Assembly: GCA_947628855.1 (NCBI GenBank)
Contig: CANRBM010000003.1
Span: forward strand, 1 to 54,965
DNA: 54,965 nt
Direction of reading: 5' to 3'
Source: an uncultured Clostridia bacterium
GTDB lineage: Bacteria > Bacillota > Clostridia > Christensenellales > CAG-917
This document shows positions 1-54,965 of the stretch, in pieces. The notes beneath the pieces were generated by a model, which saw only the letters and a list, made by a program, of their open reading frames with translations, did not search any database and was not told the origin of the DNA. The position numbers and the translations under genes are program-made. The stretch's first letter is position 1. Every line of letters starts with the position of its first letter.

Positions 1-495
1 GGCAAGGACTTCTTCTCTCTCAACGAGGAGGGAGTGCGCTTTGTGTTCGACCTCAATTTCCTCGGCACCTTCTTGACGACGCAGGTGTTTGCAAAGGATA
101 TGGTACAAAAGGGCGGCGGCATAGTGCTCAACATCTCGTCCATGAACGCATTTACTCCTCTCACAAAGATACCCGCGTACAGCGGCGCAAAGGCGGCGGT
201 GAGCAACTTTACGCAGTGGCTTTCCGTGCATCTCGCTCCCACGCATATAAGGGTGAATGCCATTGCTCCCGGGTTTTTCGTCACAAAGCAAAACAAGGAC
301 TTGCTTTATACGGCGGACGGGACTCCCACTCCGCGCACGGGCAAGATACTCGCCGCGACGCCTATGGGCAGATTCGGCAAAGTTGAGGAGCTTATGGGCG
401 CGGTCAAGCTTCTCCTAAACGACGATGAGGCGGCGTTTATCACGGGCGTGGTGTTGCCGATAGACGGCGGATTCAGCGCATACAGCGGGGTTTAA
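1..495 (+). CDS. SDR-family oxidoreductase, 3' part only (5' end lies left of the window); UxuB/KduD-like hexuronate-pathway dehydrogenase
   Basis: Frame 1 is open from nt 1 (track ORF 34..495 begins at an internal GTG). Classical SDR marks are present: 'NFLGTF', catalytic YxxxK 'YSGAKAAV', and C-terminal '[13 protein letters not shown]'. It lies directly upstream of eda and kdgK. Confidence 0.75.
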
Positions 496-531
496 ACCCT
501 CAAAATGAGCGCATAAAGTGCGGATATTGAT

Positions 532-1137
532 ATGAACGTAGAATTTTTGAAAAACAACAGGCTTGTCCCCGTGGCGGTTTTCAAGCGCATAGAGGACGTA
601 CTGCCTTCCATGAAGGCTTTGAGCAGGGGCGGCATAAACATCGCCGAGATAACTTTCCGTACTGATTGCGCGGAGGAGGCGGTGCGCCTTTCCGTGCGCG
701 AGTGCAAAGAAATGATCGTCGGCGCGGGCACGGTGCTGAATGCGGGACAGTGCGAGCGTGCGATAGCCGCGGGCGCGAAGTTTATCGTCTCCCCGGGGCT
801 GTCAAAGAGCGTGTCCGAGGTGTGCGAAAAGCACGGCGTGCCCTATATCCCGGGCGTAGCAACCGCAAGCGAGATAATGACCGCCCTCGACATGGGTTTG
901 ACGACTTTGAAATTTTTCCCCGCGGGCGCAATGGGAGGCGTAAAGACCCTCGGCGCGCTTGCCGCGGCTTTCCCCGGAGTCGGGTTTATGCCTACGGGCG
1001 GGGTTACGCTTGAAAACGCGGCGGAGTACCTCGAAAAGCCGTATGTCGTCGCGGTCGGCGGGAGCTGGCTCGTCAAGGGCGACGACGAAAACGTGGAAAA
1101 GCTCGCAAGAGAGGCAAAGGAGAGGTTGAAGATATGA
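532..1137 (+). CDS. eda: 2-dehydro-3-deoxyphosphogluconate (KDPG) / 4-hydroxy-2-oxoglutarate aldolase
   Basis: 201 aa. Aldolase-family motifs 'EITFRT', 'VGAGTVLN', 'FIVSPG', 'PGVATASEI', 'LKFFPA', 'PTGGV'. 4-nt ATGA overlap with the downstream kinase. Confidence 0.85.
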   Translation: MNVEFLKNNRLVPVAVFKRIEDVLPSMKALSRGGINIAEITFRTDCAEEAVRLSVRECKEMIVGAGTVLNAGQCERAIAAGAKFIVSPGLSKSVSEVCEKHGVPYIPGVATASEIMTALDMGLTTLKFFPAGAMGGVKTLGALAAAFPGVGFMPTGGVTLENAAEYLEKPYVVAVGGSWLVKGDDENVEKLAREAKERLKI

Positions 1138-2153
1138 AAGTCGTGACATTCGGCGAAATAATGTTGAGGCTCGCCCCCGAGGGCTACCTCAGGTTTTTGC
1201 AGGAGCCGCGCTTCGAGGCGACGTTCGGCGGCGGAGAGGCAAATGTGGCTGTCTCGCTTGCAAACTTCGGCGACGAGGCGGAGTTTGTGACAAAGCTCCC
1301 TCAAAACGATATCGCGGACGCGGCGATAAGACAGCTCAGAGGTTTTGGCGTGGGCGTAGACCATATCGCGCGCGGCGGAGACAGAATGGGGATATATTTC
1401 TGCGAAAAGGGCGCGTCCATGCGGCCGAGCAAGGTCATATACGACAGGGCGGGCTCGTCCATATCGGAGGCTGAGACGGGCGACTTCGATTGGGAGAGCA
1501 TATTCGAGGGCGCGGACATGTTCCACTTCACGGGCATAACGCCCGCGCTTGGGAGCAATGTCGCGGGGCTCACTTTGCAAGCGGCTAAGGCGGCGAAAAA
1601 GGCGGGAGTCAAGGTCAGCTGCGACCTCAACTACAGGAAAAAACTTTGGGACAGGCAGACCGCGCGAAAGACTATGACGGAGATTATGCCGTATGTGGAC
1701 ATCCTCATCGCAAACGAAGAGGACGCATACGACGTGTTTGGCATAAGCGCGGGCGAGAGCGACGTCGAGGGCGGCAAGTTGGATACGGCGGGCTATGAGA
1801 GCGTGGCGAGACAGCTTGCGGACAAATTCGGGCTGGAGGCGGTCGCGATAACGCTGAGGCAGAGCATAAGCGCAAACGACAACATCTGGGGCGCGATGAT
1901 ATATGCGGGCGGACAGGCGCACTTTTCAAAGAGCTATCCCGTGCGCATTGTGGACAGAGTTGGCGGCGGAGACAGCTTCGGCGCGGGACTGTTGCATGCG
2001 CTCGGACAGGGCAGGACATATGCGGACGCGCTTGAATTCGCAGTCGCGGCAAGCGCGCTCAAACACACCGTCGAGGGCGACTTCAACAGAGTGAGCGAGG
2101 CGGAAGTCGAGGCGCTTAAAAATGGCAACTCGAGCGGCAGAGTGCAAAGATAG
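1134..2153 (+). CDS. kdgK: 2-dehydro-3-deoxygluconokinase (PfkB family)
   Basis: 339 aa. N-terminus 'VVTFGEIMLRLAP', 'FGGGEANVAV'; C-terminal PfkB signature 'DRVGGGDSFGAGLL'. Coupled to eda by the ATGA overlap. Confidence 0.85.
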   Translation: MKVVTFGEIMLRLAPEGYLRFLQEPRFEATFGGGEANVAVSLANFGDEAEFVTKLPQNDIADAAIRQLRGFGVGVDHIARGGDRMGIYFCEKGASMRPSKVIYDRAGSSISEAETGDFDWESIFEGADMFHFTGITPALGSNVAGLTLQAAKAAKKAGVKVSCDLNYRKKLWDRQTARKTMTEIMPYVDILIANEEDAYDVFGISAGESDVEGGKLDTAGYESVARQLADKFGLEAVAITLRQSISANDNIWGAMIYAGGQAHFSKSYPVRIVDRVGGGDSFGAGLLHALGQGRTYADALEFAVAASALKHTVEGDFNRVSEAEVEALKNGNSSGRVQR

Positions 2154-2181
2154 TGCGCATTTTGCGTACATGGGGGATAAA

Positions 2182-3297
2182 ATGTTGAATTTTGCTGTCA
2201 TAGGCGTTGGAAGAATGGGGTCGAGGCACGCGCGCAATATCGCTCGCGGGCGGCTGTTTGGCGTAAGGCTCGCCGCCGTTTGCGACATCGACGGAGTGGC
2301 GCTTGCAAGGACAAAAAAGTATGCGCCGAAGGCAAAGCGCTATATGGATCTCGACATAATGCTGAAATGCGAACATCTTGACGGAGTCATCATCGCGACT
2401 CCGCATTACGCGCACGCCGAGATCGCAAAAAAGTGCATAGCTTATGGCGTGAATACACTCATAGAAAAACCTGCGTCGCCCACTGTCGAGATGGTGCAGG
2501 ATATCGCGGAATGCGCGAAGGACAGCGGCGTGAAGGTGGGAGTGAGCTACAATCAGCGCAGCAACCGAATGTACAAGAGGGCGAAAAAGCTGCTTGAGAG
2601 CGGCAAACTCGGCGAGATACAGCGCGTGGATTTCATCATCACCAATTGGTACCGCTCGCAGGCGTACTACGATCAAGGCGGTTGGAGAGCGAGCTATGTC
2701 GGCGAGGGCGGCGGATGCCTCATGAACCAGTGCATACATCAACTCGACATATTGCAGTGGCTGGTCGGCATGCCGAAGAGCGTTTATGCCGCCGCGCGCA
2801 CGGTGGACAGGCGCATTACCGTGGAAAACGACGTGACGGCTACGATGAGGTTCGATGGCTTTGACGGGGCGTTTGCGGCGTCCACGCATGAGCTTTCGGG
2901 CATAAACAGGCTTGAGATAGCTTGCGACAAGGGGCGGCTTGTGATAGGCCCGCTGAGCATGAAAGTGATAAGGCACAAGAGCCAAAAGGAAGTCAACGCC
3001 ACCACAAAGCACGGCTACGGGTTTGCGACGTCGTGGAGCTACCGCGTGGGCTACGGCTTTTTCAGACTGCTTGCGGACATATTCTTCGGGCAACAGCTGC
3101 GCTCGCTCAAAGCGTTCAGAAACGCGATAAACGGCAAGGGAGACATGCTCGCGGACATATCCGAGGGAGAGAGAGCTATGCAGATCATAAACGGCATATA
3201 TCTTTCCGCGGACAGCGGCGAGGAAGTTGCTCTCCCCATAAACAACGAAAAATACGCCGAATACCTCGAGAGGAAAAAGGCGGAAGAAAAGAAATAA
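2182..3297 (+). CDS. Gfo/Idh/MocA-family NAD(P)-dependent oxidoreductase (paralog 1)
   Basis: Rossmann N-terminus 'NFAVIGVGRMGSRHA' and 'LIEKPAS' (EKP motif). It shares a long block with the 4237..5394 paralog ('IITNWYRSQAYYDQGGWRASYVGEGGGCLMNQCIHQLD'). I prefer ATG 2182 (GGGGGA just upstream, no overlap with kdgK) over the track start 2122. Confidence 0.8.
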   Translation: MLNFAVIGVGRMGSRHARNIARGRLFGVRLAAVCDIDGVALARTKKYAPKAKRYMDLDIMLKCEHLDGVIIATPHYAHAEIAKKCIAYGVNTLIEKPASPTVEMVQDIAECAKDSGVKVGVSYNQRSNRMYKRAKKLLESGKLGEIQRVDFIITNWYRSQAYYDQGGWRASYVGEGGGCLMNQCIHQLDILQWLVGMPKSVYAAARTVDRRITVENDVTATMRFDGFDGAFAASTHELSGINRLEIACDKGRLVIGPLSMKVIRHKSQKEVNATTKHGYGFATSWSYRVGYGFFRLLADIFFGQQLRSLKAFRNAINGKGDMLADISEGERAMQIINGIYLSADSGEEVALPINNEKYAEYLERKKAEEKK

Positions 3298-3316
3298 ATT
3301 TTTGGAGGAGATATTT

Positions 3317-4240
3317 ATGGGCGTCACTATTTCAGGCTTTTACGATGAGGCTTCGGGCAAACTTGACGAGCAGATAGCGCTTATCAAGGAGCTTGGCGAG
3401 GGCTATCTTTGCCCCAGAAATATAGACGGCAAAAACATCGCGGACTTCACGCTTGACGAGTTCAAGGCGGAGGTCTATCCGCGGCTCAAGGCGGCGGGAG
3501 TGCGCTTTTCGTCGATAGGCTCGCCGATAGGAAAGATCGACATCGACGACGAAGAGGCGTATGAAAAACAGAAAGGGCAGCTCAAGGAGCTTGTCGGCAT
3601 TGCGTCGCTTATGGGATGCAAGTATATAAGGATATTCTCTTTCTATTACGGAAAGCAGAACCCCGACGCATGCGTGGACAAGGCTATAGAAAAACTGAGA
3701 GGCTTTTTGAAGATCGCCGAGGGCAGCGGAGTCTCGCTCATGCACGAAAACGAAAAGAAGATAGTCGGCGACGTCCCCTCGCGCGTCATAAAATTGCACG
3801 ACGCACTCAAGGACGAGGGACTCAAACTCTGCTTTGACGCGAGCAACTACATCCAGTGCGACGTGGACCCAAAGCAGGCGTTTGACAGTCTCGTGGACAG
3901 GGTGAGCTATTATCACATCAAGGATTGCAGCGAGTACGGCATAGAGGTTCCCGTCGGCGTGGGCAAGGGGTGCTATCCGTATATTATCGGCGAACTTGTA
4001 AAGAGGGGCTACGACGGATTTATGACGCTCGAACCGCACACATTCAAATACTCCATGATGAAACTGCCTGTCTATCTCTTCCCGTTTGCGCCGCTTTTCA
4101 TGAACAAATATTTCAAGGCGTTCAGACTCATAGACAAGGCTATGGGCGTTAAGGCGCTCAAGGGAGCGTCAAGAAAACAGGTCTTTTGTTGGCAATATCA
4201 AAATTTGAAAAAGCTTTTAAGCGAAGGAGGAGCAAAATGA
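3317..4240 (+). CDS. Sugar phosphate isomerase/epimerase (xylose-isomerase-like TIM barrel) 1
   Basis: 307 aa from ATG 3317 (GGAGGAG RBS at 3305-3311). TIM-barrel family motifs 'YIRIFSF', 'LMHENE', 'FDASNY', 'YHIKD', 'MTLEPH'. The stop overlaps the next gene's ATG (ATGA at 4237-4240). Confidence 0.75.
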   Translation: MGVTISGFYDEASGKLDEQIALIKELGEGYLCPRNIDGKNIADFTLDEFKAEVYPRLKAAGVRFSSIGSPIGKIDIDDEEAYEKQKGQLKELVGIASLMGCKYIRIFSFYYGKQNPDACVDKAIEKLRGFLKIAEGSGVSLMHENEKKIVGDVPSRVIKLHDALKDEGLKLCFDASNYIQCDVDPKQAFDSLVDRVSYYHIKDCSEYGIEVPVGVGKGCYPYIIGELVKRGYDGFMTLEPHTFKYSMMKLPVYLFPFAPLFMNKYFKAFRLIDKAMGVKALKGASRKQVFCWQYQNLKKLLSEGGAK

Positions 4241-5394
4241 ACGGAAAAGTCGTAAGATACGGCATTGTCGGCGTCGGAAAGCAGGGTACCTTCTACACGA
4301 AGATATTCACAAAGCTCAAAGGCCTGGTGAAGGGCGCCAAGCTCACCGCGGTCTGCGATATCGCAGAGGACAGGCGGCAGTATGCGGAGCAAAACCTCAA
4401 GGGCGTCAAAGTCTTTTCGGACTACAAAGAGATGTTCAAGTCCGGACTTATCGACGTCGTCATGGTGGAGACGCCTCACTATTTCCACCCCCAGATAGCA
4501 ATTGACGCTATGAAGGCGGGGCTAAACGTGCTGTGCGACAAGCCCGCGGGCGTCTATTTGAAACAGGTCCGCGAGATGATGGCGGAGGCGGACAAGCATC
4601 CCGATCTGCTTTTCGGAATGATGTTCAATCAGCGCACAAATCCCCTCTACATCAGGGCAAAGCAAATTATCGATAGCGGGCAGCTGGGCAAACTCACGCG
4701 CATAGTGTGGATAATCACAAATTGGTATCGCCCGCGCGCGTACTACGCTCAAGGCGGTTGGAGAGGCACCTGGTGGGGCGAAGGCGGCGGCGTCTTGCTC
4801 AATCAATGCCCGCACCAGCTCGACCTGTTCACATGGCTTGCGGGGCTCCCCGTGTCCGTGACCGCCACGACGTCCACAGTAGGCAGGGATATAAGCGTTG
4901 AAAACGACGTCACGGCGTATTGCAAATTTGCAAACGGCGCGACAGGCGTGTTTATCACATCTACGCACGACGCTCCCGGCACTAACCGCCTCGAGATAAC
5001 GGGCGAGGGCGGCAAGATAGTCATAGAGCACGGCAAGCTCACCTTCACGAAGAATGCGGAGCTCGAACCCGTATTCTCCGAGCATAACGAGGTGTTCATG
5101 GGCAAGCCTAAGACGAAGAAGAGCACATATAGGGGCATCGGGCACTATCTCAGACTCAAAAAATATCCGCCTCAGCACATCGGCATAATCAAGAATTACA
5201 CGGACTACCTGCTTGGCAAGACGGACAAATTCATCGCCCCCGGCAAGGAAGGCATCACGGGACTCACATTCTCAAACGCTATACACCTTGCGGGTTGGAC
5301 GGGACAGGAAGTGCACATACCTCTTGACGACGACTTCTACTTCGAGCAACTCCAAAAACGCATAGAGGAAGAAAAAGCAAACGAGAAAAAGTAA
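4237..5394 (+). CDS. Gfo/Idh/MocA-family NAD(P)-dependent oxidoreductase (paralog 2)
   Basis: N-terminus 'RYGIVGVGKQGTFY', 'LCDKPAG', 'WIITNWYRPRAYYAQGGWRGTWWGEGGGVLLNQCPHQLD'. AGGAGG RBS before ATG 4237. Lys/Glu-rich C-terminal tail like paralog 1. Confidence 0.8.
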   Translation: MNGKVVRYGIVGVGKQGTFYTKIFTKLKGLVKGAKLTAVCDIAEDRRQYAEQNLKGVKVFSDYKEMFKSGLIDVVMVETPHYFHPQIAIDAMKAGLNVLCDKPAGVYLKQVREMMAEADKHPDLLFGMMFNQRTNPLYIRAKQIIDSGQLGKLTRIVWIITNWYRPRAYYAQGGWRGTWWGEGGGVLLNQCPHQLDLFTWLAGLPVSVTATTSTVGRDISVENDVTAYCKFANGATGVFITSTHDAPGTNRLEITGEGGKIVIEHGKLTFTKNAELEPVFSEHNEVFMGKPKTKKSTYRGIGHYLRLKKYPPQHIGIIKNYTDYLLGKTDKFIAPGKEGITGLTFSNAIHLAGWTGQEVHIPLDDDFYFEQLQKRIEEEKANEKK

Positions 5395-5509
5395 GATCAT
5401 TCAAACGTAGTGAGTTTTGTAAAAAAATCACATCGTAACGAGAAAATACGAATGTACAAAGGCGAAATTTAAAAGATAATCAAAAATAAACCCTTAAGGG
5501 AGGTAAATT

Positions 5510-7117
5510 ATGAGCAACGAAAATTCAGCCGCAGAGACGAGCTACATAGCAAGAACGAGCGGCCTCAAGGGTAAGGACTATGTCGGTTATGCGCTCGGCG
5601 ACACCGCATGCTGTCTTGTGTTCGGTCTGGTGACTTCGCTTTTGCAGAAGTTCTACACGGACATCTTCGCGCTAAGCCCGCTGTTCATCATGTTGATGTT
5701 CATAGGCGCGCGCGTATGGGACGCGGTAAACGACCCGATCATGGGCAGGATATGCGACAGCATCAAGCCCAACAAGTGGGGCAGATATCGTCCCTGGTTT
5801 TTGTACGCGTCATTCCCGCTTGTTCTCTCGTCCATATTGATGTTCGTCAAGTGGCCGGGGATAGGCGAGGGTAGCGTAGGCATGTGCGTTTATGCGACGA
5901 TAACTTATGTCATGTTCGGCATGAGCTACACTATGTTGCAGATCCCTTACGGCTCGCTCGCGTCCGTCGTCACGACAGACGAGAAGGAGAGGACAAAGCT
6001 CAGCGTGTTCCGCTCTATCGGCGCAGGCCTCGGCAGCGTTCCCGTCATTTTGATCGCGTCATTTGCGTATAAAAACAGACTGGACGAGGCAGGCAACAAA
6101 ATTATGGGCGAAAACGGCAGACCTTTGCAGGACATGCAATATCTGCCCGTCATAATCGGCGTAGTTGCGCTGTCTCTCATCTGCTTTGTAATGTTGATGC
6201 TTGCGTTCAAGTTCAACAAGGAGAGAGTGGTCGCGACGGACGTCGGCGGCAAGCGTCCCAAGGGAGAGACGTTGGGAATAATCAAAAACCTCTTCAAAAA
6301 CAGGGCTTTCCTCGCGGTCAGCGTAGCGGGCATGTTGCTGCTTGCGGGACAGATGTTCACACAGAGCTTTTATCTGTATCTGTTTGACGACTATTTCGGA
6401 GCGAACTGGATGAATACAGTGTCTACGGTCTGCACATATGCGCCTATGGCGATACTCATGTTCCTCACGCCAAAAATGGTGCGCAAGTTCGGCAAGAAAG
6501 AGATCTGCGGCGTAGGCATGATCCTCGCGGCAGTGGCAAACCTCGCTATGTTTGCGATGCGTGGCATTAAACCTAGTGTATTGATGTATCTCTTCCTCGT
6601 ATTCTGCTTCATCAGCGGATGCGGCATGACTTTCTTCGTGTTGCAAGTGTGGTCAATGGCTACGGACGCCATAGACGACATAGAGGTCAAGACGGGCAGA
6701 AGGGACGACGGAACGGCATATTCATTCTTCATGTTCTTCCGCAAGCTCGGACAAGTGCTCGCGGCAGTCGCGGTTAACGGCGCATTGCTCGGCATGCATT
6801 ATGATACGAGCAAGGGGGCTAAACAAACTTTGGCAAACCTGCATATAATGTACGATATGGCGACGATAATCCCCGCGGTGCTCTTTGGCATCATGGCGAT
6901 AGTGTTGCTCGTATGGTATCCGCTCTCCCGCAAGAAGGTCGCGGAGCTGCAAGTGCTCAAGGAGCAGAGGCTTAAAGAGGCATATGAGAGCAACGCTATC
7001 AACCTCACAAACGATACTGCGCCCGCAGAGACTGTAGAGGCTCCCGCCGAGGCGGAAACAGTCGAGACTCTCGAGACTGAAGAGAAGTCCGACGGAGCTG
7101 ACGGCGACGTAGAATGA
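5510..7117 (+). CDS. Glycoside-pentoside-hexuronide (GPH):cation symporter family transporter (MelB/UidB-like MFS)
   Basis: 535 aa, polytopic. GPH signatures 'GARVWDAVNDPIMG' and 'WGRYRPWFLY'. GGGAGG RBS. Acidic non-membrane C-terminal tail. Confidence 0.8.
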   Translation: MSNENSAAETSYIARTSGLKGKDYVGYALGDTACCLVFGLVTSLLQKFYTDIFALSPLFIMLMFIGARVWDAVNDPIMGRICDSIKPNKWGRYRPWFLYASFPLVLSSILMFVKWPGIGEGSVGMCVYATITYVMFGMSYTMLQIPYGSLASVVTTDEKERTKLSVFRSIGAGLGSVPVILIASFAYKNRLDEAGNKIMGENGRPLQDMQYLPVIIGVVALSLICFVMLMLAFKFNKERVVATDVGGKRPKGETLGIIKNLFKNRAFLAVSVAGMLLLAGQMFTQSFYLYLFDDYFGANWMNTVSTVCTYAPMAILMFLTPKMVRKFGKKEICGVGMILAAVANLAMFAMRGIKPSVLMYLFLVFCFISGCGMTFFVLQVWSMATDAIDDIEVKTGRRDDGTAYSFFMFFRKLGQVLAAVAVNGALLGMHYDTSKGAKQTLANLHIMYDMATIIPAVLFGIMAIVLLVWYPLSRKKVAELQVLKEQRLKEAYESNAINLTNDTAPAETVEAPAEAETVETLETEEKSDGADGDVE

Positions 7118-7130
7118 CGCTGTTTTACGG

Positions 7131-7165
7131 CTGTCCGAGGCAATAGTTTCGGACAGTCGTATTTT
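7131..7165 (+). terminator. Hairpin with weak T-tract after the transporter gene (possible partial terminator)
   Basis: CTGTCCGA (7131-7138) / TCGGACAG (7149-7156), 8-bp perfect stem followed by TCGTATTTT. Confidence 0.4.
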
Positions 7166-7227
7166 CAAATTTAAAGCGAAAAAATTAAAGTATTTCCAAT
7201 CGATAAGATATTAGATTCGGAGGGCAT

Positions 7228-7992
7228 ATGAAATACGGAGTGCAAATGTTCTCTCTTCGCGGCATGTTGAAGGACGAGGAGGGTTATGACAAGACTTTCG
7301 CCGCCGTCAAGGATATGGGCGCGGAGGTCGTGCAGCTGTCCGCAACGGGCGGAGGGAGCATATCTCCCGAATGCGTAAAGCGGGTCAGCGAGAAGTACGA
7401 CTTGCCCGTGTGCGTCACGCACGACCCTTGGGACAGGCTTACGACCGACCTCGCCGCGCTCGTCGCGGAGCACAAAATTTTTGGATGCAACAATCTGGGG
7501 CTCGGCATGATGCCAAAAAGTTTCCGCACGGGAAACATGGCAGACGTCGTGAGTTTTGCCTCGAAAATGAACGAGATCGCCCTCAAACTCAAGGACGAGG
7601 GAATGACTCTTTCCTATCACAATCACTGGTTTGAATTTGACGAGATAGACGGCAAAAAGATCTACGACGTGCTCATCGAGGAAGCGCCAGACATCCTCTT
7701 CATCCCCGACACATATTGGATGCGGTTCAAGGGGCAGGACATAGAGGGCTACCTCAAAAAACTTGCGGGTAGGATAGACACCTTGCACCTCAAGGATTAC
7801 AAAAAGACGTGCGGGCTGCCGCTGTTCAGAGCGATAGGCAAGGGCGATCTTGACTTTGAGCATATACTTTATGCGGCGAAGGACGCGGGCGTGAAAAATT
7901 GCGTAGTGGAGCTGGACGTGTCGCCCAACCCCATGAAGAGCATGCGTTTTTCCATGCAAAAGGTGCTCGAGCTCAAGAGCAAAGTAAAATAA
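7228..7992 (+). CDS. Sugar phosphate isomerase/epimerase (xylose-isomerase-like TIM barrel) 2
   Basis: 254 aa. GGAGGG RBS. Motifs 'LSYHNHWFEF', 'TLHLKD', 'CVVELD' are typical of this TIM-barrel family. Confidence 0.7.
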   Translation: MKYGVQMFSLRGMLKDEEGYDKTFAAVKDMGAEVVQLSATGGGSISPECVKRVSEKYDLPVCVTHDPWDRLTTDLAALVAEHKIFGCNNLGLGMMPKSFRTGNMADVVSFASKMNEIALKLKDEGMTLSYHNHWFEFDEIDGKKIYDVLIEEAPDILFIPDTYWMRFKGQDIEGYLKKLAGRIDTLHLKDYKKTCGLPLFRAIGKGDLDFEHILYAAKDAGVKNCVVELDVSPNPMKSMRFSMQKVLELKSKVK

Positions 7993-8023
7993 AACGTCCG
8001 CTTTTTGATTAGCTGACGGTCGA

Positions 8024-9250
8024 ATGAATATGGAAGAGAAAATTTTCAAGGCGGGTCCCTTCCTCGGAAGAGAGGAGGGCGGTATCGCCGTATTCAAAGG
8101 CATAAGATACGCCTCGGCGAAACGTTTTGAGCCCGCCGAGCTTTGCGAGCTGCCGAGTATGGAGACAGATGCAAGCCGTTTCGGCGCGTGCTGTCCTCAA
8201 AAGCGCGCCTACGTTGACGAGGGCAGTTTGCAAAACAAGCAGTTTTATTACAACGAATTTCGCAAGGGCGTGAAGTTCTCCTACGACGAGGACTGCCTTT
8301 TTCTCAACGTCTACGCGCCGAAAGAGGGGAAGAATATGCCCGTCATCGTCTTTGTGCACGGCGGCAGCTTTGTCTCGGGCAGCGCGGACGAGAAACAGTT
8401 TTATGGCGCCGCGTATGCGAAAAAGGGCGTGATATTTGTGACGATAAACTATCGGCTCGGCGTTTTTGGCAACTTCGCGGCGGAGGGCAGGGCGCAAAAT
8501 CTTTGCGTCAGCGACGTGCTTGCCGCGCTCAGTTGGGTGCGCAAAAACATTGGCATATTCGGCAGCGACGGCGACAATATCACGCTTATGGGACAGAGTG
8601 CGGGCGCGATGATCGCTCAGACCGTGCTCTCCTTCGACCTCGCGAAAGGAGTAAAACGCGGGATAATGCTGAGCGGCGGAGGGGACAGAAAATTGCTTTT
8701 GCCCCTAAAAAAGCCGAATTTCCGCTTTTGGCAGGGCGTTATGCGCAAGGCGGGCGCGGACAGCGTCGAAGAGTTTGCGGCTATGGACGCGAAGCGCGTT
8801 TTCGAGGCGTATTCAAGCTCGAGCGGCATAGGCGCGCTGTTTGCGACAGCCCCCGTCATAGACGGAAAACTCATAGCAAAGGCGCGGCATGATTCGCCAA
8901 AGGTCGAGTGTATATTCGGCACAGTGCAAAAAGACCTGCTCCCGCCCGTGCTAAGGCATATGAAGAGGGCAATGGCAAAGCGTATGGCGAAGGCGGGAGT
9001 AAAAGCGTATCTCTACGAATTTTCGCACAGCCTGCCCGAGGACGGCGGGACATTCCACAGCGCCGACCTTTGGTATGCCATAGGCTCGCTTGGAGCGAGC
9101 GACAGACCCATGAAAAAGCGCGACTTCGATATAGCGGACGAGATGACCTCCCGCTTTGCCGCCTTCGCAAAAGGGGACAGCCCAAATTTTGACGGCCACG
9201 AAGTCTGGAGACCCTACTTGACCCGCTCCGACGAGCTCAGGATCCGCTGA
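8024..9250 (+). CDS. Type-B carboxylesterase family protein
   Basis: 408 aa. 'FKGIRYA', 'CLFLNVYAP', oxyanion-hole 'VFVHGGSF', nucleophile elbow 'MGQSAGAM' (GxSxG). Confidence 0.8.
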   Translation: MNMEEKIFKAGPFLGREEGGIAVFKGIRYASAKRFEPAELCELPSMETDASRFGACCPQKRAYVDEGSLQNKQFYYNEFRKGVKFSYDEDCLFLNVYAPKEGKNMPVIVFVHGGSFVSGSADEKQFYGAAYAKKGVIFVTINYRLGVFGNFAAEGRAQNLCVSDVLAALSWVRKNIGIFGSDGDNITLMGQSAGAMIAQTVLSFDLAKGVKRGIMLSGGGDRKLLLPLKKPNFRFWQGVMRKAGADSVEEFAAMDAKRVFEAYSSSSGIGALFATAPVIDGKLIAKARHDSPKVECIFGTVQKDLLPPVLRHMKRAMAKRMAKAGVKAYLYEFSHSLPEDGGTFHSADLWYAIGSLGASDRPMKKRDFDIADEMTSRFAAFAKGDSPNFDGHEVWRPYLTRSDELRIR

Positions 9251-9337
9251 AAATCGCACACAGGTGCGCAAAATAGACTTAAAAGGCTTGTTCCGCGGGG
9301 TCGCTGGGGCAGAGGCGTCCGTCCGTGTATAAGAATG

Positions 9338-9613
9338 CTCGGATAAGGGGATTCCTCGACTTTTTACCCCACAAAAACATTTCATATTTTTGTGGGGACC
9401 CCGTATCAATACCCCGCAAAATCACTGCGTAATTTCGTGGGGACCCTTTATTGCTCGGAATGACAATATATATGACATGTCATGTTGAGCGAAGTCGAAA
9501 CATCCCCATGATAAAGGGCATATCTTGGAACTTGGGGATTCCTCGACTGCGCTGCGCTACGCTCGGAATGACATTCTATATTCTGTCATGTTGAGCGAAG
9601 TCGAAACATTCCC
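9338..9613. repeat. Cluster of REP-like palindromic intergenic repeats
   Basis: Unit X 'GCTCGGAATGACA...TGTCATGTTGAGCGAAGTCGAAACAT(C/T)CCC' at 9453-9507 and 9561-9613. Unit Y 'GGGGATTCCTCGAC' at 9347-9360 and 9534-9547. Perfect 11-bp hairpin CCCCACAAAAA/TTTTTGTGGGG at 9367-9397, with a degenerate copy at 9412-9442. Confidence 0.8.
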
Positions 9614-9650
9614 GTTTTAAGTAAAAACCTCACACAATACGCACGTTAAT

Positions 9651-9797
9651 ATCAAAGCTCTCACGCAGGAGTTAGTACCATACACATGATCCAAGATGCG
9701 CGAACTAGGCGACTGAAAGTGCCGATGTTCGCGCTTTTTAGCTTGGGGTGCAGGGGACGAAGTCCCTTGCCGAGGTGTGGAGCAGCGCTCCACAAAT
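9651..9797 (+). repeat. Copy A of a ~150-nt two-copy element containing an intrinsic-terminator-like hairpin
   Basis: Aligns by eye with 18431-18596: 'AAGCTCTCACGCAGGAGTT..ATACCATACACA', the terminator stem, and 'TTTTTAGCTTGGGGTG(C)AGGGGACGAAGTCCCTTGCCGAGG'. Stem GCGCGAAC 9698-9705 / GTTCGCGC 9727-9734 followed by T5. Second hairpin GTGGAGC-AGC-GCTCCAC. Confidence 0.75.
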
Positions 9798-9800
9798 AAA

Positions 9801-10676
9801 TTAAAATTCGTTCAATGCAGCTTCAAAATCACTTGGGGGAGATTTGCGGGTAAGGGGTGTGAAGCATGCGGCGAGCGCGGTAGCGGCTGTGTCGAGCGAG
9901 AAACAATGTCTGAGCATATGCGGCAGGGCGAGGATGAGGTTTGACGAGCAGACGACGGGCGAGTAGAGCGCGAGCGCGCTGTCGCCGAAATACGCCTCGA
10001 AACCGTCATTGTCCGCGGCGGACCATACGATGTCGCCGAAAAGGCGGGAGCTTAGGAGCAGATGGTCGTCGAGGCGGATCTTTTCGCCGTCAAGGAGAAG
10101 AGTTCGTGAATTTTTGTCGAAATTTGGCAAAAAGTCGCATATATCGCACATTTTGAGGGGGACGGAAGGATAATCCTCATTTATGTCGGACACTATTTTG
10201 CGCCAGAGGAGAGAGGTGACAAGCCGTCCGCCCCTGTCAAGCAAAATGACGCCTTTGTCCTCCTGCATGGCAAATTCGTAGGCGACGCGGGCGGTGCGCT
10301 CTATTTCGAGCTCCGAAAAATATTCCACGTCGTAGGCGGCGCGTCCGAACTTAGCGTTGTTGTCGTAGCCGCTCCTGTCGCCGTATATGCCTGACGTCGC
10401 GTTTGTCACGAGTTTTATAGCTCCCGCGCGCAGGGAAGTGTGAAGTTCCAGTTCCTTTTGAAGCGCCGCTGCCTTGCCGATGTCATTTGCATACGCGCCG
10501 ACAAGTACGGCTCCCGCGGCTTTTGCGGCGTCCATAGCTTGAAGTTTGCCGCATACCGCGGGCAGGACTTCGAGCTCTATGGATAGGGAAAATCGCTCAT
10601 TCAATTTGCCAAGCGCAAGTCGGACGAGCTTGAGCGCAGGATCCCCGTTTTGAAAAAACGCGACAATCTTATTCAT
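9801..10676 (-). CDS. Divergent, short isocitrate/isopropylmalate-dehydrogenase-family-like protein
   Basis: 291 aa. Blocks reminiscent of the IDH/IMDH family ('ERTARVAYEFA', 'LVTSLLWRKIV', 'LFGDIVWSAAD'), but it is short and the canonical substrate motif looks degenerate. The ATG overlaps the stop of the ClC gene by 8 nt. Confidence 0.45.
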   Translation of the reverse strand: MNKIVAFFQNGDPALKLVRLALGKLNERFSLSIELEVLPAVCGKLQAMDAAKAAGAVLVGAYANDIGKAAALQKELELHTSLRAGAIKLVTNATSGIYGDRSGYDNNAKFGRAAYDVEYFSELEIERTARVAYEFAMQEDKGVILLDRGGRLVTSLLWRKIVSDINEDYPSVPLKMCDICDFLPNFDKNSRTLLLDGEKIRLDDHLLLSSRLFGDIVWSAADNDGFEAYFGDSALALYSPVVCSSNLILALPHMLRHCFSLDTAATALAACFTPLTRKSPPSDFEAALNEF

Positions 10677-12714
10677 TTTTGTCTCCTTTGTCAGAGCGGT
10701 CGTCGCTTACGCTTGCAATGTCGCGCGGACTCTCGTCATCGCCTACATTTGCGACGGTAGCCGTTTGGACTTCTCTATCGGTCGCGTCGCAATTTTGAGT
10801 TTGAGAACGGGCGCCAGAAACAACCGAATCGGCAGTTTGTTCTTCATTTTGAGGTGTTAAAGAGTGGTTTTTGTCAGAATTCTCGCATCGAGCTGAATTT
10901 TCGAGACTGCCATCCTTTGGTGAAGTTTTGGCGTTTTCGGCGCGCGTTTCGTTGTCTTTTACAGATTGCTCAATATCTGCAAGAGGGTCGCCGTCTGCAA
11001 GCGACGAGGCCTCCTGCTTGAATTGTGAGGGATCCTCGTCGGAGGCGCCTATCGTGGAAAGAATGTGCAATATCCCCGTGTGCCTAAGTTTGTTGAGGTG
11101 GTTGATGGGACTGACTATCTCCTCTACGCGCGCGTCAAAATTCTCCGGGTCGTTCACTTCCGCACACATAGTGAGTTTGTCGCCCACTTGCAGCACGGTA
11201 TCCGAGCCGGGGACTATGGCGTCGCCGTCCCTCTCAAGCAGTTTGAAAGACGTGCCCTCCTGCCAAAGCATATCGCCGAGCGGTTTGCCGGCGGCAAGGG
11301 ATCCGGCTCTCACGCGCGTCGTGTACTCGTGTATGCCGCGTTTCATGCCGTGTCCGAAGCGCTCCTCCATATCATCGAGCAGGAAGTCGTAGAGCGGCTT
11401 GACGGAGAATATTTCGCTGAACATATAGCCTATGAATACGCCGAGCACGACGGGCAGGAGCAGAGTGGACTGCCACGTAAATTCCACGACGAAGATTATC
11501 GCTGTGAGAGGCGCCTTGACCGTCGCGGCGAATATTGTAGCCATGGATATGAGCACGATGTAGTCCGTAAACGCCGCATCCATGCCCATTATGACGAGAA
11601 GGCGGGACATCAACGCGCCGACGAGCGCGCCCAAGGATATGATGGGGACGAATATGCCGCCCGGGACTCCCGTGCTTATGCCGAGAACAAGGCTCACGAG
11701 CCTAAGGACTATGATGATGACGAGCGTCGCCGCTATGGGTGCGCCGAATACGAGCCCCAGGGACATCTGCCCCTCGCCGCCGTTTGTGGCGAGCATATTG
11801 ATGAGGGAGTGCCCTCCGCCCGTTGCGTACACCGTTATAAGTCCCGCCGCGCCCGCAAAGAGGAAGGGGATGAGGTATCTCGCGGCGCCTTTGAGCGCGG
11901 TTATTTTCATTATGCGTTTTCTGCCGAATTTGACGAGATAAAAGAAGAGCACGCCGACTATCCCGCTTGCGAGCGCGGCAAGTGCGACGTAAAGATAGCC
12001 TATCGCGGGCATGTGCGCAAGTTTGAAACCTATGAGCTCGCTCTCTATCTCCAGCCCGAGCGCGAGGTGCAGCAGGTTGCGCGTTATGACAGCGGATATG
12101 ACCGCGGAAAAGGAGCATATGAGTATGGACGGCGTAAAGCGGCGGTGCGCCTCTTCAAGCGCAAACACTATGCCCGTTAGGGGCGCGTTTGCCGCGACAG
12201 CTACGCCCGCGCAAGCTCCGCCCGTGATTTGATAGCGCCGCTCCATATCCGTACTGCCAAAGGGTCTGCTTACGGCGTCGCCGCACATGCCGCCTATGAA
12301 CATGCACGGACCCTCCGCGCCCGCGCTAAGACCCATAAATATGCTTATAAGGCTCGCCGCCGCCATAGCGGGGAGCATCTGATACCACTTCATTTTGAGA
12401 AGCCCGCGGGTCACGCCCTCCGTTTGCGGGACGCCGTTGGAGCCGAGCATGGGCAGAAAACGATTGAGCGTAGCCACCATAAACGCGCCTACCGCAAGCA
12501 CCAAAAATAGCAACGGGACATACGCGGGATGCGCCTGCACGCTCTCGTAGATGTTGTAGGAATGCTCGGACAGTACCTCCGTCGCAAGCGCGAAAAACGT
12601 GACCGCCACGCCCACCGTCAGCCCCGTAAGTATGCCGACCAGCATGACTGTGACGCTCTTCCTGTACATGTCCTGTAATATTTGCCTTTTCGTCATATGC
12701 CCCGCCGAAATCAA
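10669..12714 (-). CDS. ClC-family voltage-gated chloride channel/antiporter with C-terminal RCK_C (TrkA-C)-like domain and low-complexity tail
   Basis: 681 aa. ClC selectivity-filter-like motifs 'GSNGVPQTEG', 'GAEGPCMFIGG', 'GGIFVPIISLGA'. More than 10 TM segments. 'VLQVGDKLTMCAEV' is TrkA-C-like. The last ~110 aa are Asp/Ser/Glu-rich. Confidence 0.8.
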   Translation of the reverse strand: MISAGHMTKRQILQDMYRKSVTVMLVGILTGLTVGVAVTFFALATEVLSEHSYNIYESVQAHPAYVPLLFLVLAVGAFMVATLNRFLPMLGSNGVPQTEGVTRGLLKMKWYQMLPAMAAASLISIFMGLSAGAEGPCMFIGGMCGDAVSRPFGSTDMERRYQITGGACAGVAVAANAPLTGIVFALEEAHRRFTPSILICSFSAVISAVITRNLLHLALGLEIESELIGFKLAHMPAIGYLYVALAALASGIVGVLFFYLVKFGRKRIMKITALKGAARYLIPFLFAGAAGLITVYATGGGHSLINMLATNGGEGQMSLGLVFGAPIAATLVIIIVLRLVSLVLGISTGVPGGIFVPIISLGALVGALMSRLLVIMGMDAAFTDYIVLISMATIFAATVKAPLTAIIFVVEFTWQSTLLLPVVLGVFIGYMFSEIFSVKPLYDFLLDDMEERFGHGMKRGIHEYTTRVRAGSLAAGKPLGDMLWQEGTSFKLLERDGDAIVPGSDTVLQVGDKLTMCAEVNDPENFDARVEEIVSPINHLNKLRHTGILHILSTIGASDEDPSQFKQEASSLADGDPLADIEQSVKDNETRAENAKTSPKDGSLENSARCENSDKNHSLTPQNEEQTADSVVSGARSQTQNCDATDREVQTATVANVGDDESPRDIASVSDDRSDKGDKNE

Positions 12715-12986
12715 ATTATATCCAAATTATAATACGCCTCGCGCGAAAAAGCAAGTTCAAAGGCAGGGCAAGGAGCATAATAAGTCAATATATACTTCTA
12801 CAGTTTGATTCCCGAAATGAAGGAGAAGATGGAGAAATTGTCCCACAGGCTGGAAAAGGAAGCCAACGAAAGAGTCCGCCAATCCTGTATGCGACGCTTC
12901 AAAACCCAAAACGTAAATGTAAGTCCTTAGGCGCCTGCAAAGCATATGTTCTTGCACCACATAAAATATATTGCTGTATACAAAAA

Positions 12987-13009
12987 GCCGAAATGCTTCG
13001 GCTTTTTTT
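12987..13009 (-). terminator. Bidirectional intrinsic terminator downstream of the R-M operon
   Basis: GCCGAA-ATGC-TTCGGC hairpin (12987-13002) flanked by A5 on the left and T7 on the right. It lies 35 nt beyond the endonuclease stop. Confidence 0.7.
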
Positions 13010-13043
13010 AATATAAAGCAAACGAAGTATAAAATTATATACG

Positions 13044-13865
13044 TTATTGCGCATCTTTAAAGCCCATGTAGGTGCTGAATCCCAGCATATATGCTGCCAT
13101 TGCGATGGACAAATCCTTCGGCACTATATTCATTGCGACGGCCATTGCTTTTAATTCCTCCATGACCGTGTCATGCGGCATTATGGTATTGTCAAGTTCA
13201 TTTACTGCTTTTTCAATTACAAAGGGAAGCACCATGCACATTTCATAAAAAGCGTTACGTTGTCCTGTTACAATGGAATAAAACTGATCGACACTTACTC
13301 TTCGGATTTGCTTATGCCCAACTCTATTTCTGTCTATGGTAGTTTCCCACTTGATATTTTGAGAATGTTGGGCGATGATTTCGACCAAAAAACATGCACA
13401 ATCGTCATCATGCAAAATTTGATTCTGCATTTTTATGTAAGTTTTACTACTAGAAGATGAGTTCATGGTATTATGTTTGTTTTTCATTTCAACATAAATC
13501 CTATGAACTATTCCTGCCTCAGGAATTTCAATTCCGTTTTCATTGGTGTATATGACATCCCAACCGCCTTCTTCACCATTTTGGGGGACATGGCAATTGG
13601 CGATATATTGAAATACTCTTTGATGAAAATACCCTATATCATTGTTGTTTGATTTATCACGCTGTCTAAATATTTCGTTGCTTACAATTTCTTCCCAAGA
13701 AGAATGATAAACCGTCTTGTCAAAGATTAATTTAATTGGGTCGATTAAATTTTTGTTGAATCTCTTTAAATCAAAAGATTTCAGTTTTTCGCCATATTTC
13801 CTAATCGTTTCTTTGACATGATTAGAAAAATCTTCTTCGCTTATAAAAGATAAATTCCAGCTCAT
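13044..13865 (-). CDS. Type II restriction endonuclease, Eco47II-family-like
   Basis: 273 aa. It overlaps the methyltransferase stop by 4 nt (ATGA). Remembered Eco47II-family blocks: 'LSFISEEDF..HVK', 'LIDPIKLIFD', 'RQRDKSNNNDIGYFHQ', 'VEMKNKHNTMNSSSSSKTY', 'CFLVEIIA..SQNI.W'. The family assignment is from memory, not a search. Confidence 0.65.
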   Translation of the reverse strand: MSWNLSFISEEDFSNHVKETIRKYGEKLKSFDLKRFNKNLIDPIKLIFDKTVYHSSWEEIVSNEIFRQRDKSNNNDIGYFHQRVFQYIANCHVPQNGEEGGWDVIYTNENGIEIPEAGIVHRIYVEMKNKHNTMNSSSSSKTYIKMQNQILHDDDCACFLVEIIAQHSQNIKWETTIDRNRVGHKQIRRVSVDQFYSIVTGQRNAFYEMCMVLPFVIEKAVNELDNTIMPHDTVMEELKAMAVAMNIVPKDLSIAMAAYMLGFSTYMGFKDAQ

Positions 13866-14887
13866 ATGCCCTCCAATGCTTCTTTGATTTTGCTACCAAT
13901 TTCAAAAGCCAACTTTACGGGAACCGCATTTCCTACTTGTCGATATTTCTCAGATAGAGTACCCCAAAAGCCCCACTCATCGGGGAATGTTTGTATCCGA
14001 GCATTTTCCCTATATGAAAAAGGTCGAACTTCCAATGGATGGCATCTATCCGTTTGCTTCATTCCAGGATTTGTTAACACCGTTAAAGAAGGCTCATCAA
14101 GACCTATTCGCCTAAGAATACCAGTTCTGCCACCGCCCATATTCCAACAAGTTTTCATATACTCTTTGGCAATTTGGGGGTCAATATCGCGCCAATATCC
14201 ACCTGGTGGAACCAGGGCAAAAACGCATGCCTTGCTTGAAGAATATCTTGCGCATTCATCACTCGACGGGTTTATATCAAGTTTTACATCACGCATGACG
14301 GGCTTATAGTCGTGCTTTTGAGGAAATGTAAATTTGCATTTGCTTATCAAATCTTCGCGTATTCCTATAGTTATTAAGCGTTCCCTTTTTTGTGGAACAC
14401 CATAATCCCACGCATTAAGAATCTCATGAGAGGTTATGTATCCTTGTTCTTCAAATATTCCTAATATTGTTTGATATGTTTTACCGTGGTCATGAGTGAG
14501 TAAACCGCGGACATTTTCAAATAAAAACATTCTCGGTTGTAACTGTTCCAAAAAAGTAGCATAATGGTAAAACATTGTTCCACGAACATCTTGTAATCCA
14601 AGCCGTTTACCTGCATAACTAAAAGATTGGCAAGGTGGACCGCCAGACAATAAGTCTAATTCGCCTTTCTTTATATGGAATTCGGATTCAAGGTCACGCT
14701 GAGTTGTTAAAGCGATGTCTTCACATAAAACATTCCATTGCGGGCGATTCATAATCAAAGTATTGGCGGCGCTTCTGTCGTACTCCACCAAACCTATATG
14801 TTTAAAACCTGCTTGCTCTAATCCAAGCGCCAATCCGCCTGCTCCTGCAAAGAGTTCTATACTTTTTAAAACGTTTTTTTTTCCCAT
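13862..14887 (-). CDS. dcm: DNA (cytosine-5)-methyltransferase
   Basis: 341 aa. C5-MTase motifs I 'IELFAGAGGLALGL', IV 'GGPPCQSFSYAGKR', VI 'ENVRGL', VIII 'QKRERL', X 'GNAVPVKLA'. Confidence 0.9.
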   Translation of the reverse strand: MGKKNVLKSIELFAGAGGLALGLEQAGFKHIGLVEYDRSAANTLIMNRPQWNVLCEDIALTTQRDLESEFHIKKGELDLLSGGPPCQSFSYAGKRLGLQDVRGTMFYHYATFLEQLQPRMFLFENVRGLLTHDHGKTYQTILGIFEEQGYITSHEILNAWDYGVPQKRERLITIGIREDLISKCKFTFPQKHDYKPVMRDVKLDINPSSDECARYSSSKACVFALVPPGGYWRDIDPQIAKEYMKTCWNMGGGRTGILRRIGLDEPSLTVLTNPGMKQTDRCHPLEVRPFSYRENARIQTFPDEWGFWGTLSEKYRQVGNAVPVKLAFEIGSKIKEALEGI

Positions 14888-15185
14888 ATTTATCCTTATA
14901 AATTATTATATCACAGAAATAAAGTTTTTTCAAGCAACCATAAATGAAAAATGCTTCCCTTTGACAGAAAAATCCTCAATAACTTTGCAAAACATACTAA
15001 CTATAAAATTTCCAAATCAAATTTAAGGGCACACAACATGTTGCAAAATATTGCAGATGAGTTATAATAAACTTTAAGAAATAAAAAACAATACCCATCG
15101 GCTATTATAGAAATTGTCGAAAATGTAACGAAGTAAATCATCCAAGTCAAAATTAAAAACCCAACTTCAAGGAGCGACACGCATT

Positions 15186-15347
15186 ATGTGGCAAAAATTG
15201 AGTCATGAGGAGTTTATGGATTAGGCGATCGCGGGCGGACTTGCGGGCGCGCTGTACGGCTATGAAGCCATCCCCGAAGAGTGGCGAGCCTCCTTGCTAA
15301 AGCGAGACTATATCGAGTCCCTTTGCGAGCGCGCCTTCCCCACCTAA
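15186..15347 (+). pseudogene. C-terminal remnant of an ADP-ribosylglycohydrolase-family gene
   Basis: After an in-frame TAG (15222-15224), the frame reads 'AIAGGLAGALYGYEAIPEEWRASLLKRDYIESLCERAFPT*' (15225-15347). This is a typical ARH-family C-terminus. The sequence upstream of the stop is unrelated and AT-rich. Confidence 0.6.
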
Positions 15348-15373
15348 GAGAGTATTGAAAAGTTACATATGAA

Positions 15374-15400
15374 AAGCCACTCCATCATATGGGGTGGCTT
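15374..15400. terminator. Hairpin shared by the ARH remnant (+) and the WYL regulator gene (-)
   Basis: AAGCCACTCC (15374-15383) / GGGGTGGCTT (15391-15400), 10 bp with one G-U pair. A short T-run follows on the minus strand. Confidence 0.45.
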
Positions 15401-15441
15401 TATACTACGATTTTTCTATGTCTGTATTTTGGACTTAGGCG

Positions 15442-16422
15442 TCAATCGTTTTGATACATTTTGAGCGTCTCTTTGAGGGTGGCGATTATTTTGTTGCGGA
15501 GGGAGGTAGGGGAGAGGACTTCGACGTTGGTGTTGTACTGGAGCGCCCAGTACAGCATAGCCTGTTCGCTTGCGCGCACGCGCACGGTTATGGAGTCGCC
15601 CTCCTGCTTGGTCACTGTGAAGCCGTCGCCGAACCAGTCCGTCAAGTCCTTGACGAAGTTCTTGTCGCACTTGAGCGTCGCGCGGACGGGCTTATCGCTG
15701 AACATATAGGGCAGGCATGTGGTGAGGTCGTGGTAGTTCAAGCCGTGCTCGAAGCCCGCGTTTTCCGTGACGGGGACGGCGGCGTCGGGCAATATCTCGG
15801 GGTGAGTTATCCTGTCTATCCTCAGATAGCTTATCTTGCCGCCCTTGTTCTCGTTGCGGAAAACCACGTAATAGCGTTGATTGTTGAGAAGCATGCCGTA
15901 GGGCGAGCCGACATAGCGCTCCTTGAAGAGCAACTTTTTGTCCGTGCCCACGGTGTTGTAGTCAAAGGCTATCTGCTTGCCGCCGTCTATCGCCTCGCCG
16001 ATGATGTCGATGTTCAAGAAGAAATCCTTGTTTTCAAACTTGCCCCAATCGTTGACTGAGTGCACGTGCTTTATGTGCTCTCCCACGTCGGGACCGCCCA
16101 GCGCGATGAGCTTGTCAATAAGATCGGAAGAGTAGCGCTGCCCGATGTATTTGGAGCCTTGTACGCTGTCTATTAGCCAGCGTATCTCGTACTCCTCGAG
16201 CGCGGGCTCGTCCTGTATGAGATACACCCCGCGCCGCCTTTCGGACAGAGGGTAGAAGTCCCTGAGGCGGGAGATGTTGCGCCCGATCGCTTTGCGCTCG
16301 CACACCACGCCGTATTCGTCGTACAGCAGGTCGATTATGCGCTGTTGCGTGAGCGGCTCGTCATAGGACGAGTACTTTTTCAAAATGTTGTAGATTTGGA
16401 TGAGCAGAGTTTTTGTCGCCAT
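15442..16422 (-). CDS. WYL-domain transcriptional regulator (wHTH-WYL-WCX architecture, BrxR/CapW-like)
   Basis: 326 aa. N-terminal HTH 'LTQQRIIDLLYDEYGVVCERKAIGRNISRL'. WYL core 'SPYGMLLNNQRYYVVFRNENKGGKISYLRIDRI'. C-terminal 'AMLYWALQYNTNVEVLSPTSLRNKI' is typical of the WCX extension. Confidence 0.75.
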   Translation of the reverse strand: MATKTLLIQIYNILKKYSSYDEPLTQQRIIDLLYDEYGVVCERKAIGRNISRLRDFYPLSERRRGVYLIQDEPALEEYEIRWLIDSVQGSKYIGQRYSSDLIDKLIALGGPDVGEHIKHVHSVNDWGKFENKDFFLNIDIIGEAIDGGKQIAFDYNTVGTDKKLLFKERYVGSPYGMLLNNQRYYVVFRNENKGGKISYLRIDRITHPEILPDAAVPVTENAGFEHGLNYHDLTTCLPYMFSDKPVRATLKCDKNFVKDLTDWFGDGFTVTKQEGDSITVRVRASEQAMLYWALQYNTNVEVLSPTSLRNKIIATLKETLKMYQND

Positions 16423-16542
16423 ATTCGCCTCGCTTTTGGACGCCTCGCGCCCCTATGTCTTGAAATGAGCATATCAAATTTGATGTCCCGTTTTCGGTAC
16501 ATATTATAGGATAACATATTGTCATAAGCAATACTCAAAACA

Positions 16543-16564
16543 AAAATTTGCGAGCGCAAATTTT
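16543..16564. promoter_or_regulatory. Perfect 10+10 inverted repeat (candidate operator) in the WYL/sirtuin divergent intergenic region
   Basis: AAAATTTGCG-AG-CGCAAATTTT, located about 120 nt upstream of the WYL regulator ATG. Confidence 0.45.
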
Positions 16565-16605
16565 CGGATAAGGCGGCGCATAAAATCTTTTCGGAGGTAT
16601 CAACT

Positions 16606-16671
16606 ATGTTGGTCTTGGCGGCGGGCGCGGCGGTAATATTGTTTTTGATATCCGTTTGCAAAGGAAAATAA
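16606..16671 (+). CDS. Candidate 21-aa hydrophobic small ORF (MLVLAAGAAVILFLISVCKGK)
   Basis: GGAGG (16593-16597) lies 8 nt before the ATG. Single predicted TM helix with a basic C-terminus. No other support. Confidence 0.25.
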   Translation: MLVLAAGAAVILFLISVCKGK

Positions 16672-16748
16672 AAAAAATTCGGGTCTATAATATTTTTGAT
16701 GACAAGCGGGAAAAGGGGTGCTAAAATATAGCCGTCAAGGAGGAAGTT

Positions 16749-17504
16749 ATGGCGGCTCTTAAAAGTTCAAGCATAGAAGCGGTGAAAAGGCTCGCCGACG
16801 CTTTGAAGGGAGCGCACAGCGCAGTCGCGCTTACGGGCGCGGGGATATCCGTGCCTAGCGGCATACCCGATTTTAGAAGCGGAGGCGGACTGTACAGCAC
16901 AAAATTCGGCAAATTCGACCCCGAAACTATGCTGTCCCGCTCCTTTTTCAACGCGCATCCCGAGGAATTCTTTGAGTTCTACAGGCAAAAAATGATATAT
17001 GGGGGCGCAAAACCCAACCCCGCGCACCTCATGCTTGCGGAGCTTGAAAAGAGGGGCATACTCTCCGCCGTCGTCACGCAGAACATAGACGGCTTGCACT
17101 CCGACGCGGGGAACAGGCGCGTATACGAGTTGCATGGCAGCGTGAGGCGCAACAGATGTATGAAGTGCGGCAAGGAGTACGACGGGACGGACGTCGTCAC
17201 AAGATGTAACGGCGTGCCGAAATGCGATTGCGGCGGCATAATAAAGCCCGACGTCGTACTGTACGAGGAAAATCTCGACAACGACGTCTTTATGGGTGCG
17301 GAGCGCTGTATAGAGCACGCCGACGTCATGATGGTCATTGGTACGTCCCTCAAAGTGTATCCCGCCGCGGGACTGCTGTTTTCATTTTCGGGGGACACGC
17401 TCGCGCTAATCAATAAGGGCGATACGGCGATGGGCGGCAAGGCGGACATATACATCGACGACGATTGCGCCGCCGTAGCGCAAGAAGTTATGAAATTGCT
17501 GTAA
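16749..17504 (+). CDS. cobB: NAD-dependent protein deacylase, Sir2 family (sirtuin)
   Basis: 251 aa. 'LTGAGISVPSGIPDFRS', 'VVTQNIDGLH', catalytic 'YELHGS', Zn ribbon 'CMKCG...CDCGG', 'VIGTSLKVYPAA'. AGGAGG RBS. Confidence 0.85.
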   Translation: MAALKSSSIEAVKRLADALKGAHSAVALTGAGISVPSGIPDFRSGGGLYSTKFGKFDPETMLSRSFFNAHPEEFFEFYRQKMIYGGAKPNPAHLMLAELEKRGILSAVVTQNIDGLHSDAGNRRVYELHGSVRRNRCMKCGKEYDGTDVVTRCNGVPKCDCGGIIKPDVVLYEENLDNDVFMGAERCIEHADVMMVIGTSLKVYPAAGLLFSFSGDTLALINKGDTAMGGKADIYIDDDCAAVAQEVMKLL

Positions 17505-17578
17505 ACAAAGTTTAGCACATCAAAATGGATATATAAACATCTTATTTTGCAAAATACACGGAAAAGGAGAAGATAAAT

Positions 17579-18313
17579 ATGAACATAGACGAAAAATATT
17601 TTGCGCCGTCTGAGGCGGACAATTCTTTGGAAAGTGTGCTTGAAACGGGGGAGAAGATACTCTTCCGCTCAAAGCCGAACAAAACGTCGTACATCTTGGC
17701 GGCGGGGATAAAAATGCTGCCGTTGGCAATCGTTTGGCTGTGCGTGGACGCGTTTTTTCTCACTTTCATAGGGCGGGAACTGAGCAGAGGCGAAATGCCT
17801 ATGTCAATGCTCGGCTTCGTAATACCGTTTTTCATAATACATCTTGCGCCCGTGTGGATGTGGCTGTACAGGATAATACGCTCCACAATTGAGATCAAAA
17901 ACATCGAGTACGCCTTTACGGACAAACGCATAATCGTGCGCAGCGGCGTCATCGGCATAGACTTCAAATTTTTCTACTATGACAAGATAGAGAGCGTTGT
18001 CGCGAAGGTCGGGTTTATTGACAGGCTGTGCAAGGTGGGAGACATCTATATCACCGCGGCGGGCACGGCGGGCGTCATCTTCGACCAGAAGGACCCGTAT
18101 GGTCTCGCGACAAAGCTGGAAAAGCTCGCGACGGATATCCGCTCAGATCTGAGCTATCCAAACGCCCTCCGTCCCGAGCAAAACCCCGGCTATAAAACGG
18201 AATTAGCCACGGGCGCGTTTGAGCCTTATCCCGGCAGCGAACATAAATCCGAGACAGACGAGGAACCTTTCCCGGAATTAGAGGAAAAGAGAAAATCAAA
18301 AAAATGGCGATAA
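17579..18313 (+). CDS. Membrane protein with bacterial PH (bPH_2/YdbS-like) domain
   Basis: 244 aa. Two TM helices followed by 'YAFTDKRIIVRSGVIGIDFKFFYYDKIESV...VGDIYI', typical of bacterial PH domains. Acidic/basic tail. Confidence 0.6.
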   Translation: MNIDEKYFAPSEADNSLESVLETGEKILFRSKPNKTSYILAAGIKMLPLAIVWLCVDAFFLTFIGRELSRGEMPMSMLGFVIPFFIIHLAPVWMWLYRIIRSTIEIKNIEYAFTDKRIIVRSGVIGIDFKFFYYDKIESVVAKVGFIDRLCKVGDIYITAAGTAGVIFDQKDPYGLATKLEKLATDIRSDLSYPNALRPEQNPGYKTELATGAFEPYPGSEHKSETDEEPFPELEEKRKSKKWR

Positions 18314-18430
18314 AAACGAAGAATAGGGAATATATCCGCTTTCATATGAGCGGCTTTGGGAAAGCGCTCGGCGTATAAGAAAGCTCGGACAGAGGTTGCG
18401 TTATACGCTCGGACACGGTAAACGTAAAAA

Positions 18431-18596
18431 ATCAAGCTCTCACGCAGGAGTTCATACCATACACACAATCCAAAAAGCGCGAATGTCGGCGATGAAAGAG
18501 CCACATTCGCGCTTTTTAGCTTGGGGTGAGGGGACGAAGTCCCTTGCCGAGGCGTGGGCGAGTAGCCCACATAGGGAGGCAGCGCTCCACAGACAA
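18431..18596 (+). repeat. Copy B of the ~150-nt terminator-bearing element
   Basis: Same order of blocks as 9651-9797. Stem GCGCGAATGT 18477-18486 / ACATTCGCGC 18503-18512 followed by T5. It has extra GTGGGC-GAGTA-GCCCAC and GCGGGC-GAGTA-GCCCGC hairpins. Confidence 0.75.
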
Positions 18597-18691
18597 ATAT
18601 ATGCAAGCGGGCGAGTAGCCCGCATATATTCACCACTTCGCGCGCGAAACAATAGAATATAACAGAAGATAAAAGCGTTTGGGAGCGCGGT

Positions 18692-20002
18692 ATGCGGGTA
18701 TGCAAGTTTGGCGGGACGTCCATGGCGGACGGCGGCAGTATAAAAAAAGTCATGGAGATAGTGCGGCGGGACGAGAGCCGCAAGTATATTGTGGTCTCCG
18801 CGCCCGGCAAGCGGAGCAAGGCGGACACAAAGATTACGGACGCGCTGTACGGGTGTTTCAATGCGCTTGACGGCGGCGATTTCGAGGATAACTTTGCGAG
18901 GGTAGCTCGGCGGTTTTGCGACATATGCGGCGAGCTCGACTTGGACATAGACATTTCGGCGATTTTAGACGGCGTGCGCGAGGATATTATCAAGGCGCGG
19001 TCGCGCGATTTTACGGCGTCGAGAGGAGAGTATCTGAGCGCGGTCATACTTGCCGCCGCTCTCGACGTGCCTTTTGTGGATACAGCGGGGCTCATTGTAT
19101 TTTCAAATGACGGAGAACTGATGCTCGAGGAGTCCCTTACGCGGTTGCGCGCGGCGCTGGACGGCGTTGAGCGCGCGGTGCTCCCGGGGTTTTACGGTTC
19201 TATGCCAAGCGGCGAGATAAAGACGTTTTCGCGCGGCGGCAGCGACATATCGGGGGCTATAGTCGCAAGCGCTGTGGGCGCGGACGTATATGAAAATTGG
19301 ACGGACGTGGACGGTTTTCTCTCCGCGGACCCGCGCATCGTGCCCTCGCCGAAACTCATCGAGTGCCTGAGCTATGACGAGCTTAGAGAACTTGCATATA
19401 TGGGCGCGGAAGTGCTGCACCCCGAGGCTATCTTTCCCGTGCGCCGCGCGGGCATACCCATAAACATCAAAAACACCTTCCACCCGTCCGCGGCGGGCAC
19501 CGTCATAGTGTCGAATGTGCGGCATATGGGCGAAAAGAGCGTGATAACGGGTATAGCGGGCAGGAAAGGCTTTTCCATCATCAACATCCAAAAGGAGATG
19601 ATGAACAGCGAGATAGGCTTTGCGCGCCGCGTACTGTCCGTGCTAGAGGAAGAGGGCGTATCTTTCGAGCACATGCCGTCGGGCATAGACGCGCTGTCCG
19701 TCGTCGTAAGGGATGAGTACCTCGAAGGCAAGCTGCCCTCTCTCATCGCCGCGCTTTGGCGAGCTACGGAGGCGGACATCATAGACGTGCAATCGGGATT
19801 GTCCCTCATCGCTACGGTAGGGCACAATATGACTTCGAGGCAGGGCACCGCCGCAAAAATTTTCGAGGCGCTCGCCGAAAAACATATCAATATCCGCATG
19901 ATAGACCAGGGCTCATCCGAACTCAACATTATCATAGGCGTGGACACCTTTGACTATGAAAAAGCGATAAACGCGATATATGCGAAATTTTCCGCCGATT
20001 AG
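18692..20002 (+). CDS. Aspartate kinase
   Basis: 436 aa. N-terminal 'VCKFGGTSMAD', 'VVVSAPG', 'SRGGSDISGA', and C-terminal ACT-like repeats ('INIRMIDQGSSELNII'). Confidence 0.85.
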   Translation: MRVCKFGGTSMADGGSIKKVMEIVRRDESRKYIVVSAPGKRSKADTKITDALYGCFNALDGGDFEDNFARVARRFCDICGELDLDIDISAILDGVREDIIKARSRDFTASRGEYLSAVILAAALDVPFVDTAGLIVFSNDGELMLEESLTRLRAALDGVERAVLPGFYGSMPSGEIKTFSRGGSDISGAIVASAVGADVYENWTDVDGFLSADPRIVPSPKLIECLSYDELRELAYMGAEVLHPEAIFPVRRAGIPINIKNTFHPSAAGTVIVSNVRHMGEKSVITGIAGRKGFSIINIQKEMMNSEIGFARRVLSVLEEEGVSFEHMPSGIDALSVVVRDEYLEGKLPSLIAALWRATEADIIDVQSGLSLIATVGHNMTSRQGTAAKIFEALAEKHINIRMIDQGSSELNIIIGVDTFDYEKAINAIYAKFSAD

Positions 20003-20030
20003 GTTCCTCCTGTCGGCGATCATATAAAAA

Positions 20031-20055
20031 GCGGGCGAAAAGCCCGCTTTGTGCT
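20031..20055 (+). terminator. Intrinsic terminator after aspartate kinase
   Basis: GCGGGC-GAAAA-GCCCGC followed by TTTGTGCTTT. A run of A's upstream makes it potentially bidirectional for the convergent cdaA. Confidence 0.7.
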
Positions 20056-20093
20056 TTAAGGCGTATACGTGGGCTGCGCGCCCACAGTGACGA

Positions 20094-20963
20094 TCAATAA
20101 AACCTGCCGGTCTTGCTGCGTTTTTTCTTTTTGTGGGAGTTGGCTTCGCGCATGGCGATGGCGGTGGGGGAGATGCCGTAGGCTTCCTCGATCTCGTCTT
20201 TGAGCTTGTCCATGGTCATATAGCGTTTGATCTCGCCGTGCTTGACGACGGATATGATGCCCGTCTCTTCGCTGACGACGATGGAGAGCACATCCGTCTC
20301 CTCGGTCACGCCGATAGCGGCGCGGTGGCGGGTGCCCATCTCCTTGTTGACGTTGCGCTGGGTGAGCGTGAGGAAACAGCCCGCGGCGATTATCTTATTG
20401 CCGCGCACGATGACGGCGCCGTCATGCAGGGGCGCTTTGGTGTTGAAGATGCTCTCGAGCAGGGGAGCGGAGAGCGTTGCGCCGAGACGGGTGCCCGTAT
20501 CGAGGATGTTATCGTGTATATCGCCTACGGAGTCGATTATGATGATAGCGCCGACGTCCTGTTTGGACATGTCTTGACAAGCGGTGAGTATCTCGGCGGT
20601 AGCCTCGCGAAGTTCGTCGTCGCTTGAGTGTATCTCAAACTGGTGCTGTTGGCTGGACACCTTTTGGAAGATATTTTTGAAGTCGTTTTGATACACGACG
20701 CAAGAACACACGATGTCGAAGATGACGACATAGTGCATTATATATTTTGAGAGTTCGAGGATGTGTTCATCAGGGTAGTATGCCGACAGCGTTTGCACGG
20801 CTATTTCCAGCACGCAGGCGAGAAGGAGCAGGAAAAGCACCTTTACATTGCGCTTGTAGATGAAAAATAGTAGCATCACTACGAGTACTATGACCAGTAT
20901 GACCGCGTCTATAGCGGCAAACGGCCCCAAATTTTTTGCAAATTCAACAAAATTGTAATCCAT
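20094..20963 (-). CDS. cdaA: Diadenylate cyclase (membrane-anchored, CdaA type)
   Basis: 289 aa. Three N-terminal TM helices. DAC domain motifs 'LHDGAVIV' and 'GTRHRAAIGVTEETDVLSIVVSEETGIISV'. Confidence 0.85.
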   Translation of the reverse strand: MDYNFVEFAKNLGPFAAIDAVILVIVLVVMLLFFIYKRNVKVLFLLLLACVLEIAVQTLSAYYPDEHILELSKYIMHYVVIFDIVCSCVVYQNDFKNIFQKVSSQQHQFEIHSSDDELREATAEILTACQDMSKQDVGAIIIIDSVGDIHDNILDTGTRLGATLSAPLLESIFNTKAPLHDGAVIVRGNKIIAAGCFLTLTQRNVNKEMGTRHRAAIGVTEETDVLSIVVSEETGIISVVKHGEIKRYMTMDKLKDEIEEAYGISPTAIAMREANSHKKKKRSKTGRFY

Positions 20964-21121
20964 ATATCCCTCTCATCCCGTTTGGGATAAAACTTGTTCG
21001 TGAGTCTTTTAGTTTGGCTATTTCGAGTCCGATCAGAGCGGTCTTGTCCGCGAATCGTTTGGTCTTGTTTTATGTTTTTTGCCGAATGATCTGCCAGACC
21101 GCTTTGTTTGGGCGACGAGAG

Positions 21122-21991
21122 TCAGATGTCGAATTCGTCAAAGACTTTGTCGTCGCCGTCCGTATCCGAGCCGTTTTTGGGGCTGTCCCCAAATACGTCC
21201 GCCGCGTCCGTGCGCACGGTGTAGGGGGCGCCTGTATGCGCGTCGTAGTAGTCTCCGCGGGTTGCGGGGTCGATGAAGAGGCGCGCCTTTTTCTTGAGTA
21301 TCTCGCCTAGCACTATTATAGCGATGAGATAGGCGAAGTATAGTACTATACCCGTCACGCAACCCGCCGTGAGGACGGCGGCATTTGCGGCGATGTCAAT
21401 GTCGAAATACTCCGTAAGAAGTTCGGGCGTGTCCATGAGTATGAGTACGGCGCCGTTGCCTATGACAGCCTCTATGCCGCCGCCTATCATAAATACAGTC
21501 GCCCACGCGCGGAAGGCGTTGTACTCCTCGGCGGGGTTGAAGCGGTAGACGCGTCTGAATACTACGAAGAACATTATTAGCATCGCCGCGCCGTTGAAGA
21601 GCGTGGACAAAAAGCCCGTCGTGCAATACATGACATTGACGTTGAGAAGTCCGAATATGTTGACAAAGCCCATGAGCAGGCGGGAGCCCGCTATGAATAG
21701 CATGACGAAATAGATGAAGTCGGAGCGCGAAATGCAGCGCACATAGCGCGCGAAACCTATCTGATAGACGACAAACGCAAATAGTATGCAAAGAAGAGAG
21801 GGCACAATGATGTCCCCAAACAGCATCTCGATGACGCTTATCGTGATGTTGAGGCGCGTGAGCTGAGCCGAATATTGAGCGAGTGTGGCGCACGTCGTAT
21901 AAAAGTCGTAAAAATTGCACACAAAAGTCGCAAAAAACAGCCCAAGCAGTATTGGAACGTGATATTTTTTGTCAAGTTTGTTGGGTACCAT
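21122..21991 (-). CDS. Polytopic membrane protein of unknown function
   Basis: 289 aa, about 6-7 hydrophobic helices, acidic C-terminal tail. Located between holA and cdaA on the same strand. No motif recognised. Confidence 0.5.
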   Translation of the reverse strand: MVPNKLDKKYHVPILLGLFFATFVCNFYDFYTTCATLAQYSAQLTRLNITISVIEMLFGDIIVPSLLCILFAFVVYQIGFARYVRCISRSDFIYFVMLFIAGSRLLMGFVNIFGLLNVNVMYCTTGFLSTLFNGAAMLIMFFVVFRRVYRFNPAEEYNAFRAWATVFMIGGGIEAVIGNGAVLILMDTPELLTEYFDIDIAANAAVLTAGCVTGIVLYFAYLIAIIVLGEILKKKARLFIDPATRGDYYDAHTGAPYTVRTDAADVFGDSPKNGSDTDGDDKVFDEFDI

Positions 21992-22000
21992 AGAACCTCC

Positions 22001-22978
22001 TTATTGTGTCGCCAAGAGCGTGAGCACGGCGTCATATAACGCGCTGGATTCGCTGCGCTCGCCGCTGACGATCTCGTATTGAAGAGAGTGCAGATGATCC
22101 ACAATTGCTTTCAGTCGCACCTGTGAATAATTGTCCGCGCTCTTTTTCAAAAAATATACCTGTCCCGGCTTTTTGAAGCCGAATATTTTTGCAAGTTGCT
22201 CATTGCTCATACCCTTGTTGAGGGAGATGTGGAGCATGCGTCTGTAGCGCTCGTATATAGCGGAGAGCAACACGCGCTCCGGTATGCCGCTCTTCAAAAT
22301 GGCGTCCGTGACTGATAGCGCCTTTTGCGCGTCGCGGTTTGCGACCGCCTCCGACAAAATGTACGTCTGATATTCTATGTCCGACGCAACCATTTGTGTG
22401 ACGTCGGCGCGGGTGACGCCATCGGGCGTATACGCTTTTAGTTTTTTGACCTCGCCCACTATGCGTGCAAGCGAGCCCTGAGTGCGGGTGATGAGCTCCT
22501 CTACGGCGGCGGTCTCGGCGGATACGGCGGGAGGGGAGGCAAACTGCTCGCGTACGAAATCCCTCAGTTCCTCATCGGAGAGTGGCGCGCAGGACACGGA
22601 CTCTATATGCTTGCCTTTGAATAGCTTTGCGCCCTCGCCCACATCCGCAACGAGTATGGCCTCGGCGGCGGGGGAGTCCAGATAGGTTTTGAGTTTTGTC
22701 GTATCGTCCTCGCTCAAAACATCCTTTTCAAGTACGCACACTCTGCGAGCGTCGAAAACGGGGAAGGTGTAGAGCGTCTCTATCGCCTCGCCGACGTCGG
22801 ACGTCTTTGAGAAGTTCATATCCTTGAATCCCGCGTCCAGCACCTCGCCGAAAAGCCGCTTTGCCTCATGCAGCAGGTATTCGTCCTCGCCCGTGAGAAA
22901 ATAGGCGGCGGCAAACTCGCCTCCGTTGACGGCGTTGTTGAGATGAGATTTGAGCTCGGAATACTTCAACGCATTCAC
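22001..22978 (-). CDS. holA: DNA polymerase III subunit delta
   Basis: 325 aa. N-terminal 'AYFLTGEDEYLL' and overall HolA-like length and layout. Confidence 0.7.
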   Translation of the reverse strand: MNALKYSELKSHLNNAVNGGEFAAAYFLTGEDEYLLHEAKRLFGEVLDAGFKDMNFSKTSDVGEAIETLYTFPVFDARRVCVLEKDVLSEDDTTKLKTYLDSPAAEAILVADVGEGAKLFKGKHIESVSCAPLSDEELRDFVREQFASPPAVSAETAAVEELITRTQGSLARIVGEVKKLKAYTPDGVTRADVTQMVASDIEYQTYILSEAVANRDAQKALSVTDAILKSGIPERVLLSAIYERYRRMLHISLNKGMSNEQLAKIFGFKKPGQVYFLKKSADNYSQVRLKAIVDHLHSLQYEIVSGERSESSALYDAVLTLLATQ

Positions 22979-23192
22979 CTCATTTTGATTACTATTATAA
23001 TAACATCATTTCAAATATATGTAAAGAAAAATAACTTCGGGCATACCAAAATTCAAGGCATTTACTTTTGAAAACGGGTGTGATATAATAATCAAAAGAC
23101 GAAAAATGCGTCGCCGCACAAAGTCGCGAAATCGCAAAAAGCGGACTTTACGTGGCGAAATCAGCGCTTTAAGCGTCGTTTGGAGGAAAATT

Positions 23193-24524
23193 ATGTGCGC
23201 AAAGATAGCGGTTGTAGGTTTGGGACAGGGCGGCGCGTGCGCCGCGTATCATCTTGCGAGGGCGGGTCACGACGTCACCGTTTTCGAGAGATGCGCAAGG
23301 GAAGAGACGGGCTATGACTGGCAGGACGACATACGCGCGGACATATTTTCGCTCTGCGATATGCCCATGCCGAGCGAGGACGTCTACGAACAAAAGCGCA
23401 AGTGGCTTTTCGTCTCTCCGAATTGGCAGCATTCTCTCCCCGTGCCGCCTCTGCCGCCTATGGAGGAAATATCCGTATATAGGCGGGGGCTTTGCGCGTA
23501 CTTTGCGGGGCAGATCAAGGGCGCGGGCGGAAAGGTCAAATTCGAGGCTCCCGTGAGCGGTCTGCTCATTGAAAATGATAAGGTAGTCGGCATAAGGACG
23601 GCGGAGGGCGAGGAGCGTTTCGACCTCGTCATAGACGCGAGCGGCATGAGGTCTCCCTTGAGAGGTCAGCTCCCGCAAAAGTATTGCGTGCAGGCTATGC
23701 CCGAGGAAGAGGGCGTACTGTACGGCTATCGCGCATTTTTCCACAGGACGGCGGGCGCGGATACGCTCGAGAAGGGCATTGAGAGCACTATGTCCTTGAA
23801 ACATATGGGCAAGGCGGGCATAAGCTGGTGCAACCTCGTAGGCGAGGACAGGGTGGACGTGCTCATCGGTAGGCTCGGAGGTTTGAGCGACAATGACATA
23901 GCCGAGGCAATGGAGGATCTGAGGGCGCACAACGCAATACTGTCAAAGGATATGTATTTCGGACAGCGAGTACAGATATGCTTGCGCGGCACTATACCCG
24001 TCGGCGTAGCGGACGGCTACGTCGCGGTGGGGGACAGCGCTTTTGAGACTATGCCGCTCATGGGCAGCGGTATAGAGTCGTCCATGAAGGCGGGCAAGCT
24101 GCTTGCGGACTGCATAGCAGATGGCTGCGACTTTTCCGCCGCGGGGCTTTGGAGCTATTGGACGAGGTGGATGAAGGAGTTCGGCGCGGGATTCGCGTTT
24201 ATAGACGTGCTCAAGCGGTGGGCGCTCAATGTAGATCCCAAGCAGATAGACTGGGTGTTCGGCGGCGGACTCATCGAGAAAAGCGATCTCGCGCTTGTGA
24301 GCACGGATACTAGCGGGGCAAAGCCGAAGATCCCCGCGAAGTCCATATTCAAAAAGATAGGGCTGTTGCTCGCCAGACCTTCTCTAACATTCCCCGCGAT
24401 AGGGTGCGTGGTGAGGGCGCTAAGGGCGAAGAGCTGCGCCGCGCATATTCCCAAAAAGTATGACGAGAAGAAGATTGCGAAGTGGGCGAAAAAATATACG
24501 GAACGCCTCGGCGCAGGCGCGTAA
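23193..24524 (+). CDS. FAD/NAD(P)-binding oxidoreductase (geranylgeranyl-reductase/flavin-monooxygenase-like fold)
   Basis: Dinucleotide-binding 'IAVVGLGQGGACAAYHLARAGHDVTVFE' and 'VAVGDSAFETMPLMGSGI' (GD motif). ATG 23193 with GGAGG RBS is preferred over the track start 23106 (Arg/Lys-rich leader). Confidence 0.6.
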   Translation: MCAKIAVVGLGQGGACAAYHLARAGHDVTVFERCAREETGYDWQDDIRADIFSLCDMPMPSEDVYEQKRKWLFVSPNWQHSLPVPPLPPMEEISVYRRGLCAYFAGQIKGAGGKVKFEAPVSGLLIENDKVVGIRTAEGEERFDLVIDASGMRSPLRGQLPQKYCVQAMPEEEGVLYGYRAFFHRTAGADTLEKGIESTMSLKHMGKAGISWCNLVGEDRVDVLIGRLGGLSDNDIAEAMEDLRAHNAILSKDMYFGQRVQICLRGTIPVGVADGYVAVGDSAFETMPLMGSGIESSMKAGKLLADCIADGCDFSAAGLWSYWTRWMKEFGAGFAFIDVLKRWALNVDPKQIDWVFGGGLIEKSDLALVSTDTSGAKPKIPAKSIFKKIGLLLARPSLTFPAIGCVVRALRAKSCAAHIPKKYDEKKIAKWAKKYTERLGAGA

Positions 24525-24554
24525 ATGCGATAATGGGGTCGAAATTTTGAGATA

Positions 24555-25391
24555 ATGGCAAATATGGACATAACGTACAAGATCGCGAGAATGGGTCTGC
24601 ACTACTTCGAGGAGCCGTGCATATCGGGAGAGCAGGGCAGCGGCACCGTGTTCTTTTCGGGTTGCAATCTAAGGTGCGCGTTCTGCCAAAACTTTGAGAT
24701 ATCGCACGGCGGAAAAGGGCTTGAGGTGAGCGAGGAGCAGCTCATATTCGGCATGAAAAAGCTTGCGGATATGGGCGCGCACAACATCAACCTCGTCACG
24801 CCCTCAAATTTCACAAATCAACTCGTTCACACACTTAAAGTTGCAAAATCTACACTTAAAGTGCCTATTGTGTGGAACAGCAGCGGATATGAGACTGACG
24901 CGAACCTCAAAAAACTCGAGGGGCTTGTGGATATATATCTGCCCGATTTCAAGTACAGCGACGATTCGCTTGCGTGGGAGTGGTCGCATGCGAAAAATTA
25001 TAGAGAGGTGGCGCGTGCGGCAATAACGGAGATGAGACGGCAGCAGCCGTACGACGTATTCGACGAGGACGGCATTATGAGGCGGGGAGTGATAGTGCGG
25101 CACCTCGTTTTGCCGGGCGCGACAGAGAACACCGCGGGCGTAATGCTCGACATTGCGGGGATAGACAAGTCCATGTACGTCAGCGTGATGGGGCAGTATT
25201 TTCCCACTCCCGCCGTAAAGGAGCATCCCACGCTCGGGCGCAGGCTGACCGCGGAGGAATATGACGCGGCGACGCAGGCTTTCTTTGACGCGGGGCTTTC
25301 AAACGGATTTTCGCAGGAGCTGGACAGCGCGATAGAGGATTATGTGCCGTCCTTCGACCTCGACGCGTTGAGCGAATTTTTGTTTGAGTAG
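24555..25391 (+). CDS. Radical SAM protein, PflX-like (homolog of pyruvate formate-lyase activases)
   Basis: 278 aa. 'LHYFEEPCISGEQGSGTVFFSGCNLRCAFCQNFEIS' contains the CxxxCxxC cluster. Confidence 0.8.
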   Translation: MANMDITYKIARMGLHYFEEPCISGEQGSGTVFFSGCNLRCAFCQNFEISHGGKGLEVSEEQLIFGMKKLADMGAHNINLVTPSNFTNQLVHTLKVAKSTLKVPIVWNSSGYETDANLKKLEGLVDIYLPDFKYSDDSLAWEWSHAKNYREVARAAITEMRRQQPYDVFDEDGIMRRGVIVRHLVLPGATENTAGVMLDIAGIDKSMYVSVMGQYFPTPAVKEHPTLGRRLTAEEYDAATQAFFDAGLSNGFSQELDSAIEDYVPSFDLDALSEFLFE

Positions 25392-25442
25392 CGCACTTTT
25401 TGTGTTTTCGGCAAGAAATGTATGATTTAATGTCGATTTTTG

Positions 25443-25471
25443 TTGTCATTTTTTGAAATTTGTGTTAATAT
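25443..25471 (+). promoter_or_regulatory. Sigma-70-like promoter for the permease leader
   Basis: TTGTCA (25443-25448), 17-nt spacer, TAATAT (25466-25471). Confidence 0.55.
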
Positions 25472-25500
25472 TTCTCCCGATAAAATTTGCGGAGGCAGAA

Positions 25501-25590
25501 ATGAGGAGCTCGCTCGTAAAGCGTTTTGCAAACATCTGTGCGACTATGGTCGAAGTGCCCTCTCAAATTCTCGCTTCCACGCTTGCGTGA
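25501..25590 (+). CDS. Candidate 29-aa leader ORF (MRSSLVKRFANICATMVEVPSQILASTLA)
   Basis: GGAGG (25491-25495) lies 5 nt upstream of the ATG. The stop TGA (25588-25590) lies 6 nt before the terminator stem. Confidence 0.35.
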   Translation: MRSSLVKRFANICATMVEVPSQILASTLA

Positions 25591-25596
25591 AAATTT

Positions 25597-25623
25597 GATG
25601 TCCTCTCGGGGACATCTTTTTTT
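25597..25623 (+). terminator. Intrinsic terminator inside the 5' leader of the permease gene (attenuator)
   Basis: GATGTCC (25597-25603) / GGACATC (25610-25616) followed by T7. It sits 28 nt upstream of the permease ATG. Confidence 0.65.
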
Positions 25624-25651
25624 GAAAAAATTTAAATAGGAGATATTGTTT

Positions 25652-27175
25652 ATGGCAAACAAAGAAAACAATCTCATCTATGACGTCCAAGATGTGCCGA
25701 AACCGTTTGGAAAGTTGCTCGTATTCGCTTTCCAGCAGGTCCTCGCCATCATGGCGGCGACTATCGCCGTGCCTACGATCGTAGGCAGACCCGCCGATAT
25801 CCCTGCGGCGATTTTGGGCGCAGGCCTCGGTACTATAGTGTATCTGCTCTTCACAAAGTTCAAGAGCCCCGTATTCCTCGGCAGCTCCTTTGCATTCTTG
25901 AGCTCATTGGGAGTCGCGGTCGCCTACGGGTATTTCGGCATTATCATAGGCTCCGTATTCGCAGGACTTGTGTATGTGGTGCTTGCGCTCATCATCCACT
26001 TTGCGGGTACTAAGTGGGTAAGCAAGCTCATGCCTCCCGTCATCATCGGACCTACGGTCGCGCTCATCGGTCTCAGCCTTGCGGGCAGCGCTATGGGCGA
26101 TATGGTCAAGGCGAGCGGCGACGCCGTCAACGGAGGCTACAACCTCGTTGGCTTGCTCTGCGGCCTTGTGACATTCATCACCATAATCGTTTGCTCCAGC
26201 CAAAAGAAGTTCAAGATGCCAAAACTCATTCCCTTCATCATCGGTATAGGCGTGGGCTATGTCGTGGCGTCTCTCTTCTCGGCGATAGGCTACGGCGCAA
26301 ACGTCGAGTATCTCAAGATAATCAATTGGGATCCGCTCGTAAACAACTTCAAAAATATCACGGTGGAGTCCTTCCTCACATATCCTCGCTTTGCGCTTTT
26401 CCACGGCATACAGGACAATGTCAACGGACATGAGTTGCTCACGGGAGCGGGCGTCGCGGAAGTCGCGCTTGCGTTCATCCCCGTCGCGCTCGTCGTCTTT
26501 GCGGAGCATATCGCAGACCACAAGAACCTTGGCACTATCATCGGCAGAGACCTTGTCGAAGGCGAGCCCGGGCTTGAGAGAACTCTTCTCGGCGACGGCG
26601 TCGGCTCGATCGTCGGCTCCGTGTTCGGCTTCTGCCCAAACACGACATACGGCGAGTCCGTCGGCTGCGTGGCTATCACGCGCAACGCGTCCGTCTGGAC
26701 GATATTCACCGCGGCTTGCATGTGCATTATTTTGAGCTTCATCAGCCCGATCATGTGTCTGCTTCAGACGATCCCCAACTGCGTTATGGGTGGCGTGTGC
26801 CTCACGCTCTACGGTTTCATCGCGGTCAGCGGTCTCAAGATGTTCAAGAATATCGACCTCGGCGAGAACAAGAATTTGTTTGTCGTCAGCGCTATCCTCA
26901 TCGCGGGCATCGGCGGTCTTTCCATACAGATCCCGTATGCGCTTGGTGACAATGGTCTCGTGACAAAATCTATACAGGTCACATCCATCGCTACCGCGCT
27001 TATCTTGGGTATCGTGACAAACGCCATCATCACCGCCATAGAGAAGAAGGGCGGCGAGACAGAGAAACCCGAAAGCATTATGTCGGCTCCCGTGGACGCG
27101 GACAGCACCTATGAGGTCGGCGCGGCGGATGCCGAGGAGACGCCCGTCGAAAAAGACTCTTCAGACAACGAGTAA
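25652..27175 (+). CDS. NCS2-family nucleobase:cation symporter (uracil/xanthine permease; uracil inferred from the adjacent upp)
   Basis: 507 aa from ATG 25652 (AGGAG RBS). About 13-14 TM segments. N-terminal 'FAFQQVLAIMAATIAVPTIVG' and 'FAEHIADH', 'NTTYGESVG' are NCS2-like. Acidic C-terminal tail. Confidence 0.75.
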   Translation: MANKENNLIYDVQDVPKPFGKLLVFAFQQVLAIMAATIAVPTIVGRPADIPAAILGAGLGTIVYLLFTKFKSPVFLGSSFAFLSSLGVAVAYGYFGIIIGSVFAGLVYVVLALIIHFAGTKWVSKLMPPVIIGPTVALIGLSLAGSAMGDMVKASGDAVNGGYNLVGLLCGLVTFITIIVCSSQKKFKMPKLIPFIIGIGVGYVVASLFSAIGYGANVEYLKIINWDPLVNNFKNITVESFLTYPRFALFHGIQDNVNGHELLTGAGVAEVALAFIPVALVVFAEHIADHKNLGTIIGRDLVEGEPGLERTLLGDGVGSIVGSVFGFCPNTTYGESVGCVAITRNASVWTIFTAACMCIILSFISPIMCLLQTIPNCVMGGVCLTLYGFIAVSGLKMFKNIDLGENKNLFVVSAILIAGIGGLSIQIPYALGDNGLVTKSIQVTSIATALILGIVTNAIITAIEKKGGETEKPESIMSAPVDADSTYEVGAADAEETPVEKDSSDNE

Positions 27176-27184
27176 AATTTGCAG

Positions 27185-27220
27185 GGCATACGGGGCATAA
27201 ACTCCGTATGCCTTGTTTTT
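27185..27220 (+). terminator. Intrinsic terminator between the permease gene and upp
   Basis: GGCATACGG (27185-27193) / CCGTATGCC (27204-27212) followed by TTGTTTTT. Confidence 0.7.
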
Positions 27221-27314
27221 AAAATGGGGCGCCCATGCGAATTTGTTTTTGGGTTCGCGTCCGCCCTACGCGCCGCAAAGAGTGTGGCGCAATGCAAAAA
27301 TAAGAGGTGAAATT

Positions 27315-27953
27315 ATGCAAAAATATGACAACGTAACGATTTTCGATCATCCGCTCATCAGACACAAGGTCGCTATACTGCGCGACAAGAACACGGGCAT
27401 GAAGGAGTTCAGAGAGCTCGTCGAGGAGATCACCACGCTTATGGTTTTCGAGGCGTTCAAGGATGTCCCCACAAAGACGGTCATGGTCGAGACTCCGCTT
27501 GAGACAACGGAGCAGACTATGGTCGCGGACAACGCGGTCACCATCGTACCCATACTGCGCGCGGGTCTTGGCATGGTCAACGGCGTTCATACGCTCTTCC
27601 CGACGGCGCGAGTAGGGCATATAGGGCTCTATCGCGACGAGGAGACCCTCGAGCCGCACGAGTACTATTGCAAACTGCCCGAGGGCATTGAAAAAAGCGT
27701 AGTCATCCTTCTCGATCCTATGCTCGCGACGGGTGGCAGCGCGGTCGGCGCAATAGACCTGCTTAAAAAGCGCGGCTGCAAAAGTATCCGCCTCATGAAT
27801 ATAATCGGCGTCCCGCAAGGCGTAGAGACAGTGCATAAGGCGCACCCCGACGTAAAAATTTACGTCTCCACCCTCGACCGCCAACTCAATGACGTCGGAT
27901 ATATCCTGCCGGGCCTCGGCGACGCAGGCGACCGCCTCTTTGGCACCAAGTAA
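27315..27953 (+). CDS. upp: Uracil phosphoribosyltransferase
   Basis: 212 aa from ATG 27315 (AGAGGTGA RBS). 'IFDHPLIRHKVAILRDKNT', 'VPILRAGLGM', PRPP loop 'LLDPMLATGGSA', C-terminal 'YILPGLGDAGDRLFGTK'. Confidence 0.9.
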   Translation: MQKYDNVTIFDHPLIRHKVAILRDKNTGMKEFRELVEEITTLMVFEAFKDVPTKTVMVETPLETTEQTMVADNAVTIVPILRAGLGMVNGVHTLFPTARVGHIGLYRDEETLEPHEYYCKLPEGIEKSVVILLDPMLATGGSAVGAIDLLKKRGCKSIRLMNIIGVPQGVETVHKAHPDVKIYVSTLDRQLNDVGYILPGLGDAGDRLFGTK

Positions 27954-27996
27954 ATATACGACGCGGGCTGCGGTCCACTTGAATTGTTTGAAAAAA

Positions 27997-28019
27997 CCAC
28001 CGATGTGTCGGTGGTTTTT
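27997..28019 (+). terminator. Intrinsic terminator after upp
   Basis: CCACCGA-TGTG-TCGGTGG followed by T5 and preceded by A6. Confidence 0.75.
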
Positions 28020-28459
28020 AATGGTCGCAAGCACTACGCCGCGCCATCGGCAATTGAGTCAAAAGCCGTACATACGCACAAATCGTGGAGTTTCTGTTTG
28101 AAGGGGTAACCGACTAAACGGCAGTAGCGACCAAAAGGAAAAACCGCCCCACTCTTACATAACGGACGGTTTACAGAGCGGAGGAGACGCCTGCCTCCCC
28201 TTCGCTCTTAAAGAATAGCAGACGGCAGAGAAATCGTCAAGAAAAATTTGCCACGCGAGAGAGACTACCACCCGCCGATATCATCTGCCGCAGGTCGATA
28301 TCAAATGCAGAGGGAGATACTTCGCACTTAGCGTCGGCATGTTTGAATTTCAAAATGCGGTGGCGGAGCAATAAGAAGCAATAATAAGCCGATAATAGCG
28401 GGATTTAAAATGATTTTTAAAAAATGCATAATTATAAAAGATTTTATGTCTCAATTTGA

Positions 28460-28488
28460 TTGACAGATATGGATTTAGGGATTATTAT
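28460..28488 (+). promoter_or_regulatory. Near-consensus sigma-70-like promoter upstream of the giant lipoprotein gene
   Basis: TTGACA (28460-28465), 17-nt spacer, TATTAT (28483-28488), within an AT-rich block. Predicts a ~245-nt leader. Confidence 0.55.
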
Positions 28489-28739
28489 GAACCTATATTA
28501 ATATTTGTAATGCACAAATATTCATAAAAATGCAGAATTATACATTATTTATGCATAACGTCAACATTGCAACACTATCATTAATATAACTGAAAGAGGA
28601 GCCCGACGAAGCTGTCGGCGAAAAATAGATATAGAAAAATAAATAGCCCCTACTGCCGCGGCGCGGGAGAAAAACCGTGGCGAGGCAGGGAAATAAGATT
28701 ACGTAACAACAAAAATTATTTAGACCAGGAGGAGAGCAT

Positions 28740-31700
28740 ATGTCTAATAAAAGGACTTTTACAATTGTTCTCGCGGCATTGATGGTCGTTGTGCTTTTGG
28801 TATGCGTGCTTGCAGCGTGCGACCCCAAGCATAAAGATCCCGTGCCGCCGGGACCCGAAGGAGGAACATACTATTTCGACGCGGGAGCGGAGGAATATAC
28901 CGTGTCCCTTGAAGCGGACAATAAGTTTACGCTCAACATTTTAGGCGAGACTCACAGCGGATGGTATTCGTTGTCGGGTAGCGCCCTTTTGCTTAATTTT
29001 GACGACGACTCGGAGCAATTGTCCGCGCAACTGACGAACAATTATAACACTCTCGAATTCACCTACAACGGACAGGCGTACACATTCTTGCGCAAGACCG
29101 AATTTACGGTGACATTCGATACGGGGGGGGGTACCCAGATCGATCCCGTCACTGTCTTGAACGGCAAGACCATCTCGAAACCGGATGCGCCCTCAAAGGA
29201 CGGCAACTTTGTTTTCGAGGGCTGGTATTCGGACAGCAAATTCGAATTTAAATACGATTTCGACGCTCCCGTCACGGGCGATATCACTCTTCACGCGAAC
29301 TACGTGTCCTCCATTAGGGAGCCTATCGAATTCACCGTAAAATTCGCTGGAGATGGCGGATTTGAACCTATTCAGACGATAAAAGGCGTCGCTTACGGCT
29401 TGCCCGAACCCAAGAAGGATGGGGACAAGTTCGTGGGCTGGTGGGTGAGCTCTTCAAACGAACAAGACAAGCTCTCCTATCAATATGAGGGGCAAAAACT
29501 CACCGAAAATACGACGTTCTTCCCTGTGTGGCAGTCTCAGCTTGTCGGCGGAATGGAAGTTTCCGTCAATGCGGAAGGCATATTCTGGACGGGCAAAAAC
29601 GACGTCACGATCAGCATAGTATCTCCCGCCGGCGTGACTTCCGAGACCATAACAGGGCGCGAAAACGAGTATCTATTCGATTCGAACAACTACAAACTGT
29701 CTCAAAACGGCGAGTATAAGTTTACCGTTAAGGCGGCGGGCTCCGACGACGCTACCGTGCGTTATTTCGTCAACGGAAGGTTGTCAAGGGTCTCATGTTT
29801 TGAGGTCGAAAACGGTTCCAACTCTTTAAAATTCAACCATGTCGCAAACGCGCAGTCCTACAACGTCAGCATTGTGACTAAGGACGGCGTAAAGCAGGAG
29901 ACTCTGGACGCGGCGACGGTGCAAAACAACACAATGGTGTTTGATTTTTCCGCATACGACATCCCTGCGGACGGCTATGTATTCACCGTAGAAGCGGTCG
30001 GCAAAGGGTATCTCAATTCAACGTCCGAATCGTTCAACTACAATCGTTTCCTCGACAAGGTAGCGCAGCCCGTCTTTGACGAAGCTACACAATCTTTCTC
30101 GTGGCAAGCAGTCGAACACGCAAATCGTTACGTCGTCAAATTGAACGGCGAGCAAGTTTTGGACGGACCGTCGGTCACTTTCGACCTTAAAGATAAGGAT
30201 CCGGGCACGTACTCAATTGAAGTACAGCCTTTCGGATTTGGCTACAACGCACCCGAAGCGACGACGAAAAATATTGACAAGCAAAAACTTGCCGCTCCTT
30301 CAAATCTCAAACCGAGCACGGACGGCAAATCCATAGTTTGGGACCACGTCAAAGACAGCGTAGGCTATATCGTCTACAAAGGCGATGTAAAGCTTGCGGA
30401 GCCTGCAACAGAGTCATTTGTATTCGACGGCTCGCTTTTGAGCGGCGGAGCAGTAGATATTTACGTTGTTGCAAAGAGCAGCGATCCTAAACTCAACTCG
30501 CCGAAATCCAACGCGATGAACGTCAGCAACCGCGTTGAAAATATTACATACAACAAGGGCGTCATCAGTTGGAGCTTTGTGCTTGGCATAAGCAAATATT
30601 TTGTCAAGATCAACGACGGGCAGGAGCTTGAAGTCAACGGCACTTCCACGAATGCGTTGCCCCTTGTCGCAAAGACGAACGTTATTTCGGTACGTCCCGA
30701 AAACGGCGAATCCAACACCGCGACGGTTGAGGCGTTTGAGATCTCATTCGATCTCGGCTATGAAGGCGCGTCGCACCCCTCGCAATTCAAGACGACGGGC
30801 GAAAGTTTGCACATAACAAATCCCGCGTCGGAGCGTTACGGTTACGACTTTGAATATTGGGTAGACGAAAACGGCACTCAGATAACGGACGGCACATTCA
30901 ACGGGATTTCGGACACGGTGTACAAAGCAAAGTGGGATCCGCATGAGTTTATGATCACGTTCGACCTCACCGATCAAGCCATCGACGAGGAGATTAAAGA
31001 CACAAAATACAACAATCAAAAGGTGACGTTTGACGACGGCAACTTTACTCTTCCCGCGCCTACTACCGCATCAAAAGACGGCAAGCACGCTTTTGAAGGT
31101 TGGTATATGAGTTTGGGAGGTAGTTCCGCTGCTCAAAAGATAACCGACTATACGGGCAAAGCGACCGCTCCTTTTGCGTACAATCCGACGGACGGAAAAG
31201 TCACGTTCTTTGCAAAATGGGTGGAGATATTCAAATTTGAATCGGTCGAAGGCGGCTGGCGCGTACAGAAAAACGGCAACTACATCGACTATTTGTCCAA
31301 CGTGAAGATCCCAGCCAAGCAGGACGATCAATGGGTCGTGGCGGTTTCCGATTTTTCAAACTGCACAAAGCTTGTCACTCTCGACATCCCGTCGAGCGTC
31401 ACGCAAATCAACTTTGGCGATCAAGGCGTATCCTTTGCGGGCGATACCGCGCTGACGGCAATCAACGTGTATCCTGCGGAAGGTTATAAAGGCACGGTGA
31501 AATATGCTTCGAAAGACGGCGTCTTGCTTGAAAACGACGCGCAGGGCAATGCGGTCAAGCTGATGTATTGTCCTCTCGGCAAGTTGAGCCGCCTCACGGA
31601 ATTCACCATTCCCACAGGCGTCAAGACTGTTGCGGCGGGCGCGTTTTACAGCGAGACATTTCAATACAATGCGTTCCATTTGCAGACCATCAACTTCCCT

Positions 31701-34700
31701 GCGACGGTAGAGAGGGTGGAGAAAAACGCGTTCTACAACATAAGGGGCATCACCACCATCAACTTTTTGCCTGTAAATGAGGGAGAGACCAAGGCGGAAA
31801 CTCTTATCATTGAGTTGGGCGCGTTCACGGGCGACGGCGACAACACGCACAGCACAACATACGACGTCGAGGTCATCAATTTGCCCGCGCGTTTTGACGC
31901 GACCAACTTTGATCTTTTCGATGAATTCCGTTGGCTCGAACAAATAAATGTCATAGAAGAGGGCGGCAAGTTTACAAGTATAGGAGGTGTGCTTTGCTTG
32001 AAGAGCGGCACCACGCTTGAACTTGCCAAATATCCTCTGTACGGCGCAAACGAATACTCCGTACCCACTGAGATAACTAAGATAGGCGCAAAGGCGTTCT
32101 ATCACAACACGCGCATCAAGAACGTGACCATCGGCGCGCACGTCACCAACATCGGCGAAAGTGCATTTGAAGGATGTATGGGGCTTACCACGCTGACATT
32201 CCTCGGCACGAAAGAATCGAGCGACCTGCACATTGCAAGGAAGGCATTCTACGGCTACTATAAAAACAATCCGTCCTCAGCGCTTTGGCCGAAGGTGACC
32301 GAATTGACTTTGCCCGCCAACCTTGTCGAGCTTGGCGAGATGGCGTTTGGCAACCATGGCAACTTAAAGGAAGTCAAAGTGCTTGTCGAAAGAGATAAGG
32401 TCGATTTCAAAGATGACGCGTTTGTAGATATCGAGGTCAACAAAACGGCATGGGTCACGGACTTATATCTCGGCGCGGGCGTGCCCTATTTCAACATTTC
32501 GGGGGTATTCGGCGGCGCTCTGAAAAGAGTTGAAGTTGATCCTCAAAACAAATTTTTCACCAACGCCGAAAACGACGGCACAAACAAAGGCGCGCTTTAC
32601 AACAAAGAGATGACAAAGCTTGTGTACTTCCCGAAGTCGTTTGAGGGAGTTTTCAACATACCTCTCCAGATAACAACAATTTCCAACTCACTGTTCACAG
32701 GTTGTAACCTAACCGGCGTCAAGATACACAACAAAGTCACAAGCATAGGAAACTTAGCATTTGACGATTGTGCAAAACTCATTTCCGTCGAATTCTGCGA
32801 CCAAAACTACAAAACGCTTAAAGCAGGCGAGAAGTTTGAAGCGCTTGTGATCGGCGTCAACGCATTTAAGGATTGCGTCAAATTGACGACAATATCTCTC
32901 CCCGAAGGTCTTACGAAACTTGATGAAGGCGTGTTCTCCGGTTGCACGACGCTCAGCGAAGTGCATTTGCCTTCGACGCTTGCAGAGATGGCGCTAAAAT
33001 CGGCGGATTCTGCAGAAGAGGGCGAAGTGGGCGACTTCACGATGTTTGAAAAATGCGACGCGTTGTCCGTGCTCACCGTTGCCGAGGGCAATGAAAAGTA
33101 CGGCGCGTATGACGACGTTCTGTACGAATTGCGCAAGGTGAACACCGCCGCCGCAAAGGAAGATCCTGTCTATGGATTTGTTGAGAATACGCTTTTGTTC
33201 TGCTCTCGTGGCAAGACGGGCACCGTCACTATACCCTCAACAGTGCGCAGAGTACAAACAAACGCATTCAGTGGCAGCCAGGTGTCGGAGATCATCTTCG
33301 AAGACCTTGAAAAGACCACCAATGTCGATGGTGAAGACCATGTTGATCTCACCATTATGGCGGGCGCGCTGTACAACACTCCGCAACTTGAAAAACTGCA
33401 CCTGCCCGAAGGCATGACATCGCTTGCCGATACAGTTGAGGATGATACAAAACATAAAAACATATTCTCAAAGATGAACATCTCCGGGTCGGCATGTTAC
33501 GAGGAGGCGTTTAAAGCGATCGACTTCCCCTCCACGCTCACATTCATCGGCGCAAGGCTGTTTGACGGCTATTTCAGGTGGTATGATCCTCTCACCGTCA
33601 CGTTTGCGGAGGCAAAAGAGGGACAGGAGGTAGCAGGACTCACCATAGAGGACGCGCCTGCCGAAAAGTCGAGTTCTTCTTCCACGACCACAACAGCCAC
33701 GAACAAGGGTCTGTTTGTGAACGGTTCTGTCACTCCGACGAGCGGCATCAACCTTGCACCCATCACATTCCCGTCCCACCTCATATACTTGGGCAAGGCG
33801 GCGTTGTACTGCACAAAGGTGAGCAGCGTCACATTCACCGAACCGGCGAAAAACGAGGATGGTTCATACAAATTTTCGCTTGAGATAGGCACCTCTGCAT
33901 TCTATGACGCACCCAACATCACGTCGCTTACTCTGCCCGGCAATTTGACGAAGATAGGCGACCATGCGTTCTACAAACCGGGGTTTGCAAGCATAACCAT
34001 CCCCGCGAATGTCACCGAGATAGGCGCAAGCGCGTTTGCAGGTTCGTCAACGGGTAATGCCTCTGCTCAAAGCATGCGTCTTACTCAATTGTTATTTGCG
34101 GAAGGCTCCAAACTGAAAACGATAGGCGACAGCGCGTTCGCGTCACAGAGTCTCTCTCAAGTGACCATACCCGCCAGCGTAACAGAGATAGGCAAACTCG
34201 CGTTCAATAAAAACAAGCTGTTGACGAGCGTGACTTTTGAAGATTTTGACAAGGTCAAGACTACCGACGATGAAGGTAAGGCTGTAAGCATCGATGAAAT
34301 CTTGCTTGCGATAGGCGACAATGCGTTTGCGTCGGACACTGCGCTTAGCACTATCACACTTCCTATACGTTTGAAGAGTTTGGGTGCAAACGCTTTCTTG
34401 GACAGCGGTCTGACTTCAATCGAATTCGCGGGAGTCAAAGACAGCGAGACGAAAGAAGAAACTGCATCACCCGCTTACGATACGGATCGTACCATCAGTC
34501 ACCTCGAATCGATAGGCGACATGGCGTTCAGCAACACCCCTCTCGCATCGATTGTATTCCCAAAGACCCTCAGTAGCAGCGCTCCCAACGAGTTGAAGCT
34601 CGGCGTAAACCTGTTTGTCGGTTGCACGCAATTGACAGAAGTAACGCTGTCCTCCACCGTGCTTGACATAAGCAGCGTGTTTGCGGGCAACGGCACGATA

Positions 34701-37700
34701 AAGAAGATCAACGTCAACGTCAACAACACCAAGTTTGTGGCGGATACAAACGGATTGCCCATCATATATGAAAAGAGCGGGCAGAGCGACGATATGTCTG
34801 TCGCGCTTGTGTATGCTGACCTCAAAGGCACGATCACTCTTTCGGGTGACAATATAGGCGCGGGCGCGCTTGCCAACATAACGGGCATACAACACGTGGT
34901 GATAGGAGCTTCCGTCAAAGTGATCGGCGACAGGGCGTTTGAAAACTGTGTCTCGCTTGAAACTGTAACAATTGCGCCGGGTAGCCAACTGCAAACGGTC
35001 GGTTCATACGCTTTCCAAAACTGCACAAGCTTGACTACGGTCGATTTCTCCAACGCGTCTAAGTTAACGACGTTCGGCGACGGCGTATCAAAAGGAACGA
35101 CAAGTACAAGCTCGCTTGCAAGCAATATCAAGCAAACCGTCGGCATTTTCAACGGCTGCTCCAACCTTGACACTGTCAAGCTCGGCAGCGGCGTGACAAA
35201 GCTGGGCGTAGCGATGTTTGCAGGATCGGGCGTAAAAACGGTAGACTTGTCGCTCTCGACCAATTTGGAAGAGTTTGAACAAGCCGCGTTCGGCAATACG
35301 CCAAGGCTCACCACAATAAAATTCCCCGAAGCGAAGGACAACAAGTTGGCGCACCTTGGACAGTACACCTTCTTCGGGTCGGGAGTGCAAGAGCTTGACT
35401 TCTCAAGCTGTCAATTGCTCAAAGCCACCGCGCCGTCAAAGTATTTGGCGACAAACCCCGACGGCACAGATCCCGACAGCAAGAAAGACATCAATGGTTT
35501 AAGCCAATATGCGGCGACGTTCGCGTATGCGACAAACCTGCAAAAAGTTACCTTCCCAACAACATTGTTGGCGCTTGGTCAGTATACTTTCGTAGGGTGC
35601 AGCGCGCTCACGACGGTGGATGGCATTGCAAACGTCAACAGACTTTGCAAAAATTGCTTCGAAGCAACGGGCGACGTCCAACTCACGTTTGGCGACGTTG
35701 ATATGAATTTCGGGCAATATGTGTTCTACAACGCAGGCGACGTCAAAGTTGTGTTTGGCGACCGTGACGTGACCATCGGGCAATATGCGTTCAAAGGAGC
35801 GGGCAACGTGCAGATCACACCTCCTAAAAATCACACTATGACATTTGAAAATACAGACACGTTTGCAGAATCCAAGATAAAGACGTGGACAATCCGCACG
35901 CAGGACGTTTATACAAAGACAGACAGTATGTTCAAAAAGTGCACGGAACTTGAACACGTCTACGTGGAAAAGGGCGCGACAGACAACTTCACAGCGATAG
36001 CCGACCATATGTTCGAGTGGTGTACATCGCTTGTCAGCGTTGAGTTTGACAAGCTTGAAAACCTTGAGTCGATAGGCGCACAAGCGTTCAACATGTACGA
36101 CAATGGGACGAATAAAAAAATTATCTACGAAAACGTTTTTGTCGGCGGGGACGGACAATCGCCCGTGCTTGACCTCAGCAAGACGAAGATAAAGACCATA
36201 GGCGCGCAAGCGTTCAGCGGTTGCAACAAGTTGAAGTCGGTCAAGTTGCCCGCCACGCTTGAAAAGTTAGGCACTGGTAGCGAAGGCTCTGGCAACTTCT
36301 ATAAGGGCGTATTTTACAGCTGCACTGAGCTTGAAAGCGTGGACTTCTCGCTCTGCTCGAACCTCACTGTGCTTGGCATGAACGCGTTCTACGGCTGTAC
36401 GAGCCTCGACAACGTCGACTTGACGGCGACTCAGTTCGACAAACTGTATAATAACACGTTTAGGGGTTGCACGTCGCTTGCAAACATCAAGTTGCCCGAT
36501 TCGCTGGCGCGCTTTGACGGAACGTATCAATTCCAGGGTTGCACAAACCTTCAAAGCATAGACTTGTCCAACACGGGCATATCCACATTGCCGTACGCTG
36601 CGTCATTCTCGTTGTCGACGCAGGCATATACGTTTGCGGATTGCACCAATTTGCAAAGCGTGACGCTCTCCAACGCCGTGACGGGCATCGGCACTAACGC
36701 ATTCCAAAACTGCGGCATGCTCGAATCCATCAACGTCGTTGACGCAAACGGCAGGGAGACCGATTCAGGCATATCCATCATAGGCAACAACGCCTTCCAA
36801 GGCTGTTCGTCGCTTGCGGAGTTTGACTTCAGCGCTGTCACAAAGATTGGCTCATCCGCATTTGCGGGCGCGGGCTTCACGACCCTCACTTTGCCCGACA
36901 AGTCGTTTGTGGCAAGCTCGATAAACGCAAGCGCGTTTGAAGGCTGCGAAAAGCTGACAAAGGTGATAATACCTTCCAAGTTCAGCGTGGCAACAAATGT
37001 TGCAAACTACATGTTCAGGAATTGCACCTCTCTCATCACAGTTGAGTTTGAAGTGACGGATGGCGCGGCAAATCGCACGTTGCCAAAGGGCATGTTTGCA
37101 GGGTGCACACAGCTTGGCTCAATCGACTTCACCAACGCGTACATCACATCCGTACCCGCAGAGTTCCTCAAAGGAGCAAGCGAGCTCAAGTCGATCACGT
37201 TGCCGGAAACCGTGACAACTATAAGCGCAAACGCGTTTGAAAACTGCGGCGGTCTGAGCGCGGCGAGCTTTGGCGAAGCGGGCTTGACAAAGGTCAAGAC
37301 GATAGGGGCGGCGGCGTTTAAGAATTGCGCCTTCACGGAAGTTACGTTTGAAGAACTCACGTCGCTTGCCACCGACTCCTTCCTTGGTAATGAATTGACT
37401 TCCGTCACTCTTAACGGCAACGCGGCAAACAACTTTGCGTTTAACGATACGTTCAAGTCGTTGACAAACAAGGCGGGTACGACCACCTACACCTACAACC
37501 CGACTTTGAGCGAAAACGGTACGCTCGACTTGTCAAAGGTCGAAAACCTCGTGTTGAGCGCGTACATGTTCCAAAACGTCGAGGGATTGAAGTCCGTCAT
37601 ATTGCCGAAGTTGCCCACATATTCAGGTGAGTTTTTCCCGGTGATACCTGCAAACACGTTTGCCAACAGCTCCGTCGAAACGGTTGACCTCAGCAACACG

Positions 37701-39614
37701 GAAATAGTTTACATCTATCAAGGCGCTTTCCAAAATTCGCAACTGAAAGAGGTCACCATCCCGCGCACCGTCTTGATGATAGACAAGTTTGCATTTGCAA
37801 ATACGCAACTCGAAACGTTGATCATTCCGTCCAACGTGGAAATGATCAACGAAGCCGCGTTTGCAAATTGCTCCAAATTGAAGTCGGTCACCATTGACGA
37901 CGGCACAACTAAGTTGAACCTCAAAGACGCCACCAACAACGGAAAAGCTTTGACAAAGAGCGATTACCCCAAGCCGGGCGAAGCCACAAAGCTCGGCATA
38001 TTTGAAAACGACCCCATCACCAAGTTCACTGCGGGCAACAGGGTTACGACCATCCCAAGGAATGCCTTTGCCATCACCGCGGAATATCCCGACGTGCAAA
38101 ACGGCGCGGAGTTTGACCTCACCTACGTCACAAGGATAGAGGACTATGCATTCTTCGGCAGCCTTGCGGGCACAGTCGTTTTGGGCGAGGGCTTGAAATA
38201 TATCGGCGCCGCCGCATTTGCAAATACCACGAAACTTACTTCCGTGACCTTTGGCACCACCGAGGGCGCCGAAGTGGAGTTCAAGCGCAACGGCAACGAA
38301 GCGACGACCTCCGCGAGCGAGACAGGCACGACCGTCTACTACTTCGGCGTATTCGAAGGCTCCGCGGTCGCAAGCGTCGTGGGCGCGCCCAAGTTTGTCA
38401 ACACAAGCACGAAGGATGCGGAGATCGGCGTAAGGATGTTCAAGGATTGCGAAAATCTTGCCGAGATCGACCTCAACGGCGTGGCGACGATAGGCAAATA
38501 TGCCTTCAAGAACGCCTCGCTGACAGCCGTTTCGCTCGAGGGCATAACGACGGTCGATTCGTGCGCTTTCTACAATAACGATATGACAACACTCACCATT
38601 CCTTCATGCGTGATGACCCTCGGCGCAGGCGCATTTGCGTACACGCCATTGACAGAGGTCACGTTTGAGAACGGCGACGATCCTATCACAATTGCAGGCG
38701 GTGCGGGAGGCGCCCCATCGCCAGACAAAGAAACGGGCGAGTATAATCTCGAAAACGCTCACACCAACACCAGCTGCGGCGTGTTCGACAGTTGCTTGCA
38801 ACTTTCAAGCGTCACGTTCGGCAACAGGGTGACATCGATTGCAAAGAACATGTTCTTCTACTGCCAGTCGCTCACGACAATCGACTTGCCCACGGGCGTT
38901 GAGATATGCGAAAATGCGTTCGCCTTCACGAGTCTTACGACCATAAATAACCTCGAAAACGTCAAAGAGATCAAGGTTTCGAGCGTGTTCCAGAGGATAA
39001 AGATCACAAGCCTCACTCTCGATATCGGCGTGAACGTGTCCGCAAACAACGTGTTTACCGATTGCGACGACTTGACGACCGTCACGTTCACCAACAAAAA
39101 CAATGTCACGACCACGCAATCCTTCAACCAGATGTTCAAGAAGTGCGACAACCTCACCTCGGTGACGTTCTGCGAAGGCATAACGCAACTCAGTATGACG
39201 TTTATCGATTGCGTCAACTTGCCGTCTGTCAAGCTACCCGAATCTCTCACGACTCTCGGTGGCAACGTGTTCCAAAACTGCACGGGCCTCAAGAAAGTTG
39301 TAATGCCACGCTTGCTGACGAGCTTTGACGCCCCGACGGACACAAGCCCCACCTTCAACGGATGCGGCAAGGATCTGCACATCTACTTCCAGACGGAAAA
39401 GGCGGTCGCGTATGCGTTGACCTACAAGGTCACCAAGAACAACGATGGCGTCATCACGGGCACATCCGCGCCGCTTGTCTCGCTTGAAGAGCAATGCACC
39501 GTTACGTACGGATATGACCCGAATAGCGAGGGGCAATCCGCGCCGAGCGAGGCGGGTACGCAGGAGCTCATGCAAACGGCTATGGGCAATGTCGCGTACG
39601 CGGACGAGCACTAA
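28740..39614 (+). CDS. Giant (3624 aa) surface lipoprotein: InlB-type B-repeats, Ig/Fn3-like repeats, and a very long BspA-type leucine-rich-repeat (LRR_5) array
   Basis: AGGAGGAG RBS. Signal peptide plus lipobox 'VLLVCVLAAC'. B-repeats such as 'FTVTFDTGGGTQIDPVTVLNGKTISKPDAPSKDGNFVFEGWY...ITLHANY'. From about aa 860 to about aa 3540 there are dozens of units of the type 'IPxxVTxIGxxAFxxCxxLxxV' (for example 'VTIPASVTEIGKLAFNKNKLLTSVTF'). A single uninterrupted ORF. Confidence 0.9.
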   Translation: MSNKRTFTIVLAALMVVVLLVCVLAACDPKHKDPVPPGPEGGTYYFDAGAEEYTVSLEADNKFTLNILGETHSGWYSLSGSALLLNFDDDSEQLSAQLTNNYNTLEFTYNGQAYTFLRKTEFTVTFDTGGGTQIDPVTVLNGKTISKPDAPSKDGNFVFEGWYSDSKFEFKYDFDAPVTGDITLHANYVSSIREPIEFTVKFAGDGGFEPIQTIKGVAYGLPEPKKDGDKFVGWWVSSSNEQDKLSYQYEGQKLTENTTFFPVWQSQLVGGMEVSVNAEGIFWTGKNDVTISIVSPAGVTSETITGRENEYLFDSNNYKLSQNGEYKFTVKAAGSDDATVRYFVNGRLSRVSCFEVENGSNSLKFNHVANAQSYNVSIVTKDGVKQETLDAATVQNNTMVFDFSAYDIPADGYVFTVEAVGKGYLNSTSESFNYNRFLDKVAQPVFDEATQSFSWQAVEHANRYVVKLNGEQVLDGPSVTFDLKDKDPGTYSIEVQPFGFGYNAPEATTKNIDKQKLAAPSNLKPSTDGKSIVWDHVKDSVGYIVYKGDVKLAEPATESFVFDGSLLSGGAVDIYVVAKSSDPKLNSPKSNAMNVSNRVENITYNKGVISWSFVLGISKYFVKINDGQELEVNGTSTNALPLVAKTNVISVRPENGESNTATVEAFEISFDLGYEGASHPSQFKTTGESLHITNPASERYGYDFEYWVDENGTQITDGTFNGISDTVYKAKWDPHEFMITFDLTDQAIDEEIKDTKYNNQKVTFDDGNFTLPAPTTASKDGKHAFEGWYMSLGGSSAAQKITDYTGKATAPFAYNPTDGKVTFFAKWVEIFKFESVEGGWRVQKNGNYIDYLSNVKIPAKQDDQWVVAVSDFSNCTKLVTLDIPSSVTQINFGDQGVSFAGDTALTAINVYPAEGYKGTVKYASKDGVLLENDAQGNAVKLMYCPLGKLSRLTEFTIPTGVKTVAAGAFYSETFQYNAFHLQTINFPATVERVEKNAFYNIRGITTINFLPVNEGETKAETLIIELGAFTGDGDNTHSTTYDVEVINLPARFDATNFDLFDEFRWLEQINVIEEGGKFTSIGGVLCLKSGTTLELAKYPLYGANEYSVPTEITKIGAKAFYHNTRIKNVTIGAHVTNIGESAFEGCMGLTTLTFLGTKESSDLHIARKAFYGYYKNNPSSALWPKVTELTLPANLVELGEMAFGNHGNLKEVKVLVERDKVDFKDDAFVDIEVNKTAWVTDLYLGAGVPYFNISGVFGGALKRVEVDPQNKFFTNAENDGTNKGALYNKEMTKLVYFPKSFEGVFNIPLQITTISNSLFTGCNLTGVKIHNKVTSIGNLAFDDCAKLISVEFCDQNYKTLKAGEKFEALVIGVNAFKDCVKLTTISLPEGLTKLDEGVFSGCTTLSEVHLPSTLAEMALKSADSAEEGEVGDFTMFEKCDALSVLTVAEGNEKYGAYDDVLYELRKVNTAAAKEDPVYGFVENTLLFCSRGKTGTVTIPSTVRRVQTNAFSGSQVSEIIFEDLEKTTNVDGEDHVDLTIMAGALYNTPQLEKLHLPEGMTSLADTVEDDTKHKNIFSKMNISGSACYEEAFKAIDFPSTLTFIGARLFDGYFRWYDPLTVTFAEAKEGQEVAGLTIEDAPAEKSSSSSTTTTATNKGLFVNGSVTPTSGINLAPITFPSHLIYLGKAALYCTKVSSVTFTEPAKNEDGSYKFSLEIGTSAFYDAPNITSLTLPGNLTKIGDHAFYKPGFASITIPANVTEIGASAFAGSSTGNASAQSMRLTQLLFAEGSKLKTIGDSAFASQSLSQVTIPASVTEIGKLAFNKNKLLTSVTFEDFDKVKTTDDEGKAVSIDEILLAIGDNAFASDTALSTITLPIRLKSLGANAFLDSGLTSIEFAGVKDSETKEETASPAYDTDRTISHLESIGDMAFSNTPLASIVFPKTLSSSAPNELKLGVNLFVGCTQLTEVTLSSTVLDISSVFAGNGTIKKINVNVNNTKFVADTNGLPIIYEKSGQSDDMSVALVYADLKGTITLSGDNIGAGALANITGIQHVVIGASVKVIGDRAFENCVSLETVTIAPGSQLQTVGSYAFQNCTSLTTVDFSNASKLTTFGDGVSKGTTSTSSLASNIKQTVGIFNGCSNLDTVKLGSGVTKLGVAMFAGSGVKTVDLSLSTNLEEFEQAAFGNTPRLTTIKFPEAKDNKLAHLGQYTFFGSGVQELDFSSCQLLKATAPSKYLATNPDGTDPDSKKDINGLSQYAATFAYATNLQKVTFPTTLLALGQYTFVGCSALTTVDGIANVNRLCKNCFEATGDVQLTFGDVDMNFGQYVFYNAGDVKVVFGDRDVTIGQYAFKGAGNVQITPPKNHTMTFENTDTFAESKIKTWTIRTQDVYTKTDSMFKKCTELEHVYVEKGATDNFTAIADHMFEWCTSLVSVEFDKLENLESIGAQAFNMYDNGTNKKIIYENVFVGGDGQSPVLDLSKTKIKTIGAQAFSGCNKLKSVKLPATLEKLGTGSEGSGNFYKGVFYSCTELESVDFSLCSNLTVLGMNAFYGCTSLDNVDLTATQFDKLYNNTFRGCTSLANIKLPDSLARFDGTYQFQGCTNLQSIDLSNTGISTLPYAASFSLSTQAYTFADCTNLQSVTLSNAVTGIGTNAFQNCGMLESINVVDANGRETDSGISIIGNNAFQGCSSLAEFDFSAVTKIGSSAFAGAGFTTLTLPDKSFVASSINASAFEGCEKLTKVIIPSKFSVATNVANYMFRNCTSLITVEFEVTDGAANRTLPKGMFAGCTQLGSIDFTNAYITSVPAEFLKGASELKSITLPETVTTISANAFENCGGLSAASFGEAGLTKVKTIGAAAFKNCAFTEVTFEELTSLATDSFLGNELTSVTLNGNAANNFAFNDTFKSLTNKAGTTTYTYNPTLSENGTLDLSKVENLVLSAYMFQNVEGLKSVILPKLPTYSGEFFPVIPANTFANSSVETVDLSNTEIVYIYQGAFQNSQLKEVTIPRTVLMIDKFAFANTQLETLIIPSNVEMINEAAFANCSKLKSVTIDDGTTKLNLKDATNNGKALTKSDYPKPGEATKLGIFENDPITKFTAGNRVTTIPRNAFAITAEYPDVQNGAEFDLTYVTRIEDYAFFGSLAGTVVLGEGLKYIGAAAFANTTKLTSVTFGTTEGAEVEFKRNGNEATTSASETGTTVYYFGVFEGSAVASVVGAPKFVNTSTKDAEIGVRMFKDCENLAEIDLNGVATIGKYAFKNASLTAVSLEGITTVDSCAFYNNDMTTLTIPSCVMTLGAGAFAYTPLTEVTFENGDDPITIAGGAGGAPSPDKETGEYNLENAHTNTSCGVFDSCLQLSSVTFGNRVTSIAKNMFFYCQSLTTIDLPTGVEICENAFAFTSLTTINNLENVKEIKVSSVFQRIKITSLTLDIGVNVSANNVFTDCDDLTTVTFTNKNNVTTTQSFNQMFKKCDNLTSVTFCEGITQLSMTFIDCVNLPSVKLPESLTTLGGNVFQNCTGLKKVVMPRLLTSFDAPTDTSPTFNGCGKDLHIYFQTEKAVAYALTYKVTKNNDGVITGTSAPLVSLEEQCTVTYGYDPNSEGQSAPSEAGTQELMQTAMGNVAYADEH

Positions 39615-39623
39615 AGAGCAACG

Positions 39624-39658
39624 GTTCGGCGGCGGGTTTTACGCCGCCGAACGTGTTT
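39624..39658 (+). terminator. Strong hairpin after the giant gene (terminator or processing site)
   Basis: GTTCGGCGGCG (39624-39634) / CGCCGCCGAAC (39642-39652), 11 bp perfect, followed by the weak T-tract GTGTTT. Confidence 0.5.
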
Positions 39659-39769
39659 CATAGGGCAATGCCATGCGTAAAAATGTCAACATAAAATGCG
39701 AGGGTTTCCATTTGCATTTAACAGTAAAACTTACAGGGCAATGCCATGCGGCAGGGAGAAAAAAATCGC

Positions 39770-39798
39770 TTGCCAATATAGCGATATAATGCTAAAAT
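39770..39798 (+). promoter_or_regulatory. Candidate internal promoter for the MoxR/VWA module
   Basis: TTGCCA (39770-39775), 17-nt spacer, TAAAAT (39793-39798). Two exact 16-nt direct repeats AGGGCAATGCCATGCG lie upstream (39662-39677, 39735-39750). Confidence 0.45.
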
Positions 39799-39865
39799 AT
39801 ATAAATACACAACCTATATTCGTGTGCGCGTATAAATAAAGAAGATATAAGGAAAGGAGGCGGAT

Positions 39866-40954
39866 ATGAACGGAGCTGAAAATTTGAAACAGTATGAAAA
39901 GCGCGTCAAGCGCGAGGCTGTGCTCAAAGCCTTTATAGAAGGGTTGGCATGCGGAATGATTTCGGCGTCCGTTGCCGAGTTGGTCGCGTGGTTTATGGGC
40001 GCAAAATACGGGCTGTATATTGCGCTCGCGCTGTTTGTCGTGATGACGGTCGCAATAAGCCTTATCATGTACTACAAAAAGTACAGACCCAACGTCAAGG
40101 CGGTCGCCGCGCGCGTGGACGAGCTTGGCCTCGACGAGCGCGTTCTGACTATGCTGGAGCTTGAGGGCGACGATTCCTACATCGCCAAAGCGCAGAAAGC
40201 GGACACCGAGCGCGCCCTCAAAAAAGTCAATCACCTTATGCTCAAATTTTCCATCGCAACTTCCGTCATCGTGCTCGTGGCGGTGTGCGGGTTTGTGATG
40301 GCGGGCATGACGACGGTAAGCGGGCTTGCCTACGCGGAGGTCATCCCAAGCGGCATGGACCTCATCAGAGACAGCAGAACGGTCACGTATTACGCAAGTT
40401 ACGCCGTCAAAGGCGAGGACGTCGGCAAAATATATTATGTCACGGCGGATTGGGATGAGCCCGAACTTGTCACCGACAAGGTGTCCGTAGACGAGGGTGA
40501 GGACGCTCCCGCTGTGATCGCGGTCGCAGATCCCGGCTATATCTTCACGGGCTGGTCGGACGGCAAAACGAATCCTCTGAGGCAGGATGCCGCGCTGCAC
40601 GGCAACGTTGACGTGTACGCATTGTTTGAGGCGATAGACGATGATCCCGACGCAGACGCAGATCCCCTCGACGACCTCATTTCTCCGCCCGCTTCAAGCG
40701 GACAGGAGGGCCCTTCCCAACCGGGCGGACAGGGCAACGGTAGCGGCGACGGCGCCGGAGGAACGAGCGCTTCACGCAATCAGATCATCGACGGCGGCAC
40801 ATACTACGGTCACGGTTACGAGGGCGCGGTGGACGAGGCGTACGACTCCATGAACAGCGACAGCACTTCGGATATGTATAAGGACGCGGCTTCGGGCTAT
40901 CTCGACGCGCTTGACCCCGGCAACGAAGGCGACGAAGGCGAGTCGGAAAACTAA
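39866..40954 (+). CDS. Membrane protein: N-terminal TM hairpin plus helical linker plus third TM, one InlB-type B-repeat, acidic low-complexity tail
   Basis: 362 aa. AGGAGG RBS. TM segments 'GLACGMISASVAELVAWFMG', 'GLYIALALFVVMTVAISLIMYY', 'IATSVIVLVAVCGFVMAGM'. 'ARVDELGLDERVLTMLELEGD' recalls membrane proteins found next to Bat-type clusters (weak recollection). B-repeat 'GYIFTGWSDGKTNPLRQDAALHGNVDVYALF'. Tail 'DDDPDADADPLDD...GNEGDEGESEN'. Confidence 0.75.
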   Translation: MNGAENLKQYEKRVKREAVLKAFIEGLACGMISASVAELVAWFMGAKYGLYIALALFVVMTVAISLIMYYKKYRPNVKAVAARVDELGLDERVLTMLELEGDDSYIAKAQKADTERALKKVNHLMLKFSIATSVIVLVAVCGFVMAGMTTVSGLAYAEVIPSGMDLIRDSRTVTYYASYAVKGEDVGKIYYVTADWDEPELVTDKVSVDEGEDAPAVIAVADPGYIFTGWSDGKTNPLRQDAALHGNVDVYALFEAIDDDPDADADPLDDLISPPASSGQEGPSQPGGQGNGSGDGAGGTSASRNQIIDGGTYYGHGYEGAVDEAYDSMNSDSTSDMYKDAASGYLDALDPGNEGDEGESEN

Positions 40955-40987
40955 ATCTACAAAATTTGAACATTTGAAAGGTAAATT

Positions 40988-42088
40988 ATGGTTACGCAAC
41001 AGGACATCCAAAAATTCAGTGAGCAATGCAAACAGATCTTTCTGCAACTCTCAAGAGATATCATAGGGCAGAAGGAAGTCGTTGAAAACACGGTCATAGC
41101 GATGATCGCGGGAGGCAACGTCCTTCTCGAAGGCGTGCCCGGAGTCGGTAAAACGCGTTTGGTCAGAAGTCTCGGAAGAGTATTCGATCTGCCGTTTTCG
41201 CGTATTCAGTTCACGCCCGACCTCATGCCAGCGGACGTTACGGGTACGAACATAATCGTCAAGGATCCGGACGGCAATTCGTCGTTCAAGTTCCAGCCCG
41301 GTCCTATCTTCAGCAACATCATCCTCGCGGACGAGATAAACCGCGCCACTCCAAAAACGCAGTCGGCGCTGCTCGAGGCTATGCAGGAGCACACCGTCAC
41401 CGTAATGGGCGTGTCAAGAAAGATGGAAGAGCCCTTCTTCGTGCTCGCTACGCAAAACCCGATAGAGCAGGACGGCACCTATCCTCTTCCCGAGGCGCAG
41501 ATGGACCGTTTCATGTTCAAGATCTTGGTGCCGAACCCCTCGCTTGCCGAGTTGATGGACATCGTCAGCATGACGCAAAAGACAATGGCGGAAGTCGCAG
41601 ATCCCGCGTGCAGCGGTACAGACCTTCTCGCTATGCGCGCCACAGCGAACCAAATACCCGTTGCCGAAGAGGTGCTGCGTTACGCAATGAGGCTCGTCGC
41701 CTCCACGCACGCAGACAGCGAGTACGCGTCGCAAGCCGCCAAAAAGTATATCCGCATAGGCGCAAGCCCTCGCGCGGGTCAAGCGATTATTTCGGCGGCG
41801 AAAGTGCTCGCGCTCATAAAGGGCAGATTCAACGTGGCGTATTCGGACCTCAATCAGCTCGCATATCCCGTTTTCCGTCACCGCATCAAGCTGAATTTCG
41901 AGGCTATAGCCAACGGCGTCACCGCCGACAAGGTCATTGAGATGATCATTGACGAGATGGACAAGCGCCCCAAGGCGGAGGCGGTAAGCGCAACTCCTTT
42001 GGAGGAGACTGCTCCATTCGAAGAGGAAGAAACTTCGCCCGTGGAGGAGGAAACAAAGCCCCGCAGGAGAGGACTTTTTAAGAAGTAA
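40988..42088 (+). CDS. MoxR-family AAA+ ATPase
   Basis: 366 aa. Walker A 'LLEGVPGVGKT', Walker B 'IILADEINRATPKTQSALLEAMQE', 'FFVLATQNPIEQDGTYPLPEAQMDRF', 'GASPRAG'. Glu-rich C-terminal extension. Confidence 0.9.
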   Translation: MVTQQDIQKFSEQCKQIFLQLSRDIIGQKEVVENTVIAMIAGGNVLLEGVPGVGKTRLVRSLGRVFDLPFSRIQFTPDLMPADVTGTNIIVKDPDGNSSFKFQPGPIFSNIILADEINRATPKTQSALLEAMQEHTVTVMGVSRKMEEPFFVLATQNPIEQDGTYPLPEAQMDRFMFKILVPNPSLAELMDIVSMTQKTMAEVADPACSGTDLLAMRATANQIPVAEEVLRYAMRLVASTHADSEYASQAAKKYIRIGASPRAGQAIISAAKVLALIKGRFNVAYSDLNQLAYPVFRHRIKLNFEAIANGVTADKVIEMIIDEMDKRPKAEAVSATPLEETAPFEEEETSPVEEETKPRRRGLFKK

Positions 42089-42103
42089 AATTTCGACTTA
42101 TAT

Positions 42104-43003
42104 ATGGCAAGAAAGTACTTGAACGACGCGTTTTTCAGCAGGCTGGAGACGCTGTCGTTGAATCTGAGATCGGATCTAAGAGGGTATTTTGGCGGTAAAC
42201 ACCTTGTGAAAACGTATGGGCAGACCGTCGAGTTTTCCGATTTCAGAGAATATCAGCTCGGCGACGATATCCGCCGTATTGACTGGAATTTGTACAGCCG
42301 ATTTGAAAAGTATTTTCTCAAGCTTTTTACCGACGAGAGGCAGATGCATGTGCAGGTCTTCCTCGATATGTCCGCGTCAATGGGAAGGGACGATCCCGTA
42401 AAGGGCAATTACGCAAAATCGGTCGCGGCGGCAATGGGGTTTCTCGCCGTCCAAAGCATGGACAAGCTCTCATTTGAATTTATGAGGGGAGACGCGTCCG
42501 AAAATCCCTACGGCACCATTGTGGGCAAAAACTCCTTCTTCAGAGCGATAAGCCAAATGGAGGATATGACCTATGACGGCGAGGTAAACATCGAAAAATG
42601 CGTGCTTTTCAGCGGCGACGCAGGGCAGAGCAACGGCATTTCAATCATAATTTCCGACTTTTTGACGGAAAGCAGTTGGAAGAAAGCGGTAGATTATTTG
42701 GTGTACAAGCATAGGCAAGTGTTGCTTGTACAAGTGCTCTCCCCCGAAGAGCTTTATCCCTCCTTCGACGGCAGGGTGCATCTTGTCGATTGCGAATCCC
42801 GGGACATAATGGACGAGCGCAATTTGAAGATCAAGATCACAAGGTCGCTGCTTGACAACTACGAGCGCGCGGTCAGAGATTTCAAGGAGGATCTGAGGTC
42901 CTATTGTAGCAAGCGAGACGCGGGCTTTATAAGCGTGCGTACGGACAAGCCTATCGAGGATATGTTGTTTAAAGAATTGTTGAGGGGGGAGATCGTATCA
43001 TGA
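42104..43003 (+). CDS. DUF58-domain protein (MoxR-associated, VWA-like fold)
   Basis: 299 aa. Hallmark 'FSDFREYQLGDDIRRIDWNLYSRFEKYFLKLFTDE' and 'VFLDMSASMG'. 15 nt after MoxR. The stop overlaps the next ATG (ATGA). Confidence 0.85.
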   Translation: MARKYLNDAFFSRLETLSLNLRSDLRGYFGGKHLVKTYGQTVEFSDFREYQLGDDIRRIDWNLYSRFEKYFLKLFTDERQMHVQVFLDMSASMGRDDPVKGNYAKSVAAAMGFLAVQSMDKLSFEFMRGDASENPYGTIVGKNSFFRAISQMEDMTYDGEVNIEKCVLFSGDAGQSNGISIIISDFLTESSWKKAVDYLVYKHRQVLLVQVLSPEELYPSFDGRVHLVDCESRDIMDERNLKIKITRSLLDNYERAVRDFKEDLRSYCSKRDAGFISVRTDKPIEDMLFKELLRGEIVS

Positions 43004-44943
43004 TGAAATTGCTTGTGCCCCTTGGACTTTTGGGCTTGATCGGACTTATCGCGCTTTTGCTCATCTACATCATAAAGCCGAATTTTCTCACGAAATACAC
43101 TTCGAGCAACTACATATGGCAGCTCGCGCTCAAGTATAAAAAGAAAAGATTCACCACTAACAAGGTCAGGGAGATCCTTCTCATAATTTGTCAAGTGCTC
43201 ATAGTCATCAGCCTCGCGCTCATTATGGCGTGGCCCGTCATAGACAACAGCGTGCACGGAGATCCCAACGATTCCGTCATCATTTTGGACTCCTCCGCGA
43301 GTATGCGCGTGGTGGACGAAGAGGGAAAGAGCCGCTTTTACAGGGCGGTGGATCTTGCCATAGATCAAGTCAATAAGACCGCGGCAAAAAAGGGACATAC
43401 CAGCGTAATATTTGCAGACGACAATCCGAGGTTTATCGCGCAGGGAGTCGCGCCCGAGTATGCGGCTAGGGTGGTAGACGATCTCATGAAATTGCAGGAC
43501 GACGAGGCGTGTACGTATACGTCCGCCGATATCGACGGAGCGATCGGGTTGACCGAGGATATTTTCCTACGCAATCCCGAGGCGCAGATATATCTGTATA
43601 CGGATTCGGACTATCTTTCCGTGCCCGAAGGCGTCAACGTGATTTCGGTCATAGACGAGAACGAGTGGAACATCGGCATTGTGGACGCAAAAGCGGAGCT
43701 TGTGGACGGTTTGTACGCCGTCACAGTACAGGTCGCGCTTTATGGCAGATCGGACAACTTTTCATTGAATATGCGAATTGAAAAGTCGGAAGGCGAAGGC
43801 GACAATATTTCCACCGATATGCTCTTTTTTGCCGAAGATCAAATAACGACCGTGACCTTCATAGAGGGCGGAGGCAAACAAGCGGACTTGCACTACTATC
43901 ACAATATCGAGGGATTGTCGAGCTTTTCGGAGTTTAAGTCGATAAGGCTGTACTTTGATGACCCCAACGATTCTTTCAGCGAGGACGACGAGTTTTTCAT
44001 CTACGGCGGCAGCAGGGAAAGGATAGACGTCGAGTACGTTTCGAGCGATCCGAACCCGTTCTACGAGACGCTGCTTAGCAAGTTGCCGGGCGACTATGCA
44101 GACCGTTGGGATATAAGGGTGCGCATGGTGTCGCAAAACGACTATATGAAGGGCAATTACGACGTGGAAGGGTATGATTTTTATATTTTTGAAAATCTTT
44201 CCAACCTAAAGACCGTGCCCACCGACGGCGTTGTCATAATAATGGATCCCCCAAATGGAATAATACCGGGGATATCGGTGTCTGTAGAAGGTTCGATCAA
44301 CGGCAACGGCAATGAATTTCATTTTACGTCCGACGCAGGGCATCCGATAATAAACAACATCAATCCCGACAACATTTTCGTCACAAGGTATTCGAAAGTG
44401 TCATACGACACTTCGATCTATACCACGCTGATGAAATGCGAGCAAAATCCCGTCGCACTGCTCTGTGACAACTATGATAGTAAACTTGTCGTATTGCCGT
44501 TTTCGTTGCACTACTCCAACATAGGCCGCAGGCCGGAGTTTGTGTATCTTATCTATGGCATATTCGACTATTTCTTCCCGTCAACGGTGCAAAAGTACGC
44601 ATATGAGGTCAACGAAAACGTAACGCTCAATTCTAAAGGCCCCGTGCTCACCTTCGACAAAACGGACTATAAAGAATTTCCGTTCACGTTGAAGTTCTCA
44701 AAGCCGGGCACCTACACGTTCAAACAGTCGTCCTATTTCAGCGACGAGAGGACAGACTTGAGCATTTACGTCAGATTGCCCAAGATGGAGAGCAACATCT
44801 TCATGACGTTGGACGTTCTCCAATTGCCGTACGTGGCAAGGGAGAGCGGCATCGATTATCAAGATCTGCTTCTCTATTTTGCGATCGCGCTTGTGGCGCT
44901 GCTCTTCGTAGAGTGGATACTTCATTCGTTTGAAAACAGGTGA
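43000..44943 (+). CDS. BatA-like membrane protein: N-terminal double-TM (BatA_N-like) region, VWA domain, C-terminal TM anchor
   Basis: 647 aa. 'LLVPLGLLGLIGLIALLLIYIIKP' plus a second TM. MIDAS 'VIILDSSASM' (DxSxS). C-terminal TM 'LLLYFAIALVALLFVEWIL'. Confidence 0.75.
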   Translation: MMKLLVPLGLLGLIGLIALLLIYIIKPNFLTKYTSSNYIWQLALKYKKKRFTTNKVREILLIICQVLIVISLALIMAWPVIDNSVHGDPNDSVIILDSSASMRVVDEEGKSRFYRAVDLAIDQVNKTAAKKGHTSVIFADDNPRFIAQGVAPEYAARVVDDLMKLQDDEACTYTSADIDGAIGLTEDIFLRNPEAQIYLYTDSDYLSVPEGVNVISVIDENEWNIGIVDAKAELVDGLYAVTVQVALYGRSDNFSLNMRIEKSEGEGDNISTDMLFFAEDQITTVTFIEGGGKQADLHYYHNIEGLSSFSEFKSIRLYFDDPNDSFSEDDEFFIYGGSRERIDVEYVSSDPNPFYETLLSKLPGDYADRWDIRVRMVSQNDYMKGNYDVEGYDFYIFENLSNLKTVPTDGVVIIMDPPNGIIPGISVSVEGSINGNGNEFHFTSDAGHPIINNINPDNIFVTRYSKVSYDTSIYTTLMKCEQNPVALLCDNYDSKLVVLPFSLHYSNIGRRPEFVYLIYGIFDYFFPSTVQKYAYEVNENVTLNSKGPVLTFDKTDYKEFPFTLKFSKPGTYTFKQSSYFSDERTDLSIYVRLPKMESNIFMTLDVLQLPYVARESGIDYQDLLLYFAIALVALLFVEWILHSFENR

Positions 44944-44953
44944 GGAGGTAGGT

Positions 44954-47719
44954 ATGTACAATTTTTCAATAAATTTCCAACATCCATGGCTCCTCATGTT
45001 GCTTATTCCCGCGGCAGCGCTGACCGTGATGAATTATTTCATGGTCTACAAGCGCTATCGCAACACACGCAACCGCATCGTGTCACTTGTGGCGCACTCG
45101 CTATGCATGATCCTTGCGATCGCGGTGCTGGCGGGGACGACTTTCGAGTACGACAAGAAAAACGACTCAAACGAGATGATCATACTTGTGGATATGTCCG
45201 ACACGCAGCCCGACGAGAGCGACGCGCGCGACGCATATCTCAGAGAACTTCTCAACGAGGCGCAATACAGCAATGTCAAGGTGGGACTTGTCACCTTCGG
45301 ATTTTCGCAGGTCTACGCCGCGCCTATGACTTTTGACACAGAAAGCGTATACGAACAGTTTAAGAGTGCGCAAATGCCCGACGTGGGCGCGACGGATATC
45401 GCCGCCGCTATCGACTACGCCACGGCGCAGTTCCAACATCCCGACACTGCCAAGATACTCATTTTAAGCGACGGCATAGAGACGGACGAAAGCGCGCTCG
45501 CTGCGGTGAGGAGCGCCGCTCTCGACGGAGTCAAAGTGGACGTCACACAGATGGATCCCATATACGCCGACGACGGAGTGCAGGTGTCCGCGATCACTAC
45601 GCCGGATTATTACGTGCGCGTCAACGAGGAGTGCACGGTATACGTTGACATAAACAGCAAGCAAAAGTTGGAGGGCGTCAATGTTGACCTGTTCATCAAC
45701 GGCGATAGCGTTGCCACCCAAGATGGCACCACCATCTCGGAGGGCGATCAGACGCTCACCTTCAGCGGCGTCACATTCGGCAGGGAAGGCTTGCACGAGT
45801 TGAAAGCAACGCTTTCCTACGAGGGCGAAAAGAACGGTGAGGTCAACAATGCGTATTGCGCGTATTACTACATCCAAATACACGACAATATACTCATCCT
45901 CGAGCAAAAGAACGGCCAGTCGGCAGAGCTTGAGCGCATCATAAAGGAAGAATATGGCAAGGACGTCACGGTGACGAACGTCCTGTCCGCAGGCGAAATG
46001 CCTACGAGCGTGGAAGAGCTTTGCAGCTACGATCAAGTGGTGCTCAACAACGTCTCCAACAGCGACCTCGGCGACGAATTTGTGAACTTGCTCTACTCTT
46101 ATGTCTACGATATGGGAGGCAGCGTGTTCACCGTCGGCGGCATGGACGACGAGACCGACAAGGCGCATGCGTACAACAGGGAGGACCTATTCGACAGCAA
46201 GCTGCAGAAGATGCTCCCCGTTGATGCCGTCAACTACAAGCCGCCTATGGGCGTCGTATTGATCGTGGACGATTCGGGCTCAATGACGCAGTATCTGCCT
46301 GCGGCAAGGGCGGGCGCGCTGGGCTGCCTCGAAGTGCTTGACGACCGCGATTTCGTGGCAGTCATGACTTTCTCAAACAATTATACCTATGAGATACCTC
46401 TGCTCAGTTGCGCCAACAAGTCTGACATAAAAGACGCGATAGACCGTTTGGGGGGCGGCGGAGGCAGCACTACGATATGTCCCGCGATAGAGGCGGCTAC
46501 AAAGGTACTAAAGGCGGAGACGCGTATCAATCGCAGACATATCATATTTGTGACGGACTGCCAGGTGTTCGACCTTGACGAAGCGACAGAGCTTGCGTCA
46601 AACGAAAACTATTCGGATATCACAATATCCGTCGTCGGCATAGGCGATGACGGAGGGTACTTCCCGCGGATTGAGAGATGCACAACGGCTTGGGGCGGAG
46701 TGGCTAAGCAAGCCAAGAGTTCAGGCGACGCCCTCAAAAATGAGGTCATGAGCATCATGAAGGACGACTTGACAGACCCCGACATAAGCGAATACATTGC
46801 GGAGGATTTCAACCCCGTGATCGCAGATACTCGCTCCCCCATAGTGAAGGGGATAGAGCACGGCGGCGAAGGCAACAAGGCGTGGGCGCTGAATGTTGAG
46901 TTGGGCGGATATTTCGGAGTCAGAGCAAAGTCAGACGCGAACGTTGTGTTGACAGGACCGTACGACGTGCCGCTCTATGCGCAATGGCAATTCGGCGCAG
47001 GGCGAGTGGGCAGCTTTATGTGCGACTTGTACGGGGGCTGGTCGGCGGACTTCCTCGCAGATCAAAACAGTCGAAATCTGCTTATGAACGCGATGTCCAA
47101 CCTCATGCCGACTACAGATATATCAAACACCGAAGTCAAAGCAAGCATTATTGAGGAAAATTATATCAATACGCTGTACGTCGCGTGCGACCTCGCCGAG
47201 GGAGAAACGCTCGCCGGAAGGATAGAGTATAGCGACGGAGAGGAGACGCGCAGCGTTTCCCTCACCGAAACGGGCGCCGCAAACGACATATGCTATGTCA
47301 AGACGGCGCTGAACAACGAGAACAAACGCGCCGTGTTCGTCATCAAAAAGACGGGCACGTACAGGATAGTCATTGAAAAGATGACCGCAGACGGAAAAGT
47401 GGCGGCAAGCGACGAGCTGTACAAGTCGTTCGCGTTTTCAAAGGAGTACGACATCACGAACGAGGGCGATCCCGATCTGCTCAAAAAGCTGGCGCAACAG
47501 GGCGGCGGCGAGATCATTGAGATCGACAATCCGCTTAAGGCCCTCGACAACTTTGTGGCAAATACTCATCACGTCTACGACCCGAGGCTCGTATTCGTCA
47601 TCTTGGCGATGATCCTGTTCATTTTGGATATATGGGTGCGAAAATTTAAGTTCAAGTGGTTGCATGAGATCATCAGAGACCGCCGAGAAAGAAGAGGAGG
47701 GAAAAATGAAAAGATTTAA
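44954..47719 (+). CDS. BatB-like membrane protein with two VWA domains and a GATase1-like (DUF1355-type) region; TM anchors at both ends
   Basis: 921 aa from ATG 44954 (GGAGG RBS; the track start 44930 overlaps the previous gene). 'FQHPWLLMLLIPAAALTV'. VWA1 'IILVDMSDT'. VWA2 with MIDAS 'VLIVDDSGSM'. 'ILILEQKNG...VVLNNVS' resembles an amidotransferase-like fold (inference). C-terminal TM 'LVFVILAMILFILDIW'. Confidence 0.75.
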   Translation: MYNFSINFQHPWLLMLLIPAAALTVMNYFMVYKRYRNTRNRIVSLVAHSLCMILAIAVLAGTTFEYDKKNDSNEMIILVDMSDTQPDESDARDAYLRELLNEAQYSNVKVGLVTFGFSQVYAAPMTFDTESVYEQFKSAQMPDVGATDIAAAIDYATAQFQHPDTAKILILSDGIETDESALAAVRSAALDGVKVDVTQMDPIYADDGVQVSAITTPDYYVRVNEECTVYVDINSKQKLEGVNVDLFINGDSVATQDGTTISEGDQTLTFSGVTFGREGLHELKATLSYEGEKNGEVNNAYCAYYYIQIHDNILILEQKNGQSAELERIIKEEYGKDVTVTNVLSAGEMPTSVEELCSYDQVVLNNVSNSDLGDEFVNLLYSYVYDMGGSVFTVGGMDDETDKAHAYNREDLFDSKLQKMLPVDAVNYKPPMGVVLIVDDSGSMTQYLPAARAGALGCLEVLDDRDFVAVMTFSNNYTYEIPLLSCANKSDIKDAIDRLGGGGGSTTICPAIEAATKVLKAETRINRRHIIFVTDCQVFDLDEATELASNENYSDITISVVGIGDDGGYFPRIERCTTAWGGVAKQAKSSGDALKNEVMSIMKDDLTDPDISEYIAEDFNPVIADTRSPIVKGIEHGGEGNKAWALNVELGGYFGVRAKSDANVVLTGPYDVPLYAQWQFGAGRVGSFMCDLYGGWSADFLADQNSRNLLMNAMSNLMPTTDISNTEVKASIIEENYINTLYVACDLAEGETLAGRIEYSDGEETRSVSLTETGAANDICYVKTALNNENKRAVFVIKKTGTYRIVIEKMTADGKVAASDELYKSFAFSKEYDITNEGDPDLLKKLAQQGGGEIIEIDNPLKALDNFVANTHHVYDPRLVFVILAMILFILDIWVRKFKFKWLHEIIRDRRERRGGKNEKI

Positions 47720-50645
47720 GATCGCCGTCGCCTTGATATTGGCGCTTTCCCTCGTCATGGCATTTACGGCCTGCAACGAAAAATTCGCGCTCCAAACGCC
47801 CGAAGGACTTTATCTTGACGAGAACTTTACTCTCACCTGGAGAGAGGTCGCCGACGCGCGCGGCTACGAAGTGGAGATATCATCAAATGGAGAGGCGGCG
47901 ACATTGCGCAAAGTCACGCGTCCCGTCATCTCGCTGTCCGACCTCGAGGCGGGCGAATATACTGTGCGTGTAAGAGCGTACGGCGGCGCAAATAAGGACA
48001 AATTTTCGGCGTATACCCTCCCGTTCTCATTCTCGCGCGATTTTGAATCGGGACTGCTGTATGGGCTTGTGAACGGCTCGGAATACACCGTGACAGGCAT
48101 AGGCACAGCAAACGGAGATGTCGTGATAGAGGACTACTACCACGGACGTCCCGTCACCGCAATCGCGGACAACGCCTTCAGAGGCAGGGCGCTTGTAAAG
48201 ACCGTCAAGGTCGGCGCGAACGTCAAGTCTATAGGTGCGAACGCCTTTTACAATTGTGTGAACATGACTTCCGTGAGCCTTCCCGAGGGCTTGAGCGAGA
48301 TCGGCGAATCAGCTTTTCAAGGCTGTACATCCCTCGAGAGCATAGACGTCCCCGCGGGAGTGAAAGTCTTAAACTCGCTCGCTTTCGGCTATTGCAGAGG
48401 GCTAAAGACCGTTACTCTTCACGAGGGGCTGAGAGAGATAGGTGATTCGGCGTTTTACGAGTGCAACTCTGTGACGTCGTTCAAACTCCCAGACAGTCTC
48501 GAGTATATATATGGCAGCGCTTTTTCGGTCACGAGCGCGCTTGAGCATATCGAATTCGGCAAGGGGCTGAGATATATAGGCGCCGAGGCGTTCGTGGGCA
48601 GCGGGGTCACAGATCTTGATTTCAAAGATACGGACGCCGCGCTGTCTATAGCAAGCGCCGCGTTCGAGGGCTGCTCGTTCAAGGAGATAGCTCTTCCCGA
48701 GGGCGCTACCGCAATAGGGACATACGCTTTCTACGGTTGCAAAGAGCTCGCAAAAGTCGAACTGCCAAGCACGATAACGTCCATAGGCGGATTTGCGTTT
48801 GAAGATACCGCGATAGTGGCGGCGCAATCCGAGGGCGCGTCGTTTATCTACGTTGACGATTGGCTTGTCGGCGGGACCGAACTTCTCAAAACGAATATCA
48901 AATATCTGAAGGGAGAAAACGATCCCGTTTCAGGCGACACGAACAACAACAAGATACCGGATTCGTGGGAGCAGGATCCCGACTTCCGCATGGAGGACAA
49001 GAGCGAGGAGCTGCGCCAAAGCTATTTCGAGATCAAGAGCGGCACAGTCGGCATCGCAGATTACGCGTTTGTGCCCGCAAGCGCGTTTGTGAGCGGAGCG
49101 GAGGCTTACTCAAACCTCTACGACATAATCCTGCCGAACAGCGTCAAATATATAGGACAAAGTGCGTTCACCTACGCGACAAAGCTGTATAAATTCGAGT
49201 GCACCGATTCTTCGTCGCTGTTGTCGATCGGGGCGAGCGCCTTCGAGCAATGCTATTCGCTCTCCAACATATCCCTCAAGGAAGGGCTGGAAGTCATCGA
49301 AAGCGGCGCGTTTGCGGGGTGCAGTAATCTCAGAAATAACTCCGATAATCCCGAAAAGATAACCCCGCGCTCGGTAAAGAGGATAGGCGCGTTCGCGTTT
49401 TACGATACGGCGATTTGGAAAGCTGCCGCGGGAACGGGCGGACTTGTCGTTGCAGGCAACTGGATCGTCGGATTCGATTCGGAGGGCAGATGGCAATTCG
49501 ACGGCTCTCTTGAAAGCTATGAGCAAGGAAATATAGAGATAGTCGGCGTGTCGGATTACGCGCTGTATCAGTGTCAAAACCTGCAATCCATAAACATCGA
49601 AAACGTCTCGAAAATAGGGCGGAGCGCGTTTTCGGGCTGTACGTCCTTGATAAGCGTCCAGCTCAACAATAATTTGAGCGAGATCCCCGCGTTCGCGTTT
49701 TACAATTGTACTTCGCTTTTGATGTCGAGTTTCCCGCGCGATCTTAGGACTATCGGGCGTTACGCGTTCTTTAAGACAGCCGTTCAAAACGTCGATCTGG
49801 GCGGTACAAGGCTGACGTCGATAGGCGATCACGCCTTCTACGGTTGCGAGAATATGACAACGCTCACGCTGTCGAGCAGGATGACCGAGATTGAGCCTTA
49901 CACCTTCTACGGCTGCAAGTTGCTTGAGAACGTCTCCATCCCGAACGGCGTGAATTCGATAGGCGAGAGGGCGTTCGGATACTGCTCTTCTCTCGGCGAG
50001 GTGGAATTCGGGACGGGACTCAAAGAGATAGGCGAGTACGCGTTCAGAAATTGTGACGCGCTTGCAGCGATAGAGTTAGCACACGTCGAGAATATAGCGA
50101 GCCACGCGTTTTATGGCTGTACTTCCGTTGCGGATCTCTCGCTCGGCGACAGCGTAAAGACGATAGGCGCCGCCGCGTTCGAGGGCATGAGCATAACGCG
50201 ACTTGTTTTGCCTTCGTCCGTCGAGAGCGTGGGAGACGCCGCGTTCAGAGGTTGTGTGACTCTCAAAACGGCATATATAGCGGGCAAACCGTCGTATGTC
50301 GGCGCAAACGCGTTTGGCGATTGCAACGGACTCACGATATATTCGGCGCCTTCGAGAGAGGACGCTACAAGTTGGAACATCATCTGGAACTCGACGTTCA
50401 GACCCACATTCTATTCATGCACATTCGACGGAGAGACCCTCCTTGCAGTGACGACGGATATTGACAACGGCACTGCGTTTATGGGCGTAAGCGATCCCTA
50501 CCGCGAGGGCTATGGATTTGCGGGCTGGTCAAGGAGCGAAGGCGGCTCGGCTGAATTTGCCACCGCCGAGCTGGGCGGGCAGGACGGCGGCATAACGCTG
50601 TACGCAGTCTACAATGAAACGCCTTCTCAAGGCGTGGAAGAATAA
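47706..50645 (+). CDS. BspA-type LRR lipoprotein with N-terminal Fn3-like domain and C-terminal InlB-type B-repeat
   Basis: 979 aa from ATG 47706 (GGAGGG RBS), overlapping the preceding gene by 14 nt. Lipobox 'LSLVMAFTAC'. LRR_5 units such as 'VKVGANVKSIGANAFYNCVNMTSVSLPEGLSEIGESAFQGCTSLESIDVP'. C-terminal 'GYGFAGWSRSEGGSAEF...ITLYAVY'. Confidence 0.85.
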   Translation: MKRFKIAVALILALSLVMAFTACNEKFALQTPEGLYLDENFTLTWREVADARGYEVEISSNGEAATLRKVTRPVISLSDLEAGEYTVRVRAYGGANKDKFSAYTLPFSFSRDFESGLLYGLVNGSEYTVTGIGTANGDVVIEDYYHGRPVTAIADNAFRGRALVKTVKVGANVKSIGANAFYNCVNMTSVSLPEGLSEIGESAFQGCTSLESIDVPAGVKVLNSLAFGYCRGLKTVTLHEGLREIGDSAFYECNSVTSFKLPDSLEYIYGSAFSVTSALEHIEFGKGLRYIGAEAFVGSGVTDLDFKDTDAALSIASAAFEGCSFKEIALPEGATAIGTYAFYGCKELAKVELPSTITSIGGFAFEDTAIVAAQSEGASFIYVDDWLVGGTELLKTNIKYLKGENDPVSGDTNNNKIPDSWEQDPDFRMEDKSEELRQSYFEIKSGTVGIADYAFVPASAFVSGAEAYSNLYDIILPNSVKYIGQSAFTYATKLYKFECTDSSSLLSIGASAFEQCYSLSNISLKEGLEVIESGAFAGCSNLRNNSDNPEKITPRSVKRIGAFAFYDTAIWKAAAGTGGLVVAGNWIVGFDSEGRWQFDGSLESYEQGNIEIVGVSDYALYQCQNLQSINIENVSKIGRSAFSGCTSLISVQLNNNLSEIPAFAFYNCTSLLMSSFPRDLRTIGRYAFFKTAVQNVDLGGTRLTSIGDHAFYGCENMTTLTLSSRMTEIEPYTFYGCKLLENVSIPNGVNSIGERAFGYCSSLGEVEFGTGLKEIGEYAFRNCDALAAIELAHVENIASHAFYGCTSVADLSLGDSVKTIGAAAFEGMSITRLVLPSSVESVGDAAFRGCVTLKTAYIAGKPSYVGANAFGDCNGLTIYSAPSREDATSWNIIWNSTFRPTFYSCTFDGETLLAVTTDIDNGTAFMGVSDPYREGYGFAGWSRSEGGSAEFATAELGGQDGGITLYAVYNETPSQGVEE

Positions 50646-50715
50646 AATAAGCAACAAATTTGCTCCTGCGGGGAGCAATTTATCGGGAGACTACCCGATA
50701 TCAACGAGGTGTATC

Positions 50716-53700
50716 ATGAAAAAGCACGGCTTTAAGGTCATATTGCTCGTAGTGCTGGCGATCGCGCTCATCGCGTCGCTCGTCGCATGCAACAAGACTT
50801 CCTATACGCTGTCCTTCGAGACCAACGGAGGAGAAGCCATCGAAAGCGTCAAGGTGGAGGAGGGCAAGGCTTACACTCTGCCAACTCCGACCGAGAGAGC
50901 GAATTTCGTATTCGAGGGCTGGTATCTCAATCAAAATTGCGAGGGCGATCCCGTCAAAGAAGTCATCATGAACGGCGATACGACGGTATATGCCAAATGG
51001 TCGGCGGCGTATGCGCTCACCCTGAAAATTTCCGCTACCGAGACAAAAGTCGTATATCTCAAGAGCGGACAGGCGCTGGGACCCGTCCTCGACGGCGTTC
51101 AGACTGCCGCCCCGTCGGGATATATCTTCGGCGCATGGTTTATGGACGGCAAGGAGATAGGTGCGGATATGGTCATGCCGTCCTCTCCCGTCACGCTCGA
51201 AGCGAGATATAAAGTGCATTTCACGTCCGCTGTCTCTATCGAGCAGCCCGACGGCACATACAAAGCCTCCGACGCCGTCGAGGGCTACGGCTATGTGGGC
51301 GAGTTTCCCGCGATCGCCGCTGAGGGCTACAAAGTGGACAAGTCCGCCTCCGGCACGGTGTATAAAGAGCTGTCCTCCGATCCCGCCGAGAACAACTTCA
51401 AAGTGTTCTTGTCGTCGCACGGATTTGTGCTCACCGTCAAGGCAAATTGTCCCGAAGAAGGCTACGACCTCAAGGATTATCAAAACGACAAACTCGATTA
51501 CGGGCAGAAAGTGGAAGATCTTCCGCTCTACGGCATCGCGGGCAGCTATATCATGATAGGCTGGAGTCGCGATAAGGACGCAGAAAAGCCCGAGTGGGTA
51601 TCCCCCATCTTTTATAACGACCTTTACAACAAGGACGGCGCGAAAGCCCCCGAAAGTTATGTCGTATCAGAGGACGACGTAACGCTTTACGGCGTGTGGC
51701 TGAAGGGCGCTACGGACATCTTCGGCGGAAACGATATCGTCTATTTCATGGATGAGGGCGAGGAGCCGTTTGTGTACGTGTGGCGCGGCGGCAAGTTCTT
51801 CAAGGGCGAATATTATCCTGCAAACGGGGATTTCGTCGTCAGAAACGCCGCAGATGAGGCGTCCATAGACGGCAGACTCAACAAAGACGGCACTTTCAGC
51901 TATACCGACACAAACAGGGCGACCGTCGGCAACTACTTCCTCTACAAGGTCGGGTCTATTGACGAGAATGTCACTATCGTCGTGGACCAATACAACGGCA
52001 TCACCTATACCGATCAGAATCTTGACTCCAACCGCGTTTCAAGCGGCACCTATGTGCTGGACGAAAACGGATATTATATTGCAACGTTCGGCGAAGGCGG
52101 GCCGCTCTCGGGACAGAAAGTGACCATTTTCGTGGGACTGACCAACAATAACACGAGAGTATTTGCTCTCCGCAACGAGGACGATCTTGCTCTCGGCGAG
52201 GTGTATCGTCACATAGGGACATCTCTCTACTATCCCATCTTCACATTCGACGGATTCTTCACCGCCACGTACAGTACGGGCGGCAGCAACTCCGGCTCCA
52301 CAGGCACCTATTATTATTCGCGCGTAAGCGAGGACGAGATCAGAGTTGCGTCCGACATCAGCGGTTTTTCAAGGAACAACTATCTCGTGCTGAAACTCGA
52401 CAAAGTTGCGGGCCCGAATGGAGAGCAATCCGTTTACTCCTTCTATTATGAGGAACTCGATCATACCTACACGTCTGAGAACGGCAGCGATGAACTCACT
52501 CTCGACGGCGAATATACCGCGCAATATCAAGGCAGAGAATACGTATTTATGACCGCGGGCACGTCAAACGCGCTCGGCGGCACTCTCGTTCAGCTTTATG
52601 AAAACTCGAGTTTCGCAGGACTTACGCTCAGATACATGTTCAGCGTTTCCACAAAGACTATAAATGGCGAGGAAGGAAGCGAGCCGACATACGAATATAA
52701 ATTCAAGGCGCTCAACTCCACTCAGTACGCCGAGCTCACCAGGCTTGACAGCCAGAGCGGAAACATTGCCCGCGATTATATGCTCGTGATAGAGGACGAA
52801 CAAAACGCCTCGCTTTACAGGACGGCATACATGTTTAATATGTTGTTTGGCGTGGAGCTCATAGCAAAAGGCACATATGAGGTGGCAAACGACGACAACA
52901 ACACCTATAAATTCACCGTCGATGCAAGCAGCATAGGCGAGAACGGCTCGGCAGACATAGGCATAGGGCAACCTCTTGAGAATGTAGAATACTTTGAATT
53001 CGGCATGGCAAGTTCGTCAAGTCAGCAGCTGTTCTACTATGTAGCATACAAACTCAACGATCAAGCCGAGGTCAGATACGACAAAGTGTACTTTGAAGAG
53101 GGCGGCGACGACGTTCTCACGATCATAGGCACGGAAGAGGCCGGATTTGCCACCTACAAGAAAGACGGCACCGTGTACAGCGGCAACTATCAGACGCAGG
53201 ATTTCATCTTTATCCTCACCTACGCGGCAGCGTCCGAAACGCACACTGTCTATCTGCAACTCAGCGACAACGAAAGCGGCGATGACACCTACAGCGAGCT
53301 GTCTCTGCCGCTCGGAAGATTCTATGAATATACGCACGGCGTTATAAACAGGGAAAACTATCTCACCTTTGACGGAAAGGGCGGAGCTACGCTCTATGAG
53401 AAGGATACCCCGATCGAGGGCACGTTTAAAGAGAGCGACGATCTCACGCTGCTCGAGGACCTCGAAATGCACTATATGACGTTTACGTCAAAGGACAATA
53501 AGCTGACATTCAACTATGTCTTTGCCTCCGTAAGCGGGTACACATACTTTGTGCGCCATGAGGACAAGGCAAGCGGCACATTCACACAGATAAGCGCCAA
53601 GTCGGGCGAGACTTTGGAAACAGTCGGCACACTTCAGCTCGACGGCTACTATATCGCGAGGTATACGCCCGACAACTCGGACAAAACTGAATATATCGAC

Positions 53701-54965
53701 GTCCCTTACACATTCGATCCCGAAACCAATGCGGTCAGAATAAGTTACACCTATAATGGCACGAGATATTATGCCTATTTCGATCTGAAAGCAGACAACA
53801 AATTCACAGAGCGAGGTTCGGAATATACCGACCTCTGCTTGCTGTACGACAACGCGAGGCTCGTATTCGATGTATCTTTCAAACTTGACGGTTACGGCAA
53901 ATTGACCGTCCTTGGAAGTGACGGCGAAGAAGTGGGCTCGGGCACATATGAGTTTGACGAAGATCGCGCCCTCACGTTCACCTACACTCTCGACTCCGAT
54001 CCGTCCAAAACTCTGACCCAAAAGGGACAACTTGGCACGGTGTCCATAAGCGGTATTTCCGTCCCCGCGCTGCTCGTCGATCGCAGTACGATAGAGGGCA
54101 CCTACGTCGTCACGGATGACCTCACCGTCCTCAATCTTGACCGCTTTGGCAACGCCATATTCGTCAATAAGATGGGCTTAGCATATCGCGCTATGTATCA
54201 GATCGTTGACGACAAACTTGCGGGAGGCAAGGTGCTCATCTTCTTCACAGGCGTCACCACTTCCAGGAGAGCTACAAGCAAGAGCGCGGGCCTGTTTGTC
54301 ATTGACAAAGCGGCGGGAACGGTCACGGCAGTGGAATACGACAAGACCTACAGCTATTACGACGTGGATCTTTCCGCAATGCAGTTCTCAAAGACGGGCT
54401 ATTTGTACATCGACGCGGAGCTCGCTTTCTACACCGTTGCGGAGGACGGCAACGTCACTATCTATCGCAACAGCGACAGCGCCTCCAAAAACGAATACGG
54501 ATTTGAAAAGGATACGACGTTTGGCAAGCTCACCACGGAAGGGGACAAGAAGTACGGAGACAAGACCTATCATTACAACACGCAAGAGGGATTTGACATC
54601 CACTTCGTGCGCGAACAGGCAACTGCCGAACAATATCCCTTTGAATATATGAAGGGCGAGGATAAAGTCTCTGCGCCTATAGTGTCGCTGTACTTCACTC
54701 CTTCCTACTCATCTGACAGCGCAAACTTCACGGTGAGCGGTACAATAAGTTTCAAGGACGATCCCAAGACCTACGCTTGCCGCGTGATAAGGCGCGTTGA
54801 CCCCGACGATCCCGCTAAGGTCGAGACCTATATCTCGGTGGACGACGGATCGTACGGATACTACAGGCTCGACATCGACGTCACATACAACGGCGGCACA
54901 AACAACACCTTCAAGATCACGAGAATGCGCCATATCGTTGAGATGAACTCCTACGAGTTTGAATA
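50716..54965 (+). CDS. Large lipoprotein (at least 1416 aa, 3' end beyond the window): N-terminal InlB-type B-repeats followed by more than 1100 aa of unrecognised beta-rich sequence. NOT in the supplied ORF track.
   Basis: I translated frame 1 by hand from ATG 50716 (GAGG RBS 7 nt upstream) to the window end and found no stop. The track omits it, presumably because it has no stop codon in the window. It begins 'MKKHGFKVILLVVLAIALIASLVACNKTSYTLSFETNGGEAIESVKVEEGKAYTLPTPTERANFVFEGWY...TTVYAKW'. Later sequence contains recurring 'GTY.FDE....LTFTY'-like strands. Confidence 0.85.
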   Translation, partial: MKKHGFKVILLVVLAIALIASLVACNKTSYTLSFETNGGEAIESVKVEEGKAYTLPTPTERANFVFEGWYLNQNCEGDPVKEVIMNGDTTVYAKWSAAYALTLKISATETKVVYLKSGQALGPVLDGVQTAAPSGYIFGAWFMDGKEIGADMVMPSSPVTLEARYKVHFTSAVSIEQPDGTYKASDAVEGYGYVGEFPAIAAEGYKVDKSASGTVYKELSSDPAENNFKVFLSSHGFVLTVKANCPEEGYDLKDYQNDKLDYGQKVEDLPLYGIAGSYIMIGWSRDKDAEKPEWVSPIFYNDLYNKDGAKAPESYVVSEDDVTLYGVWLKGATDIFGGNDIVYFMDEGEEPFVYVWRGGKFFKGEYYPANGDFVVRNAADEASIDGRLNKDGTFSYTDTNRATVGNYFLYKVGSIDENVTIVVDQYNGITYTDQNLDSNRVSSGTYVLDENGYYIATFGEGGPLSGQKVTIFVGLTNNNTRVFALRNEDDLALGEVYRHIGTSLYYPIFTFDGFFTATYSTGGSNSGSTGTYYYSRVSEDEIRVASDISGFSRNNYLVLKLDKVAGPNGEQSVYSFYYEELDHTYTSENGSDELTLDGEYTAQYQGREYVFMTAGTSNALGGTLVQLYENSSFAGLTLRYMFSVSTKTINGEEGSEPTYEYKFKALNSTQYAELTRLDSQSGNIARDYMLVIEDEQNASLYRTAYMFNMLFGVELIAKGTYEVANDDNNTYKFTVDASSIGENGSADIGIGQPLENVEYFEFGMASSSSQQLFYYVAYKLNDQAEVRYDKVYFEEGGDDVLTIIGTEEAGFATYKKDGTVYSGNYQTQDFIFILTYAAASETHTVYLQLSDNESGDDTYSELSLPLGRFYEYTHGVINRENYLTFDGKGGATLYEKDTPIEGTFKESDDLTLLEDLEMHYMTFTSKDNKLTFNYVFASVSGYTYFVRHEDKASGTFTQISAKSGETLETVGTLQLDGYYIARYTPDNSDKTEYIDVPYTFDPETNAVRISYTYNGTRYYAYFDLKADNKFTERGSEYTDLCLLYDNARLVFDVSFKLDGYGKLTVLGSDGEEVGSGTYEFDEDRALTFTYTLDSDPSKTLTQKGQLGTVSISGISVPALLVDRSTIEGTYVVTDDLTVLNLDRFGNAIFVNKMGLAYRAMYQIVDDKLAGGKVLIFFTGVTTSRRATSKSAGLFVIDKAAGTVTAVEYDKTYSYYDVDLSAMQFSKTGYLYIDAELAFYTVAEDGNVTIYRNSDSASKNEYGFEKDTTFGKLTTEGDKKYGDKTYHYNTQEGFDIHFVREQATAEQYPFEYMKGEDKVSAPIVSLYFTPSYSSDSANFTVSGTISFKDDPKTYACRVIRRVDPDDPAKVETYISVDDGSYGYYRLDIDVTYNGGTNNTFKITRMRHIVEMNSYEFE

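Follow-up and report, generated by a model that had tools for sequence, protein, structure and literature searches.

A probable oxidative glucuronide-cleavage cassette within a glucuronate operon of an uncultured Clostridia bacterium

A locus from an uncultured Clostridia bacterium carries an operon that very probably (roughly 80%) takes glucuronides all the way to pyruvate; the cassette described here would cleave the glucuronide at its start, with enzymes of the P2B11 system. This reading draws on sequence homology, on catalytic residues that have been kept, on the surrounding operon and on the β-glucuronidase that sibling species have in place of the cassette. The cassette is most likely a further example of a known system, the oxidative route having first been shown in 2024. 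The window referred to below is the whole stretch of DNA that was analysed (54,965 nucleotides, contig CANRBM010000003.1).

Gene content of the locus

The block consists of the following features:

1-495, + strand: SDR C-terminus (164 aa), UxuB-like D-mannonate oxidoreductase (NCBIfam PRK08277, 272.9 bits although truncated)
532-1137, + strand: eda, KDPG/KHG aldolase (TIGR01182, 236 bits, above cut-off)
1134-2153, + strand: kdgK, 2-dehydro-3-deoxygluconokinase of the PfkB family (Pfam PfkB; kinase half of NF041633, 557.8 bits)
2182-3297, + strand: Gfo1, accessory Gfo/Idh/MocA paralogue, glucuronide-3-dehydrogenase family (E 1.7e-63 to 8TDI)
3317-4240, + strand: TIM1, xylose-isomerase-like TIM barrel (Pfam PF01261)
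4237-5394, + strand: Gfo2, predicted, probable glucuronide 3-dehydrogenase (E 2.6e-99, 336 bits to PDB 8TDI)
5510-7117, + strand: GPH-family cation symporter, probable glucuronide importer (TIGR00792, 261 bits, above cut-off)
7228-7992, + strand: TIM2, homologue of the AtOGE/AL1-type metal-dependent 3-keto-glycoside 1,2-lyases (PF01261; 8BVK, 3.1e-19)
8024-9250, + strand: short type-B carboxylesterase (408 aa; Pfam COesterase, 224 bits)

All nine genes were found on the + strand at the positions given in the preliminary description, and the domains it named were returned by Pfam and NCBIfam. The ATGA coupling it placed at 4237 is formed by the TIM1 stop and the Gfo2 start, which overlap at 4237-4240 with AAGGAGG upstream. 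The paralogy claimed for Gfo1 and Gfo2 was borne out by an identity of 38% (E 1e-74), and both proteins carry the Lys/Glu-rich C-terminal tails described. As had also been claimed, a Pfam search of the block found no glycoside hydrolase domain. The TIM1 open reading frame opens at 3302, and its likely real start is the ATG at 3317, which has GGAGGA 8 nt before it. The gene order of the block was kept across several species of the genus, so the arrangement is not due to chance.

The dehydrogenases

The P2B11 cluster comes from a human-gut fosmid and consists of four enzymes in the order Iso1-Oxido1-Oxido2-Iso2 (Nasseri et al., bioRxiv 10.1101/2024.03.25.586180; Nature 2024; PDB 8TDI). Gfo2 was ~50% identical to its glucuronide-3-dehydrogenase (8TDI; 336 bits, E 2.6e-99), an identity that suggests a glucuronide as the substrate but does not fix specificity. 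The next-best PDB match reached 117 bits. The published active site of Oxido1 is made up of Asn147, Trp179, Arg181, Tyr185, Asn205 and His209 (Nasseri et al. 2024, bioRxiv 10.1101/2024.03.25.586180), and all six residues were found in Gfo2 by alignment with 8TDI (N131, W163, R165, Y169, N189 and H193), five of them being invariant among the 10 sequences of the Gfo2-family alignment. No other protein of the operon was as conserved as Gfo2, which showed 86-91% identity among the four genus genomes compared; purifying selection was stronger on it than on its neighbors, and its third-codon divergence was about equal to theirs. By these sequence comparisons, Gfo2 is the probable key enzyme of the cassette and the counterpart of P2B11-Oxido1. 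Gfo1 matched 8TDI with 219 bits (E 1.7e-63) and kept the same six active-site residues; it may serve as a 3-keto-glucuronate reductase or as a second dehydrogenase. Neither Gfo1 nor Gfo2 has an N-terminal signal extension.

Operon context and substrate

The window begins mid-operon, with the SDR gene (uxuB) cut by the contig end. The SDR N-terminus was found together with uxuA, uxaC and a ROK regulator at the end of another contig (C42) of the same assembly, the break falling inside uxuB with ~12 codons missing. In a near-identical genome (G007), ROK-uxaC-uxuA-uxuB-eda-kdgK-Gfo1-TIM1-Gfo2-GPH-TIM2-esterase form one contiguous block. UxaC and UxuA scored above curated cut-offs, and the whole Ashwell glucuronate set (UxaC, UxuB, UxuA, KdgK and Eda) is thus encoded, contiguous with the cassette in the near-identical genome. 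UxaC was present in all 24 genus genomes having Gfo2. Of the altronate branch, the window's genome (95.8% complete) yielded neither a UxaA- nor a UxaB-type gene, so D-glucuronate is, from gene content, the likely product of the cassette.

The GPH symporter is the probable glucuronide importer. Its best specific model was the glucuronide transporter PRK09848, and the score of 200 bits, below the cut-off of 528, counts against the reading. The beta-glucuronidases of sibling species point to the same substrate. Four sibling species (G003, G050, G051 and G066) have the same uxaC...kdgK operon, in which kdgK is followed directly by a GH2 gene of 754-769 aa, matching the gut β-glucuronidases 6MVG/6MVH/7KGZ with E ~1e-243. 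The slot in these species also holds a different GPH carrier beside this FMN-type GH2 enzyme. The preliminary description had suggested a glucuronide or related substrate feeding the KDG pathway, and the upstream uxaC, uxuA and uxuB and the β-glucuronidase in the same slot of siblings both support this. In the 52 genus genomes, among them the one that the window comes from, no protein reached the NCBIfam β-glucuronidase cut-off. A point against the reading is a divergent 596-aa GH2 protein, which is encoded elsewhere in the window's genome and also occurs in genus members without the cassette.

A related explanation is that the chemistry is the same and the natural substrates are other 6-anionic or uronic glycosides, such as plant aldouronates, esterified or acyl glucuronides, or sulfoquinovosides. 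In that case classical host or drug β-glucuronides would take second place as substrates, and the esterase would remove the ester groups before cleavage. P2B11 takes both anomers and several 6-anionic sugars, since it cleaves α- and β-glucuronides and, slowly, 6-phospho-, 6-sulfo- and sulfoquinovosyl glucosides (Nasseri et al. 2024). Gfo2 also has many homologues in Paenibacillus, which degrades plant polymers. Throughout the genus, the block ends with the carboxylesterase, which has HGG oxyanion and GQSAG nucleophile motifs and may have a role in the cassette. However, none of the 80 loci outside the genus has it, and it is therefore not a core part. The operon contains the glucuronate branch alone, and the enzyme occupying the slot in siblings is a β-glucuronidase of gut type. 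We therefore consider these other substrates unlikely, although they are the strongest of the alternatives.

Among the 80 Gfo2-family loci in named genomes, 26 had uxaC, uxuA or uxuB nearby and 56 had a TIM1- or TIM2-like gene nearby. The Gfo2-TIM1 core was found in about a quarter of the sampled genomes of this gut order.

The TIM barrels

The best PDB matches of TIM2 were the AtOGE and AL1/BT1 lyases (8BVK, 3.1e-19; 8TCT, 8TCS and 8TCD, 1e-14 to 1e-17). Its H131, H133, D161, W164, H187 and E228, which include the metal ligands and the catalytic His/Glu, were invariant in 27 sequences. As judged by this homology, TIM2 certainly belongs to the eliminase family. The oxidise/eliminate/hydrate/reduce cassette put forward in the preliminary description thus gains support from both the closeness of Gfo2 to a characterised dehydrogenase and the homology of TIM2 to proven 3-keto-glycoside eliminases.

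TIM1 is a member of a TIM-barrel family separate from TIM2 and without a solved close relative. H148, E149, D179, H205 and E244 (numbered from the ORF start at 3302) were invariant in its alignment, and the Glu-Asp-His-Glu site is intact. A profile search matched Art22 and AsbF weakly. With the AlphaFold2 model (pLDDT 94.5), Foldseek gave roughly the same rank to epimerases, a glycal hydratase and IolI. In the order, 37 of 57 TIM1 homologues lay within ~4 kb of a Gfo2-family gene. TIM1 may act as a 3-keto-glucuronide lyase and/or glycal hydratase, and any division of the steps between the two TIM barrels is likewise tentative.

The Gfo-TIM-Gfo order resembles YcjS-YcjR, and YcjR (6WN6) was among the structural matches of TIM1. 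A 3-keto epimerisation shunt like E. coli YcjQRS was therefore considered, in which one Gfo protein would oxidise C3, TIM1 would epimerise the adjacent carbon and the other Gfo protein would reduce the product, converting a different uronide or uronate to the gluco form with no glycosidic bond cleaved. However, dozens of other TIM barrels matched TIM1 at least as well as YcjR did, and most species with the cassette lack Gfo1: of the 24 genus genomes having Gfo2, only 7 showed a full paralogue. The eliminase active site in TIM2 and the glycoside cleavage by P2B11, the nearest characterised relative, also argue against such a shunt, which is very improbable.

Relation to known systems

The cassette and P2B11 both contain two paralogous Gfo/Idh/MocA proteins and two xylose-isomerase-like TIM barrels, which in P2B11 are the lyase and hydratase (Nasseri et al. 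2024), and neither has a DUF1080 protein; here, a Pfam search of the nine proteins found no DUF1080 domain. P2B11, like the cassette, stems from a Gram-positive gut organism, the enzymes of both lack signal peptides, and Gfo2 and Oxido1 share an identical active-site set. At the sequence level, the comparison with P2B11 covered Oxido1 (8TDI), which leaves TIM1, TIM2 and Gfo1 as candidate counterparts of Iso1, Iso2 and Oxido2. The systems differ in order, which is Gfo-TIM-Gfo-GPH-TIM here and Iso-Oxido-Oxido-Iso in P2B11. The GPH transporter and ROK regulator have no counterparts near P2B11 (Nasseri et al. 2024), and the cassette is fused into a uxaC-uxuA-uxuB-eda-kdgK operon with an esterase appended.

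TIM2 shares with AtOGE and AL1/BT1 the fold, the His-Asp-His-Glu metal site and the catalytic HxH histidine, but its identity to them is only ~25-30% and its likely substrate is a uronide, not a glucoside. The partner oxidase is a Gfo enzyme, as in AL1/BT1, whereas it is a flavoenzyme in Agrobacterium. The preliminary description had drawn analogies to the Lgd, Dgp and Car systems. These hold for the mechanism, since LgdA/B1/B2/C and DgpA/B/C use the same oxidise/eliminate/hydrate/reduce logic and the same two superfamilies. They do not hold for the family: the subfamilies differ, and the nearest relative is P2B11, which it had not mentioned. The Gfo proteins scored 61 and 69 bits against the levoglucosan dehydrogenase model NF052479 (LevoglcsnDh, cut-off 650), and the C-glycoside DgpA structures scored 48-69 bits against 219 (Gfo1) and 336 (Gfo2) for 8TDI. 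No DgpB/C or CarB/C chain was among the PDB sequence matches of TIM1 or TIM2. The Bacteroides/Alistipes BT2156-2160 (AL/BT) system was rejected with 65 and 40 bits against its BT_2158-family model NF058561 (cut-off 750). An inositol or other cyclitol or keto-sugar pathway lying by chance beside hexuronate genes, the IolG/IolE/IolI-type clustering that the preliminary description had named as counting against it, is very unlikely: by name, the top NCBIfam match was IolG for Gfo1 and Gfo2 and IolE for TIM2, but the scores were far below the cut-offs (TIGR04380, 125 and 100 bits against 355; TIGR04379, 19 and 39 bits for the TIM proteins against 290), and Gfo2 matched 8TDI three times more strongly than any inositol dehydrogenase structure.

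Proposed mechanism and implications

In the proposed route, the GPH symporter would bring in the intact glucuronide, and Gfo2, with tightly bound NAD, would oxidise the sugar C3-OH to give a 3-keto-glucuronide. The metal-dependent TIM barrels would take H2, expel the aglycone by β-elimination and hydrate the resulting 2-hydroxy-3-keto-glycal to 3-keto-glucuronate. This would be returned to D-glucuronate by the reduced cofactor of Gfo2 or by Gfo1, making the net reaction a redox-neutral, anomer-independent "hydrolysis". UxaC, UxuB, UxuA, KdgK and Eda would then turn glucuronate into pyruvate and glyceraldehyde-3-phosphate. P2B11 is stimulated by Mn2+/Co2+, and added NAD(H) has no effect on it (Nasseri et al. 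2024).

The FMN-binding gut GH2 β-glucuronidases (6MVF/6MVG/6MVH, 7KGZ) apparently do the same physiological job from the same operon slot in siblings, but they share neither fold nor mechanism with the cassette. GH2 enzymes hydrolyse the β-anomer only, by the retaining Koshland mechanism, whereas NAD-dependent oxidation and elimination are proposed for the cassette. The recycling of drugs, oestrogens and bilirubin is controlled by gut bacteria that strip off glucuronic acid, and, to our knowledge, this activity is at present surveyed and targeted only through GH2 β-glucuronidases. It is conceivable, at somewhat less than even odds, that the Gfo2-TIM1 core with TIM2, Gfo1 and the GPH symporter is a full, slot-interchangeable β-glucuronidase substitute that reactivates drug, hormone and bile-pigment glucuronides uncounted, and that TIM1 represents a new 3-keto-uronide lyase/hydratase family. 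If so, the cassette would act on either anomer, would escape surveys of gut glucuronidases that look for GH2 genes, and presumably would not respond to inhibitors directed at GH2, making it an uncounted route of glucuronide reactivation. These bacteria would be predicted to grow on and deconjugate glucuronides without any β-glucuronidase. The locus adds physiological context to the 2024 oxidative route in that a single operon brings together an importer, a regulator and all the enzymes acting downstream, and it shows a natural exchange with a β-glucuronidase gene in sister species.

Organization of the operon

Nine genes, all on the + strand and reading in one direction, were found within positions 1-9250 of the window, as seen in the list below. 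No glycoside hydrolase domain was detected in this block with Pfam or NCBIfam.

Genes at window positions 1-9250, assigned with Pfam and NCBIfam
1-495, + strand, C-terminus of an SDR
532-1137, + strand, eda
1134-2153, + strand, kdgK
2182-3297, + strand, Gfo1, a Gfo/Idh/MocA oxidoreductase; ATG 2182 is preceded by GGGGGA
3302/3317-4240, + strand, TIM1, a xylose-isomerase-like TIM barrel
4237-5394, + strand, Gfo2, a Gfo/Idh/MocA oxidoreductase
5510-7117, + strand, GPH symporter
7228-7992, + strand, TIM2, a xylose-isomerase-like TIM barrel
8024-9250, + strand, type-B carboxylesterase

For TIM1, ATG 3317, which lies eight bases past GGAGGA, is a likelier start than TTG 3302. The stop of this gene overlaps the Gfo2 start in an ATGA, with AAGGAGG upstream of the latter. 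Gene coordinates, Pfam, and NCBIfam thus bore out the gene order, domains, ATGA coupling, and lack of a glycoside hydrolase given in the preliminary description. The paralogy of the two oxidoreductases that it had proposed also held, as Gfo1 and Gfo2 are 38% identical and both carry Lys/Glu-rich tails. A promoter and terminator scan of positions 1-9900 found sites no more numerous than in shuffled sequence. The esterase contains HGG and GQSAG motifs, and we speculate that esterified or acyl glucuronides may be its substrates.

The 5' part of the SDR gene, which is uxuB-like, lies outside the window. Another contig of the same assembly, C42, ends with a ROK-family regulator, uxaC (529 bits; cut-off 387), uxuA (473 bits; cut-off 191), and the SDR N-terminus, in that order. 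In the related genome G007, with 95-100% identity to the window in the cassette proteins, ROK-uxaC-uxuA-uxuB-eda-kdgK-Gfo1-TIM1-Gfo2-GPH-TIM2-Est form one contiguous series. The assembly break falls inside the SDR gene (window 1-495; C42, L103:3978-4286), and about 12 codons are missing relative to G007. Neither altronate dehydratase nor a mannitol-dehydrogenase-type UxaB was found in the window's genome (95.8% complete), suggesting that the hexuronate pathway is encoded in its glucuronate branch only. In many species of the genus UxaC is short, at about 400 aa, and profile positions ~190-276 are missing from it (for example, G049:C2:33512-34687 and G012:C32:1437-2612); in the window's clade the protein is full-length, at 464 aa.

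Relationship of the enzymes to known oxidative systems

The best match of Gfo2 among all PDB sequences was 8TDI, deposited as "P2B11 glucuronide-3-dehydrogenase" (E 2.6e-99, 336 bits, full length), and the second-best match reached 117 bits. Inositol dehydrogenases scored at most 108 bits, DgpA 66, and 6A3F, which we take to be levoglucosan dehydrogenase, 57. Gfo1/Gfo2 also fell far short of the curated NCBIfam models for the other candidate identities. With IolG, which has a cut-off of 355, they reached 125 and 100 bits; with the levoglucosan dehydrogenase and BT_2159 models, both with a cut-off of 650, they reached 61 and 69 bits and 49 and 34 bits, respectively; and with the BT_2158 dehydrogenase, whose cut-off is 750, 65 and 40 bits.

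8TDI is the structure of Oxido1, which comes from a four-gene fosmid cluster, Iso1-Oxido1-Oxido2-Iso2, of an unknown Gram-positive gut bacterium (Nasseri et al., bioRxiv 10.1101/2024.03.25.586180; later Nature 2024). According to the same study, this P2B11 cluster cleaves alpha- and beta-glucuronides via a 3-keto intermediate. Mn2+/Co2+ stimulate the activity, and adding NAD(H) does not change it. The reaction requires Oxido1, Iso1 and Iso2 both raise the rate, and the effect of Oxido2 is minor. The active site of Oxido1 comprises Asn147, Trp179, Arg181, Tyr185, Asn205, and His209 in the paper's numbering, from which the PDB chain is offset by 10. All six align identically with Gfo2 N131, W163, R165, Y169, N189, and H193, and Gfo1 likewise keeps all six. 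Across a family alignment of 10 sequences (44-89% identity), five of them are invariant and N131 is nearly so.

Gfo2 is also the most conserved protein of the operon (86-91% identity versus 63-72% for kdgK). Recent transfer of Gfo2 and the GPH carrier could produce such conservation, but their third-codon divergence resembles that of the neighboring genes, which argues for purifying selection instead. Neither Gfo1 nor Gfo2 has a signal peptide, in contrast to the periplasmic enzymes of the AL/BT systems.

TIM1 and TIM2 belong to different families that are related at the profile level only. The top solved relatives of TIM2 were AtOGE (8BVK, E 3e-19), followed by 8TCT, 8TCS, and 8TCD. AtOGE is an Agrobacterium 3-keto-O-glycoside beta-eliminase with the metal ligands His132, Asp163, His189, and Glu233 and the catalytic residue His134 (PMC10628242). 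The ligands correspond to TIM2 H131, D161, H187, and E228, and the catalytic histidine to H133; these residues and W164 do not vary among 27 aligned sequences with identities down to 27%. The preliminary description had proposed an oxidative glycoside-cleaving cassette, and the metal-site and catalytic residues agree with this, TIM2 matching the five of AtOGE and Gfo1/Gfo2 keeping the six of Oxido1.

TIM1 gave only marginal PDB matches as a single sequence, and a 19-sequence profile matched only weakly to Art22 (1e-11), for which a literature search returned nothing relevant, and to the 3-dehydroshikimate dehydratase AsbF (1.4e-10). A fold search with its AlphaFold2 model (pLDDT 94.5) did not discriminate among UlaE, ketose 3-epimerases, the AtHYD glycal hydratase, IolI, and YcjR, all at ~1e-10 to 1e-11. 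The family invariants H148-E149, D179, H205, and E244 form the usual Glu-Asp-His-Glu metal site. The functional assignment of TIM1 comes from genomic context. In a sample of 201 genomes of the order, with adjacency judged by eye from two tables, 37 of 57 TIM1 homologues had a Gfo2-family gene within ~4 kb. This was true of 16 of the 17 closest, the lone exception being on a short contig. Since one species of the genus also carries only TIM1-Gfo2-esterase after kdgK, TIM1 and Gfo2 look like the core pair of the cassette.

Replacement by a beta-glucuronidase within the genus

A Gfo2 orthologue (83-99% identity) was present in 24 of 52 genus genomes, all 24 with UxaC and only 7 with a full Gfo1 paralogue, although these genomes are mutually related and the counts are not independent events. 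The scarcity of Gfo1 parallels the minor effect of Oxido2. UxaC without an intact Gfo2 was seen in two low-completeness genomes, including G010 with a Gfo2 fragment at 82% identity, and in four others (G003, G050, G051, and G066). G066, an eighth genome with Gfo1-like sequence, has no more than a fragment of it, where a contig starts, and lacks a Gfo2 orthologue. G003, G050, G051, and G066 all share the uxaC-uxuA-uxuB-eda-kdgK operon, and directly 3' of kdgK lie a GH2 of 754-769 aa and another GPH carrier, which has just 26-28% identity with that of the window. The GH2 matched 6MVG, 6MVH, 7KGZ, and 8GET at E ~1e-243, PDB entries annotated as a beta-glucuronidase or a beta-galactosidase, and scored 537-541 bits against the NCBIfam LacZ4 beta-glucuronidase model. 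6MVF, 6MVG, and 6MVH presumably represent the FMN-binding gut beta-glucuronidase class.

The shared operon and the contents after kdgK suggest that one slot is occupied in two ways, by a classical glucuronidase or by the oxidative cassette, each accompanied by its own carrier. Among the non-biochemical arguments for glucuronate release from glucuronides by the cassette, this swap is the strongest. No genome among the 52 reached the E. coli-type beta-glucuronidase cut-off. The window's genome encodes just two GH2s, one LacZ-type and one divergent (596 aa); the divergent one is found in species without the cassette too. In G041, the oxidative cassette and an FMN-type beta-glucuronidase homologue of 760 aa lie at separate loci (L111 = G041:C4:10432-12066; G041:C8:24107-25252), suggesting that the two routes are not strictly exclusive.

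Proposed route and distribution

Judged by sequence, the cassette is a system of the P2B11 kind, rearranged compared to P2B11 and linked to a transporter and downstream pathway. Glucuronides would be imported by the GPH carrier and oxidized at C3 by cytoplasmic Gfo2. TIM2 and/or TIM1 would then release the aglycone by a metal-assisted beta-elimination, and hydration of the glycal would give 3-keto-glucuronate. Reduction to glucuronate could use the enzyme-bound NADH of Gfo2 or proceed via Gfo1, and UxaC, UxuB, UxuA, KdgK, and Eda would finish the route. The division of labor between TIM1 and TIM2 and the roles of Gfo1 and the esterase are likewise putative. The present analysis contributes the beta-glucuronidase swap seen inside the genus, counts of co-occurrence, the TIM1-Gfo2 core, and the absent altronate branch.

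Beyond the genus, Gfo2-family loci numbered at least 590 in a pattern scan and came from gut MAGs of Clostridia (Christensenellaceae and others), from Paenibacillus, and from a few Enterobacteria. Among the best 80 of these, 56 had a TIM1- or TIM2-like neighbor (16 had both), 26 had uxaC, uxuA, or uxuB nearby, and none had the esterase. The P2B11 cluster itself was sought in 92 loci with three short 8TDI motifs, and none was closer than ~65% in the motifs. A limited literature search found no paper describing the distribution of P2B11-type clusters and returned none for 3-keto-glucuronide or glucuronide 3-dehydrogenase. In six loci of neighboring Christensenellales families (L023-L026, L030, and L036; ~3400-6900 each), an extra Gfo paralogue, 31-34% identical, directly follows uxuB, with ~1 kb of unassigned coding sequence between it and the Gfo1-TIM1-Gfo2 triad.

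Genes downstream of the operon

The genes 3' of the esterase, for a ClC channel and a restriction-modification pair of the Eco47II type, are unrelated. The pair, an Eco47II-family endonuclease and a C5-cytosine methyltransferase, occupies positions 13044-14887, where GC is 0.44-0.45 compared to ~0.53 elsewhere. A 291-aa ORF at 9801-10676 overlaps the end of the channel gene and partially matches isopropylmalate/isocitrate dehydrogenase (Pfam residues 85-175); this domain may have degenerated or been repurposed. Positions 28740-39614 (+ strand) form one open reading frame of 3624 aa.

Follow-up and report, generated by a model that had tools for sequence, protein, structure and literature searches.

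The BatA homologue BB0173 has three transmembrane (TM) segments and a VWA domain facing the periplasm, as determined experimentally (PMC5700661). The archaeal arCOG01314 system has been predicted to act in secretion or membrane remodelling (Makarova, Galperin & Koonin 2015, PMC5898192), and for the Bifidobacterium PFNA cluster, pkb2-fn3-aaa-atp(MoxR)-duf58-tgm, the authors suggested that MoxR is possibly involved in the folding of FN3 (PMC8430577). Here we analyzed DNA of an uncultured Clostridia bacterium (GCA_947628855.1 CANRBM010000003.1:1-54965; the window, 54,965 nucleotides), in which the region 28460-54965 was studied. The region encodes a cassette of the MoxR(MRP)-DUF58-BatA/B kind that is devoid of BatC, BatD and BatE and is extended by a membrane protein family, here called T, and by LRR lipoproteins.

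Organization of the locus

ORF calls upheld the eight co-directional genes of the preliminary description together with their junctions (Table 1). The g1-g2 gap is 251 nt, followed by gaps of 33 nt (g2-g3) and 15 nt (g3-g4), an ATGA overlap of g4 and g5 at 43000-43003, a 10-nt gap (g5-g6), a 14-nt overlap of g6 and g7, and a 70-nt gap (g7-g8). Alternative upstream starts are present for g6 (TTG at 44930) and g7 (ATG at 47664); the g7 homologues begin at the MKK signal peptide.

Table 1. Features of the studied region, numbered from the first nucleotide of the window
Feature	Position	Strand	Basis and remarks
Promoter-like site TTGACA-17-TATTAT (11/12)	28460..28488	+	Consensus match only; AT-rich 700-nt stretch 5' of g1
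g1, giant LRR_5 lipoprotein, 3624 aa	28740..39614	+	ORF + Pfam
GC-rich stem-loop, 11 bp, 9 G-C	39624..39652	+	10 nt past g1 stop
Promoter-like site TTGCCA-17-TAAAAT with TG	39770..39798	+	Consensus match only; ahead of g2
g2 (T), 3-TM/B-repeat membrane protein, 362 aa	39866..40954	+	ORF + Pfam + topology prediction
g3, MoxR AAA+ ATPase, 366 aa	40988..42088	+	ORF + Pfam
g4, DUF58 protein (VWA-like), 299 aa	42104..43003	+	ORF + Pfam
g5, BatA-like VWA protein, 647 aa	43000..44943	+	ORF + Pfam + topology prediction
g6, double-VWA membrane protein, 921 aa	44954..47719	+	ORF + Pfam + AlphaFold2
g7, LRR_5 lipoprotein, 979 aa	47706..50645	+	ORF + Pfam; start overlaps g6 end
g8, B-repeat lipoprotein, at least 1416 aa	50716..54965	+	ORF + Pfam; open at window end

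A strong stem-loop with a weak T tail, resembling a terminator or attenuator, and a promoter-like site lie between g1 and g2, and g1 is therefore probably a transcription unit of its own, outside any single eight-gene operon. The promoter-like site is the probable start of a g2-g8 transcription unit.

Protein domains and topology

Profile HMM searches confirmed the LRR_5, Flg_new/B-repeat, AAA_3, DUF58, BatA_N plus VWA, and double-VWA assignments made earlier. The B-repeat was indeed found in all four proteins outside the core, as Flg_new in g1, g7 and g8 and as Flg_new_2 in g2 (1.1e-5). The reported absence of BatC, BatD and BatE also held, as the Pfam search of the eight proteins returned no TPR or BatD domain.

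The MoxR protein g3 matched AAA_3 (1.5e-61, 206 bits) and AAA_lid_2, with a secondary bpMoxR match of 37 bits. It has no TM segment, and its Walker A (GVPGVGKT) and Walker B (DEINR) motifs were invariant in 55/55 homologues. The DUF58 protein g4 (3e-29) is predicted to be cytoplasmic because it has no TM segment; its DxSxS motif (D88/S90/S92) was invariant (66/66). These cytoplasmic parts are conserved, at a median identity across loci of 80% for MoxR and an identity of 65% for DUF58.

T, g5 and g6 have three TM segments apiece. In g5, TM1, a K/R-rich cytoplasmic loop and TM2 precede an outside region of about 545 aa and TM3. The outside region contains a VWA domain (VWA_2, 2e-6) with the MIDAS motif DSSAS at residue 97, invariant in 73/73, and about 400 aa without a family match. 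The BatA_N score of g5, 25.0 bits, lies under the curated cut-off of 25.9, which its homologues exceed. In g6, for which Pfam gave VWA in two stretches (6e-26) and, weakly, GATase1_like, a TM hairpin is followed by VWA1, an Ig-like sandwich, a flavodoxin-like domain, VWA2 (DDSGS), a GATase1-like domain, a beta-sandwich, a TM segment and a cytoplasmic tail. The tail (RKFKFKWxHEIIRD) is invariant, as are both MIDAS motifs (DxSxS; 81/81). A Foldseek search with the AlphaFold2 model of g6 (pLDDT 83) matched extracellular adhesion-type VWA domains and BatB (3ibs).

The TM1-TM2 loops contain 5-8 K/R and zero D/E, and the tail is K/R-rich. The three MIDAS/VWA domains and all B-repeats are predicted to sit outside the membrane; for the VWA domains, the orientation is supported by both the prediction and the experiment on the homologue BB0173.

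T is predicted to have its N-terminus inside, followed by a TM1-TM2 hairpin, a conserved, acidic cytoplasmic loop of 58 aa (RVDxLGLEERxLTMxELEGDxSYIAxxQREDA), TM3 and an outside part, in which a low-complexity acidic linker joins a divergent B-repeat to the conserved motif NQIxDGxTYYGDxY at the C-terminus. The family is nameless and specific to this system. We found 155 matches, and among the 120 listed the lengths were 185-401 aa, nearly all 325-401; the family comprises 1828 clusters at 50% identity.

The large lipoproteins carry the lipoboxes LAAC (g1, Cys27), FTAC (g7) and LVAC (g8). In g1 (LRR_5 6.6e-267 in 23 stretches; Flg_new 4.9e-20), B-repeats at residues 122-186 and 198-261 are followed by about 23-25 LRR_5 (BspA-type) units that extend to residue ~3560. 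Those g1 orthologues that are visible over their complete length measure 2665-2959 aa, and two others, truncated where the contig or locus stops, already reach 2977 and 3393 aa. The g7 protein (LRR_5 2.7e-144, plus Flg_new and fn3) has an fn3-like domain after the lipobox, then an LRR_5 array and a C-terminal B-repeat, and both g1 and g7 matched the HupY/LrrG adhesin model below threshold. In g8 (Flg_new 4.9e-14), N-terminal B-repeats precede a long body without a family match. The AlphaFold2 model of g8 was all-beta (pLDDT 76), and a fold search with it gave no informative match. Homologues of g8 have 1640-1790 aa.

Conservation of the locus among relatives

We retrieved 80 loci from 74 species-level genomes via the double-VWA protein (37-66% identity to g6). 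These are the closest g6 relatives, with about 410 further relatives outside the counts, and the sampled clade may be fairly shallow because the MoxR proteins of the 80 loci are 71-84% identical. Wherever the contig permitted, the order was fixed: a giant LRR_5 lipoprotein, T, MoxR, DUF58, the BatA-like VWA protein, the double-VWA protein, then an LRR_5 lipoprotein of about 950 aa and a B-repeat lipoprotein of about 1700 aa. By script, 72/75 loci had the LRR gene immediately 3' of the double-VWA gene, and by map inspection all 75/75 did; a g8-like gene was found in 68/69 loci, T in 50/50, and the giant LRR_5 gene 5' of T in all 49 assessable loci. MoxR and DUF58 stood between T and the BatA-like gene in 52 of 56 loci. 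In the four exceptions the BatA-like gene directly follows T; in one of them (L080) MoxR-DUF58 was found 3' of g8, so that linkage is retained, and in the other three the contig stops at or just past g8.

The junctions were also conserved, including translationally coupled overlaps of the ATGA type, with medians of 42 nt (T-MoxR), 17 nt (MoxR-DUF58), -4 nt (DUF58-BatA-like), 12 nt (BatA-like-double-VWA) and -4 nt (double-VWA-LRR). A reverse look-up from T homologues, for which genes and Pfam tags were called independently, led to the identical locus in 5/5 cases, and two additional g6 homologues showed the same locus type. Genes outside the block vary between loci, which sets the linkage apart from general genome collinearity. 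Not every part is obligatory, since two variants (L084 and L085) have neither DUF58 nor g8 and another (L086) has a Big_3 protein in place of g8. The preliminary description had raised the question of whether MoxR-DUF58-VWA cassettes lacking BatC, BatD and BatE recur beside LRR_5/B-repeat lipoproteins; the linkage proved near-invariant, in support of its interpretation.

All parts exposed to the cell exterior diverge rapidly (29-40% identity across loci), and all four MIDAS motifs are invariant despite this. Six genomes contain two complete paralogous loci each, in which MoxR and DUF58 are 69-99% identical, whereas the BatA-like and double-VWA proteins, T, LRR and g8 share 29-51%. This contrast points to a generic engine combined with specific, co-diverging surface sets.

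Proposed function

Because the cassette keeps a fixed order with giant LRR lipoproteins across loci, the genes very likely form one cell-surface machine, and functional coupling of the cassette with the LRR/B-repeat lipoproteins is well supported by this synteny. On the grounds of gene neighbourhood, the folding, anchoring or clustering of LRR lipoproteins may be the dedicated task of the MoxR/VWA machine.

We tentatively propose, giving it a little under an even chance, that the region is a conserved three-layer cell-envelope module, present in uncultured Clostridia of the gut, in which VWA scaffolds organise the lipoproteins and MoxR-DUF58 performs a reset. The MoxR AAA+ ATPase (g3) and DUF58 as a VWA-like adaptor (g4) would form a cytoplasmic engine. 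In the membrane, T, g5 and g6 would together present one B-repeat and three VWA domains with MIDAS on the outer face, and the outermost layer would consist of two to three very large lipid-anchored proteins (the LRR_5 proteins g1 and g7 and the all-beta g8), all with B-repeats. The outside MIDAS/VWA domains would be metal-dependent scaffolds that bind the LRR/B-repeat lipoproteins and order them into a surface adhesin array, and the acidic tail of T is perhaps another of their ligands. By analogy with other MoxR/VWA pairs, which remodel one dedicated client, MoxR-DUF58 would assemble or reset the surface complex from the cytoplasmic side, and its contact points may be the conserved acidic loop of T inside the cell and the invariant cytoplasmic tail of g6. 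The predicted location of MoxR and the VWA domains on opposite membrane faces, a difficulty common to all Bat-type systems, counts against this scaffold-reset mechanism, and so do the stem-loop and promoter-like site that separate g1 from g2-g8 and the variants that lack parts.

The same proteins could instead constitute an export or surface-assembly system without a static scaffold, in which a T/g5/g6 complex powered by MoxR-DUF58 translocates, folds or releases lipoproteins of 1000-3600 aa after Sec/Lgt processing. The ingredients recur in the archaeal arCOG01314 loci, predicted to be a 'novel secretion system', where a MoxR ATPase and a secreted vWA protein are combined with surface proteins and with a membrane-anchored outside domain of the flavodoxin/GATase-like type (PMC5898192). 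The GATase1_like/flavodoxin-like domain in g6, the unusually large clients and the translationally coupled double-VWA-LRR junction also agree with export. We nevertheless consider it unlikely: with only three TM segments each, T, g5 and g6 include neither a channel former nor a multi-pass protein, the three clients are equipped with Sec/lipobox signals of the ordinary kind, and the archaeal counterpart is likewise a prediction only. LRRs are classic recognition modules, and the fast-evolving lipoproteins might be ligand sensors that relay via the VWA membrane proteins to MoxR-DUF58, a reading for which the Esr pathway of actinobacteria and the 'ternary' MoxR-vWA conflict systems serve as models; the bpMoxR match of g3 is in keeping with this. 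However, the AAA_3 score of g3 is far above that match, the conserved block contains no kinase, phosphatase, FHA protein, transcription factor or effector that could serve as an output module and no beta-propeller sensor, and the VWA domains of g5 and g6 are predicted outside where those of ternary systems are cytoplasmic, which makes signalling distinctly improbable.

The core order MoxR-DUF58-BatA-BatB could also mark a generic Bat-type cassette for envelope homeostasis or stress (aerotolerance or envelope integrity), with the LRR genes as co-located or co-regulated passengers. Rhizobium mutants in such cassettes show pleiotropic envelope phenotypes, according to work cited in PMC5700661. 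There is little chance that this explains the locus: adjacency is near-universal, the g6 and g7 stop and start codons overlap, block duplications within genomes comprise the complete set with its LRR genes, and the rearranged L080 still has every part linked. Moreover, T, g5 and g6 diverge as fast as the lipoproteins, which a housekeeping role in the envelope would not predict. Finally, MoxR ATP hydrolysis might drive giant LRR 'legs' through T/g5/g6 for motility or adhesin retraction, loosely as in Mycoplasma mobile Gli349/Gli521 gliding. An ATPase does adjoin giant surface proteins, the authors of the archaeal study linked their system to the gliding protein GldG, and the LRR regions matched the NCBIfam Gli349 model weakly, but at 84-90 bits over only ~70 residues these matches are far under its cut-off of 1750 bits. 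MoxR ATPases are not known motors and a cytoskeletal or rotary component is absent, so that force generation is highly improbable.

Comparison with known systems

The preliminary description knew of no system with this pairing, and our literature search found no paper in which MoxR is paired with BspA/LRR proteins; arCOG01314 (PMC5898192) and PFNA (PMC8430577) are partial precedents for a link between MoxR/vWA modules and surface proteins. The Bat clusters of Bacteroides, Leptospira and Borrelia (BB0170-BB0176; MRP cassettes) share the order MoxR, DUF58, BatA-type VWA protein and second VWA protein. BatA has an N-terminal TM hairpin in common with g5, the BatB crystal structure 3ibs matches the VWA fold of g6, and the 3-TM topology with VWA/MIDAS outside is experimental for BB0173 and predicted here. 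Unlike these clusters, the present cassette has no TPR proteins (BatC/BatE) or BatD; its two VWA proteins, of 647 and 921 aa, considerably exceed theirs in length and have extra Ig-like, flavodoxin/GATase-like and beta-sandwich domains; and it is preceded by T, a new protein family, and in essentially all loci flanked by giant LRR_5 and B-repeat lipoproteins.

The archaeal arCOG01314 system, likened to the present locus by description and itself a prediction only, also unites in a single predicted operon an ATPase of the MoxR/GvpN type, a vWA protein located outside the cytoplasm, a flavodoxin/GATase-like outside domain anchored in the membrane and large S-layer/Ig-like surface proteins, and its authors likewise inferred an ATPase/vWA module serving surface proteins. 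It differs in being archaeal and in its protein families: where the present locus has BatA-type VWA proteins, T and LRR_5 and B-repeat lipoproteins, it has DUF4350 and S-layer/Ig proteins. DUF58 was not reported there. In PFNA, also from a gut commensal, an MRP-type MoxR and DUF58 lie beside a large secreted adhesion-type protein (FN3), but a transglutaminase membrane protein and a Ser/Thr kinase replace the BatA/BatB-type VWA proteins, and LRR_5 or B-repeat lipoproteins and the T family are absent. The MoxR-vWA conflict or sensing systems (bpMoxR ternary; Esr) also combine MoxR and vWA with divergent, filamentous surface proteins. Their vWA proteins are cytoplasmic and are accompanied by beta-propeller sensors, kinases, FHA proteins or effectors; the present block has no output module, and g3 is a classical AAA_3 MoxR.

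To our knowledge, BspA-family proteins genetically fixed to a MoxR/VWA cassette have not been reported. Tannerella BspA, Treponema LrrA and streptococcal HupY/LrrG have long LRR_5 arrays and export signals like g1 and g7; compared with these, g1 and g7 are far larger (g1, 3624 aa), lipid-anchored, equipped with B-repeats and fixed to the MoxR/VWA cassette.

Gene content of the locus

All eight co-directional genes of the preliminary description were present on the forward strand, from 28740 to the window end, and profile searches upheld each of its domain assignments. Its junctions were also recovered, namely gaps of 33 and 15 nt, the ATGA overlap, a 10-nt gap, a 14-nt overlap, and gaps of 251 and 70 nt. 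The table lists these genes (g1 to g8) together with those of a low-GC island.

Coordinates and domain content of the genes described in the window
Gene	Position	Strand	Product and features
g1 (giant LRR lipoprotein)	28740-39614	+	3624 aa; LRR_5 6.6e-267 in 23 stretches, Flg_new 4.9e-20; lipobox LAAC
g2 (T)	39866-40954	+	362 aa; Flg_new_2 1.1e-5
g3 (MoxR)	40988-42088	+	366 aa; AAA_3 1.5e-61, AAA_lid_2 2.7e-16
g4 (DUF58)	42104-43003	+	299 aa; DUF58 3e-29
g5 (BatA-like VWA)	43000-44943	+	647 aa; VWA_2 match
g6 (double-VWA)	44954-47719	+	921 aa; two VWA stretches
g7 (LRR lipoprotein)	47706-50645	+	979 aa; LRR_5 2.7e-144 in 7 stretches, Flg_new, fn3; lipobox FTAC
g8 (B-repeat lipoprotein)	50716-window end	+	at least 1416 aa, frame still open; Flg_new 4.9e-14; lipobox LVAC
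Eco47II-type restriction endonuclease	13044-13865	-	low-GC island
C-5 cytosine methyltransferase	13862-14887	-	low-GC island
WYL/WCX-domain regulator	15442-16422	-	adjoins methyltransferase/endonuclease pair

The g3 product is a MoxR AAA+ ATPase of the MRP subfamily, with ATPase and lid domains and both Walker motifs intact; its neighborhood fits this assignment, as the DUF58 gene lies 15 nt downstream and is followed by the VWA genes g5 and g6. On g5, BatA_N (PF07584) scored 25.0 bits in the profile search against a gathering threshold of 25.9 (E 2.5e-5), and PF07584 is an unmarked match on several g5 orthologues. GATase1_like scored 25.1 bits on the window's g6, under the cut-off of 27, and PF07090 is precomputed on many g6 homologues. 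The N-termini of g1, g7, and g8 are signal peptides closing in lipoboxes, and the tandem LRR_5 units and export signal of g1 and g7 match those of BspA-type LRR_5 surface proteins. The InlB-type B-repeat was found in all four proteins outside the core, as previously described, matching Flg_new in g1, g7, and g8 and Flg_new_2 in T. No TPR, SH3, or BatD domain matched any of the eight proteins in the profile search, which agrees with the described absence of BatC, BatD, and BatE parts, and an NCBIfam search of the eight returned nothing specific beyond Pfam-level calls.

Several candidate relationships were set aside. In NCBIfam, g1 and g7 reached 84-90 bits against a cut-off of 1750 for Gli349, the gliding 'leg' protein of Mycoplasma mobile, and 166-174 bits against 1250 for the streptococcal LRR adhesin HupY/LrrG; both matches probably reflect a common repeat character rather than orthology. 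The LRR regions concerned are residues 3236-3308 of g1 and 786-850 of g7. The similarity between g5 and g6 is confined to the TM/MIDAS start, so the idea of g5 as a truncated g6 paralogue was dropped. For T, a relation of its N-terminal module to DUF4175 (PF13779) was weakly supported and was not used, with matches in six of 54 T proteins (best E 1.2e-4) and the window's T among the non-matching; the only experimental DUF4175 paper found, on A. baumannii AdvA, was unrelated.

Conservation of gene order in related loci

A homologue search with g6 recovered hundreds of full-length relatives, all from uncultured Clostridia, and a profile built from 20 of them collected 492 relatives in one-genome-per-species assemblies. 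The best 80 of these 492 loci were fetched with 10-kb flanks (74 assemblies), and their ORFs were searched with the window proteins and with LRR_5 and B-repeat profiles made from the window. These 80 are the nearest g6 relatives (37-66% identity to g6, with MoxR 71-84% identical), about 410 more distant ones lying outside the sample. Their source MAGs were from the guts of rabbits, ruminants, deer, chickens, and humans, and the labels among them included Christensenellaceae, Christensenella sp. UBA4636, and Candidatus Scatosoma. Near-identical or typical loci (L032, L038, and L079) also appeared in MAGs bearing the names Prevotella sp., Anaeroplasma bactoclasticum, and Parasutterella excrementihominis; mistaken binning or contamination is the most likely reason, rather than true occurrence outside Clostridia.

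Wherever a contig among the 80 loci extended far enough, one and the same gene order was seen, with the exceptions given below. The giant LRR_5 gene lay upstream of T in 49/49 assessable loci, and T itself was found in 50/50. MoxR and DUF58 stood between T and the BatA-like gene in 52 of 56 loci; among the four exceptions, L080 has both genes after g8, and in the other three the contig stops at or just past g8. The BatA-like gene was called by script in 69/72 loci and the ~950-aa LRR_5 and B-repeat lipoprotein in 72/75, the remaining three in each case being seen on locus maps, and the ~1700-aa g8-like B-repeat lipoprotein was found in 68 of 69. The double-VWA gene was the search anchor. Median junctions were 42 nt for T to MoxR, 17 nt for MoxR to DUF58, -4 nt for DUF58 to BatA-like, 12 nt for BatA-like to double-VWA, -4 nt for double-VWA to LRR, and 55 nt for LRR to g8, and the loosest type was giant LRR to T (174 nt). 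TPR, SH3, and BatD domains were absent from the conserved block of the related loci examined.

The genes flanking the block differed between loci, which argues that its order does not reflect general collinearity. The gene following g8 fell into 29 unrelated clusters among 55 loci, including glutamate dehydrogenase, a tryptophanase-like lyase, PepSY, collagen-repeat, and flavoprotein genes, and the gene preceding the giant LRR was variously upp (in the window), an HTH regulator, an ABC transporter, or FeoB/CDP-alcohol transferase. The synteny of BatC/D/E-free cassettes with LRR_5/B-repeat lipoprotein genes, which the preliminary description had named as a test, held in those of the 80 loci where it could be assessed. 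A conserved ninth gene after g8 was considered and rejected, as genes there were mostly unrelated housekeeping genes. A cell-envelope subtilase (Peptidase_S8 and PA) follows the g8-like gene in 17 of the 55 loci, all of one sub-clade (L087, L024, L039, and 14 others), and could act in processing or be one more LRR client of the system; in L087 (21710-22943) a gene of 2480 aa fuses the subtilase to fn3_5, Big_2, and LRR_5 repeats.

The reverse look-up, using independent gene calls and Pfam tags, placed 5/5 T homologues between a 2665-3393-aa LRR_5/Flg_new gene and the cassette, and two further g6 homologues gave the same locus picture. Proteins with the N-terminal module of T form a family that has no name, in which nearly all matches listed share a 325-401-aa architecture; an exhaustive metagenome search gave 1828 T clusters at 50% identity, 496 of them with E<=1e-30.

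In the locus L084/L085 (GCA_026338935.1, 11411-20347), MoxR is followed directly by the BatA-like gene, ~295 nt away, with no DUF58, and the ~950-aa LRR gene closes the locus, a g8-like gene being absent, indicating that DUF58 and g8 are not strictly obligatory. A Big_3 protein replaces g8 in L086, and L083 carries one additional LRR_5 gene.

Divergence of the engine and surface components

Median identities to the window proteins were 80% for MoxR and 65% for DUF58, whereas the BatA-like (37%), double-VWA (40%), T (36%), g7 (35%), and g8 (29%) proteins were divergent. Catalytic and metal-binding residues were invariant: Walker A GVPGVGKT and Walker B DEINR in 55/55 MoxR homologues, the DxSxS motif (DMSAS) in 66/66 DUF58 and the MIDAS DxSxS (DSSAS) in 73/73 BatA-like proteins, and, in 81/81 g6 proteins, both the D-x-S-x-T/S MIDAS of VWA1 and the DDSGS MIDAS of VWA2. 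The distal Thr and Asp of VWA2 (T506, D535) were also invariant in the g6 alignment. This contrast suggests that a conserved cytoplasmic engine of generic type is combined with specific, exposed parts that diverge together.

Six genomes carry two complete loci each. Within these pairs, MoxR and DUF58 were 69-99% identical, whereas membrane and surface parts were only 29-51% identical. In L078/L080 (one MAG, CAKQKI01) and L004/L046, MoxR was 99% identical (as was DUF58 in L004/L046) against only 29-45% for the membrane and surface proteins, which suggests that engine genes were gene-converted or recently copied between loci of one genome. Fast evolution and within-genome duplication of the exposed parts would be expected of adhesins facing a host, phages, or neighbors.

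Predicted topology and structure

Topology was predicted from hydropathy and the positive-inside rule over homologues. Both g5 and g6 are predicted to have a short N-terminus, TM1, a K/R-rich loop (5-8 K/R, no D/E), TM2, an outside region (545 or 820 aa), TM3, and a cytoplasmic tail, which in g6 is the invariant RKFKFKWxHEIIRD. The TM1-loop-TM2 arrangement of g5 matches the BatA N-terminal layout, and the topology predicted for g5 and g6 is that of the Borrelia BatA homologue BB0173, shown by experiment to have three TM helices and a VWA domain facing the periplasm (PMC5700661). T is predicted to have an inside N-terminus, a TM hairpin, a 58-aa cytoplasmic loop, TM3, and an outside part consisting of a divergent B-repeat, an acidic low-complexity linker, and a conserved Tyr/Asp-rich C-terminal motif. 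The loop (RVDxLGLEERxLTMxELEGDxSYIAxxQREDA) is the best conserved part of the protein, with D85, R92, T95, M96, and Q110 invariant. MoxR and DUF58 showed no convincing TM segment, apart from one marginal hydropathy peak in a minority of homologues.

The AlphaFold2 model of g6 (pLDDT 83) comprised, in order, a TM hairpin, VWA1, an Ig-like sandwich, an alpha/beta domain, VWA2, a GATase-like region, a beta-sandwich, a TM segment, and a cytoplasmic helix, and flavodoxin-like alpha/beta segments were seen. Its best fold matches were BatB (3ibs) and extracellular adhesion-type VWA domains, including the mussel PTMP1 double VWA, TRAP, MIC2, integrin I domains, and the anthrax receptor. The g8 body was predicted to be all-beta (AlphaFold2, pLDDT 76); its fold search gave only uninformative matches at TM-scores of ~0.1 (multi-propeller, Tc-toxin shells), and BLAST self-comparison revealed no internal repeats. 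A motif, L-x-L-D-G-x-G-x-A-x-Y, recurs in the g8 family consensus and is visible there only.

Transcription and regulatory features

An 11-bp, GC-rich stem-loop (39624-39652) starts 10 nt past the g1 stop, and a promoter-like site (39770-39798, a consensus match only) lies 3' of it, ahead of g2. Because of these elements, g1 probably has its own transcript, with g2-g7, and perhaps g8, forming a second unit. The picture of one eight-gene unit is refined accordingly. The stretch separating the stem-loop from the promoter-like site contains a perfect direct repeat of 16 nt, AGGGCAATGCCATGCG, with its two copies at 39662-39677 and 39735-39750, 73 nt apart; they could be an operator pair for a regulator.

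Upstream of g1, a strong second promoter-like site was found at 28460-28488 (also a consensus match only). Inverted arms ATGCATAATTA / TATTTATGCAT flank the best promoter-like site there, and the AT-rich region (28420-28556) contains AAAAATGCAxAATTATA twice, at 28420 and 28526. These repeats and arms suggest that the giant LRR gene is under regulated expression. An Rfam scan of 27900-40000 found no riboswitch or leader ahead of g1 or g2 at E<=1, and no Rfam family matched the ~250-nt leader of g1.

Remainder of the window

Elsewhere the window is ordinary chromosome, with sugar catabolism genes, a restriction-modification island, aspartokinase, cdaA, and holA. The island (13044-16422) has a GC content of 0.44 compared to ~0.53 elsewhere in the window and is probably a type II restriction-modification system gained by horizontal transfer. 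A sugar-acid/inositol-like catabolic cluster at 532-9250, ordinary metabolism unconnected to g1-g8, encodes a KDPG/KHG aldolase, a PfkB kinase, two GFO/IDH/MocA oxidoreductases, a xylose-isomerase-like TIM barrel, an MFS_2 transporter, and a carboxylesterase.

Proposed mechanism and alternatives

The outer face of the membrane is the predicted meeting place of three MIDAS/VWA domains and four B-repeat proteins, and the genes of these VWA and B-repeat proteins were inseparable. We propose that the outside MIDAS domains would serve as metal-dependent docking sites at which the LRR/B-repeat lipoproteins, and perhaps also the acidic tail of T, are organised as an adhesin assembly on the surface; MoxR-DUF58 would build or reset this assembly from inside. 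By analogy with CbbQ-CbbO and RavA-ViaA, the DUF58 MIDAS may hold on to an acidic residue in the conserved loop of T, and the invariant g6 tail may be a second handle. We advance this docking scaffold tentatively, as a possibility somewhat short of probable.

Alternatively, the locus may be an export or assembly system resembling the one predicted for archaeal arCOG01314 loci, which we consider unlikely. An Esr-like surface sensor is weakened because the conserved block holds no output module, and appears distinctly unlikely. That the LRR genes are passengers of a generic Bat envelope cassette is improbable, and a force-generating machine would be highly improbable. Summed over the scaffold, export, sensing, and force readings, a role of the LRR lipoproteins as partners or clients of the cassette is likely. 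It is rather unlikely that the locus represents a hitherto unrecognised class of ATP-powered machine on the cell surface of monoderm gut bacteria, in which MoxR-DUF58, via T and the BatA-like and double-VWA proteins, would load, reposition, or release giant LRR adhesins outside. If this were true, adhesion or surface movement would be under active, energy-dependent control, and Bat/MRP-type MoxR-VWA cassettes would gain a concrete client.

Relation to known systems

MRP-type MoxR-DUF58-VWA ('Bat') cassettes are widespread, and we know of no agreed client or mechanism since their first description. The first description of the Bat operon dates from 1999 (cited in PMC5700661). Here the cassette is joined to candidate clients, two LRR_5 lipoproteins and one B-repeat lipoprotein, and with T as a putative system-specific membrane adaptor the client question becomes one of testable binary interactions. 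The system is common, with 492 g6 relatives in species-level genomes and about 1800 T clusters at 50% identity in metagenomes, and its carriers are uncultured Clostridia of rabbit, ruminant, and human guts.

Full-text searches brought up no paper that joins MoxR with BspA, leucine-rich repeats with MoxR and DUF58, or LRR proteins with Christensenellales. This agrees with the earlier impression that no system with this pairing had been described, and partial precedents are the Bifidobacterium PFNA cluster (PMC8430577), Borrelia Bat-like proteins (PMC5700661), and the archaeal arCOG01314-associated system, itself a prediction (PMC5898192). Any likeness of the archaeal system to the present one would lie in domain content, namely the weak GATase1_like/flavodoxin-like region of g6, MoxR, and an outside vWA. 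Compared with bpMoxR-vWA-beta-propeller ternary systems, g3 matched bpMoxR at 37 bits, secondary to AAA_3 at 206 bits, and the conserved block of the window and related loci contained no propeller, kinase, FHA, or effector domain.

The likeness in order to Bat clusters was confirmed in the window and in related loci. The core shares the MoxR-DUF58-BatA-BatB order and two VWA membrane proteins with the BatI-type operon, whereas BatC, BatD, and BatE are missing, so that it falls outside the full Bat-operon definition. The core nevertheless belongs to the MoxR(MRP)-DUF58-BatA/BatB kind. The locus as a whole is a widespread, tightly conserved module of seven to eight genes, in which the Bat-like core is joined by T as a new family of membrane proteins, g8 as a new family of giant lipoproteins, and LRR lipoproteins of BspA type.
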